A stretch of DNA of 25,272 bases from an uncultured Desulfobacteraceae bacterium. Lineage in GTDB: Bacteria; Desulfobacterota; DSM-4660; Desulfatiglandales; Desulfatiglandaceae. The notes beneath the pieces were generated by a model. That model ran no database searches. It saw only the letters and a list, made by a program, of their open reading frames with translations, and had not been told where the DNA came from. A program made the translations under genes and the position numbers. Numbering within the stretch: position 1 is the stretch's first letter; each line of letters opens with the position of its first letter. This document shows, one piece after another, positions 1 to 25,272 of this stretch. The DNA lies in NCBI GenBank assembly GCA_964463515.1, contig CAYXDR010000001.1:1-25272 (forward strand), read 5' to 3'.

Positions 1-47
1 TTCACGTCAAAAGTCAAGAGTTTGGTTTTTGGAGGCCCATTTTGGCT

Positions 48-188
48 GCTGAGCCTCTCAAACCGCCCCCGATACAGGTGCATACGGGAGGGACTTCTCA
101 CCGCCGAGGGAGCCCCCTCAAAAGGCTCCCTCGGCTTGCCCCGTGCAGGTGACAACTACCCTGACACAGGGGGCCACACGAGGGCAGC
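48..188. other. Long imperfect inverted-repeat (rod-like) element with a perfect 12-bp core hairpin at 103-135, downstream of the last gene of the cluster
   Basis: GCCGAGGGAGCC (103-114) is the exact reverse complement of GGCTCCCTCGGC (124-135), with a 9-nt loop. Flanking segments can extend the pairing imperfectly (CCCCC/GGGGG, CAGG/CCTG, CTC/GAG). There is no U-tract after the stem on the minus strand, so it is not a canonical intrinsic terminator. Function unknown. Confidence 0.45.
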
Positions 189-208
189 TCGCACGGATCT
201 AGTTCGTT

Positions 209-3200
209 TTATTTAGGATTAAGAAGTTCATGAGCGATTATATCGTAAAATTCTTGTTTTAGTTTCTGTGGCAATTTTCGGAATTGGACTAGCAATCCTT
301 CCACCTTGAGATTCTCAAGACGTTTCTTAATGGTTATTTTCATTTCTTCTATTTTGCCATGATCGTCGGAGGTGAGGTAGATGGGGGCGGCTTCTAACCG
401 CGATAAGAGGCGCTGGCAATTAGCGGCCTCCATATTTTTAATATTTTCCTGAGACAGAAAAACCTCTTCAATCCATTTACTTGAACGTTTTTTTCGATCT
501 GCAAGGATATGTTCCATAAATTTATCATAGATATCTTCAGCATCTCGCCAAAGAGGAAGATCTTCGTCTTTTTCTTCTTCTGAATGGATCTGCCGGATTC
601 TTTCATCCAAGAATTGACGGAGCTCGTTTTCAGACTTTGACAAATCGTTCAAATAAGAGAAGTCCTGTTCAAATTGAGTGAGGCGGTTTTCCATTTTATT
701 CAGTTCCTCGATATCGAGGTCTTCCCCAGAAAAAATTGCCATCAGGTCACGAACTTCAACATGGGCAGCGCGAATATCTTCAATGTTTGAAAAAGTTCTG
801 TCGAAAAACTCATCGCATCGGTTTCGATGCTGTTTTCGCTGCTCTTTGCACGCTTTTTGAAAATCAGAAAGTCTTGCAATAGCTTTGTCAATTTCGGGCA
901 CATCTTTTGATTTTTTTGCTCTTTTCAAATCTTTAGTTAACTCGTTGCAGCGGTCTATCCATTCTCCTAAAGTAGCAATTTTGGATGTATCGGAAACGGT
1001 TTTTCCGACTAAGAACGCCTTGGCTTCATCTACGATAAATGAGACTTTCTGTCGATTTTCCATATCAGCGATGATTTTTTGAGTACGCTCCTCCAACTGA
1101 TTATAGAAATCAGTCAGGCCCAATTCTTTAAGATTGCCGCCGATTTTGTTGATCATTTTGTCTCGAAAACTGTCAATCCTTGCAAAATGGATACAGCTTT
1201 GATTTTGTAGCCATTCTTGAAAAAGACTTTCAACGGCTGCTTTCGCTTGATTGACTATTTGTTCAACTTGTTCCAATTGTTCGTCAGTCCATGCGTTGGA
1301 TTCAGTACTCATCTTTTTATATCGGTGGAGTGCATCTTTGCCAATTCGACTAATATTACCCACATCTTCTTTTTCAAAAGCACTTTGCAGGTATTTTAAT
1401 TCTCTTTCTATGAAATTATCGAACTCTTTTAGCGCTTTTTCAGATCTTTCAGCCTTCTCCTTCAAATTTTTCCATCGTTCAAGTAACAGATCGGACGACA
1501 ATGGAATACGGAGGTTCAACTTTTCTGCATCCCACATAAAATCAACGCATTTAGTATGTTCCGTTTCCGCTGTCCAACGTTCAAGAAGTATTTGCCATTC
1601 ATCTGTGTCGACCTGTTCGATTTCCGTTTCATCTAGTTTTTTTAGATCGAGAAACTTTTTTACAAACGCATTACTTAGCCATACAGACCATGAAATACTT
1701 TCGCCATTCCAAATCAGTGATAGGGATTCTACACGGGGAGATATAAACGAGCCAATCAGCATGCCGGCCGAAGCGATATTGAATCCATAAGGCGGGGCGA
1801 TCAGTTCATGTGCCATTTCACCAAGATTGAGTTTTTGATCTTTTTCAAGCCTCACCTCAAAATTTTCAATAATGTCTCTTAATTGCTGATGCTCAGGATA
1901 CCAGCTAATTCTACCGTTTTCCTTGCTTAACACATGCCACGTTAGGAGCAGCACCTGTTTTGCTCGTCTCTGGAGGTTCTCCTCTCGTCGCGAAAGCCAT
2001 TCTTCGTTCAGACTTCCCCTGAACAGTTCAGCCGTGATCTCCCGGCAGTAATCAGCCGCTTTCCCTTTTGTTGTTTTTAAACCATCGAACGGAAAGGGGA
2101 CGATATTGGGGTAGGTGTTTTCGAAAAGGGATAAGCAGACCTTCTCAATTTGGTAGTTTTTCGGTCGGAAATCCCGCGGAAAAACAAAATTGCCTTCCTG
2201 AATAAGAACCATGAATTCGTTTTGGATTTCCTGTGATACGCGATATTGTTGATCGTCGATAAAATTCTTATATGTTTGTTTTTCTTTCACACTCAAACCA
2301 TCTGAAAGAACCCAATACTCTGCGATCAGGTGCCTAAGTGCATCTGTTTTATCGTGTAGGATTGCGACGAAGACCGGCGCGACGGGAACCTCATTATTTT
2401 CGTTTATTAGCGTGTCTAATGTTCGCGACAGACGCTGGCGTACTTCATCGATCCGAGCGTCAGCGGGAACATAGCAATAGATGAGCTGACCTCTGTGCTG
2501 ATCCGGCCTGACAGCAGCCTGCCAATCCATTACAGCCTGGTTCATATCCTGATCGATGCGCATCCTGTTGGACAGCACTGTCTGAAAACGCCATTCCGAC
2601 GTGATGATATTGTATTCAGCGGCAAATTCCGGATCAATATTCTGATACGTTTCCAAATCAGCCCATTTCCAGAGGTGTAGCGTGAACAGATCCTCGACTT
2701 TATCCAAAGAGATTTCTTTGATCTTTTTGTCCAAAAACCTTGTAAAACGGCTTCGGGGAATCCCCTCGCTGATAATATCGTACCGGACAAAGCGATCATT
2801 CCATTCCAAGACGTTGTATTCATGGGTCAGCTCTTTGGCGATGCGATCGACTTGGGCCTTCGATTGACCGGAAAGATGAGCCAGCGCCTGGTGGTAGTCG
2901 GTTTGATCAACGGCTCGCAGTCCCATTTTATCCGCAACTAGGATCGATAGAAGGACGCGCCGTTCTGTGTCCTTGAAATCATGTTGGTAACGTTCTTCTA
3001 CCGCCGAATAGGCATGGGCAAGCGAGCTGCTAGTAGCGAATTCCTCGGAACCGATCAGTTCCCGCAACAAAGGATCGTTGAGGCCGCGTTCCATCTGAAA
3101 TAGGGCTGTAGCCGGCAGGGTCCAGTCTTCCGGGGATTTATTTAGATTCCGATCCGATTCCTTCCGTAGCAGGGTGTCAATAAAGGTGACAGCAGACCTT

Positions 3201-4540
3201 TGCTGTAGTTGATTCCCTAACCGGGTCAGGAAAAGGGTAGCCATAGGGTGCAATGGCCAACAGCCTTTGACGATGGTCTGGAAAAACGGATCGGTTTCTC
3301 GCCAAACGGCATCTTTGTGGGTTTGGGGAAACCAGCTACCTATGGCGGCATGGATGGCTTCCCATTGATCTTTGGCATTATCAGAAAGTAATCGTTTTTC
3401 AATGAGTGTTGGCTGTTTTTTTTCGATCAGGTGGGCAAACAGAGTTTCCAGGTTCGATGATAGATAGTATTTTCGTGCCGCGTCATACCGACCAACATAT
3501 CTTTGTATTACATTGCGTTTTTCACTGGACACACGAGAAATATAGGTTTTCAGCTCATACTGAATAGTGCAAAGCATGAAACATCGCTCGGCGTTGTCCT
3601 GAACCCCCTCAAATACCTGCTGAAGGGCAGCGTCACCGGCTACATGGGGCTTCTCGATTGCAAACTCTAGGTAACGGCCGAATTCATCGAATAGGATCAC
3701 GAGGCCTTGAAACGGGCCGTTGTCGCCGCAATACTCCTGGCACACTGTAGTGATCAACTGATTGGCGGACTCGGCACCGGATACCCGAATGGACTTCCCG
3801 ATGGCCGCTTCATAAATTCCATTGACCTGTTGAAACGTCGATTCGTTGTGACTTCTTAGATCATGCTGTATTGTCTCTGATTCGATGTCAGGGCCGAATA
3901 CCTTCTCAAATTCTGATCGCCACTTTTCGAAATTTCGTTCGACAAACGCCTCCGCATCCTGGAAGCGTGGCCAGAGATCTTCTACCGGTGTCGTATCCAG
4001 ATTCCTCGCCCGGAGTTGAGCCAGCACCTGTCGACTCAACTCCTCGGCTAGGTTGAAATCTGTCATGCCGTTGATGGGCAACACCAGGAATGGACGGTCC
4101 CAATCATCGACTTGGTTGTGAATCTCTTTTCCAAGAGCAGGGCTAGCATGTTCGATATTGTTGAGGATTACATCTGCGATCGATTCCGACGGCGCAGACA
4201 ACAAGCTGGCCAAGGTCAGGGCATAATGGGATTTTCCTGCTCCATACCCAGCGATGGCCAGGGTGATGGGAAACCGATCATTTCTGCCCGGCGTCATTGC
4301 CGCCAGCAATTCCGAGGTCAGAGAAACCGTGTCGATTAGGGCATAGCTTTTGGCCCCCTCCTTGTCCTCATCTGTGACGCCGAAGTATTCAGGGCCGTGG
4401 AAAACGAAATTGGCACTAGCCAAATCTCTCTTTTGGGGGTCCGTTTCAAACCAGTCGATTTGAACCGCGCCTCCGAAGAAAAGGTCGTGACGAAAGCCGA
4501 TTGCGTCTTTTAATTGGGCCATAGGACCTCCCAAAGACAT
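209..4540 (-). CDS. Large SspC/BrxC-like P-loop ATPase (second copy) with a long K/E-rich helical C-terminus, 1443 aa
   Basis: Walker A AGYGAGKS (about 4229-4252) and Walker B LFDEFG (about 3677-3694). The downstream CWPLHPMAT...QQRSAVTFI block parallels FFPLHPLTA...NDRTLFAFL in the 1156-aa ATPase. It follows a DUF4007 gene. The true start may be the second Met at 4522, which has GGAGG just upstream; the ATG at 4540 has no SD-like sequence. Confidence 0.8.
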   Translation of the reverse strand: MSLGGPMAQLKDAIGFRHDLFFGGAVQIDWFETDPQKRDLASANFVFHGPEYFGVTDEDKEGAKSYALIDTVSLTSELLAAMTPGRNDRFPITLAIAGYGAGKSHYALTLASLLSAPSESIADVILNNIEHASPALGKEIHNQVDDWDRPFLVLPINGMTDFNLAEELSRQVLAQLRARNLDTTPVEDLWPRFQDAEAFVERNFEKWRSEFEKVFGPDIESETIQHDLRSHNESTFQQVNGIYEAAIGKSIRVSGAESANQLITTVCQEYCGDNGPFQGLVILFDEFGRYLEFAIEKPHVAGDAALQQVFEGVQDNAERCFMLCTIQYELKTYISRVSSEKRNVIQRYVGRYDAARKYYLSSNLETLFAHLIEKKQPTLIEKRLLSDNAKDQWEAIHAAIGSWFPQTHKDAVWRETDPFFQTIVKGCWPLHPMATLFLTRLGNQLQQRSAVTFIDTLLRKESDRNLNKSPEDWTLPATALFQMERGLNDPLLRELIGSEEFATSSSLAHAYSAVEERYQHDFKDTERRVLLSILVADKMGLRAVDQTDYHQALAHLSGQSKAQVDRIAKELTHEYNVLEWNDRFVRYDIISEGIPRSRFTRFLDKKIKEISLDKVEDLFTLHLWKWADLETYQNIDPEFAAEYNIITSEWRFQTVLSNRMRIDQDMNQAVMDWQAAVRPDQHRGQLIYCYVPADARIDEVRQRLSRTLDTLINENNEVPVAPVFVAILHDKTDALRHLIAEYWVLSDGLSVKEKQTYKNFIDDQQYRVSQEIQNEFMVLIQEGNFVFPRDFRPKNYQIEKVCLSLFENTYPNIVPFPFDGLKTTKGKAADYCREITAELFRGSLNEEWLSRREENLQRRAKQVLLLTWHVLSKENGRISWYPEHQQLRDIIENFEVRLEKDQKLNLGEMAHELIAPPYGFNIASAGMLIGSFISPRVESLSLIWNGESISWSVWLSNAFVKKFLDLKKLDETEIEQVDTDEWQILLERWTAETEHTKCVDFMWDAEKLNLRIPLSSDLLLERWKNLKEKAERSEKALKEFDNFIERELKYLQSAFEKEDVGNISRIGKDALHRYKKMSTESNAWTDEQLEQVEQIVNQAKAAVESLFQEWLQNQSCIHFARIDSFRDKMINKIGGNLKELGLTDFYNQLEERTQKIIADMENRQKVSFIVDEAKAFLVGKTVSDTSKIATLGEWIDRCNELTKDLKRAKKSKDVPEIDKAIARLSDFQKACKEQRKQHRNRCDEFFDRTFSNIEDIRAAHVEVRDLMAIFSGEDLDIEELNKMENRLTQFEQDFSYLNDLSKSENELRQFLDERIRQIHSEEEKDEDLPLWRDAEDIYDKFMEHILADRKKRSSKWIEEVFLSQENIKNMEAANCQRLLSRLEAAPIYLTSDDHGKIEEMKITIKKRLENLKVEGLLVQFRKLPQKLKQEFYDIIAHELLNPK

Positions 4541-4616
4541 TATGAGCCAAGATGAAAGTGATTCAGGTATTCATATGAATAGCGGCATCATTCCCGATCA
4601 TAGGAAAAATCATAGT

Positions 4617-5456
4617 TTAACTAACAATTCGGGATGTTAAATCCGCTGCCGCCATTTTACGTGTCAACACCCAGGGCTGCATCTGCTTGTCAATGGATAT
4701 AGCTCCGGTTGTCTGAATCGATGTCAGCGCCTGTTCACGTTGGGTATCGTTCCATCCATGAAGTCGTCCCCAAAAAGTTTCAGTCTCTAGATCGGATGCG
4801 GCTGCCTGACGGTCGCCAGGAAAATGCTGGTCCCACAAAGTTAACAGAAACCATGCCCAGCCATTGGCAAACTCGGGTGTTAGTGGGGCCGGGTTACGCC
4901 GCATGACGTTTTTCTCTGTGATGAGCGCACCGGTTTTTTTTAGGGCTGATGGCTCTTCATAAGTGCGTTGAAGGGGGCCGATGAGAGACCTATTTGCGAC
5001 GCCGAAAAGGCCGGATAGGTATTGATCCAGGATCTGACGGTCAAACTGGCGGCCGAGAACATCGCTGCCTGGCCCAAACGTGCGAAACCATATTTCCGCA
5101 CCGCCCCGGCGTCGACATAAATTCAGATGCAACAGCCACTGGTTGACTGCCTCCGATAGCTGGGGATCTTTGCCCAGCAGTGTTTCTCCCCACGCAGTAG
5201 GGCGAACTTGACGGTTCACACCCTTTCCTTTAGTGACAATCAACTCCATTCCCTGAGCGTATTGCAGGATTGAAGGGACTTTGCCGCTGGATTTGCCGGT
5301 AGGGATGCCGGTTTTTTCCGAGATTTGGGTGTTATCGCCATATCCGTCTTCGGCGGCAAACCGGAGCAATGCCGACAGATAATGTCGCTCCGGGACAAAG
5401 GTCTGGTGGAATCTCAATGCGAGACGGTCTTTACTTCTTTTGCCTGTTTCAGTCAT
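4617..5456 (-). CDS. DUF4007-family (SspB-like) protein, second divergent copy, 279 aa
   Basis: N-terminal RFHQTFVP matches the F.HETF motif of DUF4007. KDPQLSEAVNQWLLHLNL parallels WDPYLEDPASLWLLHW in the first copy. The start overlaps the upstream stop (ATGACTGA, 5449-5456). Confidence 0.75.
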   Translation of the reverse strand: MTETGKRSKDRLALRFHQTFVPERHYLSALLRFAAEDGYGDNTQISEKTGIPTGKSSGKVPSILQYAQGMELIVTKGKGVNRQVRPTAWGETLLGKDPQLSEAVNQWLLHLNLCRRRGGAEIWFRTFGPGSDVLGRQFDRQILDQYLSGLFGVANRSLIGPLQRTYEEPSALKKTGALITEKNVMRRNPAPLTPEFANGWAWFLLTLWDQHFPGDRQAAASDLETETFWGRLHGWNDTQREQALTSIQTTGAISIDKQMQPWVLTRKMAAADLTSRIVS

Positions 5457-8400
5457 TATCGCTATCCTTTTTCAATCGTTCTTGAAGAGAGGAGATATGA
5501 ATCTTGAAGATCTTGTTCTCCAGTTCGCCGGCCCCGGGGTTCAAAGTCGGCCCGAGCGAATAGCATTCGCCTCTGTTCAGTTTATTGAGGCGCGCTATCC
5601 ATGTTTCAGCTTTCTCATAACTACCTTGCTCCAGAATCCTTGCGTATTCTTTGACCTCAGTCTCTGCTGGTTTGAAAAAGAGCTTATGGGATGCCTGAAA
5701 AAGACGATCACGTTCTTCGCCCTTGAGATTACTCAGGGTCTGAGTGGCGAGAATCAAAGAGAGGCCGAACTTACGGCCTTCGGTAAGAAATTTCCCCAGG
5801 GGTGCATCTAGTCGATGGTCGAGATTCTGGATTTCGTCCAGAACGATGGGCAGGGGCACATCTTTTCGGCCTGAATTCGCGGCGTAATCATACAGATCCC
5901 ACAGAATGAACTCCGTCGCGATCCGGGCGATGTCCCTAGGAACGCCTGCCAACTGGAGGATATTTGCCCTGACCTCGCCGGAACCATACAACCTGTCCCA
6001 GTTCCCGGCCTCATCCTGCCCGAATAGCTTCATATGCACCATCGGACTCAATTTGTTGGCGAGGGTGAGCCCAGATGCACCCTGTTCCTTCAGCCGTTCC
6101 AGCAGCGCGGGGAATCGGAACTCCGCCCCCTCTTCGTCCAGTCCTGCCGCGATGGTTTCAATCAACACCGCCCGCTGCTGTTCCCCAACGTTCGAGTAAA
6201 CCGAATTGATCACCGTGGCGATGCGCCCCCCTACTGTGTGCGAATCTTCCGGTATGGGATCGAATCCAGTAATTCGCTGCTCTTGCTTTCGGAACGGGTT
6301 AATGGGCAACGGCTTTTGACGGACCAGGTGGGTCTCGGGCTTCAAGATATCGACGACTACGGGCTCCAGATGGTCGGGTAGAAACCCGTTGGTGTAATCG
6401 ACGATGATGGAGTTCTGGCCATTCAATCCCATTTCCAGGAGCAAGGCTTGAATCGCGTAGGTCTTTCCTACTCCGGATTTACCAAAAATAAGGATATGGC
6501 GATTGGTCAGTTCCGGATGCCCGAATTCCCAGTATATCTCCCGTTTGGCATCCGTTACGCCCAAGAAGAGGCGATTCGGCGGCGTGCGAGTTACAGTGGT
6601 CGATATAGGGGAGGTAGTTTCACCCTTTTCTAATGATTCCCCGCCCTCCTGTTGGGAGCCGGGCGTCCCATCATCCTGGTCTTTTGTCTCTGCAGATGCA
6701 GATTCCTCTGCAGGAGAAAGAGTGTCAGAAGGCTCAATGGGTTGTGATGTGGACGCCAAATTTGCGGCCGTTAGCGCTTGAGGAGACGATGTCGGAGGTG
6801 TTTCCGAAGACTTAAGGGGAAGGGCGACAGGGTAGTTGCCGCGGCCGATCCGCCGGATAAGGGCGCCCCCGCAGGAAATGAGCGGAATGGCGATTTCGCA
6901 ACCCTCCTGCTGAAACGACCATACTTCTACCGTTTGAAAGAAGTCGCTATTGTAATAATCGGTGGGTTCCGTCCATATCGTGAGTGCCGCCGCCTTCCAT
7001 TGAATCCGAAACCGCCCTTCGCCCAATGATTCCAGCGCGGTGGTAGCCAATTCAAGCTCCGCATTTTCCACCACTGCCTTGCTGGCGATCAACCGTTGTA
7101 GCTGAGCCCACCAGAAACGTTGATCAAAACGGAAAATCGGACTTGAGCCACTAAACCGGTAAGCGGCCTGATTCGATTCACCGCCTTTGGGCCTAAAACG
7201 GGCAACCAGATGATGCAATCCGTTCTCGAGCTGGGACCGGGCCTTCTGGATATGGCGATTGATATTGCTAGAGATTTTGCATTCCAGAATGGTCGCATGG
7301 ACATCGATGAGCCCATCTTCGGCCAGCGACGCGCTGATTCTTAAGAGATCGGGATACATTTCCCGCCCGCCGCCAATGCTTGTAAACCAGTGGGGAAAGG
7401 CGTCTAGCACGACTAATTCGTCGCAAAGGGTTGGGCCGTTGTGCGCCATTACCGGCAAGCAGCGCCGCACTAGGGCATAGGCAATCAAATCCCTGACCTG
7501 TTCGCCTCTGCCTGTAGCCCGTACCAGAGAGATGCCGGAGAGCTTCCGGGCTTCCCGAACAAGAAATCGCGCCGCGTTTTCGGAATCCACTGGCTCCCAT
7601 GGACCGAACAGGTTGTTGACCCTTTTCTGGATCATCTTTTGTACATCTAGCAGGCTCGCGCGTTCAGTAGAGAGGGTGTAGTTCAATTCACCATGCGTGC
7701 CGACCCCGGAGGCAAAACCGATGATCTCCCTTTTACCCTCACTCTGAGCGTCAAGGCTCCCTTTTTGGATCAGCCGTGTGTCCACCGACGGGTCCAGGCA
7801 AAGGACCCATGAAGCATTCCGGTGCATCTGATCCACTATTTTTGCCCAGGGCGTGAAATCGCTCTGGCTGAGGACGATGTGCTCCCGGTCAGGGGGAACG
7901 TCCGAACTCCACAAGCGAACACTTAATTCTGAATGGAGTGCAGCCAGCCGGAACCGCCGGTTGCTGATGATGCGTGATCGGAGGTTTGGGAATGATTGGC
8001 GCTTGTCTTCGCACCGGGGCGCTTCTAGAATGGGAAACTTGAGAAGGTGATCGAGATCCGGTTTATATGGAGAAGTCTTTTCATAATTTAAAGACGGTTC
8101 GCCGGTATCCATAAAACGGGTGAGGACAGCGATATCGACGTTCGCTGCTCCATTTTTCATCAGGATCAAGTAATCGTCAGGCTGGGTGATCACCTTCTGC
8201 GAAACGGAAAGACGGCAGTTTTGATAAAATTCATAGCGCGTGGCCCCTTCAGCTGGATCCCAGCGTTTTCTCCATTCGCTAAGCCACCGGGAGACCTCGC
8301 CGCTTTCTGCTACGTGCATGAAAAGGGAGAGGGAAAGATGGTACGGTGGATAATCCCGGGCTTCTTCGGCCCGTTCCTTCTTTAATTTTTGGTGGAGAAA

Positions 8401-10821
8401 ATCATCTACCCCGGCGATGATCGCCTGGATGTTGGCCGGGTTCAACACGACCAGGGATATACCGTCTTCTGCATGGGGATAGATCCGCGCATATTCCTTG
8501 AGGATTTGGGAAATGACCCGTGATTCGCGGGTTTCCCGAAACAGCGCTGCGTCCTTGATGTCGTCGTCTTCGGGCGTGTCGTACTGCTGAAGGATTTTCG
8601 AGGAAAGCGGTCCGCTTTGGGCGGGCGGTTTTCCCACAAGGTGAATGTGGCCAAAGGAAGCGACTCGGGTGTCCAGCGCCCCGGTTGGAGTCGAAACGAG
8701 ACCGAACAACGGATAGTTGATGGTGGCTAGGTCGCAGATGTCCCGCCAGGTATTTTCAGTAATTTTGGTGCTGCTGTCGTCGTTCAGAAAAAACGTCGCC
8801 CGTTCCAGCCACGCATGGGCTAGAAACGCTTCCCGGTGATTGAGCATGCCCATGAGGGCGGGGTGCAAGGCGGTCACAGCGGCATGAGGGACAAACCGCG
8901 CCCAGGGAAAATTGGCGGCCTCTTCTGCCTTCGGTTTTTCGGTCAGCAAAAACGCCTTGTAAACAATGGGCCGGAATCTCTGAAATTCCGTTTTCTGGAT
9001 CAAATTTTGGATCACGTTTTCATATCGGTAATACAACCGACTGCCGTCGATCCAATGATCCTGAAGGGCGGAAAAGTACCCTTCATCGACCATCGCCCCC
9101 AAAAATTTGGCATAGGCGTCAGACAGGTCCGCTATCCCCAGCTTGCTCAGGTCTTTCAGGTCGATGTTCTGCAAGTTTTCAAACAGGTTGGCAATCGTCA
9201 GTTTGCTTAGCCCCGCACGAAGCACCCGGTGGATTTCGGTCTCGTCCGGCGCGAAAAACAGTTCAGGGTAGTGCTGAATGTGGTATACTGGCAGCCAGAA
9301 ACTGGGCTTCTCGACTTCATGGATCGCCCTGGCCATGTCCAGAAGATTCCGAAACGGATGGGTTTCCGGAAGCGCCCACTTGAATTTGCGGCGGACGCTG
9401 AGGCCTCTGATGTCTGATTTGAAGAGAATGTCAAACTGGAAATGGGGAACCGCGGTTTTTGTCTGGCCAAAAGGAAGGCTATCCATATCCAGCAATCCGG
9501 AGGAAAACTCGGCGTTGTCTTTCCCTTCTTCGGATTCCGGGGCTATGGGGCCGATGTATTTTTCCAGAAATGCGTCGATGCCCCCCAGCAACCCCCGTGC
9601 GAGCTCCTTGTTGTCGTTGTCGAAATCAACAAATTTTAAACCTCTGAGATAAATTCCCTTCAACGCATCAAAGGGTTGGATGGGGGATTTCTTTTTCCGT
9701 GTGCATTGAAATCTAAAATCGATGAGGGTCTGCCACAGTGCGGTTAAAATCGCTTCCAAAGGCGGACCATGAAGGGTTTTGAAGCCCTTGGGTTCTTTGA
9801 TTTTGTCCTCTTTGCCCTCGTCCTCGTCTTCCTCAAGTTCAGGTTCAGGCTGCGTATAGGTGTATCCGAGGATTTCATCCTTGAGCACGGCGAAATCGAA
9901 ATGGAGCAGCCGCCTACGGGCTTCTGGATCGTTGTACTCAACATAGATTTTGATGCAATCGAGGAGTTCATCTTCGCCCCCGAAGGCACCGCGAAGGTCG
10001 AGCGTAGGCTCTTTGTTCGGCCGGACCCGGAAGTCTTCCACTTTTTGGATGGCTTTTTTTCTGTCGTTCTCGTTGAAATATTTCTGATAACTAAAAAAAT
10101 CGATGGCAGCTTCAACATATTTTTTCCACTTGCTCCCTTTCATCTTGTGGAGAAACGGAAGCCCCCAGAAGGACAGGTTGCCGTAAAAAGCGGTCAGGGC
10201 GGCGTAGCTATCCATGACGCTAGTAAAATCGATCCATTCCAGAAAATCGGATATGCGAATCAAGTCGCCGGCCGCATGACGGCGAAGGGTTTCCAGGAGT
10301 TCTTCCATCGCCTCCAAGTGGGTCTCTTCCGGATCGATTTGCTTGTCGTACAAAAACCTTTCCAGCCAGCCCTTGAACCGGCTTTGCATCTCTTCTTTCC
10401 AAATTGTGTCTACCCCTACCTGATAAAAGTCTTCCAGACTGCCCTGGTCCGTAGCCTGCTCGACTCCAACCAGCATCACGATCAGCCCATCCTTCCCGGA
10501 TTCAGGTGTCCACTCAAGGTTTCTGTAATGCGTGAGCCGGTTTTCCGTGTCCACCCACCCGGCACTTTTGATCTGCTCCAAAATCTGTCCATCTGCCGTT
10601 TCTTCCCATTGCCGCCAGAGCTTGTAAGCGACTATGAATTGGAAGTCGATGTCTCGTTTGCTTTTTAGCCAGTATTCAGAGAGTTCGTTCCCAACTTCTT
10701 TGACCGCCGCGGGCGGTAGGGAGGAAAGAAACACGCGGAGTTCGCGGGTGTTGCGGTTTTTGAGGATAGGATGACATAGGGTTTTCAGATAAGTCAGAAG
10801 ACTCCGTGTAAAATAACGCAT
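5449..10821 (-). CDS. sspH: DndH(DptH)/SspH-like restriction protein with a PD-(D/E)xK nuclease motif and a C-terminal HerA/FtsK-type ATPase, 1790 aa
   Basis: C-terminal HILIFGKSGVGKT Walker A (6460-6483), IIVDYTNGF, IVLDEIQNL Walker B, and EGRKFGLSLILATQ (arginine finger and sensor of HerA/FtsK). YPDLL...ILECK lies at 7276-7353. Its size and third position after F- and G-like genes fit DndH/SspH. Confidence 0.72.
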   Translation of the reverse strand: MRYFTRSLLTYLKTLCHPILKNRNTRELRVFLSSLPPAAVKEVGNELSEYWLKSKRDIDFQFIVAYKLWRQWEETADGQILEQIKSAGWVDTENRLTHYRNLEWTPESGKDGLIVMLVGVEQATDQGSLEDFYQVGVDTIWKEEMQSRFKGWLERFLYDKQIDPEETHLEAMEELLETLRRHAAGDLIRISDFLEWIDFTSVMDSYAALTAFYGNLSFWGLPFLHKMKGSKWKKYVEAAIDFFSYQKYFNENDRKKAIQKVEDFRVRPNKEPTLDLRGAFGGEDELLDCIKIYVEYNDPEARRRLLHFDFAVLKDEILGYTYTQPEPELEEDEDEGKEDKIKEPKGFKTLHGPPLEAILTALWQTLIDFRFQCTRKKKSPIQPFDALKGIYLRGLKFVDFDNDNKELARGLLGGIDAFLEKYIGPIAPESEEGKDNAEFSSGLLDMDSLPFGQTKTAVPHFQFDILFKSDIRGLSVRRKFKWALPETHPFRNLLDMARAIHEVEKPSFWLPVYHIQHYPELFFAPDETEIHRVLRAGLSKLTIANLFENLQNIDLKDLSKLGIADLSDAYAKFLGAMVDEGYFSALQDHWIDGSRLYYRYENVIQNLIQKTEFQRFRPIVYKAFLLTEKPKAEEAANFPWARFVPHAAVTALHPALMGMLNHREAFLAHAWLERATFFLNDDSSTKITENTWRDICDLATINYPLFGLVSTPTGALDTRVASFGHIHLVGKPPAQSGPLSSKILQQYDTPEDDDIKDAALFRETRESRVISQILKEYARIYPHAEDGISLVVLNPANIQAIIAGVDDFLHQKLKKERAEEARDYPPYHLSLSLFMHVAESGEVSRWLSEWRKRWDPAEGATRYEFYQNCRLSVSQKVITQPDDYLILMKNGAANVDIAVLTRFMDTGEPSLNYEKTSPYKPDLDHLLKFPILEAPRCEDKRQSFPNLRSRIISNRRFRLAALHSELSVRLWSSDVPPDREHIVLSQSDFTPWAKIVDQMHRNASWVLCLDPSVDTRLIQKGSLDAQSEGKREIIGFASGVGTHGELNYTLSTERASLLDVQKMIQKRVNNLFGPWEPVDSENAARFLVREARKLSGISLVRATGRGEQVRDLIAYALVRRCLPVMAHNGPTLCDELVVLDAFPHWFTSIGGGREMYPDLLRISASLAEDGLIDVHATILECKISSNINRHIQKARSQLENGLHHLVARFRPKGGESNQAAYRFSGSSPIFRFDQRFWWAQLQRLIASKAVVENAELELATTALESLGEGRFRIQWKAAALTIWTEPTDYYNSDFFQTVEVWSFQQEGCEIAIPLISCGGALIRRIGRGNYPVALPLKSSETPPTSSPQALTAANLASTSQPIEPSDTLSPAEESASAETKDQDDGTPGSQQEGGESLEKGETTSPISTTVTRTPPNRLFLGVTDAKREIYWEFGHPELTNRHILIFGKSGVGKTYAIQALLLEMGLNGQNSIIVDYTNGFLPDHLEPVVVDILKPETHLVRQKPLPINPFRKQEQRITGFDPIPEDSHTVGGRIATVINSVYSNVGEQQRAVLIETIAAGLDEEGAEFRFPALLERLKEQGASGLTLANKLSPMVHMKLFGQDEAGNWDRLYGSGEVRANILQLAGVPRDIARIATEFILWDLYDYAANSGRKDVPLPIVLDEIQNLDHRLDAPLGKFLTEGRKFGLSLILATQTLSNLKGEERDRLFQASHKLFFKPAETEVKEYARILEQGSYEKAETWIARLNKLNRGECYSLGPTLNPGAGELENKIFKIHISSLQERLKKDSDND

Positions 10822-10844
10822 ATCTTCTCCGTCACAATTTTGGA

Positions 10845-12527
10845 TTATTTATCAGTGCTCTTTTCAGAAAACGGGTTTTCAATCAACGACACAGCATCTG
10901 ACAGCGGGGTCATAAAACCGGTGGCCAGCAACTTTTCTTCCAGCCATTGTTTGTGCCCGGCTGGCGCGCTCAGCTTCTGGTCGGGGTAGGTCCAGGCGAT
11001 GGCGTCGTTGAGCAAGGTTCCGGAAACCGCCGCGCCGTAGTGGCGGTAGAGGGCTTTCAGGAAGGTGGTCAAGCGCATCCGTTCGCCCGGCGGGATCAAG
11101 GCCAGTACAAAATACCGAAGCAAATTTTCTTGCAGCACGAAACGGGCGCCTGGCCCGGTTTTAGGGGCGATCAGGCCGATTTTCTTGCCCAATTTCACAA
11201 AAAGAGCCGTGCCCTGTTTGTCGGCATTCCGGTAGGTTTTTTCGCCGCTCTTTAGCGTCTGAATGCGACGGGTCCGGAGTGCGGCATGGAACATTTCCTT
11301 CACCCTGACCAGATTTTTCCGGGCGGCGGTTTTGAGAGCCCGGTCATCCAATTCGGGGTTCGTGATGATCCAGGCGTAGGGCTGGAGAGCGTCTTCGTCA
11401 TGAAGACCGGGATTGCCCCCCCAGTAGCGCCCGGCTTGGGCCGACAGGCTGCGTAGGACCTGGAACACGCAGCAAAGTTTGAGCATCTCGATTTTTTCCA
11501 CAGGGTCTAATAGCGCGGCGCTAATGTTTCGCAGTTCTATGGCGAACAGATAGGCTTCCGGCCAGCTTTCTTCCGGGCACCAGCCACATGTCGCACCTTT
11601 GGTCTCCCGGTCGATTTCTAAGGATGCGTCGGTCTCATTTTTTTCAATCCACGATGCGATACTGTTCAATATCGGGGCAGGTTTGCGAGATAGAAAGTCT
11701 TTGAGATTGTTTTCAATCTCCTCTTGGAGATTCTTCGCAGCGCCTGGGTAGCCCGCCCGTTCTTCAAATTCAAGGAGCTCGGGGGAATCTATCAGGCGGA
11801 AGAGATTGCATAGCTGAAGGTATAGGAGTTCGCCACCGCGGGCGAGGAAATCATGTTTGGAAAATGAAAACATTCTATTTTTCCAGGCTTGATGCCAATT
11901 CAAATTCGGTTCTTTCTTGCCTCTATTTTTTTCCCAAATGGCTTCTCCTGCGATTAATTCGGGAGCTAGTGGAATAAATGAATGTGCGGACCAGCCTCTA
12001 TTTCCCGAAACCCCTATAAATCCCATTAGAACTTGCTCAATTAATTCGATAGCGTCGCTTTTTGATAGGGATGGACTAGTATGTAAATGGTGTTTTAGAT
12101 TTGAAACTAGCTCTTGATATTTTTCAATGTGGCTTTTGTGCCTTCCTTCAACACCTGAAATCCCTAAAAACGAAAACAGCTTTATAATTATGTGCATTCT
12201 AGGATAATAAATCAAAGGTTTACCTGGGTCGACTTCTTGTAATTCACTAACTCTTGGAAAGCCTTTCCATTTATCTGAGTCTTTATACCCAAGCATATAA
12301 TTCGTTCCAATTTTTTTATCTGAAATAAAAATCAGCATGAATTCCACAAGATATTCGAGCTCTGTTTGATCATCTCGGACTCGTCGTCCAAACAATCGTA
12401 TAGCAGGATTAGCATCAGCGTTTTCATCCTCACCAATGTTTGGAAACTGCCTAACGTTACCGTTCGAAATTCTAGCGGATGACTTCAATTCCAATCCATT
12501 TTGCCATTGAAAATAATCCGATGGCAT
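10845..12527 (-). CDS. sspG: DndG(DptG)/SspG-like protein, 560 aa
   Basis: It lies between the F-like and H-like genes (gaps of 49 and 23 bp). The C-terminus (FLKALYRHYG...LEEKLLATGFMTPLSDAVSLIENPF) resembles the winged-helix-type tail seen in G-position proteins of DndFGH-like modules. Assignment rests on recalled motif plus synteny. Confidence 0.6.
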   Translation of the reverse strand: MPSDYFQWQNGLELKSSARISNGNVRQFPNIGEDENADANPAIRLFGRRVRDDQTELEYLVEFMLIFISDKKIGTNYMLGYKDSDKWKGFPRVSELQEVDPGKPLIYYPRMHIIIKLFSFLGISGVEGRHKSHIEKYQELVSNLKHHLHTSPSLSKSDAIELIEQVLMGFIGVSGNRGWSAHSFIPLAPELIAGEAIWEKNRGKKEPNLNWHQAWKNRMFSFSKHDFLARGGELLYLQLCNLFRLIDSPELLEFEERAGYPGAAKNLQEEIENNLKDFLSRKPAPILNSIASWIEKNETDASLEIDRETKGATCGWCPEESWPEAYLFAIELRNISAALLDPVEKIEMLKLCCVFQVLRSLSAQAGRYWGGNPGLHDEDALQPYAWIITNPELDDRALKTAARKNLVRVKEMFHAALRTRRIQTLKSGEKTYRNADKQGTALFVKLGKKIGLIAPKTGPGARFVLQENLLRYFVLALIPPGERMRLTTFLKALYRHYGAAVSGTLLNDAIAWTYPDQKLSAPAGHKQWLEEKLLATGFMTPLSDAVSLIENPFSEKSTDK

Positions 12528-12576
12528 TTTTGCAGCTCCTTTCCCCTATTTAGATCTAATATTGACTTGTTCTGGC

Positions 12577-15500
12577 TTACACAATTTCCAAAAAACCGTC
12601 CGACAGCATCACGCGAAATTGTTCCAGTTTTCCATCATGATTCAGTTGAATTAACCGCATCTCTTCGTGAGATTCGCTAGGGAGTCGGGCTGTGAGTAAA
12701 TTTTTAAACCACTCAAGCCGATCAAGGTAACCCAGATTCAACCGCTGTCCGAGTTCCCCTTCGCTGCGCAACAGCACGAAATCTAGAAATGGCAGATCAA
12801 GGGTCAAGTGGATTTCAGGGAAATAACGGTCTCGCAAAACAAGATGATATCGCTGTGGCCTGAATGTTTGGTAGATTTCCTCTAGAACCAGCTCAAAATT
12901 TGAAAAGGCGATCTCCGCAAGAAGAATCTGGACGCTCTGGCGAAGTGCTTCGTTACGTCGGTTGAGAGTAATGAACAGTTCGTTTCCGCGCCGGGTCTCC
13001 GGGATATAAAAACCCGTGTACTGCTCCAGTAGCACGTGCAACACTTTTTGCTTCAACTCTTCCCGACGTGTAGGCGTTAGTTTCGTCGGCGAGCATTGCC
13101 AGGATTCGGTTTCTACCAGCATGGGGGAGCCAGTGAACCCGCCTACGAAGTCCTTCTCACTCCCTGCTTCTGCAAATGCGCCGAACACAAAAAAGAGTCG
13201 CCTGAACTCCTGGCGGAAACGGGCGCCGACGGCCTCGGACCCATAGCCGGAAAGCGTCATTCCCCGAAGGCTCTCGAAAACTGGTTTCAGCGTGTCCGGC
13301 AGTAGAGGGGTCGGGCCCTCTTCGAAAGTCCACAGCACCCTGTCTAACGACAAAAAGGGTCTGGCGCCCATCTCTATCGGCATCAGACATTGAATAGCTT
13401 TGAGTCGCTGGGCCTTTTCATCTATAGAAGCGCCGTGAAACCCAAAGAAGCGATTGTAAAACAAATATGCGTTGACAGGCGGGGGCTTAGGGCTTTCAGC
13501 TATTTCCCGAATGCGCCCACAGTCTAGCCCGCCCGTCAGGCTATATGCTAGATGAGCCGACACCTGCCGCAAGGTCAATCGTTTGCCGTATTCATACAGC
13601 AGGCGATAAATCAAGGCGATCCGTTCCGATGTTATTTCATAGCTCTCCCGAATTGCTTTAAGATTCATCTGAACGGGGCAATGGGCATAAATATCGCACG
13701 ACCGGCACCCGTCCCAATTCTCGTTATCGACGAGCCGATGAAAAAGTTCCCGGGAGATTTGAAGGTTGTCGAGCTGCGACAGGTTGATCAGGACAAAGGG
13801 CACGCCAAGGTCCTTGAATTTCGTGGGTTCTTTTTCCCGGAGAAGTCCTAGAAGACTGTTGCCGATTTTGATTTCTGTGAGACCGTAGGCTGGGGCACAC
13901 GCTTCTAAGATCTCCAAAAGACGACCCGTGTTGGAAATGATCAGCCACCGCCCATCTCCTTGGGCAGCTCGGTTTAGAGCCCTTGCAGCTTCTTCGTCGG
14001 TCAGCTCACTCAAGTCCTTGATCAGGTGTATTTTATAGCCGTTGATTTGTTTTTCTTCATGGGACCCCAAGCCGGATTCTAAAGGCTCTGACATGTCCTT
14101 TTTTTCCAGCCTTTTAAAGATTTCCAGGCAAATCGTTGATTTGCCGTCCCCGGCATGCCCGGTCAGGATAATGTTCCCCCCATCGGTTCCTGTCAGCTTT
14201 TCCCACACCAGATCGGTCACGGGCCAGGCGACATGGATGGATCCGAAAAACAGGCTCCGAGCTTGGGCCTCAGCCAGCGCATTACGATTGTCGGCGGTGG
14301 TGTTGTGAAGCTGGTTCAAATAATCCAAGAAATTGCCTGCGGTCTCTAGCGCGTTTTCCCTTGCAGGCGGTGCTTCAGGGCTATACACGTGCCATTTTTC
14401 CGCCGATTCCGCCGTTTGTGGCGTCACTTGGACCGAGTCCTCATCGCTGAAAACAAAATCGAATTCATCTCTCATTTCGTTGATATTTTGAAAGCGTGCA
14501 TCACGAAACGGCTGAACGGCCTTGTGAAGCCAGAGTGAAAGCTCCTCTGGAATGTCCTTGCGATAGGAAGCTGCGAAACGCGGCGTGGCGGTAAGGGCAG
14601 GGGTCCCGGAATAAGGACTGACGCCGCACAGCCATTCAAACAGGGTGACGCCTAGGGCAAATAAATCTCCACTTTCGCAAAACTCATACTCGGCGCCCTG
14701 GAACAAATCTGGTGCCACATAGGCGTCTGTTCCCATATAGGGCCCTACGGATGGAACGCCCGAAGCACCGAAGTCGATTAATACAGGGGTGCCGTCCTCT
14801 TTGAGGAGTATGTTGTCGGGTTTGATGTCGTTGTGCAAAATGATGGTTTGGCGCGAGGGATCGGCATGCAAAGTCGCAATTCCTTCCATCAGACAAAATG
14901 CGACATGCCGGAAAAGGGGCAGTTCCGGGCGAATGCTGTTGTCGATCCGGTTTCGCAGCGGATTGCCGGAGACCAGTTCCAGAACCAAGTAATAGCGGCC
15001 ATCTGCCAATTGGTTGAAGGTTTCATAGCCGACAATACAGGGATTGGATACGGTTTTTAGGGCATCCCTTTCGGCGAAAATCCGATCAAGAGCCGAATCC
15101 TGGTGGTACAATTTTATCGCAACCCAGTTGTCGCTGCCCTGAAGCGCTTTGTAAACTTGGGAGTCGCGGCCTTTCCCGATCCATTCTTGAATGGTGTACA
15201 CACCGAAAATATCGCCTGGTTTTAGGATTCGATTGGATTCTCGGTGGGTTTCTTCAGCGATTTCTTTCAGTTCAAGCTGTAACTCGCCGATTTCCTGGGG
15301 CCGGTCCTTTCGTTGGAATTGGATCATCATGACGATGTCTGTTCGAAGGGATTCAGGAATGCCGATTTTGGCCAGTTTTGATTCGATAGATTCATACACG
15401 GATTGAGCGTCGGATATCAGATCCGTGGAATACTCGAAAGGCGGTTTGCCGATGAGCAGTTCATACGCTATAACCCCTAAACTGAAGATGTCCGTTGCCT

Positions 15501-17217
15501 CCGCAAAAGGCTGATGATGGTAAAGTTCCGGGGCGAGGTAAGGGGACCTCTGAAGTTGGAGGTCGTCGGGAAGAACCGTCAACCGGTTATCTTCAGGCAA
15601 GTAGGACAGATCGAAATTCATCAGTTTTGGCGTAGTCCCAAACATCATGATGTTTTCCGGGGTTAAATTGCGATGGACAATGCCTTCCTGATGAACAGCT
15701 TCAAGACCTTTGGCAATGCCTCGTATGATAGGCAAGGCCTTTTCAAGAGAAAAGGGGCCGCTTTTCTTCATCACATTGGCGAGCGTACCTTCTTTTCGAG
15801 ACCAGTCTGAAGCTTCGATAATCAGGCCTTCTTCATGATAAATGTCCCAAACCTTCAAAATGTTGGGATGATCACTTATCCTAGTCAGTGCTTTGAGACT
15901 GTTTCGGCTTTTGTTCCGCTGGTTCTCCCGTTCTTCCTGGCCTAGAGTGGGATCGATGGAAAAAATGCGGAGCCGCTTGACGGTTTGGAGCTGATTGCTG
16001 GTAGGTCTTGCCAATAGTTCAATGAGATGCTGCGAGTCAGTGAGATTTTCCAAAATCTCATAGCCCGGAATCTCGAGGCCCTTCCGCCGAGGGGATTGGG
16101 CTTCGTTGCGGAGGCGTTCCGCAATCTGCCTAGCTTGGGCGGTGGTCAGTATGGAATTCGGCTGCCCTAGGCAGCGTTTGAAATATTTCGTAAAGGTGGC
16201 AATGCTGTCGAAGGTAGGGGCTTTTTTTTCCGTTTTCGCTCCATCGGCGTTGTGGACCGTAGCATCCGGGTTTGTCAGAAGAACAATAGATTGAAAGGGA
16301 TAATCTTTAGGTATAAAGGGAAGTTTCTTTCTGCAAAACCCTCGCAGAACTTTTGCTTTGTAGTTGTTGGAGCGATGCGGATCTGTACATGGGGTCTGTT
16401 CGGGCCCCCTGAACCATTCGTAGGGGCGAACTTCGATTTCTCCGAACCAGTGTTTAAGTTCGACAATGGCTGTACAAAAGGATGAGACTACAATAAGGTC
16501 GCATTCAAGGTATTGGCTGGTAGAAGGGTCGTAAAGATCGAAGTTGGGGATTAGTTCAATTTGCTTTCCGAGAGCAGCGAAAATTTGTTTGAGAGCATTT
16601 TTTTCATGAGGAAATTTGCTTTTAATGTCCATATATTTTCTTCCTGATGCCATCATTACACGTGCTTTTGAATCACTAGTGATATCTGAATAATCAACAC
16701 TTGATTGCTCTTCCAAATTACTCTTGATTGCTTCAACATGGTATTTTGGAGAAAATATTGGTCCGGAAGAAACAATTTGAGATATTATTTCTTCTAATTT
16801 CGACTTGATAACATCACGATATCTTTTTGTTTTCAAAAGATTATACACATCAGGATTCAAAAATGAATAATTTATAATTTCATTGATCAATCTTGGTGTA
16901 AATCTTTTACGTTTGTTATATTCATTTTCTTTTCCTTGAAACACCTTGTGATTCCAAAAATTTGATGTGATAAGATGGTAATATGGATATTCAGGAAAAC
17001 ACTCATCTTCATTGGTGAATTTTTTCCATAAATATCTAAACATATTGATCAGTTCATCATCAAACGGAAAGCGATTCTCACGATTCGGATTTTCTTCAAT
17101 TAAATAACAGATTGAAAGAAGCAACACAAATTTATTTGGATTTGCTTTTTCAGATGACTTCCAAACGGATATCCTATTAATTTGTTTTAGTAATTCATCT
17201 ATTTGCAAATCAGACAT
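12577..17217 (-). CDS. Multidomain fusion: SBD-like domain + NERD nuclease + pseudokinase + Ser/Thr kinase + DndF/SspF-like P-loop domain, 1546 aa
   Basis: Residues about 1-145: NKFVLLLSICYLIE...EYPYYHL...FW. About 196-345: FPHEKNAL, ECDLIVV, IVELKHW (NERD). Kinase 1 has HRN(515-517) and NFD(534-536). Kinase 2 has IGKGRDSQVY, VAIK702, HNDIKPDN (H795) and DFG (D815). The C-terminal part has IILTGHAGDGKS (K1026), IKDLSE, ISNTGRL and a C..C.....CP cluster. The start overlaps the sspD stop by 19 bp. Confidence 0.8.
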   Translation of the reverse strand: MSDLQIDELLKQINRISVWKSSEKANPNKFVLLLSICYLIEENPNRENRFPFDDELINMFRYLWKKFTNEDECFPEYPYYHLITSNFWNHKVFQGKENEYNKRKRFTPRLINEIINYSFLNPDVYNLLKTKRYRDVIKSKLEEIISQIVSSGPIFSPKYHVEAIKSNLEEQSSVDYSDITSDSKARVMMASGRKYMDIKSKFPHEKNALKQIFAALGKQIELIPNFDLYDPSTSQYLECDLIVVSSFCTAIVELKHWFGEIEVRPYEWFRGPEQTPCTDPHRSNNYKAKVLRGFCRKKLPFIPKDYPFQSIVLLTNPDATVHNADGAKTEKKAPTFDSIATFTKYFKRCLGQPNSILTTAQARQIAERLRNEAQSPRRKGLEIPGYEILENLTDSQHLIELLARPTSNQLQTVKRLRIFSIDPTLGQEERENQRNKSRNSLKALTRISDHPNILKVWDIYHEEGLIIEASDWSRKEGTLANVMKKSGPFSLEKALPIIRGIAKGLEAVHQEGIVHRNLTPENIMMFGTTPKLMNFDLSYLPEDNRLTVLPDDLQLQRSPYLAPELYHHQPFAEATDIFSLGVIAYELLIGKPPFEYSTDLISDAQSVYESIESKLAKIGIPESLRTDIVMMIQFQRKDRPQEIGELQLELKEIAEETHRESNRILKPGDIFGVYTIQEWIGKGRDSQVYKALQGSDNWVAIKLYHQDSALDRIFAERDALKTVSNPCIVGYETFNQLADGRYYLVLELVSGNPLRNRIDNSIRPELPLFRHVAFCLMEGIATLHADPSRQTIILHNDIKPDNILLKEDGTPVLIDFGASGVPSVGPYMGTDAYVAPDLFQGAEYEFCESGDLFALGVTLFEWLCGVSPYSGTPALTATPRFAASYRKDIPEELSLWLHKAVQPFRDARFQNINEMRDEFDFVFSDEDSVQVTPQTAESAEKWHVYSPEAPPARENALETAGNFLDYLNQLHNTTADNRNALAEAQARSLFFGSIHVAWPVTDLVWEKLTGTDGGNIILTGHAGDGKSTICLEIFKRLEKKDMSEPLESGLGSHEEKQINGYKIHLIKDLSELTDEEAARALNRAAQGDGRWLIISNTGRLLEILEACAPAYGLTEIKIGNSLLGLLREKEPTKFKDLGVPFVLINLSQLDNLQISRELFHRLVDNENWDGCRSCDIYAHCPVQMNLKAIRESYEITSERIALIYRLLYEYGKRLTLRQVSAHLAYSLTGGLDCGRIREIAESPKPPPVNAYLFYNRFFGFHGASIDEKAQRLKAIQCLMPIEMGARPFLSLDRVLWTFEEGPTPLLPDTLKPVFESLRGMTLSGYGSEAVGARFRQEFRRLFFVFGAFAEAGSEKDFVGGFTGSPMLVETESWQCSPTKLTPTRREELKQKVLHVLLEQYTGFYIPETRRGNELFITLNRRNEALRQSVQILLAEIAFSNFELVLEEIYQTFRPQRYHLVLRDRYFPEIHLTLDLPFLDFVLLRSEGELGQRLNLGYLDRLEWFKNLLTARLPSESHEEMRLIQLNHDGKLEQFRVMLSDGFLEIV

Positions 17218-18092
17218 GTCTCTGCCTCTTCCTCTTCCCTGATATTATTCAGAATGCTATCTCCTTCTGTTCGGAAATCCATATTTTGAAAATGATCAAG
17301 AAGTTTTTTCTTTCCTAATGATGTTTTATTAGTAACCTTTGAAGCTGCGTTTTTAAGGATTTCATCTCGCCTATCAATGAGCTCCCTTAGCGTTTCACCT
17401 TCACTCCAGGTATAATTTTTTTTCCTGCTATTGATATTTTTGTAATCAAAATTAGATTCCCTGAAATTGTCATAAAATTCCTCGAATTGACAGGCCTTCT
17501 GAAAACACTCAGGATGGTTGTCATATAACGCAATCCATTCTTCTTTCCTTTGAAAAAAGCAAAAATAACAACCCGATCTACTTCTCCATTTATAGTAATC
17601 AGGAATCCCAACATCTGTTTCCGCCAATATTTGAAAAACATCTCTTTTTACTATATTATCCTCAATAAATGGATAAAATGGCACAATATTGTTTTTGCCA
17701 TGGGGATCATAGCCCATTCTGTCTTCATCAGCTCGCAAGGCAATATAAATATAGGCAAAATCATTGCCTATATATTTTTCAAAAGGTTCAATTTTGAGTT
17801 GCCGGGTACACCAACGATTTGTTGGTGAAGGAAGACATCCATAATATATTCTTAGGAGCGCAGTAAAACGATCCGTTTGCGGTTTATTTTTCGGAAGCCT
17901 AATAATTCTGATCTGAAGATAGGCCTCCATGCGCTCCAAGTATTCATATGTTTCTGGCAATTCATGGCCCGTATCCAAAAAAACATATTCTATATTCGGA
18001 ACTCGATCTTTCAGATACACCGCCAATGCGGCGCTGTCTTTCCCGCCCGACAAAGCCAGAATATGTCTTTTATTATCGCTTTTTCTTGGCAT
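17199..18092 (-). CDS. sspD: SspD-like PAPS-reductase-family (PP-loop) DNA phosphorothioation enzyme, 297 aa
   Basis: PP-loop LSGGKDSAAL (about 18035-18052), VFLDTGHELPETY, RWCTRQLK, RSGCYFCF and a C-terminal CLIC. It is adjacent to DUF4007 and SspC-like ATPase genes. A GGGAAG SD-like sequence lies upstream. Confidence 0.88.
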   Translation of the reverse strand: MPRKSDNKRHILALSGGKDSAALAVYLKDRVPNIEYVFLDTGHELPETYEYLERMEAYLQIRIIRLPKNKPQTDRFTALLRIYYGCLPSPTNRWCTRQLKIEPFEKYIGNDFAYIYIALRADEDRMGYDPHGKNNIVPFYPFIEDNIVKRDVFQILAETDVGIPDYYKWRSRSGCYFCFFQRKEEWIALYDNHPECFQKACQFEEFYDNFRESNFDYKNINSRKKNYTWSEGETLRELIDRRDEILKNAASKVTNKTSLGKKKLLDHFQNMDFRTEGDSILNNIREEEEAETCLICK

Positions 18093-18277
18093 CTATTTTT
18101 CTTCCCTGTTAACTGCATTTTTAATTAGTTCAACAATACCTTAAGGCAACATCCAAATGAGCAAGATTTCGATCATATTAGTCCAAGTACCATTAGAACA
18201 ACGCTGTTTCTGTATGCAACAATTCGAAATACATTTGATTTGATAAGAATTAATTAACTTGATAGTGTAAGTATATT

Positions 18278-18305
18278 ATTTTAGAAAATATGAACATACA
18301 AACAA
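18278..18305 (-). promoter_or_regulatory. Possible sigma70-type promoter upstream of sspD
   Basis: On the minus strand, TTGTTT-16 nt-TAAAAT lies in the only long intergenic gap of the cluster (18093-18413). The region is very AT-rich, so a chance match is plausible. Confidence 0.25.
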
Positions 18306-18413
18306 TATGAAAGCCATGGTTGCAGAATAAAACATAAATATTCTAAAAGTCTTTACGGGCTTTTCTTTTCTTGAAATCGGTCAACCACCATCCCAAGTTG
18401 CAAATTCAGCAAC

Positions 18414-21400
18414 TCAATCTTTTTCCCCGCTCTTCGTTTTATCACCCAACAAATGTTCACCCATCATTATTAGTAATGATTTGAGTTGATCAGGATCATT
18501 TCCCTCTATCAATCGAGCCATCTTTTCTTTCACACCTGCCATCTCCTCCTTATTCATCCAGACGATTTCGCTTTCCATAGTTCCGTCCGGGCGAGTTAAC
18601 GAAATCAGCCGCGCCTCTTTGCCTTCTTTACCTTCTGGCAACCTCCGCCGCTCCTCTGCCGCTAATCGCTCCAGCGCCAGAAAACGCCGGGCAAGGTCAT
18701 GCATGCGAGTTGAAAACCCACTCAAATCCGCATCGCTCCAGGATTCCACCAGCCGCTGACTGACGATGGTCCCAATGGCGGATACCCACTCATTGTCCGT
18801 TCCTCGGTTCCGCGCCAAGATTGCTACCAGCGGCTTCAAGCGTTTCTCGGAACACCGCCTTACCAAGGGCGTAGCTCGTTCCTTCAGGTCTTCACGAAAC
18901 GTCTTGAGATCTCCCCGGCTACCGAATGCTTCCTGAAGGACCATTCGGATCCTGTCCTCCAGCCGCTCGAATGCCTGGGCTAGCTCCCCCACCGCATTGC
19001 GGAATCGATTTTGGAAATCTTCGACAGCTTGAGCGTCGAAGTCAGGCGTGCCATCAAAGGCTGAAACACCGACAGCCTTTGGCAGATCCGTGAACAGCAA
19101 ATCAATGGGGTCTTTTGAATGGAGCAGTGCCTGGAGCAGGTTCCGGGCCTCCCGGCTAACCGATCGGGTCTCTTTCACGTAGGCCGGCAGCCGGTCCGCA
19201 AACTGGACCAGCGGGCCCACAATGTTGACCATGGTGGAGTTTCGCAGTTGGCGATCCTCCTGGAACGGGCTGCTATTCAACAACTCCTGGTAAACTCGGA
19301 AGACTTTCCCCTGAATGCCCAATGGCGAAAATTTGCGCACGTCAAAATATTCCGGCCGCTTGACCATCAGTTCCAGATCTTCCGGTGTCAGATACGGGAT
19401 GAACGCTCCCTCCTGATACAGCGCCGTATCTTCGGAGCGGACCAGGAGATACAGGCAGATTAAGATAGGGATCGGGCCATCCTTCATTCCAAAGGGCGGC
19501 TTCCGAAGCATGGCGATCAGGTTAGGCAGGTGCAACAGCGCGTCCTCGGTCCGGTCCAAAGCTGTGTCAAGGGCCTGCCACGCCGCATAAAAATGAGTAT
19601 CCGGTTCCGGCGGGAAAAACCGCCATGCCATTTCGCCATCGTGTCGATGCAGTCCCTCGGCCGCCAACATCGTTCGGTAAATGGCTACTTCCGGGCCTGT
19701 CCCGCTCAGCCCCAGTTTCTCCTTGGTTTCCCCGTTCAGCATGGCTTGGATGAGTTCCCGCTGTGCACGGGCCGCAGCGGAGGACAACCGAGCCCGGTTA
19801 ATCAACTCGTTCCGAATCACCGGACAGCTTTGATACGTCTCGTCGCACAAGCGGGAAAGCAATCCCGATAAGTCCCGTATGGAACTCAAGTCATACCGGC
19901 GTTCTCCGCTTTGCCAGACCACTTCAGGGTTGCCAGGGGTATACAGATCCGCCAGAAACCGCTTTAGCTGCTCCTCTGCGGCACCGGCTCGAAAAAGGGC
20001 CTCGCGCCGGGCCACACCGTCCCGTTCTAGTTCAGGCGCCTCTGTCAGGATGGCGGTAGCAGCCGCAGCTTCCAGTGCCCGTTCCCGGAGCCGGTCCTCC
20101 TCCCGGGCAAAAGCAACCAGAACGGGTCGTCCGTCGTCAGTCTTGCCCGGAAATCCATTCAATGGCCCATCATTGCCGAAAACATAAAGCAACAGGCCAT
20201 CCGCTTCCTCCGCTTTAAAAGCCGTCACGGCTTCCGCAACATCGTCCACAGCACACCAATGCCGCTTAAAATGGCGCAGCGTGCCAGTGCGGTAGGAGTG
20301 GCGCGAAGCAGTCAAAGGCAACATGGGCGCCGCCTTCTCCAAAAGCTCCGCTAGAGGTCGTGCCGCGATGGCTGGTTTATGCCGGTCGATAGCCTCCGGG
20401 ATGTCAATGTCGCTTCCCTCCCATAGCCGGAATTCATCGGCATATTCCCGGTAAATCAGCATCCCCTTTTCCGATAAAGGGCCCAGAGATGACTCCAGGG
20501 CCTCGTCGGCGTCCATTCCGGGCTGCGATACCGCAAAGCGCAGCAGGTCGCGGGAAGCCCGAAACCCAGACGGGCCAGAGATCAGATTTAAAAGACCGAT
20601 GGTTTTGAGCAGGTTTCTCTGAGGCCTGGGCAGGTTGCGGGCACCATCGACTATATCGTGAATTTCAAACCAGCGGCTGGCCCCTGGGCGGCTCAGCGCC
20701 ATGGAAGGAGCCGCCCCGAGGAAATAGTCATACAGCCGCTCAGGCCCGAAGGTCGGTGCGCCATATCCTGTCTTGTCCAGCTCCCGGTTTCCAAGGAACG
20801 CCGGCAGGGCGTGCGGTTCGCCGCCGCAAAGAAAGGCGAACAGCGTCCGATCGTTTTGAGCGAAACGGGTGCACAATTCCGGCAGCAGGGCGGCGGTCAG
20901 CGGATGGAGCGGGAAAAAGCGCGCCATTGACTTCGCATCGGCCCCGGCGATTTCCGTAACACCTAAACGATCCGTTTCCCGCTGATAATGTTCGGCCCAG
21001 TCCTTAACAGAGTGGAACGCATCCGGCGCTCGGTCCGGCCGACCTAACGCTTCTCCGATGAAATCGAGCATCTGGATGCGCGGCTCCACAAAGGAAATGT
21101 CCTCGAATCTCCCCTGAACTTTTCCCCATTCCTGTCGCTGAAGACGGCTGAGGCCAGCGCCATATGCTTCGAAAGCCTGGTGGAGGCATACCCAGAGATA
21201 AATGTTTTCGCTTTCCGCCAGGGTCTGGACAATGAACAGGTCGCCCCGGCCCGGATGCCGGGCCAGGTATTCGAGGTTCTTTCCGAACTCGTCGATAACG
21301 ACGGCTAGGGGCGACCGGCTGATCCGGCCTGCTTCCTGGAATAACGCCACTAGTCGGGCGGCATCGAGTTCTTCACCGGAAAGATAATCGGCAATGTCGG

Positions 21401-21884
21401 CAGCCAACAGGTTGAAGGCTTTTTTGGTGGGGTCGGATTTACCAGCAGCGCCCACGGCCCGGGCTAAGGCCGCTCCCAGAGTTCGATTGACCGGCTCGAA
21501 GGCAGCGGTGGCGGGAACCCGAAAGAATCCCTTGGACTTGAACCGCCGCTTTTTCATTGTTTCCATCAGTTGCGCCGACAGCGCGCTATCCTTCCGCTCC
21601 AGCATGTTTCGGGCGGTGCGAGCTTTGGATTCTTTGATTGGATCGCCGCAAAGGGAAAGCAGAAAATGGACAAAGGCCGATTTCCCCATGCCGTATGGGC
21701 CAGTCAAGGACCAGGCGGATGCCCTTTGGCCATTGAGTCCAGCAGAAAGCCGATGAATGATCTCCAGCCCCTTTCCAGTCAGAAGATACCGATCAAGGGT
21801 TTCCGGGTCGTTCAGATCCCTTTCCAGGTTGACCGAGCGGGCGATTTGGGCATCGGGGCGAACAATTTCTGATAGTTTCATCAC
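18414..21884 (-). CDS. sspC: SspC-like P-loop ATPase, 1156 aa
   Basis: RSVNLERD N-terminus, Walker A TGPYGMGKS (about 21678-21704), Walker B VVIDEFGKNLEY, GRFEDISF, FPLHP and RFAQNDRTLFAFL. It sits between DUF4007 and the PAPS-reductase gene. The start is coupled to the upstream stop (GTGATG): either GTG at 21884 or ATG at 21881. Confidence 0.85.
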   Translation of the reverse strand: MMKLSEIVRPDAQIARSVNLERDLNDPETLDRYLLTGKGLEIIHRLSAGLNGQRASAWSLTGPYGMGKSAFVHFLLSLCGDPIKESKARTARNMLERKDSALSAQLMETMKKRRFKSKGFFRVPATAAFEPVNRTLGAALARAVGAAGKSDPTKKAFNLLAADIADYLSGEELDAARLVALFQEAGRISRSPLAVVIDEFGKNLEYLARHPGRGDLFIVQTLAESENIYLWVCLHQAFEAYGAGLSRLQRQEWGKVQGRFEDISFVEPRIQMLDFIGEALGRPDRAPDAFHSVKDWAEHYQRETDRLGVTEIAGADAKSMARFFPLHPLTAALLPELCTRFAQNDRTLFAFLCGGEPHALPAFLGNRELDKTGYGAPTFGPERLYDYFLGAAPSMALSRPGASRWFEIHDIVDGARNLPRPQRNLLKTIGLLNLISGPSGFRASRDLLRFAVSQPGMDADEALESSLGPLSEKGMLIYREYADEFRLWEGSDIDIPEAIDRHKPAIAARPLAELLEKAAPMLPLTASRHSYRTGTLRHFKRHWCAVDDVAEAVTAFKAEEADGLLLYVFGNDGPLNGFPGKTDDGRPVLVAFAREEDRLRERALEAAAATAILTEAPELERDGVARREALFRAGAAEEQLKRFLADLYTPGNPEVVWQSGERRYDLSSIRDLSGLLSRLCDETYQSCPVIRNELINRARLSSAAARAQRELIQAMLNGETKEKLGLSGTGPEVAIYRTMLAAEGLHRHDGEMAWRFFPPEPDTHFYAAWQALDTALDRTEDALLHLPNLIAMLRKPPFGMKDGPIPILICLYLLVRSEDTALYQEGAFIPYLTPEDLELMVKRPEYFDVRKFSPLGIQGKVFRVYQELLNSSPFQEDRQLRNSTMVNIVGPLVQFADRLPAYVKETRSVSREARNLLQALLHSKDPIDLLFTDLPKAVGVSAFDGTPDFDAQAVEDFQNRFRNAVGELAQAFERLEDRIRMVLQEAFGSRGDLKTFREDLKERATPLVRRCSEKRLKPLVAILARNRGTDNEWVSAIGTIVSQRLVESWSDADLSGFSTRMHDLARRFLALERLAAEERRRLPEGKEGKEARLISLTRPDGTMESEIVWMNKEEMAGVKEKMARLIEGNDPDQLKSLLIMMGEHLLGDKTKSGEKD

Positions 21885-22849
21885 TGCGCCCTTCTCTTAT
21901 AGTAAGCTTCCAGCGTCGCATCCCGCAATTCCATGGGATCGCTCTCGAACTGTAGTTGTTGATTGCCGTAGGATTCGGTGAACACGACTCCGTCTATTCC
22001 AGATGTAGCGCGGTCCAGCCGCCTGCCAATGTCGGTCTCGGAAAGCTGGAAGACGCGACCGGGGCTGTTCCACCCATAGGCAATGGCGCTCAGAGCCAGA
22101 CTTTTCGCCCCCGCGCTGTAGTGATGTGCGAACTCGAAGCAGGCAGCCATAAAGATCGCATCCGGCAGATCTGCCTTCTCGCCTAAATGGAATCGATAAT
22201 AGCCCTTGGTTTCCGCGGGCATTATAAAGCCCAAATGGGTAAAGGGGCATTCGATCTCGTCGGATTTGCTGTCTCGGGGGGGCGCATACATCCGAATAAA
22301 ACAGGAAGCGTCCTTTTCGAAGGAGGAGGCCGATAAGCGGCTGAATCCTGGGATGTCGGCGGTATATTCGCTGAATTTCCGGGCTAGCTCCTTGGCAGCA
22401 AAGCCTCCGGCAGCTGACTGGTTGATCGAAATCGGCCATGCGGGAGCCACGATTGGCGGGACAAACAGATTCCAGTGGAGCAGCCACAGGCTCGCAGGAT
22501 CTTCTAGGTAGGGATCCCATCCATCGTCGGCAAGGAGGGCTTTACCCAACGGCGCGGGTTGCATGAGACCGCTCACTTTGGGAACATCAGCTTTATCTTT
22601 AGGGGCGATGACGTGGAAGGCCACACACCAGAACCGGATGGATCGGACCATGTTCTTGCCCACCCCTAGGATTTCGATGGCGTCGTCTCGGTCGAAGATG
22701 GCTGGATCGCCGGATTGTGAATCGGCTCCATTTAAATCCAAAAACCCCGCTACTCCGTCATACCCTTTCTTGAGCCATCCATAGCGAGGGCAAAAAGTTT
22801 CGTGGCGGGCGAAAAATCCGGTTCGGGTTTTGTGTTGAGGGGAGGTCAT
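21881..22849 (-). CDS. sspB: SspB-like DUF4007-family protein, 322 aa
   Basis: FARHETFCPRYGWLKKG, LGVGKNMVRSIRFW, WDPYLEDPASLWLLHW and IECPFTHLG are characteristic DUF4007 motifs. AGGAGA SD is 6 nt before the ATG. Confidence 0.88.
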   Translation of the reverse strand: MTSPQHKTRTGFFARHETFCPRYGWLKKGYDGVAGFLDLNGADSQSGDPAIFDRDDAIEILGVGKNMVRSIRFWCVAFHVIAPKDKADVPKVSGLMQPAPLGKALLADDGWDPYLEDPASLWLLHWNLFVPPIVAPAWPISINQSAAGGFAAKELARKFSEYTADIPGFSRLSASSFEKDASCFIRMYAPPRDSKSDEIECPFTHLGFIMPAETKGYYRFHLGEKADLPDAIFMAACFEFAHHYSAGAKSLALSAIAYGWNSPGRVFQLSETDIGRRLDRATSGIDGVVFTESYGNQQLQFESDPMELRDATLEAYYKRRAQ

Positions 22850-22858
22850 TTATGTCTC

Positions 22859-23443
22859 CTACGTACTCTCGACCGAAAGCTCGGTGACGCATTTAGGTAG
22901 CCATTTTCTGACCATACTCTTGGCTACCGACCTTCGCAAGGAGCGCTGATATCCTCGCGAGTGAATTTCCAAGTCAATGGTTTTTGCTGTTGGCGCGTAA
23001 AACAACTGGAAAGAAAGGGTCCTCTCCTCCGACTCAGCAAGATTTTCGAAATCATTCGGAGAGAGGGCCTTTCGCTTTAGAATGGAGAAGCTTGGCAACC
23101 TCTTCAGGGTCCTGTCGGCCTCGCTGCCGATGACGCCGCCCCCGGCGGACCGCAGCAGCTCATTGATCAGCCAGGTCTCTACGCCCCTTGCCTTACGCGC
23201 GACTTCGTCCTAAGGCGTCCTCTTCTCCTCGAGCCGCTGGTACATCCACGGGACAAAAAGCATGTAGCGGACACGGGTCTGCACCGTGCTGGTGCCTGGG
23301 AAGAAGTGGTCCGAGAAGGCATCCCGGATGGTGCCCAGGCCGAGCTCGTCCCGCGTGTCCTGCTTGCGGAACAGGTGGACTACGTCCAGCATCTTCTGTC
23401 GGTCTTCCGCCAAGAAATCCACCCATCCGAATGTGCTTGGCAT
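22859..23443 (-). pseudogene. DUF6361-family gene remnant with an in-frame nonsense codon and 3' truncation, fused in frame to an unrelated tail
   Basis: MPSTFGWVDF...DTRDELGLGTIRDAFSDHFFPGTSTVQTRVRYMLFVPW is a DUF6361-type N-terminus. After TAG (23210-23212) the same frame continues DEVARKAR...GVIGSEADRTLKRLPS, which is still family-like. It then diverges at about 23090 into FSILKRK...VEST*. Confidence 0.72.
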
Positions 23444-23522
23444 GGCATGCTCTCCGTACTAGGCTCACAATTTCCTTGGTTTTGCTGAGCCGCTTTCGGT
23501 TCCCGGGCCTGCTGAGGCTCCG

Positions 23523-24668
23523 TCACAACTCTGTTTCTTTTACTGTTTCTTCGATGAAACGCTCCATTTCCTCTTTCTTTGGGAGCTCGAGCTGGTACTT
23601 GGAGACGAAGAGGCCGTTGTCCATGCCGGCCAGCGCATACTCCACCAGCGTGCGATCCCTCTGGGTGCAGAGCAGAATGCCCACCGGCGGGTTGTCCCCG
23701 TCCGTCATCATGTTTTTCCTGTACCAGCTCACATAAGTGTTCAGCTGGCCGATGTTTTCGTGGCTGAACCGGTCGAGCTTCAGCTCCACCAGGATGTGGC
23801 ACTTGAGCACCCGGTGATAGAACACGAGGTCCACGAAGTTGTGGGTGTCGCCGATCAGGATGCGCTTCTGACGGGCCTCGAAGCAGAACCCGTGACCCAG
23901 CTCGAGCAGGAAGTCCTGGAGCTTGTCCAGGAGCTGATCCTCCAGCTGGGACTCGCTCATGACCTCCTTTGGCTTCAGACCGAAAAACTCGAAGACATAG
24001 GGATCGCGGATCGCCAGCTTGGGCCCTGCGGTTTCCGCGCCTTTTTTGGCCAGCTCTGCCAGCTTTTTCTTGTCCTTGGACAACCCGGAGCGCTCGTAGT
24101 AGAGGCTGCTGATCTGGCGCTTGAGCTCGCGGACAGACCAGTTCCCGCGGATGCACTCGACTTCGTAGAAAGCGCGTTTGAGATCGTCATCGACCTTGAT
24201 CAACTCCACGAAGTGAGTAAAGGACAAGGTACCCACAAGTCGATCTGTGGTGACGCCCCATTGAGCAGAACCCGCCTGATCCATGGTCGGCTCTGCGGTT
24301 TCGGGAAGTGCAGGCAATTCGGAAATCGCTGATTTCCCTTTCTCGGGCCAACTGAATTTGGCAATCACCGATTTCCGAATCCGGGGATAGGTCGTATAAA
24401 GTTGCCGGCAAAGACGCAAGTATCTGGCAGAGTAGCACTGGTCGAGGGAGGTTTTCAGTTCTTTGCTCAGAAGTTCGAGGACTTGATCCCCATAACCCGC
24501 TCGGTCCGAACCCTTTTGCTCAAATTCTCTGATATAGCAGCCAATCACCCAGTTCCTCAGCGTCAGACTGACGTTTACGGCCCGCCCTGCCTGGGCGGCC
24601 ATGTATTCGTGGGTTTTCCGGATGGTGTCGACAAGCGCACTGAAATCGAATCCTGCGTTTTCCACCAT
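23523..24668 (-). CDS. yhcG: YhcG/DUF1016-family PD-(D/E)xK nuclease domain protein, 381 aa
   Basis: RAVNVSLTLRNWVIG, LSFTHFVELI, WSVRELKRQI, IRDPYVFEF, LLELGHGFCFEARQKRI, VDLVFYHRVLKCHILVELK, HENIGQLNTYV, PPVGILLC and SKYQLELP are all typical of this family. Confidence 0.92.
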   Translation of the reverse strand: MVENAGFDFSALVDTIRKTHEYMAAQAGRAVNVSLTLRNWVIGCYIREFEQKGSDRAGYGDQVLELLSKELKTSLDQCYSARYLRLCRQLYTTYPRIRKSVIAKFSWPEKGKSAISELPALPETAEPTMDQAGSAQWGVTTDRLVGTLSFTHFVELIKVDDDLKRAFYEVECIRGNWSVRELKRQISSLYYERSGLSKDKKKLAELAKKGAETAGPKLAIRDPYVFEFFGLKPKEVMSESQLEDQLLDKLQDFLLELGHGFCFEARQKRILIGDTHNFVDLVFYHRVLKCHILVELKLDRFSHENIGQLNTYVSWYRKNMMTDGDNPPVGILLCTQRDRTLVEYALAGMDNGLFVSKYQLELPKKEEMERFIEETVKETEL

Positions 24669-24671
24669 CGG

Positions 24672-25104
24672 TCACCTTTCCCCGTCGCTTTGGCAACGGC
24701 CGCTAGCCGGATGCGCTGTGAAATCACTCCCCCTGAAGTCCCATACTTTCCGCTCCAACCGCTCGGCCAGCGAATTCAGCAGATCCGCCTTTTCAATGCA
24801 CGTGACCCACTCCTCGGGGATTGCCTTCACTCCAAGGCCCCACTGACAGCCCCCGCAATACACGCAATGGAGTCCGAGTCCCCGTTCGTGTTCGCCCCCC
24901 GAAGGACGGTCTTGCGGTAGTCGCCCGGGGTCTGCAGAAAGCAGTAGAGCGCCAGGGCCACGGCCTCCTCGCCCACCCAACCCCGGCCGAGGTGCTCCAG
25001 GGCCTCCTCCTCGCCCTCTCCAGGGACAGGAACTCGGTGGGCGCGCCCAGGGCGTCGCCTATGGCCAGTCTGAAGAGCAGGCCTTTAGCCTTGTCACTGT
25101 CCAT
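24672..25104 (-). pseudogene. ADP-ribosylglycohydrolase (DraG/ARH family) pseudogene with a large internal deletion and two frameshifts
   Basis: Frame 1 from ATG 25104 gives MDSDKAKGLLFRLAIGDALGAPTEFLSLE. A second frame from about 25017 gives EEALEHLGRGWVGEEAVALALYCF...GANTNGDSDSIACIAGAVSGA. A third frame from about 24838 gives LGVKAIPEEWVTCIE...*. The N-terminal GDALG and C-terminal DSDS motifs are present, but the middle of the fold is missing. Confidence 0.82.
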
Positions 25105-25109
25105 GGGGT

Positions 25110-25272
25110 TCAAGGAAACACCCCCTTGACCTTGCGTTCCAGGGCCTTGAACAGGGGTTCGTAGCCGGTGTTGTCCTTGCGGCGGCAGAGGCTTTCCACC
25201 AGGCCGTGGTAGTATTGGGCCTGGTCCTCGCGGCCCCGGTTGAAGCGGTCCCACACGGCCTCCCCGTGGGTT
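25110..25272 (-). CDS. 3' end of an HD-domain metal-dependent phosphohydrolase (RelA/SpoT-HD-like), partial at the window edge
   Basis: Translation THGEAVWDRFNRGREDQAQYYHGLVESL...KVKGVFP* matches the recalled G..VW.RFN.G...Q..YY..L tail of stand-alone HD_4-type hydrolases. TGA is at 25110-25112, 5 bp before the next ATG. The catalytic HD motif is outside the window. Confidence 0.55.
   Translation of the reverse strand, partial: THGEAVWDRFNRGREDQAQYYHGLVESLCRRKDNTGYEPLFKALERKVKGVFP

Follow-up and report, generated by a model that had tools for sequence, protein, structure and literature searches.

A stretch of DNA from an uncultured Desulfobacteraceae bacterium (25,272 nucleotides; hereafter the window) carries eight co-directional ORFs, all on the minus strand, which encode, in this order, SspB, SspC, SspD, an SspF fusion, an SspG-like protein, an SspH-like protein and two further proteins, g7 and g8 (Table 1). 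Ssp systems place sulfur in the backbone of host DNA as a phosphorothioate (PT) mark and attack DNA without the mark. Here we argue that the eight genes probably act together as one Ssp-type system of PT-based restriction-modification and defence, in which the SspFGH restriction side is extended to five genes. As judged from comparison with related loci, the locus is a single subtype of the Ssp/DndFGH family, recurrent and vertically coherent.

Gene layout and the PT writer

The eight co-directional genes and their junctions are as the original prediction described them: the sspB stop and the sspC start share the sequence GTGATG, sspD and the fusion gene overlap by 19 bp, the following two gaps measure 49 bp and 23 bp, and the coordinates give an overlap of 8 bp between the SspH-like gene and g7. 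That prediction did not mention the 321-bp spacer between sspC and sspD, which is the sole site of indels in related metagenome contigs, nor an alternative start of g8. The latter, an ATG at 4522 that is preceded by GGGAGG, appears to be the more likely start; it would yield a protein of 1437 aa, equal in length to the database entry P0121, and a 94-bp gap. A scan of the locus for promoters and terminators yielded a signal no higher than that of shuffled controls. The GC profile is mosaic along the locus, and a gene for a YhcG-type nuclease is located directly upstream.

Table 1. Genes, protein segments and the intergenic spacer of the locus (positions in the window)
Feature	Position	Strand	Description
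sspB	21881..22849	-	322 aa; DUF4007 triple-wHTH DNA-binding subunit of the PT writer
sspC	18414..21884	-	1156 aa; BrxC/ORC-Cdc6-type AAA+ ATPase of the PT writer; start at GTG 21884 or ATG 21881
Spacer sspC-sspD	18093..18413	-	AT-rich, 321 bp; possible internal promoter region
sspD	17199..18092	-	297 aa; PP-loop/PAPS-reductase-type sulfur transferase
SspF fusion, whole ORF	12577..17217	-	1546 aa; SBD, NERD nuclease, pseudokinase, active kinase, DndF/SspF P-loop core
Fusion residues 1-150	16768..17217	-	SBD, predicted PT reader
Fusion residues 151-195	16633..16767	-	unconstrained linker
Fusion residues 196-400	16018..16632	-	NERD PD-(D/E)xK nuclease domain
Fusion residues 401-665	15223..16017	-	pseudokinase
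Fusion residues 666-950	14368..15222	-	Hanks-type Ser/Thr kinase, active by motifs
Fusion residues 951-1546	12577..14367	-	DndF/SspF core: derived P-loop kinase-like NTP-binding domain and C-terminal alpha+beta domain
sspG-like	10845..12527	-	560 aa; partial SspG profile match
sspH/dndH-like	5449..10821	-	1790 aa; REase domain and C-terminal HerA/FtsK translocase
g7	4617..5456	-	279 aa; second, divergent SspB-like triple-wHTH protein
g8	209..4540	-	1437-1443 aa; divergent second SspC/BrxC-like AAA+ ATPase; long helical region at the C-terminus

The identity of the writer is clear-cut, in agreement with the original call of SspBCD. SspB matches PF13182 over its full length (E = 4.3e-79) as well as the PADLOC SspB profile (3.3e-89); SspC matches the PADLOC SspC profile with E = 0 (1117 bits) and BrxC with 1.2e-115; and SspD matches the PADLOC SspD profile (2.3e-92) and PF01507 (1.3e-11). 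The three genes of an SspBCD PT-modification module are thus encoded together, adjacent and overlapping, and sspD is present only once in the genome. No sspA was found in the contig; at least three strong cysteine desulfurase-like genes lie elsewhere in the same genome (PF00266, 1e-83 to 7e-71) and are predicted to provide the cysteine desulfurase that the writer requires. The Ssp system of V. anguillarum FF-93 likewise draws on IscS in trans (PMC8092258).

Domains of the SspF fusion and its partner subunits

Profile comparison shows the N-terminal wHTH of the fusion to be a close relative of a solved sulfur-binding domain (SBD), as had been predicted. The family profile (alignment A3) matches SBDHga, the SBD of Hga of Hahella ganghwensis (PMC10602919; PDB 8H0L), over the whole domain, with query positions 8-162 on positions 5-155 of the chain and an E value of 1.6e-40, and the segment also matches the NCBIfam family PT-DNA_restrict (8.7e-8). 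The hydrophobic sulfur pocket of SBDHga is built of H25, K26, L75/Tyr, P76 and H79, all five of which are kept in the family consensus PHK...YP..H; the window copy retains the Lys, Y77, P78 and H81 and has Asn where SBDHga has H25, and the H25A replacement lowered binding by SBDHga in a published assay (PMC10602919). The SBD segment, with a pN/pS of 0.20 and no indels relative to L005, is under purifying selection; the linker that follows varies in length and sequence in alignment A3 and shows a pN/pS of ~1.6, calculated from few counts. The PT mark is most likely what the SBD reads. Hga, a type IV enzyme, cleaves the PT-DNA of invaders (Hu et al. 2023, NAR, PMC10602919), whereas the SBD of the window belongs to the restricting part of a system that produces PT of its own and, for this reason, would have to read the self mark. 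An assembly chimera or a frameshifted fusion is ruled out by the SBD pN/pS, by the lack of indels and by independent metagenome contigs, obtained in another study, in which the continuity of sspD, SBD and NERD is free of indels.

The next three domains form a PglW-like block. The NERD domain matches PF08378 (7e-8), with D240 and K255 present in all 35 homologues and E253 in all but one. The adjoining domain has a kinase fold (PF07714) with the motifs HRN517 and NFD534-536, lacks both the glycine loop and the VAIK lysine, and has the catalytic Asp in only 8 of the 35 homologues, as befits a pseudokinase. The second kinase matches PF00069 (3.4e-58), and its glycine loop, K702, E716, HND797, N802 and DFG815 are invariant or nearly so among the 35 homologues. 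The block as a whole scores 386.1 bits against NCBIfam MAD6 (residues 205-785 only), where the curated cut-off is 460 bits, and 192.6 bits against PglW, where it is 990 bits. Downstream of the kinases, the F core matches the PADLOC SspF profile (7e-34, residues 962-1293) and contains an invariant Walker A motif, GHAGDGKS, a KD at 1067-1068 and, in the place of Walker B, Asn1096, in line with the published description of DndF (PMC10853773); the fusion thus possesses the Walker A NTP-binding core by which F of SspFGH is recognized. Both the PglW-like NERD/pseudokinase/kinase block and the F core had been called before, and the Pfam, PADLOC and NCBIfam matches bear this out.

The layout of wHTH, NERD, inactive kinase, active kinase and DndF was published earlier (Rakesh, Aravind and Krishnan 2024, NAR, PMC10853773; restated in PMC12839542). 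The DndF variants described there have the identical domain order, and their core, a derived P-loop kinase, likewise combines a canonical Walker A with Asn at Walker B; DndFGH was taken as a stand-alone three-gene system, with the N-terminal extras as suicide co-effectors (PMC10853773). The main text and one supplement of that paper contain, as far as we could find, no link to SspBCD or to the g7-g8 pair. A clade of SBDs fused to an unknown domain and a kinase, which accounts for 3% of SBD homologues, was likewise reported (Hu et al. 2023, PMC10602919). Computational surveys had thus already recorded both the layout of the F fusion and the clade that joins SBD and kinase; we found no paper that describes the five-gene restriction module.

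Following Rakesh et al., one could envisage that the SBD, NERD and kinase domains have no part in self/non-self discrimination and are backup suicide effectors that fire when FGH restriction is inhibited. Such a role would be compatible with the tree of F cores, on which the SBD and the NERD-kinase block are variable additions to the N-terminus of F, with several gains and losses of each, with the presence of HEPN or GNAT at the same position in other DndF proteins (PMC10853773), and with the intact active sites of NERD and of the second kinase. An SBD, however, is a reader rather than an effector, and in six loci (L016, L024, L027, L037, L054 and L055) it is fused straight to F, with neither NERD nor kinase, at least sspD being located directly upstream in each of the six. 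Also against this view is that PglW kinase activity is reported to be necessary for the normal defence phenotype. On balance, we regard an exclusively backup function as rather doubtful and consider the SBD a reader of the PT mark in what follows. Kinase-bearing F proteins without an SBD also accompany SspBCD (L010, L011 and L018), so that the SBD is dispensable for coupling to PT. A strict association of the SBD with SspBCD, which seemed perfect within 10-kb flanks, was dropped after whole-genome searches found convergent downstream SspBCD in loci that apparently lacked it.

The SspG-like protein, placed between F and H in all homologues, matches the PADLOC SspG profile (7.7e-16) in the last 120 of its 560 residues only. 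The SspH-like protein matches PADLOC DndH at its C-terminus (1.1e-54), SspH (8.7e-19) and PDB 7ES4 (DptH; 4.9e-4). Its REase motif, PD1157-1158...E1180-x-K1182, is kept in at least 90% of 48 homologues, as is each of Walker A 1447-1453, DE1662-1663, R1683 and Q1694, and it accordingly combines, as does H of SspFGH, an REase domain with a C-terminal FtsK/HerA-type ATPase. The profile matches of SspF, SspG and SspH are weak relative to those of SspBCD. Instead of the three-gene SspFGH cassette, the restriction side comprises five genes, the last two of which are g7 and g8.

A second SspB-SspC-like pair and its recurrence

In profile searches, g7 gives a weak DUF4007 match and g8 a weak SspC match. 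Comparison of families by hhalign is far more telling: the g7 family aligns with the SspB family over the full length (probability 99.4%, E = 7.5e-22), and the g8 family aligns with the SspC family (probability 100%, E = 1.4e-38), residues 74-950 of g8 covering residues 42-830 of SspC. A sequence search of the PDB with g7 returned nothing, and SspB was found by fold search only; the best PDB fold match of the AF2 model of g7 (pLDDT 93.6) is the crystal structure of SspB (6LB9/6JUF; E = 6e-8, TM 0.71), with the next matches at TM ~0.2. The g8 family shows no variation in Walker A (GYGTGKSH, with Lys103 in g8) or Walker B (FDEFGR), and the nearest neighbours of g8 by language model are the BrxC, PglY and DUF6079 clusters. 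Its C-terminal third does not align with that of SspC; the C-terminal 514 aa are modelled confidently as all-helical, and neither a fold nor a sequence search of the PDB gave a match or an effector domain in this region. The g7-g8 pair is a true paralogue of the SspB-SspC pair, and the duplicated SspB/SspC-like core that had been proposed is thereby substantiated. The g7 family comprises 167 clusters at 50% identity (E <= 1e-30); a search of PLSDB for plasmid carriage of g8 gave no match.

More than 30 loci from many unrelated phyla contain the same gene set, with identities of 25-50%, and a shared order in so many unrelated genomes is far beyond chance. Loci of Desulfobulbus, Desulforegulaceae, Muiribacteriota and Syntrophomonadaceae retain the complete order B-C-D-F*-G-H-g7-g8, with 32-48% identity, and ~30 loci, including ones with a plain SspF, retain the order F-G-H-g7-g8. 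Wherever g7-g8 are present, they directly follow H, and this arrangement is represented in all major clades of the F-core tree, also where F is plain. The five-gene module is also encoded by cultured strains, namely Desulfofundulus thermosubterraneus DSM 16057, Marinobacter zhanjiangensis KCTC 22280, Dethiobacter alkaliphilus and Solibacillus. SspBCD lies either upstream of the restriction genes or convergently downstream; specifically, in L010, L011, L021, L026 and L029 there is no SspBCD upstream, and sspD is found just past g8 on the opposite strand in all five. In three MAGs that contain the five-gene module, the assemblies of which are incomplete, sspD was not found. Some loci lack the g7-g8 pair, and the three-gene SspFGH is functional without it (PMC8092258); therefore, the pair is not universally required.

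These neighbourhoods bear on two other explanations of the pair. The first is that g7-g8 belong to the writer, where they would act as an additional targeting pair, draw on the same single SspD and provide a second modification motif or strand. The two proteins are, indeed, full-length SspB-SspC paralogues with intact ATPase motifs, and the g8 C-terminus has no detected nuclease or other effector domain; yet the pair is joined to H by overlapping or short junctions in ~30 loci, stays with F-G-H even in loci where SspBCD has the opposite orientation or lies beyond the restriction genes, and includes a C-terminal third of g8 that does not align with that of SspC, so that an allegiance to the writer is unlikely. 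The second explanation, which we consider very improbable, views the locus as two or three independent systems that are mere neighbours in a defence island, namely SspBCD with SspFGH and a separate DUF4007/ATPase system. Defence genes do tend to cluster in islands, and the YhcG-type nuclease upstream and the mosaic GC could be taken in this sense. However, F-G-H-g7 precedes every g8 homologue examined, including all three at 24-34% identity; H and g7 overlap not only here but also, by 1-4 bp, in L001 and L003; and the pair stands alone in none of the fetched loci.

Taken together, these comparisons uphold one half of the original composite claim and change the other. The neighbourhood check that it called for showed that its two parts do occur together in other genomes, in the >30 loci described above. 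The notion that parts of three normally separate systems have been combined here is not sustained: the locus is instead one recurrent Ssp/DndFGH subtype, in which the pair follows H throughout the major F-core clades, the SBD and NERD-kinase blocks are variable accessories of F with published layouts, and BREX-specific genes, such as PglX and PglZ, are missing.

Proposed mechanism and comparison with known systems

The comparisons above establish the identities of the genes, the intactness of their catalytic motifs, the paralogy of the two pairs and the conservation of synteny. From these we infer, for the eight-gene system, the PT chemistry, the partners in sensing and what the kinase and g7-g8 do, as follows. 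SspB, SspC and SspD would add sulfur to the host DNA backbone at a short motif, the sulfur being supplied by a cysteine desulfurase encoded elsewhere in the genome. On the restriction side, SspH would serve as both the restriction nuclease and a HerA/FtsK DNA translocase, whereas sensing of DNA and nucleotides would fall to SspG and the SspF core. Reading of the PT mark by the SBD would make the complex spare marked self DNA or, alternatively, would license it. The NERD domain and the pair of pseudokinase and active kinase most likely gate or back up the response by phosphorylating host or phage proteins. Being a paralogous scanning pair that lacks a sulfur transferase, g7-g8 would scan DNA and load or direct FGH onto the target, as the reader counterpart of the writer's scanner. 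It remains a reasonable inference that, as originally suggested, modification, PT sensing and phosphorylation-gated restriction are united in one machine. More tentatively, and as a possibility rather than an expectation, g7-g8 might be a dedicated reader scanner that finds the writer's motif in the unmodified state and loads or activates SspF*-G-H, with the SBD vetoing attack on PT-DNA and the kinase setting the threshold. Were this the case, PT systems would gain the shared-specificity logic of classical restriction-modification, and self/non-self discrimination would be explained despite the presence of PT at only a minority of sites.

The subtype described here bears on an acknowledged problem, the way in which DndFGH and SspFGH sense PT: it has a recognisable, predicted PT reader on the restriction complex itself and a second scanner pair, and therefore offers separable, mutable parts for the study of self/non-self discrimination, namely the SBD pocket, the kinase catalytic residues, the NERD nuclease site and the g8 Walker motifs. 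The restriction module of five genes occurs widely but is, as such, absent from PADLOC 2.0; therefore, current annotation under-describes such loci. In addition, the NERD-pseudokinase-kinase block, known from BREX-2 and MADS, is here tied to a DNA mark of a third kind.

Among the known systems, SspABCD-SspFGH of Vibrio anguillarum FF-93 (Wang et al. 2021, mBio, PMC8092258) also has an SspB-SspC-SspD writer that adjoins an F-G-H cassette, and shares with the window the Walker A of F, the FtsK/HerA-like C-terminus of H and the use of a cysteine desulfurase in trans. It differs in that the restriction side of the window consists of five genes rather than three, with the second SspB/SspC-like pair after H, that the F protein of the window is longer by ~950 residues at the N-terminus (SBD, NERD, pseudokinase and kinase), and that its G and H fit the Ssp profiles only in part. 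PglW of BREX type 2/Pgl and MAD6 of MADS resemble the fusion in that the NERD-pseudokinase-kinase triad is part of a defence system reliant on a DNA mark; in the window, the triad is followed by the DndF core, whereas in PglW it is followed by a wHTH/iSTAND half. No PglX, PglZ or methyltransferase was found among the proteins of the window and its contig. A BREX/Pgl hybrid was rejected, PglX and PglZ being missing and the PglW score being far under the cut-off. Membership in MADS was rejected as well: the MAD6 score is under its cut-off, a methyltransferase is missing, and the SspG-like and SspH-like proteins hit no NCBIfam MADS family (E <= 5), their only MADS match being that of PADLOC mad8 to the HerA domain of the SspH-like protein. 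Finally, a further known system has a DUF4007/BrxA-like triple wHTH, comparable to g7, and a BrxC/DUF6079-like ATPase, comparable to g8, beside a HerA/FtsK translocase; unlike that system, the window contains no PglZ, STAND, GNAT or TGT gene, and its pair is joined to DndF/G/H-type genes and to a PT writer.

Gene order and recurrence of the locus

The eight-gene locus described in the original prediction is confirmed. The window is an entire contig of a 3.5-Mb metagenome-assembled genome, and the closest public relative of its fusion gene is labelled Desulfatiglandaceae. On the minus strand, eight long ORFs (sspB, sspC, sspD, the fusion gene, G, H, g7 and g8) lie head to tail, as had been predicted, and the junction sequences bear out the GTGATG overlap of sspB and sspC, the 19-bp overlap of sspD and the fusion gene, the ensuing gaps of 49 and 23 bp, and the 8-bp overlap of H and g7. 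An AT-rich spacer of 321 bp between sspC and sspD had gone unmentioned; indels between related metagenome contigs are confined to it. The more likely start of g8, an ATG preceded by GGGAGG, yields 1437 aa, equal to the database entry. The GC content is mosaic (0.35-0.41 in AT-rich stretches vs 0.53-0.60 elsewhere in the window), and the AT-rich stretch over sspD and the sulfur-binding domain (SBD) is coding and under purifying selection. Past g8, a GC-rich 12-bp inverted repeat (GCCGAGGGAGCC ... GGCTCCCTCGGC), with no T run after it, is a possible operon terminator.

Positions of features in the window and in related loci
Feature	Where	Positions	Strand	Remarks
Low-GC stretch	window	about 1-2000		3' end of g8
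Inverted repeat	window	about 100-140	-	~70 nt past g8 stop
g8 start	window	4522	-	more likely start
Low-GC stretch	window	about 12000-13000		5' part of G
Low-GC stretch	window	about 16600-18400		sspD + SBD
YhcG/DUF1016-type PD-(D/E)xK nuclease gene	window	23523-24668	-	381 aa; PF06250 1.8e-54, PF17761 1.8e-30
ADP-ribosylglycohydrolase gene	window	24793-25272	-	weak match, E 2e-4; cut by contig end
ADP-ribosylglycohydrolase gene	L005, close relative	1-239
ADP-ribosylglycohydrolase gene	L001, distant Desulfobulbus	457-1224
Fusion gene, complete frame	L005 (GCA_046498185.1)	6119-10759		1546 aa
Broken NERD-kinase-F gene	L018, long-read Bacillota MAG	9908-14064		three frames: 157, 530, 720 aa
Genes between H and g7-like gene	L002	21035-24065		71-aa ORF, AbiEi, HNH
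Pair downstream of F-G-H	Bacillaceae L056, L059, L062, L064	about 18.2-20.9 kb
PAPS-reductase gene ahead of sspB	L033	2581-4311
PAPS-reductase gene ahead of sspB	genome of L036	G005:C119:4712-5017

The first three genes score very strongly as SspB, SspC and SspD. The SspG match of gene 5 is confined to its C-terminus, and the middle part of gene 6 matches SspH, its C-terminus DndH; the PD...ExK motif, HerA/FtsK Walker A, DE Walker B, arginine finger and sensor glutamine of gene 6 are each conserved in 90% or more of 48 homologues. The contig contains no sspA, and several good cysteine desulfurase-like genes are found elsewhere in the same genome. Immediately upstream of sspB sits the YhcG/DUF1016-type nuclease gene, which may be a further defence-island gene; the ADP-ribosylglycohydrolase gene, upstream of sspB in all three loci listed, may be conserved as a neighbour or lie there by chance.

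Full-length relatives of the fusion protein number in the hundreds. All eight genes stand in the same order, at 32-48% identity, on a chromosome of Desulfobulbus and on contigs of Desulforegulaceae, Muiribacteriota and Syntrophomonadaceae. The order F-G-H-g7-g8 is also found with a plain F, or with an F bearing the SBD alone, in Spirochaeta, Chlorobiaceae, Endozoicomonas, Mailhella, Ruminococcus and others, and all three distant g8 homologues looked up singly (Intestinibacter, Solibacillus, Dethiobacter) lie in this order. Where SspBCD seemed to be missing, sspD is on the opposite strand just past g8 (5 of 5 loci); in Solibacillus, SspB-SspC are downstream of g8. It could be argued that the genes are mere neighbours, which the invariant order and the overlapping junctions speak against. 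Of the earlier interpretation, the domain identities and the shared operon-like unit hold, but a mere assembly of separate systems does not, the order being so widely recurrent. Within the host's own order, a g8 homologue occurs in one of 120 other genomes searched, a patchiness expected of a mobile defence system.

Some related loci deviate. The three-frame split in L018 reflects either a decayed copy or long-read indel errors. The L002 locus, with its genes interposed after H, has NERD-kinase-F and no SspBCD in the 10 kb upstream. The Bacillaceae pair is closer to the SspB/SspC of the window than to g7/g8 (23-26% identity), and may be either the writer or a third pair lineage. In some Firmicutes the PAPS-reductase gene product is about 580-590 aa long, which points to an SspD with an additional domain, reminiscent of BrxP.

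The fusion protein

The fusion protein (1546 aa) begins with the SBD (residues 1-150). A profile built from 35 such N-termini matches SBDHga (PDB 8H0L) over the entire domain (E 1.6e-40), and the published sulfur pocket of the latter (H25, K26, L75, P76, H79; PMC10602919) corresponds to the family motifs PHK and YP..H; in the window, K, Y77, P78 and H81 are retained and Asn replaces His25. After a variable linker comes a NERD nuclease domain, with D240 and K255 in 35/35 homologues and E253 in 34/35, then a pseudokinase (HRN, NFD) devoid of the glycine loop and the VAIK lysine, and a second kinase domain predicted to be active by its motifs (K702, E716, HND797, N802, DFG815). In the DndF/SspF core, Walker A reads GHAGDGKS, and an Asn occupies the Walker B position. 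That the fusion is genuine and coding follows from the low pN/pS of the SBD segment (0.20 vs the 95%-identical L005), the absence of indels vs L005 across 4641 nt, and the gapless continuity of sspD-SBD-NERD in contigs from another study. The NCBI annotation of the L005 gene begins at an internal Met (1359 aa), which left its SBD unannotated.

On the F-core maximum-likelihood tree, the SBD and the NERD-kinase block each call for three or more events of gain or loss. What the genes are, that their active sites are intact, that the two SspB/SspC-like pairs are paralogous and that the order is conserved is shown by the analysis, while the mechanism is inferred. Phosphorothioate (PT) would be written by SspBCD with a housekeeping desulfurase, the fusion protein with G and H would form a translocating nuclease, the SBD would read the self mark, and the kinase pair may regulate or back up the response. 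The N-terminal additions could alternatively be suicide co-effectors only, an idea drawn from PMC10853773 that may hold for NERD and kinase; it fits a reader domain poorly, and in 6 loci the SBD is fused straight to F, with at least sspD directly upstream in each.

The second SspB/SspC-like pair

In profile-profile comparisons, g7 matches SspB (99.4%, E 7.5e-22, full length) and g8 matches SspC (100%, E 1.4e-38, ~750 columns). The confident AlphaFold model of g7 (pLDDT 93.6) has three winged-helix modules, and its only good PDB matches are SspB crystal structures (TM 0.71, E 6e-8); the g7 family amounts to 167 clusters at 50% identity (E <= 1e-30). Walker A and Walker B of g8 are invariant, language-model features place the protein nearest to BrxC, PglY and DUF6079 among labelled neighbours, and its final 514 residues are modelled as long helices that match nothing in the PDB. 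Among the 120 matches listed, every g8 homologue carries the label hypothetical, and a Pfam domain is recorded for a single one. The pair is present in each major clade of the F-core tree. It might work for the writer, but the synteny, with the pair remaining with H, is against this; g7-g8 would rather be a scanner without a sulfur transferase that directs or loads the restriction complex.

Relation to known systems

The kinase block of the fusion is neither BREX nor MADS: an identity with PglW or MAD6 was rejected because its scores are under both curated cut-offs and BREX or MADS partner genes are absent. Rakesh, Aravind and Krishnan described DndF proteins in which a wHTH is followed by a NERD domain, an inactive kinase and an active kinase, and equated the SBD with a wHTH (PMC10853773); a 2026 paper by the same authors reports the same triad in PglW (PMC12839542), and Hu et al. 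noted a kinase besides an unknown domain in 3% of SBD homologues (PMC10602919). In our search, which was limited and does not prove absence, we came across no publication that treats g7-g8 as a component of a DndFGH/SspFGH module or reports the complete eight-gene unit. The published definition of SspABCD-SspFGH is SspBCD together with a cassette of three genes (PMC8092258), to which the loci without the pair (Chromatiaceae, Thiofilum, Psychrobacter, a few Firmicutes) are similar. As judged from sequence, the locus in the window is a recurrent variant of the Ssp PT defence system, and its newest element is a restriction module of five genes that includes a second pair resembling SspB/SspC.

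Follow-up and report, generated by a model that had tools for sequence, protein, structure and literature searches.

Introduction

The SspFGH and DndFGH systems have been described as three-gene restriction modules, and it is unsettled how they find their targets and how they are licensed. ATPases of the BrxC/SspC type are central to both BREX and Ssp, where a single protein acts in both marking and restriction, which makes it difficult to tell the two roles apart. In BREX, BrxC forms a hub for BrxB:PglZ that binds DNA and is regulated by ATP, and the interaction of BrxA with BrxC reduces the binding of the latter to DNA (PMC13326643). An N-terminal inactive Swi2/Snf2 domain is common to DndH and PglZ, and a subset of DndF proteins carries the NERD-pseudokinase-kinase block of PglW (PMC12839542, PMC10853773). 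The SspFGH module of Vibrio is active in E. coli without any additional pair of SspB/SspC-like proteins, so FGH-type modules need none in principle (PMC8092258). Here we analyze a locus in which the canonical SspB and SspC (hereafter pair 1) are accompanied by a second pair, B2 (279 aa) and C2 (about 1440 aa; hereafter pair 2).

Organization of the locus

The window, that is, the whole stretch of 25,272 nucleotides that was analyzed, spans the entire contig, and the sequence to the left of base 1 lies outside the view of this assembly. It is a single sulfur-based antiviral operon on the minus strand, in which sspB, sspC and sspD are followed by a kinase-armed F, then G, H, B2 and C2. The canonical DUF4007 protein SspB (21881..22849; Pfam DUF4007 266 bits, PADLOC SspB E 3e-89) and the canonical writer ATPase SspC (18414..21884; PADLOC SspC 1117 bits, full length) precede SspD, the writer enzyme of the PAPS-reductase type (17199..18092; PADLOC SspD E 2e-92). 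The 1546-aa F protein (12577..17217) combines a sulfur-binding domain, a NERD domain, a pseudokinase, a kinase and an SspF/DndF core (Pfam NERD and two Pkinase matches; PADLOC PglW E 1e-58 and SspF E 7e-34, the latter at residues 962-1293). Residues 24-143 of F match SBD-Hga (8H0L) with an E of 1.2e-16 and, judging from this match, F has its own phosphorothioate (PT) reader in this sulfur-binding domain. G (10845..12527; 560 aa) is SspG-like (PADLOC SspG E 8e-16, residues 432-553), and H (5449..10821; 1790 aa) is a DndH/SspH-like protein with a HerA/FtsK-type ATPase at its C-terminus (Pfam DUF87 and TrwB_AAD_bind, residues 1437-1640; PADLOC DndH E 1e-54, residues 1373-1750, and SspH E 9e-19, residues 966-1221).

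The stop codon of H (TGA, 5451-5449) and the start codon of B2 (ATG, 5456-5454) overlap within 8 nt, ATGACTGA (5449..5456, minus strand), as read from the sequence. An earlier note on this DNA had regarded B2 as translationally coupled to H; the overlap stands but is no special sign, the spacing being tight throughout the operon. A promoter scan yielded nothing above chance and found no site at either junction, H-B2 or B2-C2. The B2 gene (4617..5456) is followed by C2 (209..4540, an open reading frame of 1443 aa), for which ATG 4522 is the more likely true start; this codon is located after GGGAGG and yields a protein of 1437 aa, the form that is present in the protein collection. Immediately 3' of the C2 stop codon lie three GC-rich stem-loops (90..208, minus strand; RNA fold -57.2 kcal/mol, z -3.3, without a T tail), at which the operon, and the island with it, probably end. 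The sequence shared with a 95% relative stops about 15 nt past the C2 stop codon. Within the stem-loop region, bases 128-173 are repeated on another contig (C426) with 89% identity.

The second SspB/SspC-like pair

Against Pfam DUF4007 (PF13182), B2 scores 24.3 bits, below the gathering cut-off of 27, and the match is confined to residues 17-147; a precomputed PF13182 match is found in about half of the B2 homologs listed. In profile-profile comparison (hhalign), the B2 family nevertheless aligns with the SspB family over 212 columns (probability 94.6%, E 7e-8). With the AF2 model of B2 (pLDDT 92.9) as the query, the Foldseek matches are limited to the SspB crystal structures 6LB9 and 6JUF (probability 1.0, TM 0.73, 16% identity), the next match having an E of 3e-3, and in this model the SspB fold spans the whole of B2, with three winged-helix modules as in 6LB9. 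Profile and predicted fold agree that, despite the sub-threshold DUF4007 score, B2 is a remote homolog of SspB. The motifs FHQTF (residues 16-20) and DPQL...WLLH (97-110) correspond to RHETF and DPYL...WLLH of SspB. The glutamate of RHETF is invariant in four aligned writer-type SspB proteins and replaced by Q, R, M, D or N across the B2 family, in which the histidine and phenylalanine of the motif are kept; in the alignment, B2 lacks an equivalent of the segment around EIECPF of SspB. A kinship of B2 with G was considered and rejected, no profile relation being detected (probability 0.2%).

For C2, there is no match in Pfam, and in PADLOC the SspC models alone respond (residues 255-448, E 8e-17), with no BrxC model reaching an E of 1e-3. 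The profile-profile comparison with the SspC family extends over 721 columns (probability 96.6%, E 5e-10), with C2 residues 65-935 aligned to SspC 32-828. The motifs GYGAGKS (98-104), DEFG (285-288) and PLHP (429-432) correspond to PYGMGKS, DEFG and PLHP of SspC, and the Walker A residues (G98-S104: G100, G102, K103, S104) and Walker B residues (D285, E286) are invariant in 46 homologs. An AF2 model of residues 1-1200 (pLDDT 87.5) finds Acinetobacter BrxC as its best PDB matches in Foldseek (9ZN5, 9ZLL and 9ZDX; E 3e-7 to 6e-6, TM by target 0.44-0.55), followed by ORC/Cdc6; it also matches AFDB clusters named BrxC or DUF6079, and its atlas neighbors are BrxC, PglY and DUF6079. In this predicted model, the N-terminal ATPase region is BrxC-like in structure. 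On the combined profile and modeling evidence, C2 is a remote AAA+ ATPase of the SspC/BrxC type, of the ORC/Cdc6 clade, with intact Walker A and B motifs. Pfam and Foldseek recognize no nuclease or other effector domain in either B2 or C2. Proteins similar to C2 number more than 1,300 in the collection searched and span seven or more phyla; the culturable Marinobacter, Thioalkalivibrio and Desulfofundulus are among their sources.

The relationship between the two pairs was judged by profile, HMM and fold comparison rather than from a rooted tree, the identity being around 20%. Pairwise identity between pair 1 and pair 2 is only about 20-28%, over short stretches, and therefore pair 2 is no recent duplication of pair 1; as far as the sequences tell, the two pairs are ancient paralogs. 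The reading of the earlier note, namely that DUF4007 and the large ATPase each occur twice, with the same motif order in both pairs and otherwise great divergence, is fully borne out by these comparisons.

Linkage of pair 2 to F, G and H

We assembled a synteny sample of 80 C2-centered metagenome loci, with each gene counted over those loci in which the contig reaches it. Ahead of C2, and in fixed order, B2 is found in 66 of 67 informative loci, H in 57 of 57, G in 38 of 38 and F in 37 of 37. The order F-G-H-B2-C2 is likewise present in all 17 of the 17 fully visible genome loci, which come from Desulfobacterota, Bacillota, Bacteroidales and Gammaproteobacteria. Position and strand are constant, and the median gaps are -4 nt between H and B2 (63 related loci) and 12 nt between B2 and C2. 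A genome scan with a G alignment returned 7 loci, the search patterns being too specific, and C2 is present elsewhere in all five genomes whose G-centered locus ended at a contig edge. A candidate for G without C2, G279, was ruled out as a counter-example because it has a fragmented SspC and a frameshifted B2, within which the contig stops.

An intact pair 2, alone or beside other neighbors, was not encountered in approximately 100 loci. The one exception to the association is L016, in which C2 stands without B2 and H and this free-standing C2 is frameshifted. Pair 2 is retained where F lacks the NERD-kinase block (L102) and where F is split into three genes (L103). In L006 and L014, a gene pair encoding a ParA-like protein and a DUF4435 protein is inserted between B2 and C2.

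The placement of the writer could be read at 17 loci with visible flanks, the flanks being too short in most of the 80 metagenome loci, and in all 17 a writer set is adjacent. It lies upstream and collinear in 14 of them (the window, L005, L008, G292, G318, G338, G279, L099, L101-L104, L010 and L011). In L069, it is downstream and collinear and consists of a BrxP-type reductase with its own SspB, SspC and SspA; in Marinobacter and Thioalkalivibrio, it is downstream and convergent, with an IS in between in the latter. In Gammaproteobacteria, pair 2 is on the strand of F-G-H and the writer on the opposite strand. Where sspD lies beyond C2 (L069, Marinobacter and Thioalkalivibrio), it is part of a full writer set that includes canonical SspB and SspC of its own. 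B2 was not found as an operon partner of SspD in a writer module: it always follows H, and SspD goes with the canonical pair.

In the window, no PAPS reductase follows pair 2, and the assembly contains a single SspD, as does the genome of the 95% relative, neither having a second PAPS reductase. The absence of a PAPS-reductase partner that the earlier note had remarked on is confirmed, and its expectation that the second clade would always be found with FGH holds wherever the contig reaches these genes, save for the frameshifted remnant in L016. The same note had allowed for a further sspD-like gene that would complete pair 2 as an independent system; the SspD counts, together with the end of homology just past C2, speak against such a gene.

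Because the writer is adjacent at every visible locus, co-occurrence alone cannot tell a pair that works with FGH from one that works with SspD; the case for partnership with FGH rests on gene order, strand, writer swaps and co-evolution. With regard to the latter, distance-matrix correlations across 9 loci, which are descriptive only, being drawn from few, related loci, unite F, G, H, B2 and C2 in a block (0.88-0.98). Pair 2 correlates with F, G and H at r 0.88-0.94, whereas the values for B2 and C2 against SspB and SspC are 0.65-0.79 and those against SspD 0.40-0.44. Across 37 loci, with the same restriction on their reading, the correlations are 0.96 for G-H, 0.95 for B2-C2 and 0.86-0.90 for the cross-pairs. 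As judged from these distances, the co-evolution of pair 2 is closer with F-G-H than with the writer. Comparative genomics of this kind supports the assignment of pair 2 to the restriction (FGH) side and of pair 1 to modification, as originally suggested in the earlier note.

Possible roles of the second pair

The constant attachment of B2-C2 to the genes that cut DNA, not to those that mark it, suggests a hitherto undescribed restriction module of five genes; our literature search found no published description of pair 2 as an FGH-linked unit. The reading that we favor, with a probability of roughly 0.65, is that pair 2 constitutes the fixed 3' end of a restriction module F-G-H-B2-C2 which resides beside an exchangeable PT writer (SspB-SspC-SspD, with or without SspA), and that it is no spare or second modification pair and serves as a DNA-loading platform for F-G-H. 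In biochemical terms, by analogy, pair 2 is probably a BrxA/BrxC-like unit for DNA loading and regulation of FGH. With BrxA/BrxC (BREX) and SspB/SspC (Ssp) taken as guides, C2 would bind DNA and assemble on it under ATP control, and B2 would bind C2, setting the place or the time of its loading. B2 and C2 together might then form a platform for loading, scanning and regulation, by which the nuclease-translocase H and the sensor F are brought to DNA, where H and F would fire at sites at which the sulfur-binding domain of F meets no PT. A single SspB/SspC (or BrxC) function, common to marking and restriction elsewhere, would here be split into writer-specific and restriction-specific paralogous pairs. 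A complex prediction for B2 with C2 residues 1-720 gave a score of 0.01 (mark 0.32), which counts neither for nor against binding.

Could pair 2 instead be a brake? Under this scenario, it would act mainly in an antitoxin-like manner, idling a self-toxic F-G-H on host DNA, and would be dispensable for the killing of phage DNA. Unrestrained SspFGH and DndFGH indeed damage unmodified host DNA (PMC8092258); in BREX, BrxA lowers BrxC DNA binding, and contacts between BrxB and BrxC set the balance between the idle and restrictive states (PMC13326643); and strict linkage is equally compatible with a loader and with a safety partner that cannot be dispensed with. However, a brake in the form of a 1440-aa ATPase whose catalytic motifs are invariant would be costly, and self-protection is already provided by the PT writer and the sulfur-binding domain of F. 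The brake shares ground with the regulatory side of the loading-platform reading, and the data do not separate the two; we consider a role mainly as a brake unlikely. Somewhat less likely still is that the writer has in pair 2 a further target-recognition and ATPase unit, which would rely on the single SspD (with SspA/IscS) and introduce PT at a second sequence motif, resulting in two marks. B2 and C2 are, after all, homologous to both writer proteins, an SspD-bearing writer set adjoins them at all 17 loci with visible flanks, and the distances of SspD correlate only loosely with those of every other gene, such that SspD could serve more than one partner. Yet the proximity of pair 2 to SspD seems to be an accident of arrangement: pair 2 remains behind H when the writer is swapped for the BrxP-type set or moved to the other strand, its co-evolutionary partners are F, G and H rather than SspB, SspC and SspD, and B2 has kept neither the RHETF glutamate nor the EIECPF-region segment.

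We assign the lowest probability to pair 2 being an independent two-gene defense or selfish element that merely rides beside FGH in defense islands. Defense genes do cluster, small elements insert at exactly this spot, as with the ParA-like and DUF4435 genes between B2 and C2, and L016 has C2 without B2 and H. Against this, the intact pair is never alone or with other neighbors, its position, strand and spacing are constant, it forms a co-evolving block with F, G and H, the sole free-standing C2 is frameshifted, and neither protein has a recognized nuclease or effector domain.

If pair 2 is part of the restriction module, as we favor, the restriction side of a widespread clade owns a dedicated, diverged SspB/SspC-like pair, an FGH-type system gains two obligatory components, and Ssp/Dnd restriction becomes tied to the architecture of BREX. 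The loss of one paralogous pair should then hit restriction and leave modification alone. Annotation pipelines probably label pair 2 as a second SspB/SspC or as 'hypothetical', with the result that systems are miscounted. A bolder proposal, which we put forward tentatively and to which we give somewhat less than even odds, is that F-G-H-B2-C2 is a BREX/Pgl-like machine on a Dnd/Ssp chassis, in which C2 would correspond to PglY/BrxC, B2 to BrxA, F to PglW and H (PglZ-like N-terminus, REase and HerA/FtsK) to PglZ, the BrxC-type hub being split into a writer pair and a restriction pair. Should this be the case, the clade would be a natural separation-of-function system for the role of BrxC/SspC-type ATPases in restriction.

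Comparison with known systems

The SspB-SspC pair of SspABCD (6JUF/6LB9) resembles pair 2 in the full-length SspB fold of B2, in the similarity of C2 to SspC over some 720 columns that cover the AAA+ core and the following domains, in motif order, and in gene order, a small DNA binder preceding a giant ATPase. The differences are an identity of about 16-20%, with B2 below the Pfam threshold for DUF4007 and C2 without a Pfam match; the linkage, which is to SspD and the writer for SspB-SspC and to F-G-H, without a dedicated PAPS reductase, for pair 2; a conserved N-terminal extension of 64 residues in C2, which is about 290 residues longer overall than SspC; and the RHETF glutamate of SspB, which is not conserved in B2.

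The likeness to BrxA-BrxC (PglY) of BREX lies in the BrxC structures being the best solved matches of C2 and in the combination of a multi-HTH DNA binder with a giant ORC/Cdc6-clade ATPase as the effector hub (PMC13326643); in addition, F resembles PglW, and the N-terminus of H is reported to resemble that of PglZ (PMC12839542), an atlas look-up with H residues 1-450 having returned no usable match. In contrast to BREX, B2 matches SspB, not BrxA, in the fold search, marking is by PT and not by methylation, C2 falls below the PADLOC BrxC models, and neither PglZ, PglX, BrxB nor BrxL was detected by Pfam or PADLOC among the nine window proteins scanned.

SspFGH of Vibrio anguillarum FF-93 (PMC8092258) and DndFGH (PMC10853773) are the closest counterparts of F, G and H, which match the SspF, SspG, SspH and DndH models and here, too, form a module beside sspBCD, located directly upstream, that presumably attacks PT-free DNA. 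Those systems, however, consist of three genes, which are sufficient in E. coli, whereas there are five genes here, with B2-C2 after H in all informative loci except the broken L016; F in this clade often carries SBD, NERD and kinase domains, and F, G and H show only partial, weak PADLOC matches (E 1e-16 to 1e-54). The supplement of PMC10853773 mentions neither the relevant genomes nor DUF4007 nor SspC. The BRC (BREX-related capture) system, which comprises DUF4007, a DUF6079 ATPase, HerA/FtsK, PglZ and STAND (PMC12839542), has the same triad of a DUF4007-type binder, a BrxC-like ATPase and a HerA/FtsK domain. In BRC, reported in only 45 taxa, PglZ and the STAND NTPase are separate genes, with optional TGT and GNAT (PMC12839542); neither PglZ nor a separate STAND gene was found in the window or the related loci. 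Here, in contrast, HerA/FtsK forms the C-terminus of a nuclease protein resembling DndH, the locus also contains F and G, and the modification partner is PT.

Organization and boundaries of the locus

The window is an entire contig from a metagenome-assembled genome. All its large ORFs are on the minus strand, and annotation with Pfam and PADLOC yields the following order of transcription: a YhcG/DUF1016 nuclease of the PD-(D/E)XK type (23523-24668; PADLOC candidate PDC-S02, E 1e-129), SspB (21881-22849; DUF4007, 266 bits), SspC (18414-21884), SspD (17199-18092), the 1546-aa F protein that combines NERD and two kinase domains with an SspF-like core (12577-17217), the SspG-like G (10845-12527), the 1790-aa DndH/SspH-like H with its HerA/FtsK-type ATPase (5449-10821), and the second pair, namely, the 279-aa SspB-like B2 (4617-5456) and the SspC/BrxC-like ATPase C2 (209-4540, 1443 aa as an ORF). 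The nuclease gene, located directly 5' of sspB on the same strand, is outside the eight-gene set that is conserved among the relatives. For C2, the ATG at 4522 is a better candidate for the true start than position 4540, given that it is preceded by GGGAGG and fits both the 1437-aa form present in the protein collection and the family N-terminus.

A relative with 95% identity is homologous to the window until about 15 nt past the stop codon of C2 and encodes an unrelated PD-(D/E)XK protein beyond this point. In the window, C2 is followed by three GC-rich stem-loops (90-208; z -3.3, no T tail). A second copy of bases 128-173, 89% identical, occurs on a different contig of this genome (G000:C426:2913-2959) and suggests that a small palindromic repeat lies at the edge of the island.

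Two ancient pairs of paralogs

The earlier note proposed that the two SspB/SspC-like pairs share the order of their motifs but are not products of a recent duplication. The motifs are indeed found in that order in both pairs, and the pairs are ancient paralogs. Direct BLASTP comparison is marginal both for B2 and SspB (E 6e-6) and for C2 and SspC (E 0.012); therefore, family profiles were compared instead. The B2 profile (47 sequences) matches the SspB family with a probability of 94.6% (E 7e-8, 212 columns), and the C2 profile matches the SspC family at 96.6% (E 5e-10, 721 columns, C2 65-935 against SspC 32-828), in an alignment that reaches far beyond the P-loop.

The structural models point in the same direction. 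The AlphaFold model of B2 (pLDDT 92.9, pTM 0.92) consists of three helix-strand modules, and its only matches in the PDB are crystal structures of SspB, 6LB9/6JUF (probability 1.0, TM 0.73, 16% identity), the next hit having an E value of 3e-3. B2 does not conserve the glutamate of the RHETF motif of SspB and has nothing that corresponds to its EIECPF segment; these differences hint that B2 may be a DNA binder only. The model of C2 residues 1-1200 has a pLDDT of 87.5 and a pTM of 0.51, so that the domain packing is uncertain; its top structural matches are the 2026 Acinetobacter BrxC structures (E 3e-7 to 6e-6), followed by ORC/Cdc6, and its neighbors among the AlphaFold-DB clusters and in the Atlas are BrxC, PglY or DUF6079 proteins. 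The ATPase motifs of C2 are intact: 46 family members all carry the same residues in Walker A (G100, G102, K103, S104) and Walker B (D285, E286). The family has more than 1,300 matches of about 1,430 aa in the protein collection, annotated only as hypothetical, and an Atlas cluster of about 2,060 members. The 3' third of C2 (window 1-2000), which encodes a long helical C-terminal region, has a GC content of 0.40-0.43 compared to about 0.50 in the remainder; conservation within the family is lowest here, and few columns are invariant between residues 1110 and 1349.

Linkage of pair 2 to the restriction genes

The tight junction between H and B2 that was noticed from the sequence is real, with the H stop and B2 start codons overlapping by 8 nt, and so is the suspected co-occurrence of pair 2 with F-G-H. 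In 80 metagenome loci centered on C2, in which ORFs were assigned by means of profiles derived from the window and from its relatives, B2 is directly upstream of C2 in 66 of the 67 loci with sufficient sequence, and H (57/57), G (38/38) and F (37/37) are present in all informative loci, in a constant order and on the same strand, with a median distance of -4 nt between H and B2 and of 12 nt between B2 and C2. Among 400 other genomes sampled from the phylum of the window, the C2 and G profiles match the same three genomes, all with complete systems, and in all five genomes with a truncated G-centered locus, C2 is found on another contig.

The few irregular cases deserve separate consideration. 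The one exception, L016 (1-5749), contains a frameshifted C2 without B2 or H upstream; the region 5' of the split gene encodes a SocA/Panacea antitoxin, a 152-aa unknown ORF and the Zn-binding tail of a MrfA-type helicase. The frameshifted C2 behind the Panacea antitoxin pair and the helicase tail suggests that this locus is probably a decayed remnant within a defense island. In the 400-genome sample, a fragment of C2 at the end of a contig is all that was detected in G390. In G279, a near-complete genome with the same gene array (C1:3700000-3720810), the contig stops inside a frameshifted B2, SspC is fragmented and truncated, and the assembly yielded no C2; either the locus is decaying or the assembly is at fault. 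In the related loci L006 (11792-13313) and L014 (3188-4709), a 309-aa ParA-like ATPase (AAA_31) and a 164-aa DUF4435 fragment separate B2 from C2, which looks like a small element lodged within the module. Directly 3' of C2 in Desulfofundulus kuznetsovii (L003, 14748-18492) are genes for a SIR2_2 protein and a DUF87/HerA-type ATPase that resemble the SIR2-HerA defense pair and place this locus in a defense island.

Independence from the writer

In every locus with both flanks visible (a minority of the metagenome loci), the module adjoins a complete writer that includes canonical SspB and SspC proteins of its own, but the position and type of the writer differ between loci whereas F-G-H-B2-C2 is constant. 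In the window, the writer is located upstream of the module and is collinear with it, as it is in the 95% relative, Desulfobulbus, three other Desulfobacterota and several MAGs, as well as in Desulfofundulus kuznetsovii and Desulfofundulus thermosubterraneus, Thermacetogenium phaeum and Desulfolucanica intricata; in L104, an sspA-like cysteine desulfurase gene (4187-5329) is located between sspD and F. The writer genes sspB-sspC-sspD occupy the opposite strand and converge on C2 in Marinobacter sp. JSM 1782161 and in Thioalkalivibrio sp. ALJ1, with an IS element in between in the latter; in these two genomes, F-G-H-B2-C2 forms a separate transcription unit. In L069 (14367-21851), a writer of a different kind lies downstream of C2, in the order 594-aa BrxP-type PAPS reductase with a 4Fe-4S domain, SspB, SspC, SspA, followed by a MerR/TipAS regulator. 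L069 is the only one with an SspD-like gene beyond C2 in the set of 41 metagenome loci that extend 1.5 kb or more past C2, and the window's own assembly and the 95% relative contain one SspD match each; hence, as supposed initially, pair 2 has no sspD to complete it. Variation in F likewise leaves B2-C2 in place: F of D. intricata (L102, 7497-10004) has 835 aa and lacks the NERD and kinase domains, and in L103 (5424-10001), three separate genes (NERD; kinase; kinase and F core) take its place.

Pairwise distance matrices for nine loci that hold all eight genes give correlations of 0.88-0.98 among F, G, H, B2 and C2, 0.96 for SspB-SspC, only 0.65-0.79 for B2/C2 against SspB/SspC, and 0.40-0.44 for B2/C2 against SspD. 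Over 37 loci, the tightest pairs are G-H (0.96) and B2-C2 (0.95), with cross-pairs at 0.86-0.90. Because the loci are related to one another, these values are descriptive only. SspD correlates poorly with every other gene of the system (0.40-0.57), and the segment that includes sspD and the start of F (17001-18000) has a GC content of 0.345 versus 0.45-0.60 in its neighbors; both observations fit repeated replacement of sspD.

Possible function and comparison with known systems

What, then, could pair 2 contribute to restriction? The N-terminus of F (residues 1-145, window 16783-17217), in which Pfam detects no domain, matches, over residues 24-143, SBD-Hga, a sulfur-binding domain of known structure (8H0L; E 1.2e-16), so the module has its own reader of phosphorothioate (PT) and need not depend on pair 2 for this function. 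BrxC is a DNA-binding protein that assembles into dimers and heptamers under the regulation of ATP and serves as a hub for BrxB:PglZ, and BrxA binds BrxC and reduces its DNA binding (PMC13326643); SspB is reported to be a nickase and SspC the ATPase of the writer, according to the summary in PMC12602166. By analogy, we infer that C2 would load on DNA under the control of ATP, with B2 steering or gating it, and that the two jointly might place both the H nuclease-translocase and the F sensor on DNA without PT and license them there.

Connections to BREX and related systems extend to other components: DndH has beta-sandwich domains in common with PglZ, as well as an inactive N-terminal domain of the Swi2/Snf2 type (PMC12839542), and the NERD-pseudokinase-kinase block of PglW is described in a subset of DndF (PMC12839542, PMC10853773). 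The 2026 BREX survey reports a distinct and rare system that combines DUF4007, DUF6079, HerA/FtsK, PglZ and STAND (PMC12839542), and a full-text literature search turned up no further description of a DUF4007/DUF6079-type pair with FGH. The 2024 reappraisal of Dnd treats DndFGH as a strict three-gene unit, notes kinase-fused DndF variants and, in the sections consulted, does not mention an SspB/SspC-like pair after DndFGH (PMC10853773). SspFGH as described consists of three genes that are sufficient in E. coli (PMC8092258), whereas the module in the window has five, F-G-H-B2-C2, a variant of these systems that we did not find described in the literature searched.

Follow-up and report, generated by a model that had tools for sequence, protein, structure and literature searches.

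The window analysed here, a stretch of 25,272 nucleotides from an uncultured Desulfobacteraceae bacterium, contains a long gene in which a protein kinase module appears joined to a subunit of a phosphorothioate (PT)-based restriction system, which raises the questions of what this protein is and what its kinase might contribute to restriction. We consider it highly probable (about 95%) that the product serves as F subunit in an SspFGH-type PT restriction system coupled to SspBCD, with a sulfur-binding domain (SBD) and a PglW/MAD6-type module preceding its core. This architecture is already known from the literature and from hundreds of genomes; the protein is a member of it and adds no new kind of system.

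Reading frame and gene neighbourhood

The initial annotation had placed the gene at positions 12577-16632, but the open reading frame extends 195 aa further upstream, and the N-terminal SBD had thereby been left out (Table 1). Without an internal stop, the frame encodes 1546 aa and combines SBD, NERD domain, pseudokinase, kinase and SspF core on one polypeptide. Such a frame could in principle be an artefact, either of mis-assembly or of read-through of a separate SBD gene, kinase gene and sspF, and two observations could be taken in this sense: a near-identical protein from a metagenome-assembled genome is annotated in the database as only 1359 aa, and Met196, the residue at which SBD-less family members start, is a plausible internal start. 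The 1359-aa annotation reflects an alternative choice of start codon only. Moreover, the frame is open over 1546 codons both here and in a 95.5% identical relative (locus L004) with an ORF of identical length, and the same fused architecture is shared by over 200 proteins of numerous phyla, finished chromosomes included, and is therefore not an assembly artefact. The open frame and the recurrence in complete genomes rule out mis-assembly and read-through as the source of the fusion, and we give this explanation virtually no chance.

According to PADLOC profiles, the genes follow the order sspBCD-F-G-H on one strand, which is kept in related loci. The entire cassette, i.e. sspB-sspC-sspD, the fusion gene, sspG, sspH and the second SspB-like (B') and SspC-like (C') genes, is conserved across phyla; the order F-G-H was found in every locus with room for these genes, usually after sspBCD. 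Among the nine large ORFs scanned in the window, pglX, pglY and pglZ were not found.

Table 1 Features of the locus and of the F fusion protein. Positions refer to the window, residues to the 1546-aa protein.
Feature	Position	Strand	Residues	Evidence or remark
sspB (DUF4007)	21881..22849	-		Pfam DUF4007 4e-79; PADLOC SspB 3e-89
sspC	18414..21884	-		PADLOC SspC E 0, 1117 bits
sspD (PAPS-reductase-like PT writer), directly upstream of the fusion gene	17199..18092	-		PADLOC SspD 2.3e-92
Whole F fusion ORF	12577..17217	-	1-1546	start shares 19 nt with sspD stop
Sulfur-binding domain (SBD), wHTH	16783..17196	-	8-145	PDB 8H0L SBDHga E 1.2e-16; NF045808 E 8.7e-8
NERD PD-(D/E)xK nuclease domain and C-terminal extension	16078..16632	-	196-380	Pfam NERD 7e-8/8e-9; PADLOC PglW N-terminus 3.8e-12
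Pseudokinase (kinase 1)	15232..16077	-	381-662	no G-loop, HRN515-517, NFD534-536, APE562-564 kept; well-folded in model
Hanks Ser/Thr kinase (kinase 2), active-looking	14398..15231	-	663-940	Pfam Pkinase 3.4e-58
Variable linker, kinase 2 to F core, predicted disordered	14338..14397	-	941-960	pLDDT <50 at model residues 732-754; high entropy
SspF core: four-helix N-extension and P-loop domain	13768..14337	-	961-1150	PADLOC SspF 3e-35; model pLDDT 87.5; invariant columns
Enlarged all-helical lid	13012..13767	-	1151-1402	Cys cluster C1171, C1174, C1180; invariant R1213/R1217; fits published DndF description
C-terminal alpha+beta domain of F core	12580..13011	-	1403-1546	model secondary structure; full-length homology to stand-alone F proteins
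sspG-like, directly downstream of the fusion gene	10845..12527	-		PADLOC SspG 7.7e-16; position conserved in all surveyed loci
sspH/dndH-like, 1790 aa, C-terminal HerA/FtsK ATPase	5449..10821	-		PADLOC DndH 1e-54, SspH 9e-19, mad8 4e-16; Pfam DUF87/TrwB
Second divergent SspB-like gene (B')	4617-5456	-		after H in 35/35 evaluable loci
Second SspC-like gene (C'), 1443 aa	209-4540	-		after H in 33/35 evaluable loci

Domain composition of the fusion protein

The earlier proposal of an in-frame fusion between a PglW-type NERD-pseudokinase-kinase block and an SspF-type P-loop subunit was borne out by matches far beyond chance to PADLOC profiles of PglW (1e-58 over aa 198-975) and SspF (7e-34 and 3e-35 over aa 962-1293); the SspF homology of the C-terminal part, on which the proposal had been made to depend beforehand, is thus present. 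All six PADLOC SspF models, which comprise 525-607 positions, match aa 950-1546 (best E-value 3.2e-35), whereas no PADLOC DndF model matches this region at E<0.01, so that the core is not a DndF sensu stricto. The length of these models agrees with the initial estimate that a stand-alone F protein has about one third of the size of the fusion, as do the kinase-less, SBD-less F proteins of loci L049, L056, L058, L065 and L069, which align only to residues about 914-1546. In the structure model, and judged from the invariant residues N1096, R1213 and R1217, the core has the DndF/SspF fold of Rakesh et al. 2024 (PMC10853773), with an Asn at Walker B, a four-helix N-extension, the alpha+beta domain and a lid that carries the conserved Arg and for which they give a length of about 200-250 aa. 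Landmarks of the P-loop domain are Walker A (T1019-T1028), K1067-D1068 in strand 2 and N1096 at the Walker-B position; the Walker A motif GHAGDGKS (1020-1027, including K1026) is invariant across 121 homologs. A solved F homolog was not found by PDB sequence search or by Foldseek with the F-core model, which returned generic AAA+/P-loop matches with a best TM of 0.24.

The N-terminal SBD, which probably tells more about mechanism than any other part of the protein, was established by sequence searches against NCBIfam and PDB. Pfam did not report PF26340, which homologs carry, for aa 1-200 even at E-values up to 10. The residues equivalent to the SBD pocket are N28, K29, Y77, P78 and H81, of which K29, P78 and H81 are conserved across the family, and given these three residues and the homology to a solved SBD, the domain qualifies as an SBD with predicted PT binding. 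N28 stands where 83 of 88 family SBDs have the pocket His (H25 in SBDHga), which we count against the mechanism considered below. Concerning its distribution, the SBD was present on F only in loci with sspBCD upstream (44 of 44) and in none without; this association, which is non-significant once relatedness is allowed for, in a comparison underpowered with only three independent pairs, is descriptive only. On the tree, 15 gains and losses of the SBD were counted, a figure that is too high because some contigs start within the gene; with evaluable loci only, it drops to 5.

Downstream of the SBD, the NERD catalytic set D...ExK that had been noted ahead of the kinases is intact (D240, E253, K255) and invariant in the family wherever the region exists. 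The other motifs named in the initial annotation were likewise located at the stated residues in full-length numbering, i.e. HRN and NFD of kinase 1 (Table 1) and K702, HND (795-797) and DFG (815-817) of kinase 2, in addition to the Walker A motif. Kinase 1 matches Pfam PK_Tyr_Ser-Thr over aa 427-640, which together with the structure model supports a kinase fold; by its sequence it is a pseudokinase, having lost the catalytic Asp, the Mg-binding Asp and the G-loop. The earlier view of a dead kinase 1 was therefore correct with respect to HRN, NFD and the missing G-loop, but not with respect to the absent Lys, as K414 occupies the likely beta3 position, although this position is not conserved in the 121 family members (40 K, 32 S, 20 Q). 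N534 of the NFD motif is found in 120 of these 121 proteins and the Asp of HRD in only 29. Kinase 2, by comparison, retains its catalytic motifs as had been claimed: among the residues G683, K702, E716, H795-N-D797, K799, N802, D815-F-G, G829-T830 and APD835-837, which vary little or not at all in the family, those at positions 702, 797 and 799 are present in 121/121 homologs and D815 and N802 in 120/121. With a beta3 Lys, an alphaC Glu, HxD-x-K-x-x-N, DFG and GT...APE/D it has the features of a Hanks-type kinase and is predicted to be catalytically active.

Kinase 1 is the most conserved block in the N-terminal half of the protein and equals or exceeds kinase 2 in conservation (mean pairwise identity 46% vs 43%; columns at least 95% conserved, 15% vs 14%); its degenerate motifs (HR-x, N-F-D) are fixed across phyla. 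Invariant catalytic residues in kinase 2 together with an equally conserved kinase 1 are what one would expect if the kinase is functional and its partner fixed. The same data bear on the idea, raised in the initial annotation, that the pseudokinase senses a phage protein. In that case, kinase 1 would act as a decoy to which a phage protein binds, for instance a phage kinase or a kinase inhibitor, and thereby free kinase 2, similar to the integrated decoys of plant tandem-kinase immune proteins; the dead-plus-live tandem layout is compatible with such a role, and defence-disarming phage kinases have been described (PMC13645617). However, an arms-race interface should vary, and the high conservation of kinase 1 thus argues against a fast-evolving decoy sensor, which we regard as very unlikely.

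Relation to known defence systems

Computational analysis by Rakesh, Aravind and Krishnan (NAR 2024, PMC10853773) revealed fusions of wHTH, NERD, inactive and active kinase domains to DndF; they were taken up again in NAR 2026 (PMC12839542), where their kinase module is equated with that of PglW. The domain order of these kinase-fused DndF proteins, including the optional preceding wHTH, is the same as in our protein, which differs in that its core matches SspF instead of DndF profiles and that its gene follows sspBCD. In the main text of PMC10853773, the N-terminal wHTH of the fusions is not identified as an SBD, and SspFGH is never mentioned.

PglW of the Pgl (type 2 BREX) systems shares the NERD domain, the dead kinase and the live Hanks kinase; its C-terminal half consists of a triple wHTH and an inactive STAND domain (PMC12839542), whereas our protein has the F core there. 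The PglW layout proposed initially was thus confirmed, but the MAD6 profile of NCBIfam (NF047741; 386.1 bits over model positions 15-609, E 2.9e-115) scores higher than the PglW profile (NF033442; 192.6 bits). Both scores are below the respective cut-offs of 460 and 990 bits, i.e. the protein is neither a MAD6 nor a PglW according to these profiles, and the F proteins of a deep Pseudomonadota-rich clade (L039, L030, L067, L035) likewise remain below the MAD6 cut-off. When homologs were searched with the NERD-kinase region as query, all those retrieved belonged to the F-fusion family and none bore the name MAD6. By a genome search with NF047741 we reached a bona fide MAD6 (776.7 bits, 1379 aa), in which a NERD-pseudokinase-kinase block precedes an F-core-like C-terminus that matches the core of our protein in BLASTP (8e-11, 23% identity over 229 aa). 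Its gene is followed by mad7, with a weak SspG match, and by a gene whose mad8-bearing product has about 1850 aa, so that MADS shares with the present locus the same type of protein followed by G-like and H-like genes. In contrast, MAD6 is devoid of an SBD and the self mark of MADS is m6A methylation instead of a PT made by SspBCD; the genuine MADS locus (in G040) has mad2/mad5 methyltransferase and specificity genes, whereas the window has sspBCD instead.

With SspF of the Vibrio anguillarum FF-93 SspABCD-SspFGH system, the protein shares its position in sspBCD-F-G-H, the Walker A family and the partner genes, but canonical SspF stands alone, is only as large as the core and carries neither an SBD nor NERD or kinase domains. 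In V. anguillarum, none of SspF, SspG and SspH is dispensable, SspF being required for defence against PT-free DNA, and such DNA is damaged by SspFGH (PMC8092258). Hga, the source of SBDHga (PDB 8H0L; PMC10602919), has a homologous N-terminal domain, and both proteins pair an SBD with a PD-(D/E)xK nuclease; Hga, however, is a PT-dependent endonuclease that attacks PT-DNA, whereas our protein sits in a PT-making host. The study of Hga already noted that one clade among the SBD homologs (3%) carries a fused kinase domain (PMC10602919).

Possible roles of the kinase module

Experimental data are available for two homologous modules: with the K677A substitution in PglW, both autophosphorylation and phage resistance are lost (PMC4365076), and mad6, mad7 and mad8 are each needed for MADS defence in P. 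aeruginosa SMC4386 (bioRxiv 10.1101/2023.03.30.534895). From the PglW mutant and the mad6 deletion we conclude that the kinase of homologous modules forms an integral part of defence and is not spare, and by analogy phosphorylation control of FGH restriction is plausible. The protein might accordingly be the sensing and regulatory hub of an F-G-H(-B'-C') complex, in which the SBD would report the presence or absence of the host PT mark on scanned DNA and the P-loop core would bind nucleotide and dock to G and H. Kinase 2 would autophosphorylate and/or phosphorylate partner subunits, with the conserved pseudokinase as its fixed allosteric scaffold, and phosphorylation would toggle the H nuclease/HerA translocase between a state restrained on self DNA and one active on PT-free DNA; the intact NERD domain may contribute DNA binding or cleavage that is controlled in the same way. 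We put such a phosphorylation switch within the restriction complex, its substrates and direction of control being inferred, forward tentatively, at somewhat below an even chance. In addition to N28 and the non-significance of the SBD-sspBCD association, we count against it that Pfam and PADLOC revealed no partner phosphatase encoded in the window, and that the predicted three-domain model has a pTM of only 0.45, i.e. the domain arrangement is of low confidence and therefore allows no inference on the packing of kinase 1 and kinase 2.

Alternatively, the module could be a back-up abortive-infection co-effector, as proposed in PMC10853773 and PMC12839542; the abortive-infection effector suggested in the initial annotation is this earlier published idea. 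The F core would then sense invader nucleotides or macromolecules, and if a phage inhibitor blocked FGH, NERD and kinase would hit host DNA and proteins and thereby stop or kill the cell. The intact NERD catalytic residues, the lack of a phosphatase in the window that could reverse a signal, the PD-T4-6-type stand-alone defence kinases among the closest PADLOC kinase matches and the apparent toxicity of full-length PglW in E. coli (PMC4365076) are all in line with this proposal. The same applies to the optional nature of the NERD-kinase block, which can be lost within the F family: it is absent from 15 of 53 evaluable loci, and kinase-less SBD-F forms nest inside kinase-bearing clades, an evolutionary dispensability which is as compatible with an accessory effector as with a regulator. 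However, in both tested systems, PglW and MADS, the kinase or its gene was needed for primary defence and not only as a reserve, and the placement of the module between PT reader and F core within the polypeptide suggests intramolecular coupling. We therefore favour the phosphorylation switch and consider the co-effector possible but unlikely.

A more specific version of the phosphorylation switch, in which the SBD couples kinase output to the PT state of scanned DNA and the protein phosphorylates G, H or B'/C', thus licensing restriction only on PT-free DNA, appears doubtful at present. If this coupling were true, the protein would join an epigenetic reader to a protein kinase in a bacterium, and the kinases of MADS and Pgl would represent the same switch in forms that lack a mark reader. 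The locus bears on two questions, namely how PT-based FGH restriction discriminates between self and non-self and which role the dead-plus-live kinase module of the PglW/MAD6 type plays. With PT reader, kinase module and F core in one polypeptide beside the PT writer, it represents a convenient natural construct for asking whether phosphorylation gates restriction.

Gene layout and reading frame of F*

The window represents the complete 25.3-kb contig of a 3.5-Mb MAG and carries every large gene on the minus strand, among them sspBCD, the writer of single-strand phosphorothioate (PT) marks. An sspA or cysteine desulfurase gene is absent from the contig. A gene for a YhcG-type nuclease is located immediately upstream of sspB. 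GC content is 0.35-0.41 at positions 16000-18000 (sspD and the SBD/NERD part of F*), 12000-13000 (F/G junction) and 1-2000 (3' end of C'), and 0.50-0.60 elsewhere. The nearest public relative, a Desulfatiglandaceae MAG, shares 95.5% identity across 20.4 kb; since identity is even along the length (about 90-98% per 500 nt), any mosaicism is older than the split of the two.

Features of the window and of the methylation-associated defence system (MADS) operon used for comparison
Feature	Position	Strand	Remarks
YhcG/DUF1016 PD-(D/E)xK nuclease gene	23523-24668	-	PADLOC PDC-S02, 1e-129
sspB	21881-22849	-	
sspC	18414-21884	-	
sspD	17199-18092	-	
ORF of interest (F*)	12577-17217	-	1546 aa
Sulfur-binding domain (SBD) of F*	16783-17196	-	aa 8-145
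sspG-like gene (G)	10845-12527	-	
sspH/dndH-like gene (H)	5449-10821	-	
Second, divergent DUF4007/SspB-like gene (B')	4617-5456	-	
SspC-like ATPase gene (C')	209-4540	-	1443 aa
MADS operon, genome G040, contig C6	L081:4358-20000 + L082:1-3015		

The initial annotation placed the start of F* at 16632, which is Met196; however, the frame is open as far as 17217 in both the window and a close relative, with the ATG located 19 nt within the 3' end of sspD. The residue numbers given initially were nevertheless right in full-length numbering, as a check of the F* sequence revealed. In the related locus L004:6119-10759 (public protein P0005, 94-97% identical), the public annotation begins at an internal Met, so that the protein of 1359 aa lacks the SBD despite an open frame of 1546 aa. 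Many entries of about 1350-1380 aa in the databases may likewise owe their length to the choice of start site, or may truly lack the SBD. A purine stretch resembling AGGAAG precedes Met196 by 8 nt, and SBD-less members of the family start at the corresponding position, which makes a shorter F* isoform conceivable.

Domain composition of F*

The N-terminal domain, which lay outside the coordinates considered initially, matches both the NCBIfam model of restriction endonucleases that bind PT-DNA (8.7e-8) and the sequence of the SBDHga crystal structure (8H0L; E 1.2e-16). The published sulfur pocket of SBDHga (H25, K26, L75, P76, H79) maps onto N28, K29, Y77, P78 and H81 of F*; the Lys, Pro and His are conserved across the F family, and at position 28, equivalent to His25, F* has Asn where 83 of the 88 members with an SBD have His. 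Judging from these comparisons, the N-terminal wHTH of F* is an SBD, a clear identity of mild added value. The following NERD domain is matched by Pfam (7e-8), and the D...ExK motif noticed before is found as D240...E253-x-K255. As this triad is intact and invariant wherever the domain exists, the nuclease looks active.

Kinase 1 (about aa 381-662) is degenerate, as had been claimed: the glycine loop is missing, and the motifs read HRN515-517 and NFD534-536. Of 121 aligned members of the family, 120 share the Asn that opens 'NFD', and only 29 carry Asp at the HRD position. The claimed lack of a clear VAIK lysine holds in part: F* has a candidate beta3 lysine, K414, but this position is Lys in only 40 of the 121 members (Ser 32, Gln 20). 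Kinase 1 shows no less conservation than kinase 2 (mean pairwise identity 46% vs 43%), and even its degenerate motifs are fixed, which argues against a role as a decoy sensor, a reading we regard as very improbable. The active motifs ascribed to kinase 2 (about aa 663-940) were confirmed: G683, K702, E716, H795, D797, K799, N802, D815-F-G and a G829-T830...A-P-D P+1 segment are retained and invariant or nearly so in the family. Ser/Thr specificity is suggested by the GT motif and the D-x-K-x-x-N loop, which mark it in Hanks kinases. A predicted model of aa 196-949 contains three confident domains whose mutual arrangement is uncertain (pLDDT 85, pTM 0.45).

The C-terminal 597 aa match six of six PADLOC SspF models (best 3.2e-35) and none of the PADLOC DndF models, so that of the 'DndF/SspF-like' assignment the SspF part stands. 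This region is also homologous end to end with stand-alone F genes preceding G and H in other genomes. From this we conclude that the proposed in-frame fusion of NERD, pseudokinase and kinase to an SspF-type P-loop core is correct. As predicted by AlphaFold (pLDDT 87.5, pTM 0.88), the core comprises a four-helix N-extension, the P-loop domain, a lid that is all-helical and about 250 aa long, and a C-terminal alpha+beta domain; a PDB sequence search and Foldseek on the model returned no solved structure resembling it. In the alignment, Walker A is invariant, strand 2 closes with K1067-D1068, and Asn1096 takes the Walker B position; the lid contains R1213/R1217, and C1171, C1174 and C1180 form a Cys cluster. 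These elements have likewise been published for the DndF core (PMC10853773).

Distribution and composition of the cassette

More than 200 public proteins of 1350-1550 aa, mostly labelled only "protein kinase", share the C-terminal core, and relatives are encoded at 263 loci of species-representative genomes spanning Desulfobacterota, Bacillota, Chloroflexota, Planctomycetota, Verrucomicrobiota, Acidobacteriota, Armatimonadota and others. F-G-H are contiguous at all of 72 non-redundant loci, and H is followed by a second SspB-like gene in 35/35 and by an SspC-like gene in 33/35 loci with room for them. This B'/C' pair is retained in different phyla whether sspBCD is present or not, so the module on the restriction side in fact comprises five genes, F-G-H-B'-C'; the conserved eight-gene cassette is a further mild addition.

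F occurs in four architectures: SBD-NERD-pseudokinase-kinase-F, NERD-pseudokinase-kinase-F, SBD-F and F alone. Of the 53 loci that could be evaluated, 44 carry the SBD, all 44 with sspBCD-type genes upstream, whereas three of the nine SBD-less loci have such genes and six do not. Since this association (Fisher p 4e-6, relatedness ignored) includes only three phylogenetically independent contrasts, the restriction of the SBD to sspBCD-linked loci, also a mild addition, is descriptive. The NERD-kinase block is present at 38 of the 53 loci. In the F-core tree, about four changes occur, and the kinase-less forms branch from among kinase-bearing ones, which fits an accessory module that was acquired long ago and underwent losses afterwards. 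SBD-F fusions of about 750 aa in sspBCD-linked cassettes (L050, L051, L055, L057, L060, L062, L063, L066, L068, L070, L072-L074), lacking NERD and kinases, correspond to naturally occurring NERD-kinase deletions.

Relation to MADS and possible mode of action

The F* architecture has been published before and is widely recurrent: fusions of wHTH, NERD, inactive and active kinase to DndF have been described from computational analysis (PMC10853773), the PglW order of NERD, inactive and active kinase is identical to that of a kinase-fused DndF subset (PMC12839542), and a clade of SBD homologs (3%) is coupled to a kinase domain (PMC10602919). The best whole-module match of F* is the NCBIfam MAD6 model (386 bits, cut-off 460), compared with 193 bits for PglW (cut-off 990). 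A genuine MAD6 (777 bits, 1379-aa ORF) was located in G040, a genome of the same phylum, downstream of two mad2-like methyltransferases and a mad5-like specificity subunit. Its C-terminus aligns with the F core (BLASTP 8e-11, 23% over 229 aa) across the Asn strand, Cys insert and lid Arg segment, a half that the NCBIfam and PADLOC MAD6 models hide, since their coverage stops after roughly the first 600-800 residues. Next follow a mad7 protein with a weak SspG match and an ORF with mad8 at its end (about 1850 aa); the window H protein also matches mad8 (4e-16). These similarities indicate that Mad6-7-8, paired with methylation, and F*-G-H, paired with phosphorothioation, are one class of restriction module.

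SspFGH damages PT-free DNA, with each subunit being essential (PMC8092258), and PMC11662687 describes a DndFGH complex that nicks DNA and translocates on it. We tentatively propose, with a probability of roughly 45%, that F* would act as a sensing hub: its SBD would recognise the self mark, and its P-loop core would bind nucleotide and serve as the docking site for G and H. Kinase 2 would turn the sensing state into phosphorylation of F* or its partners and thereby gate the H nuclease/translocase, with kinase 1 as a fixed allosteric partner and NERD adding DNA binding or cutting. The published alternative of a back-up suicidal co-effector (PMC10853773), which would agree with the optional NERD-kinase module and the absence of a phosphatase from the window, seems rather unlikely to us; it fits less well with the need for mad6 and for PglW kinase activity. 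Defence is lost in P. aeruginosa lacking mad6, mad7 or mad8 (bioRxiv 10.1101/2023.03.30.534895), and in Streptomyces PglW K677A autophosphorylation and phage resistance are gone (PMC4365076). By analogy with these systems, control of restriction by phosphorylation, as first suggested for F*, is plausible.

Follow-up and report, generated by a model that had tools for sequence, protein, structure and literature searches.

A sulfur-binding domain of the SBDHga type at the N-terminus of an SspF-type protein encoded directly behind a phosphorothioate writer

In the SspFGH system of Vibrio anguillarum FF-93, the genes that follow sspBCD encode an F protein with a Walker A core, a G protein and an FtsK/HerA-like H protein (Wang et al., mBio 2021); as published, Vibrio SspF has no recognisable domain beyond Walker A. 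SspFGH damages DNA that lacks phosphorothioate (PT) and is toxic when PT is absent (PMC8092258). The DndFGH ATPase is repressed by PT, which also frees DndI from self DNA (PMC11662687), and PT sensing by SspFGH and DndFGH was described as "poorly understood" in January 2026 (PMC12914056). SspE and DndI, which are PT-sensing nickases of the DUF262-DUF1524 type, are self-marking effectors that read host PT via a hydrophobic patch; however, their fold (ParB-like NTPase, Tyr30/Tyr25) is unrelated to the sulfur-binding domain (SBD), which they lack. SBDs are known from restriction enzymes. ScoMcrA and SprMcrA are SBD-(SRA)-HNH type IV enzymes (PDB 5ZMO, 7CCD) that carry out modification-dependent restriction, and in the Hahella ganghwensis PT-dependent PD-(D/E)xK endonuclease Hga an SBD (SBDHga; PDB 8H0L; Hu et al., NAR 2023) is coupled to a PT-DNA-cleaving nuclease that acts against PT-modified invaders.

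The window analysed here is a stretch of 25,272 nt from an uncultured Desulfobacteraceae bacterium (contig CAYXDR010000001.1). It carries the gene order sspB-C-D-F-G-H on the minus strand, and the same order is found in related loci (Table 1). The order after sspBCD, the Walker A core of the F protein, the G gene and the FtsK/HerA-like H gene all resemble the Vibrio system; the H product ends in a C-terminal HerA/FtsK-type ATPase. Two differences were observed. First, an additional pair of DUF4007-like and BrxC/SspC-like genes is present downstream of sspH, as in most related loci (at least 18 related loci). Second, the F protein has approximately 960 extra N-terminal residues, such that the PADLOC SspF models (525-607 positions) begin only at residue ~962. 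The end of sspD overlaps the start of the F gene by 19 nt, in agreement with the initial annotation, which had placed a PT reader directly behind sspD. The sspD gene and the SBD lie in one common AT-rich block. Promoter and terminator sites between positions 16400 and 18700 were no more numerous than in shuffled sequences.

Table 1. Features of the locus, with positions in the window and the matches or residues that define them
Feature	Position	Strand	Description
BrxC/SspC-like ATPase gene (209-4540) and second DUF4007-like gene (4617-5456)	209..5456	-	Pfam/PADLOC
sspH/dndH-like gene, 1790 aa	5449..10821	-	PADLOC DndH 1e-54, SspH 9e-19; Pfam DUF87, TrwB_AAD_bind
sspG-like gene	10845..12527	-	PADLOC SspG 8e-16, C-terminal part; position constant across all related loci
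SspF-type P-loop core	12577..14340	-	residues ~960-1546; Walker A GHAGDGKS, Walker-B-like IISN
Ser/Thr kinase domain 2	14383..15225	-	residues ~665-945; Pfam Pkinase 3e-58
Kinase-like domain 1	15232..16020	-	residues ~400-662; Pfam PK_Tyr_Ser-Thr/Pkinase
NERD nuclease domain (PD-(D/E)xK type)	16213..16620	-	residues ~200-335; D240, E253, K255; Pfam PF08378 7e-8
Fast-evolving linker	16621..16752	-	residues ~156-199; 45% identity to closest relative vs 74% for whole protein; dN 0.38
Sulfur-binding domain (SBD), winged-helix variant	16753..17217	-	F protein residues 1-~155; pocket N28 (usually His), K29, Y77, P78, H81
sspD	17199..18092	-	PAPS-reductase-type ATP pyrophosphatase of PT writer; PADLOC SspD 2e-92; Pfam PAPS_reduct
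sspC	18414..21884	-	BrxC-like ATPase of PT writer; PADLOC SspC, 1117 bits
sspB (DUF4007)	21881..22849	-	Pfam DUF4007 4e-79; PADLOC SspB 3e-89

The N-terminal ~155 residues of the 1546-residue F protein are an SBD, which confirms the observation of an SBD-like domain made in the initial annotation. Residues 24-143 matched the closest solved SBD, SBDHga (8H0L_A), with a phmmer E value of 1.2e-16, and BLASTP of the domain against the same chain gave 33% identity (E 5e-22). The AF2 model of the domain had a pLDDT of 94.2, dropping to 62 at residues 151-160 of the F protein, and fold comparison clearly placed the SBD fold at the F-protein N-terminus. A profile built from 78 SBD sequences reached only 8H0L among PDB sequences, and neither ScoMcrA nor SprMcrA; the links to those two enzymes therefore require the fold comparison. 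Matches to the family models were mixed. The Pfam SBD model PF26340 (DNA-SBD_ScoMcrA) did not match residues 1-150, 1-200 or 1-210 even at E<=10, and PADLOC found nothing in the SBD part, while approximately 24 SBD-SspF relatives have precomputed PF26340 hits, as do the neighbours in the ESM Atlas. NCBIfam NF045808, in which the SBD forms the N-terminal half, matched with an E value of 3e-9 and 36 bits, below its 180-bit cut-off because the SBD half alone matches. The homolog set was obtained by exhaustive HMMER search, as a word-indexed protein search with residues 1-200 returned one full-length relative only. Outside Ssp loci, the nearest relatives of the domain are the SBDs of SBD-HNH and SBD-PD-(D/E)xK (NOV_C) restriction enzymes.

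Alignment placed the pocket residues N28/K29/Y77/P78/H81 opposite H25/K26/L75/P76/H79 of SBDHga (PMC10602919) and H116/R117/Y164/P165/A168 of ScoMcrA (PMC6224610). The basic residue K29 and the cavity-floor proline P78 were invariant in 78/78 aligned SBD homologs. Compared with SBDHga, His25 is replaced by Asn and Leu75 by Tyr, so that the conserved cavity histidine (ScoMcrA H116, Hga H25) is absent from the F protein. The initial annotation had read this region as an H-K/R-P loop altered to N28-K29-F30; the change of the histidine was borne out, while K29 is kept and the motif of this subfamily is P-H-K rather than H-K-P. Position 28 is His in 73 of the 78 aligned SBDs and Asn in four, a count that takes in the window and the relative with 70% identity, and Asn is also found at this position in a Thiocapsa locus. 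In SBDHga, L1 and L3 contact the backbone through R17, R18, H19, R70 and N72; these are not conserved in the F protein (K20, S21, S22, E72 and F74), where a basic stretch at residues 102-109 takes the place of the basic contacts. The SspF-linked SBDs form a clade with a signature of their own (E-Y-P, R105 and T107).

These substitutions raise the question of whether the domain has kept the SBD fold but lost its sulfur specificity, becoming an ordinary winged-helix tether that anchors the F protein to DNA. The histidine at issue is conserved in at least 90% of SBDs and is, with the proline, one of the two most conserved pocket residues. Its side chain supplies a beta-methylene to the sulfur cavity (PMC6224610), and its mutants bind PT less: H25A weakens binding by SBDHga (PMC10602919) and H116I lowers binding by ScoMcrA by 94% (PMC6224610). 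The loss of the L1/L3 contacts and the missing PF26340 match point in the same direction. On the other hand, the remaining four positions of the pocket are retained, and purifying selection acts on the domain (dN/dS ~0.25 in comparison with the nearest relative, 70% identical, in which N28 is conserved). In a 98.8%-identical strain, the SBD core differs by three synonymous changes and one non-synonymous change, and the pocket is untouched. The beta-methylene contributed by His is also present in Asn. Moreover, most sister fusions carry the canonical His, meaning that a loss of specificity would affect this lineage at most; the homolog in cultured Desulfofundulus thermosubterraneus DSM 16057 likewise has an SBD with this His. 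Taken together, we regard a generic anchor as unlikely, and these pocket comparisons suggest that the N28 variant would still bind Rp-PT.

Behind the SBD, the F protein continues through NERD, kinase and F-type P-loop domains, the order that had been proposed at the outset and that Pfam and PADLOC bore out. The NERD residues D240, E253 and K255 were invariant in 15 full-length homologs. Kinase-like domain 1 has HRN in place of HRD and NFD in place of DFG, the family consensus being HR[A/N] and NFD, and is probably an inactive pseudokinase. In contrast, kinase domain 2 looks active: its catalytic residues (K702, H795-x-D797, N802 and D815-F-G817) are all in place and are invariant among the aligned homologs. 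The P-loop core was matched by six PADLOC SspF models, the best being PDLC02795 (3e-35, profile positions 2-322 of 560), and G1020-K1026 and N1096 were invariant among the aligned homologs. An internal start at Met196, which would yield an isoform without the SBD, was considered and rejected: the residue is Pro in the closest relative, and there is thus no conserved second start.

The NERD domain and tandem kinase block are shared with PglW of BREX type 2 and MAD6 of MADS, which belong to methylation-based systems and have neither an SBD nor an SspF core. NCBIfam MAD6 matched residues 205-785 (2.9e-115) and PglW residues 199-946 (1e-56), both below their cut-offs (386 bits against 460 and 193 bits against 990), indicating a shared module in a different protein family. 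The architecture itself has been noted before, from two directions. An "SBD + unknown domain + kinase" arrangement was published in NAR 2023. Among DndF fusions, Krishnan, Burroughs, Iyer and Aravind (NAR 2024) described "wHTH-NERD-kinases-DndF", as in the F protein, with an Asn in Walker B of the P-loop kinase that agrees with IISN here. In the passages found, the wHTH is not equated with the PT-binding SBD, SspFGH and the sspBCD context go unmentioned, and the N-terminal domains are viewed as backup suicide effectors, not as a reader of PT.

To place the fusion in a wider context, the 120 nearest SspF-core clusters were inspected, and an N-terminal SBD was found in ~61% of them; about one-third of related SspF proteins have none. 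The long form, SBD-NERD-kinase-kinase-SspF, was present in at least 14 representative clusters (50% identity) and a short form, SBD-SspF, in at least 13. The fusion is therefore recurrent and not an oddity. In all 18 loci with readable upstream DNA, the SBD-bearing F gene is immediately preceded by sspD (with or without sspA). Ssp-BREX hybrid loci likewise carry an SBD in the first gene that follows sspD, where it is fused to DUF4007. Counted naively, SBD presence was associated with a neighbouring writer (p 0.02). Once the flanks had been inspected again, significance was lost (p 0.10), since two loci that had seemed to lack a writer were preceded by a cysteine desulfurase or an SspE-like GmrSD gene and became ambiguous; the loci are, in addition, not independent. 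A sample of 400 genomes of one class gave five SspF hits, too few for an estimate of SBD frequency. A separate SBD gene beside SspF proteins that lack the domain was considered and rejected, since the sspD-sspF gaps hold cysteine desulfurase (sspA) genes, and in one genome with a core-only SspFGH no SBD was found anywhere.

This gene context bears on whether the SBD steers the NERD nuclease to invading DNA with a different PT pattern, as in type IV restriction. The nearest relatives outside Ssp loci are restriction enzymes, and a nuclease domain follows the SBD. However, Pfam found no HNH domain in the whole F protein, as the initial annotation had anticipated, and there is neither SRA nor NOV_C; its gene comes directly after sspBCD, so the protein does not qualify as a PT-dependent type IV (ScoMcrA-type) enzyme. 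Where ScoMcrA and SprMcrA restrict modified DNA, this locus has the opposite logic of self-marking, and where Hga pairs its SBD with a PT-cutting nuclease, the F protein combines it with NERD, kinases and SspF in a locus that also encodes the PT writer. A further argument against such a role is the translational coupling of the SBD-bearing gene to that writer, in 18/18 loci. SBDHga is promiscuous with respect to sequence (PMC10602919), so that self DNA would be bound as well, and the short forms have no nuclease beside the SBD. A type IV-like role is accordingly very improbable, and detection of foreign PT is the least likely of the functions suggested in the initial annotation.

An equally improbable role is feedback on the writer, whereby the SBD would report PT density to the modification genes, for example via the kinase, and limit over-modification without control of restriction. 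PT systems modify only 10-15% of consensus sites (PMC12914056), and the AT-rich block shared by sspD and the SBD would fit such a link. Nevertheless, in every locus seen the fusion partner of the SBD is the first effector gene (SspF or the DUF4007-BREX type) and never SspB, C or D, and the kinase is absent from the short forms.

What the domain is, how it folds, the conservation of its pocket, the purifying selection on it, the order of the genes and the repeated occurrence of the fusion were all observed directly, and on this basis we consider it probable that the SBD is a functional PT reader of the SBDHga type that docks the F-G-H complex on self Rp-PT and thereby holds it off self DNA. SspBCD, together with a cysteine desulfurase encoded elsewhere, would mark the DNA of the cell itself with PT. 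Rp-PT linkages would then serve as docking sites for the SBD, bringing in the F protein and, through it, the SspF-G-H motor/nuclease complex as the presumed target of regulation. The analogy with DndFGH and DndI suggests that contact with PT may halt ATP-driven translocation or release the complex, sparing self DNA, while DNA without PT would give no such signal and would be attacked. In the long form, the NERD domain and the pseudokinase/kinase pair between reader and P-loop could serve as an additional effector or signalling branch that PT controls in the same way. The suggestion in the initial annotation that the SBD could license or inhibit the effector domains on self PT-DNA is a reasonable one. 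As an SBD-nuclease that cuts PT-DNA would be suicidal beside its own writer, PT reading must be non-destructive. The absence of homology beyond Walker A in Vibrio SspF means that the SBD is not the sole route of PT sensing in this complex.

The direction of regulation could also be reversed, with the SBD on host PT switching on or loading an SspE-like F protein that attacks incoming DNA, such that PT is required for defence. The NTPases of SspE and DndI are stimulated by PT (PMC11662687), and the position of SBD-bearing F genes beside the writer in all readable loci is as expected if PT is needed for function. By contrast, the toxicity of the characterised SspFGH without PT and its damage to non-PT DNA are a phenotype opposite to that of SspE (PMC8092258), and repression of the DndFGH ATPase by PT likewise argues against a PT-activated effector (PMC11662687). 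We therefore think activation by PT unlikely, and the analogy with these systems favours PT as the off signal.

That most relatives of this SspF carry a crystallographically defined type of PT reader on their F subunit points to a candidate self-recognition subunit and surface. Earlier descriptions of the architecture did not include this interpretation, which unites the "SBD + unknown domain + kinase" and "wHTH-NERD-kinase-DndF" observations, setting both in the sspBCD-FGH context. More tentatively, the SBD might be a general "head" of effector modules after sspD (SspF in F-G-H, the DUF4007 protein in Ssp-BREX) and the sensor that tells PT-marked self from foreign DNA in SspFGH-type restriction, with the long forms coupling PT reading to Ser/Thr phosphorylation; if so, these would be the first protein kinases governed by a DNA backbone modification. 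SBDs serve as tools for PT-oligonucleotide capture and targeting, and the SspF-linked clade represents an untapped source of specificities, possibly including one for the single-strand CpsCA mark.

Finally, the shift in GC content was examined as a possible assembly chimera. This was rejected, as independent contigs from four runs cross the junctions without indels. One junction-spanning contig came from another study, with 98.8% identity, and both the uninterrupted open reading frame and the dip in GC content recur in the closest relative (L002).

The N-terminal domain of the F protein (SspF position) is a sulfur-binding domain (SBD). The initial annotation had proposed a phosphorothioate (PT) reader here; its observation was confirmed and its interpretation is supported. 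The residues it named were present at the same numbering in the translated open reading frame (P27-N28-K29-F30, E76-Y77-P78-Y79-Y80-H81-L82, and F87-W88). The ATG, at 17217, gives a 19-nt overlap with the stop of the upstream gene, and this start is sound because homologs align from residues 1 to 6. A phmmer search of residues 1-200 against all PDB chains returned a single strong match, 8H0L "SBDHga1" (E value, 1.2e-16; residues 24-143 versus 24-144), and BLASTP gave 33% identity between the same domain and 8H0L SBDHga. Residues 8-132 matched N-terminal positions 2-123 of 284 in NCBIfam NF045808 (phosphorothioated DNA-binding restriction endonuclease; E value, 3e-9), but scored under the cut-off, the HNH half being missing. 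Pfam PF26340 did not match the window's SBD sequence; it matches about two dozen SBD-SspF relatives and is also found on the ESM Atlas feature neighbors. An AlphaFold2 model built from a 78-homolog alignment (mean pLDDT, 94.2; pTM, 0.88) was compared with the PDB using Foldseek, and the best 14 matches were all sulfur-binding domains. 8H0L superimposed with a TM score of 0.81-0.86 (rmsd, 2.2-2.6 Å), and SprMcrA (7CCD, 7CCJ, 7CC9) and ScoMcrA (5ZMN, 5ZMO, 5ZMM) with TM scores of ~0.6. The initial annotation had named absence of the SBD fold as grounds for refutation, and these matches speak against that outcome. The genome holds only one SBD copy.

The sulfur cavity is lined by H25, K26, L75, P76, and H79 in SBDHga (PMC10602919) and by H116, R117, Y164, P165, and A168 in ScoMcrA (PMC6224610); in the window, the corresponding cavity histidine, basic residue, lid residue, cavity floor, and fifth wall residue are N28, K29, Y77, P78, and H81. 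[quoted passage not shown] The cavity histidine gives its beta-methylene to the sulfur cavity and makes a backbone contact, and both H25A in SBDHga and H116I in ScoMcrA reduce binding (PMC6224610, PMC10602919). Across 78 aligned SBDs, K29 and P78 are invariant, and P27, H28, L33, N48, F60, L82, and W88 are at least 90% conserved. Asparagine occupies the histidine position in the window, its 70%-identical relative, two further aligned SBDs, and Thiocapsa imhoffii SspF. Although its side chain also has a beta-methylene, N28 may weaken or retune PT binding, since the histidine also contacts the backbone and its substitution reduces binding. The residues through which L1 and L3 of SBDHga make contacts have not been retained in the window's SBD. 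At the place of the L4/A5 contacts with DNA, it has a run of basic residues, K102-R103-K104-R105...R109; R105 and T107 form part of the signature of the SspF-linked SBD clade. Judged by its substitutions, the domain is maintained without decay. Against the closest relative (L002), dN/dS in the SBD was about 0.25 (dN, 0.175; dS, 0.69), the linker (residues 156-199) being the fastest-evolving part, and in a 98.8%-identical strain from another study, the SBD core carries three synonymous changes, one nonsynonymous change, and no indels.

C-terminal to the SBD, the F protein carries four more domains: NERD, two kinase-type domains, and the SspF core. Met196 (16630-16632) is an in-frame ATG with a Shine-Dalgarno-like AGGAAG just ahead of the NERD domain, approximately where SBD-less homologs start (Thauera, related locus L009). 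A conserved internal start there is unsupported; the closest relative has proline at this position.

Features of the F gene, its surroundings, and the SBD-DUF4007 loci
Feature	Position	Strand	Remark
F gene, 1546-residue product	12577..17217	minus	ORF
NERD nuclease domain of F protein	after SBD		D240/E253/K255 invariant
Kinase-like domain of F protein	after NERD		without HRD and DFG aspartates
Second kinase domain of F protein	after kinase-like domain		full catalytic set
SspF-type P-loop core	last domain of F protein		
sspB, sspC, sspD	upstream of F gene	minus	
sspG-like gene	downstream of F gene	minus	
sspH/dndH-like gene	downstream of F gene	minus	HerA/FtsK ATPase
DUF4007-like gene and BrxC/SspC-like gene	downstream of F gene	minus	
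SBD-DUF4007 fusion genes	L089 9541-10863; L090 9424-10746		

The fusion recurs widely. Queried with the SBD, an exhaustive HMMER search returned 410 representatives at an E value of ≤1e-3; among the best 150, 25 joined the SBD to NERD/kinase domains (at least 14 full-length at ~1500-1550 aa) and 15 joined it to SspF (~700-840 aa), the remainder being short fragments or SBDs fused to HNH_2, NOV_C, or DUF4007. In the SBD tree, SspF-linked domains form one half (35 of 78 rows, "other" rows within it being truncated fusions) and one further, small clade. The tree mixes long forms with short ones, indicating repeated gain or loss of the NERD-kinase block. When the SspF core was the starting point, our own profile identified SBD-SspF in 68 of the 120 nearest 90%-identity clusters, and 5 more with a weak SBD or PF26340 match bring the share to about 61%; about 39 were core-only SspF. 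All sources label these nearest clusters "hypothetical protein."

Long forms were found in Desulfofundulus thermosubterraneus DSM 16057 as well as in MAGs of Atribacteria, Bacillota, and Syntrophomonadaceae, and short forms in Desulfobulbaceae, Verrucomicrobia, Mailhella, Clostridiales, Chromatiaceae, Thiocapsa, Thiofilum, and others. Upstream DNA was readable for 18 SBD-bearing loci, and every one has sspD immediately upstream, in some cases with sspA after it. Versions without an SBD include core-only SspF, seen in about 18 loci, and NERD-kinase-SspF, seen in Thauera sp. WH-1 and, as a split gene, in a Bacillota MAG. Certain SBD-less F-G-H loci have no writer close by; the contrast in writer adjacency between SBD-bearing and SBD-less loci is only suggestive (P value of 0.10 after a flank check). 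The split gene (L015, 9908-14061) consists of three ORFs (NERD; kinase 1 plus part of kinase 2; kinase 2 plus SspF) and may reflect a decaying copy or sequencing errors. In Psychrobacter maritimus (L024, 2577-4628), a GmrSD-type gene (DUF262/DUF1524, SspE/DndI-like) directly precedes core-only sspF, possibly a combined SspE and SspFGH arrangement.

SspFGH causes damage to DNA that lacks PT and shows toxicity when PT is missing (PMC8092258). In DndFGH, both ATPase activity and translocation are repressed by PT, which also frees DndI from self DNA (PMC11662687). PT sensing by SspFGH has been called poorly understood (PMC12914056). Because an SBD-nuclease that cuts PT-DNA would kill a PT-writing cell, reading by this SBD must be nondestructive. 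On the best-supported reading, the SBD would dock the F subunit onto self PT sites and thereby restrain the F-G-H machine, with the NERD/kinase block as an extra effector or signal under the same control. The present analysis establishes what the domain is, its fold, its conservation, and its context; that the N28 variant binds PT, and in which direction control runs, are inferred. Arsukibacterium, with core-only SspF, has no SBD in its whole genome; there, the complex must sense PT by another route or be PT independent.

SBD-DUF4007 fusions (13 of 43 "other" SBD proteins scanned; e.g., P0069) lie immediately 3' of sspB-sspC-sspD, followed by a 155-aa gene, a BrxC-like ATPase, PglZ, BrxL, and a cysteine desulfurase. 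Such loci (L089/L090 type) combine a PT writer with a BREX-type effector that has its own SBD. Thus, two effector designs carry an SBD on the first gene past the writer.

The F gene belongs to a described, uncharacterized architecture, already known as "wHTH-NERD-kinases-DndF" (Krishnan et al., NAR 2024) and "SBD + unknown domain + kinase" (Hu et al., NAR 2023). In the parts of Krishnan et al. consulted, the SBD of HNH enzymes is stated to be a wHTH and the N-terminal domains are interpreted as backup effectors; those parts do not identify the DndF wHTH as the SBD and make no mention of SspFGH. Our literature search found no paper naming both SspF and SBD. What appears new is the identification as SBD plus SspF in an sspBCD-FGH context and the high SBD frequency among SspF proteins; we further propose that the SBD on SspF is a PT reader. 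The value of the F gene is that it opens PT sensing by SspFGH to direct experiment.

No cysteine desulfurase is encoded within the window, and three are encoded elsewhere in the genome, paralleling the IscS-dependent Vibrio system. After sspH lie a second, divergent DUF4007-like gene and a gene for a 1443-aa BrxC/SspC-like ATPase (209-5456). This pair is kept downstream of sspH in at least 18 related loci, and its ATPase shares homology (E value, 6e-28) with the large ATPase encoded in Ssp-BREX hybrid loci. In many cases, SspFGH, published as three genes, may be a module of five. An AT-rich block (16500-18450; 28-37% GC versus 50-58% around it) spans exactly the SBD, linker, sspD, and the 321-nt sspC-sspD spacer. 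The same dip occurs in L002 (SBD, 30%; sspD, 38%; rest, 52-55%) and in Desulfofundulus (L008), and it is therefore older than their split and never ameliorated. The sspG-like gene looks mosaic in composition, its 5' part (residues 1-215; 12000-12600) having 38% GC (GC3, 31%) and the remainder 54%. A YhcG/DUF1016 PD-(D/E)xK nuclease gene (23523-24668; PADLOC candidate system PDC-S02, 1e-129) adjoins the ssp locus on the same strand.

What the first reader, a model, noticed from the sequence alone, without database searches (positions are those of the whole stretch)
16590..18413. AT-rich cassette carrying exactly sspD plus the SBD-like domain inside a GC-rich cluster
Seen: 60-nt samples give 12/60 GC at 16861, 22/60 at 17041 and 16/60 at 17641, versus 39/60 at 16081 and 42/60 at 19981. 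The right edge is at the sspC stop and the left edge falls near the SBD/NERD boundary. Inference: the PT writer enzyme and a putative PT reader arrived together as one exchanged module, analogous to specificity swapping in R-M systems, and the SBD fusion may be a recent product of that exchange.
Basis: partly seen in the sequence, partly recalled or inferred. Interest (0 to 1): 0.62.

Follow-up and report, generated by a model that had tools for sequence, protein, structure and literature searches.

The report
Old AT-rich sspD plus sulfur-reader cassette
A sharply bounded AT-rich block inside a DNA-sulfur (phosphorothioate) anti-phage operon covers the sulfur-inserting gene sspD and the sulfur-reading domain next to it; it is real and recurs in distant relatives, but here it is an old, conserved cassette and not a recent swap.

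Summary
**Observation: confirmed.** A maximum-likelihood fit puts the AT-rich block at 16580-18530, with 33% GC against 50% and 58% in the flanks. It is the lowest-GC 2-kb stretch in the 3.5-Mb assembly.

**Content of the block:**
- the last ~38 codons of sspC
- a 321-nt spacer
- sspD
- the SBD and linker (aa 1 to ~205) of an SBD-NERD-kinase-kinase-SspF protein

**Interpretation: partly supported.**
- *Not recent.* A same-genus genome is collinear at 95% identity across both edges. In a 75%-identical relative the SBD (73%) and SspD (82%) diverge in step with the backbone.
- *The fusion is not a product of the event.* The fused architecture is widespread and already published.
- *Functional genes.* dN/dS is 0.17-0.18.
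- *The module idea holds for the family.* At least five distant loci show the same GC trough from the sspD start to the SBD end. Two pairs of near-identical backbones carry different SBD types, with a sharp break at the KFPHE motif, which is this block's left edge.
- *Not shown.* Whether sspD moves together with the SBD.

**Open question.** The AT-richness has outlasted saturating divergence, so something maintains it; the cause is unknown.

The parts
16580..18530 (.). AT-rich block (33.4% GC) between flanks of 50.3% and 58.4% GC
   Evidence: Two-change-point ML fit; left CI 16429-16598, right CI 18501-18588. Lowest 2-kb GC window in the genome.
18414..21884 (-). sspC (1156 aa). Only its last ~38 codons (18417-18530), a variable C-terminal tail, lie inside the AT-rich block.
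   Evidence: PADLOC SspC E=0; change point; the L061 alignment ends at aa ~1130.
18093..18413 (-). 321-nt AT-rich (31% GC) non-coding spacer between sspC and sspD, with the sspD ribosome-binding site at its end
   Evidence: Least conserved bin against G001 (90.8%). No Rfam match. Promoter-like sites not above shuffles.
17199..18092 (-). sspD (297 aa), a PAPS-reductase-like PP-loop enzyme and the sulfur-inserting writer subunit. Its end overlaps the next gene's start by 19 nt.
   Evidence: PADLOC SspD 2.3e-92, model positions 1-276 of 277. Pfam PAPS_reduct. SGGKDS and C-terminal CxxC conserved. dN/dS 0.17 against G001.
16768..17217 (-). SBD (sulfur-binding winged-helix domain), aa 1-150 of the 1546-aa fusion protein
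   Evidence: PDB 8h0l SBDHga E 1.6e-16. Cavity positions K29, Y77, P78 and H81 retained; H25 of SBDHga is N28 here (alignment with residues from PMC10602919). dN/dS 0.18.
16618..16767 (-). Linker, aa 151-200, poorly constrained; includes in-frame Met196 (16630-16632)
   Evidence: dN/dS 0.88 against G001. 6-37% identity to relatives. NCBI's gene model in G001 starts in this stretch.
16603..16617 (-). KFPHE motif (aa 201-205), the conserved start of the NERD block and the junction at which SBD cassettes are exchanged in relatives
   Evidence: Sharp identity break just before this motif in P0293/P0299 and P0295/P0300. SBD-less G004 protein aligns from window aa 200.
12577..16602 (-). Backbone of the fusion protein: NERD, pseudokinase-like and kinase domains, SspF/DndF-like P-loop core (50% GC)
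   Evidence: Pfam NERD, 2x Pkinase. PADLOC PglW 1e-58, SspF 7e-34.

Best explanation
The block is the operon's phosphorothioate writer/reader cassette. It holds sspD and, overlapping it by 19 nt, the sulfur-binding domain that forms the N-terminus of the first restriction-module protein.

Shown:
- It is a sharply bounded compositional unit.
- It encodes intact genes under purifying selection.
- It has sat in this backbone since before the split from the sister species and from a 75%-identical relative.
- The same sspD-start to SBD-end trough recurs in distant Ssp loci with different downstream partners.
- In this protein family the SBD is replaced as a unit between near-identical backbones, with the junction at the conserved KFPHE motif that is also this block's left edge.

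Inferred: the cassette belongs to a set of old, deeply diverged alternative modules (at least two SBD types). These are occasionally exchanged through recombination in the conserved flanks, as happens with the target-recognition domains of type I restriction systems. Its AT-richness is a maintained equilibrium and not the scar of a recent import. One possible cause is that such diverged modules escape the GC-favouring force (recombination-linked or selective) that acts on the backbone. Another is that AT-rich, rare-codon sequence is itself selected.

Functionally, SspBCD would write phosphorothioate. The SBD would tether or gate the NERD-kinase-SspF/G/H machinery on sulfur-marked self DNA.
For: Composition and boundaries.

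Age in this lineage:
- G001 is collinear at 95.4% with uniform identity across both edges.
- P0288 per-domain identity: SBD 74, NERD 83, kinases 79/70, SspF 70-78%. SspD P0276 is 82%.
- P0288's SBD is as FYMINK-rich relative to its backbone as the window's (0.32 vs 0.30).

Functional: dN/dS is 0.17 (sspD) and 0.18 (SBD), against 0.12-0.26 in neighbours.

Recurrent trough with edges at sspD start and SBD end:
- L061 10074-11250
- L019 9808-11467
- L099 2581-4045
- L127 2104-3151
- L147 5817-7897
- L078 and L101 also show it.

The two SBD-less relatives (G004, G313) have no sspD trough.

sspD-SBD adjacency, often overlapping, occurs with stand-alone, SspF-fused and NERD-kinase-fused SBDs.

SBD swapping:
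- Two deep SBD types are incongruent with the backbone tree; the AU test gives p 4e-10.
- P0293/P0299 are 86% identical in the backbone and 25-35% in the SBD.
- P0295/P0300 are 80% against 18-28%.

SspD divergence: window-L061 is 52% where SspC at 49% predicts about 70% (5-95% range 60-82).

Persistence: at 75% amino-acid identity and dN/dS ~0.2, synonymous sites have turned over more than once. Cassette GC3 is nevertheless 0.23-0.33 against 0.56-0.64 in the flanks. This is my own rough amelioration estimate.

The AT-rich N-terminal part of SspG is also its most divergent part.
Against: - No exchange event is demonstrated for this window's own cassette. SspD and SBD behave as vertically co-inherited with the backbone as far back as P0121 and P0290.
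- SspC and SspD trees are broadly congruent across about 50 loci, so sspD is not often swapped separately from sspC.
- Co-transfer of sspD with the SBD is not shown. In clade B, SspD and SBD identities do not co-vary (L099-L101: SspD 83%, SBD ~45%).
- The SBD is FYMINK-rich relative to the backbone in 27 of 27 fusions, so part of the bias may be intrinsic to the fold.
- The long SspD branches of the AT-rich loci could reflect acceleration in place and not foreign origin.
- No donor was found in phages or plasmids.
- There are no mobility genes and no conserved repeats at the edges.
- The proposed cause of the maintained AT-richness is untested.
Confidence: 0.55

Rival explanations
1. First reader's version. 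A recent one-off horizontal exchange brought sspD and the SBD in together from an AT-rich donor, and the SBD-NERD fusion was created by that event.
For: Strong composition step at all three codon positions, typical of a ~30-35% GC source. The window's SspD is roughly equidistant (44-58%) from everything except the P0002/P0276 cluster.
Against: The sister species has the same block at uniform 95% identity. P0288 shares SBD (74%) and SspD (82%) in step with the backbone (75%). The fusion architecture is widespread and published. L061 has the same trough. No donor was found.
Confidence: 0.04
2. No exchange at all. The sspD-SBD segment is kept AT-rich in place by selection at the DNA or RNA level. 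Examples would be rare codons or AU-rich mRNA that throttle the writer subunit and the start of a toxic restriction protein, or binding of a nucleoid-associated silencer. Alternatively a local mutational bias does it. The long SspD branches are then a by-product.
For: The trough persists across saturating divergence without amelioration. It recurs in unrelated hosts with 39-66% GC backbones. Purifying selection is intact. The AT-rich SspDs have long branches. The SspD tree is compatible with the SspC tree.
Against: It does not explain the swaps of SBD type between 80-86%-identical backbones. It does not explain why the right edge falls inside sspC and not at a gene start. SBD-less relatives lack the sspD trough. 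L054 and P0144 show GC-rich SBDs are viable. No mechanism has been tested, and promoter-like sites are not enriched.
Confidence: 0.27
3. The low GC is mostly an intrinsic amino-acid composition effect of these two domains (K/N/I/Y/F-rich DNA-binding and PP-loop folds) plus noise, with no evolutionary meaning.
For: The SBD is FYMINK-rich relative to the backbone in 27 of 27 fusion proteins. sspD is slightly lower in GC than sspC in 55 of 71 loci, median -2.7 points.
Against: GC3 is 0.23-0.33 against 0.56-0.64, so synonymous sites are shifted too. The non-coding spacer and the sspC tail share the bias. Streptomyces SspDs are 63% GC and L054's SBD is 59% GC. The window's drop of 20 points is about 7 times the family median.
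Confidence: 0.04
4. Assembly or binning chimera in a fragmented MAG.
For: The genome is in 641 contigs with 3.6% contamination.
Against: Long ORFs cross both edges. An independently assembled genome of another species has the identical structure.
Confidence: 0.01

Closest known systems
SspBCD-SspFGH phosphorothioate defence system (Vibrio anguillarum FF-93; Wang et al., mBio 2021, PMC8092258)
   Same: Order sspB-sspC-sspD followed by F, G and H genes. PADLOC hits: SspB 3e-89, SspC E=0, SspD 2e-92, SspF 7e-34, SspG 8e-16, SspH/DndH.
   Different: Here the F protein carries an N-terminal SBD, NERD and two kinase domains. A further DUF4007-like plus BrxC-like pair follows. No cysteine desulfurase (sspA/iscS) is in the window. 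The paper mentions no SBD, kinase or GC heterogeneity.
DndF-core proteins with variable N-terminal domains (Krishnan, Burroughs, Iyer, Aravind, NAR 2024, PMC10853773)
   Same: The paper describes wHTH, NERD and inactive plus active S/T/Y-kinase domains successively fused to the P-loop core, and equates the SBD with that wHTH. This is exactly the 1546-aa architecture seen here.
   Different: That work is about domain architecture. In the passages retrieved I found no report of a compositional trough, of the sspD-SBD adjacency as a unit, or of exchange of SBD type between near-identical backbones.
SBDHga / ScoMcrA-type sulfur-binding domains of PT-dependent nucleases (PDB 8h0l; NAR 2023, PMC10602919)
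   Same: Sequence homology at E 1.6e-16 over aa 24-143. Cavity positions K, Y/L-P and H are retained. The paper notes a clade (3% of SBD homologues) joined to an unknown domain and a kinase.
   Different: Those SBDs direct nucleases to cut PT-DNA. Here the SBD sits in a system expected to spare PT-marked self DNA. One cavity residue differs (His to Asn28). Binding is untested.
Target-recognition-domain exchange in type I R-M hsdS genes, and other low-GC polymorphic cassette loci
   Same: A diverged variable core between conserved arms. Alternative types occur in near-identical backbones. GC is lower than in the surroundings.
   Different: The analogy rests on my own knowledge and was not tested. 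No change in specificity is shown, and the cassette may include a catalytic writer gene, which hsdS swaps do not.
PglW of Pgl / BREX type 2
   Same: NERD plus tandem kinase block; PADLOC PglW 1e-58 over aa 198-975.
   Different: No PglX/PglZ context. The block is fused to SspF and preceded by an SBD.

Membership tests
SspBCD phosphorothioate modification module | SspB (DUF4007), SspC (BrxC-like ATPase) and SspD (PAPS-reductase-like PP-loop) encoded in that order | tested here: met
   Pfam DUF4007 4e-79 and PAPS_reduct 1e-11. PADLOC SspB, SspC and SspD full-length hits.
SspBCD phosphorothioate modification module | SspD catalytic motifs: PP-loop SGGKDS and conserved cysteines | tested here: met
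   S15-G16-G17-K18-D19-S20, C95, C175, C178 and C293/C296 are invariant or nearly so among 30 homologues.
SspBCD phosphorothioate modification module | Cysteine desulfurase (SspA/IscS) partner | not tested
   None among the large ORFs of the window. It may act in trans. The rest of the genome was not searched for it.
SspBCD phosphorothioate modification module | Actual single-strand PT modification of DNA | not testable with these tools
   Needs PT mapping (iodine cleavage or LC-MS).
Sulfur-binding domain (SBD) | Sequence homology to a structurally solved SBD | tested here: met
   8h0l SBDHga, E 1.6e-16, aa 24-143. 396 homologues found, many of them N-terminal domains.
Sulfur-binding domain (SBD) | Sulfur cavity residues (SBDHga H25, K26, L75, P76, H79) | tested here: inconclusive
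   The window has N28, K29, Y77, P78 and H81. That is four of five retained, or as in SBDSpr/SBDSco (Tyr); His to Asn at the first position. No structure was modelled.
SspFGH restriction module | F (P-loop), G and H (DndH-like translocase/nuclease) genes downstream of sspD | tested here: met
   PADLOC SspF 7e-34 (aa 962-1293), SspG 8e-16 (C-terminal part only), DndH 1e-54 / SspH 9e-19. Same order in G004, L061, L146 and L030.
Recently acquired horizontal-transfer island | Atypical base composition with sharp edges | tested here: met
Recently acquired horizontal-transfer island | Absent from, or discontinuous in identity with, close relatives | tested here: not met
   G001 has it at uniform 91-98% identity per 500 nt. 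P0288 shares it.
Recently acquired horizontal-transfer island | Phylogeny of the cassette genes differs from that of the flanking genes | tested here: inconclusive
   Near relatives are congruent. The best SspD tree keeps the SspC grouping at support 31. At depth, the SBD rejects grouping with L061 (AU p 0.017, long-branch caveat), and window-L061 SspD is an outlier.
Recently acquired horizontal-transfer island | Mobility genes, flanking repeats or an identifiable donor | tested here: not met
   No donor in phages or plasmids. One 18-nt inverted repeat about 200 nt outside each edge is weaker in G001 and absent from other loci.
Exchangeable specificity cassette (hsdS-TRD-like) | Alternative, deeply diverged cassette types in otherwise near-identical backbones, with a junction at a conserved motif | tested here: met
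   Met at family level, not for this locus. P0293/P0299 and P0295/P0300 break just before KFPHE. A similar break occurs at aa ~200 in the SBD-SspF proteins.
Exchangeable specificity cassette (hsdS-TRD-like) | Writer (sspD) exchanged together with reader (SBD) | tested here: inconclusive
   The shared trough and the overlap of the two ORFs argue for it. SspD identity is slightly higher within an SBD type (63 vs 49-57% at equal backbone identity). There is no co-variation in clade B. DNA of the swapped pairs could not be fetched.
Exchangeable specificity cassette (hsdS-TRD-like) | The exchange changes recognition specificity | not testable with these tools
   Needs PT mapping and SBD binding assays.

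The most novel reading that the evidence does not exclude
sspD and the adjacent SBD form a co-adapted writer/reader specificity cassette. It exists as a few ancient allelic types, is exchanged between Ssp backbones by recombination in conserved flanks (the sspC tail and the KFPHE motif), and is actively kept AT-rich. That would be a backbone-modification counterpart of type I R-M specificity switching.
Probability: 0.15. Interest if true: 0.7.

Novelty: new variant of a known kind. Interest (0 to 1): 0.45.

Why it matters
- How phosphorothioate systems tell self from non-self is unresolved, and so is what sets their sequence specificity.
- The part of the operon with its own composition and history is exactly the sulfur-inserting enzyme plus the sulfur-reading domain.
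This marks the segment to exchange in experiments on specificity.
- It is also a clean case of within-operon GC contrast that outlasts synonymous saturation. That bears on the common habit of reading low GC as recent transfer.
- One practical consequence was seen in G001: NCBI's gene model there starts at an internal Met and omits the AT-rich SBD. SBD-less annotations in this family should therefore be checked against the DNA.

Tried and rejected
I could not fetch the contigs of P0002/P0276/P0288, P0121 or the swapped pairs. This blocked the direct breakpoint test on DNA.
- **Shorter-protein search** with fusion aa 1-330 found nothing.
- **Metagenome scan** with SspD did not return the 82% relatives.
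- **Early misreading.** I first took raw identities (L061 is the best hit for every protein except SspD) as phylogenetic incongruence. The trees showed SspD is compatible with the SspC grouping, with long branches. I now count it only as excess divergence.
- **Donor search** in phages (DNA) and plasmids (protein): nothing above 52%.
- **Promoter and terminator scan** of the block: 10 promoter-like sites against 8.3 +/- 3.0 in shuffles, so not informative.
- **Rfam:** no match in the window.
- **Flanking repeats.** One 18-nt inverted repeat (16368-16385 / 18723-18740, 17 of 18 complementary) was matched in 1 of 300 codon shuffles. It is 16 of 18 in G001, has no counterpart in L061, L099 or L019, and lies in unrelated coding motifs. 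I treat it as coincidence.
- **Suspected broken SBD in G001**, because of NCBI's 1359-aa model: rejected. The frame is open and the SBD is intact.
- **The G004 row** picked the wrong ORF and is not used.


Full report
**1. Layout**

The window is a whole contig of a 3.54-Mb, 641-contig genome with 52.1% GC. A same-genus genome carries the NCBI label Desulfatiglandaceae. All relevant genes are on the minus strand:

| Gene | Coordinates | Notes |
|---|---|---|
| sspB | 21881-22849 | |
| sspC | 18414-21884 | |
| spacer | 18093-18413 | 321 nt |
| sspD | 17199-18092 | |
| fusion protein | 12577-17217 | 1546 aa |
| SspG-like | 10845-12527 | |
| DndH/SspH-like | 5449-10821 | |
| DUF4007-like | 4617-5456 | |
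| BrxC/SspC-like | 209-4540 | |

The fusion protein contains these domains:
- an N-terminal domain homologous to the solved sulfur-binding domain SBDHga (8h0l, E 1.6e-16)
- a NERD domain
- two kinase domains
- an SspF-like P-loop core

**2.

- The block fits best at 16580-18530, with 33.4% GC against 50.3% and 58.4% in the flanks and a lnL gain of 150.
- It contains the lowest-GC 2-kb window of the whole assembly.
- The left edge (CI 16429-16598) is at fusion aa ~205-213, just past Met196 and the KFPHE motif.
- The right edge (CI 18501-18588) is inside the last ~38 codons of sspC, so the statement "at the sspC stop" is slightly off.
- All three codon positions are shifted. The pattern is what a gene from a ~30-35% GC genome would show.
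- ORFs cross both edges, and an independent genome has the same structure. It is therefore not a chimera.

**3. The cassette is not recent here, and the fusion is not its product**

- G001 aligns to window 192-22992 at 95.4% identity with 7 indel columns. Every 500-nt bin is at 91-98%, including both edges.
- Between the two genomes dN/dS is 0.17 for sspD and 0.18 for the SBD. Neighbouring genes give 0.12-0.26. Both genes are under purifying selection.
- The closest outside relative of the fusion protein is P0288.
- P0288 per-domain identity to the window: SBD 74%, NERD 83%, kinases 79/70%, SspF part 70-78%. SspD P0276 is 82%.
- Further relatives decline together: P0121 51 vs 49-63, P0290 43 vs 46-57, P0291 41, P0292 37, L061 28 vs 35-48 (SBD vs rest).
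- At least 25 distinct ~1500-aa proteins share the SBD-NERD-kinase-SspF architecture.
- The architecture is described in PMC10853773 and noted in PMC10602919.
- The SspC tree gives (L146,(L061,(window,G001))) with full support.
- In the best SspD tree the same four rows form one group, at weak support of 31.

**4. The module is real at family level**

*SBD follows sspD in many contexts.* An SBD profile finds an SBD directly after sspD, often overlapping its stop, in four settings:
- stand-alone (L019, L054, L078)
- fused to SspF (L147, L099, L127)
- fused to NERD-kinase-SspF (window, L061, L146)
- fused to ~300-aa proteins in Poribacteria

*The same trough recurs.* Change-point fits put an AT-rich segment from the sspD start to the SBD end in five loci:

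| Locus | Segment | GC: left flank → segment → right flank (%) |
|---|---|---|
| L061 | 10074-11250 | 56→40→54 |
| L019 | 9808-11467 | 65→49→60 |
| L099 | 2581-4045 | 60→34→50 |
| L127 | 2104-3151 | 55→33→45 |
| L147 | 5817-7897 | 47→35→45 |

- L078 and L101 behave likewise.
- The two SBD-less NERD-kinase-SspF loci (G004, G313) have no sspD-specific trough.
- Across 71 loci sspD is only 2.7 points below sspC at the median. The window is 20 points below.

*SBDs are swapped between backbones.*
- Among 27 fusion proteins the SBDs fall into two deep types. These do not follow the backbone tree; the AU test gives p 4e-10.
- P0293/P0299 are 86% identical after the junction and 25-35% before it.
- P0295/P0300 are 80% identical after the junction and 18-28% before it.
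- In both pairs the break comes immediately before the KFPHE motif. That position is the left edge of the window's AT-rich block.
- SBD-SspF proteins show the same kind of break at aa ~200.

**5. Does sspD travel with the SBD? Unresolved**

For:
- The two share the trough and their ORFs overlap.
- Window-L061 SspD identity is 52% where SspC at 49% predicts about 70% (5-95% range 60-82).

Against:
- SspC and SspD trees are broadly congruent.
- In clade B, SspD and SBD identities do not co-vary.

The DNA that would settle this could not be fetched.

**6. Why is the block still AT-rich?**

- At 75% amino-acid identity and dN/dS about 0.2, synonymous sites between the window and the P0288 lineage should be saturated.
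- A simple two-state amelioration estimate, which is mine and rough, predicts that GC3 would have recovered to about 0.5.
- Observed GC3 is 0.23-0.33.
- P0288's SBD is as FYMINK-rich relative to its backbone as the window's.
- The contrast is therefore maintained and not a fading scar.
- I favour the view that long-lived, deeply diverged cassettes sit at an AT-rich equilibrium while the backbone is held GC-rich. Direct selection for AT-rich or rare-codon sequence is the main rival.
- The AT-rich N-terminal part of SspG is also that protein's most divergent part. This fits a general link between variable modules and low GC in this operon.
- None of these causes was tested.

**7. Function (inferred)**

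- SspBCD writes phosphorothioate.
- The SBD retains four of the five sulfur-cavity positions. It would let the NERD-kinase-SspF/G/H machinery recognise marked self DNA.
- SspFGH is reported to damage unmodified DNA (PMC8092258).

**8. Verdict**

- The recent-swap and recent-fusion reading is not supported.
- The underlying idea of a separable writer/reader cassette is supported for the family, but only partly for sspD.

Noticed in passing
window 16368-16385 and 18723-18740: An 18-nt inverted repeat (17 of 18 complementary) lies about 200 nt outside each edge of the AT-rich block, inside the coding motifs DPHRS (NERD) and WSDADL (SspC). It was matched in 1 of 300 codon shuffles. It is 16 of 18 in G001 and has no counterpart in L061, L099 or L019. 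Probably coincidence.
   Followed up: partly
G001 contig C171 (L004 6116-10756), protein P0289: NCBI's model of the G001 orthologue is 1359 aa and starts at an internal Met, omitting the SBD, although the frame is open and the SBD is intact. Other 'SBD-less' models of 1351-1383 aa (P0298, P0302-P0305) may have the same cause and should be checked on DNA.
   Followed up: partly
window 11600-12700 and 209-1800: Two further AT-rich patches (41% and 39% GC) cover the N-terminal ~300 aa of SspG (GC3 0.36 against 0.68 in its C-terminal part) and the C-terminal ~540 aa of the BrxC-like protein (GC3 0.36). SspG's AT-rich part is also its most divergent part against L061 (26-40% vs 50-62%).
   Followed up: partly
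L030 10200-14700; L099 2581-4045 and 6000-7800; L040 8700-18000: Other Ssp loci are compositional mosaics with the step at the sspC/sspD junction. In Thiocapsa imhoffii, sspD+sspF+sspG are at 41-48% inside a 62-72% context. In L099, sspD+SBD and sspG are two separate troughs, as in the window.
   Followed up: partly
L019 10786-14293, L054 10738-13992, L078 2192-3393, L041 10815-: In several loci sspD is followed by a stand-alone SBD (168-171 aa) and then directly by a DUF4007-like and a BrxC-like gene, with no F/G/H genes. The second SspB/SspC-like pair of the window (209-5456) may therefore be a module of its own that pairs with an SBD.
   Followed up: no
L147 (G351 C7) 6767-9085; L099 3438-5792; L127 2720-5122: SBD fused directly to SspF (773-801 aa) with no NERD or kinase domains. 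This shows the SBD joins different heads of the F protein.
   Followed up: partly
L148 (G313 C1) 4400-7200: In this SBD-less relative the C-terminal half of sspC is the AT-rich part (26-34% against 41-49%), and sspD is GC-richer than its neighbours, the reverse of the window.
   Followed up: no
genome contigs C60 7000-10500, C4 14500-18000, C160 1-2500: These are the next lowest-GC 2-kb stretches of the assembly (35-39%). Their content was not examined.
   Followed up: no
window 23523-24668: A PD-(D/E)xK protein (PADLOC candidate family PDC-S02, 1e-129) lies upstream of sspB on the same strand and may be a separate defence gene. Collinearity with G001 ends at about 22992.
   Followed up: no
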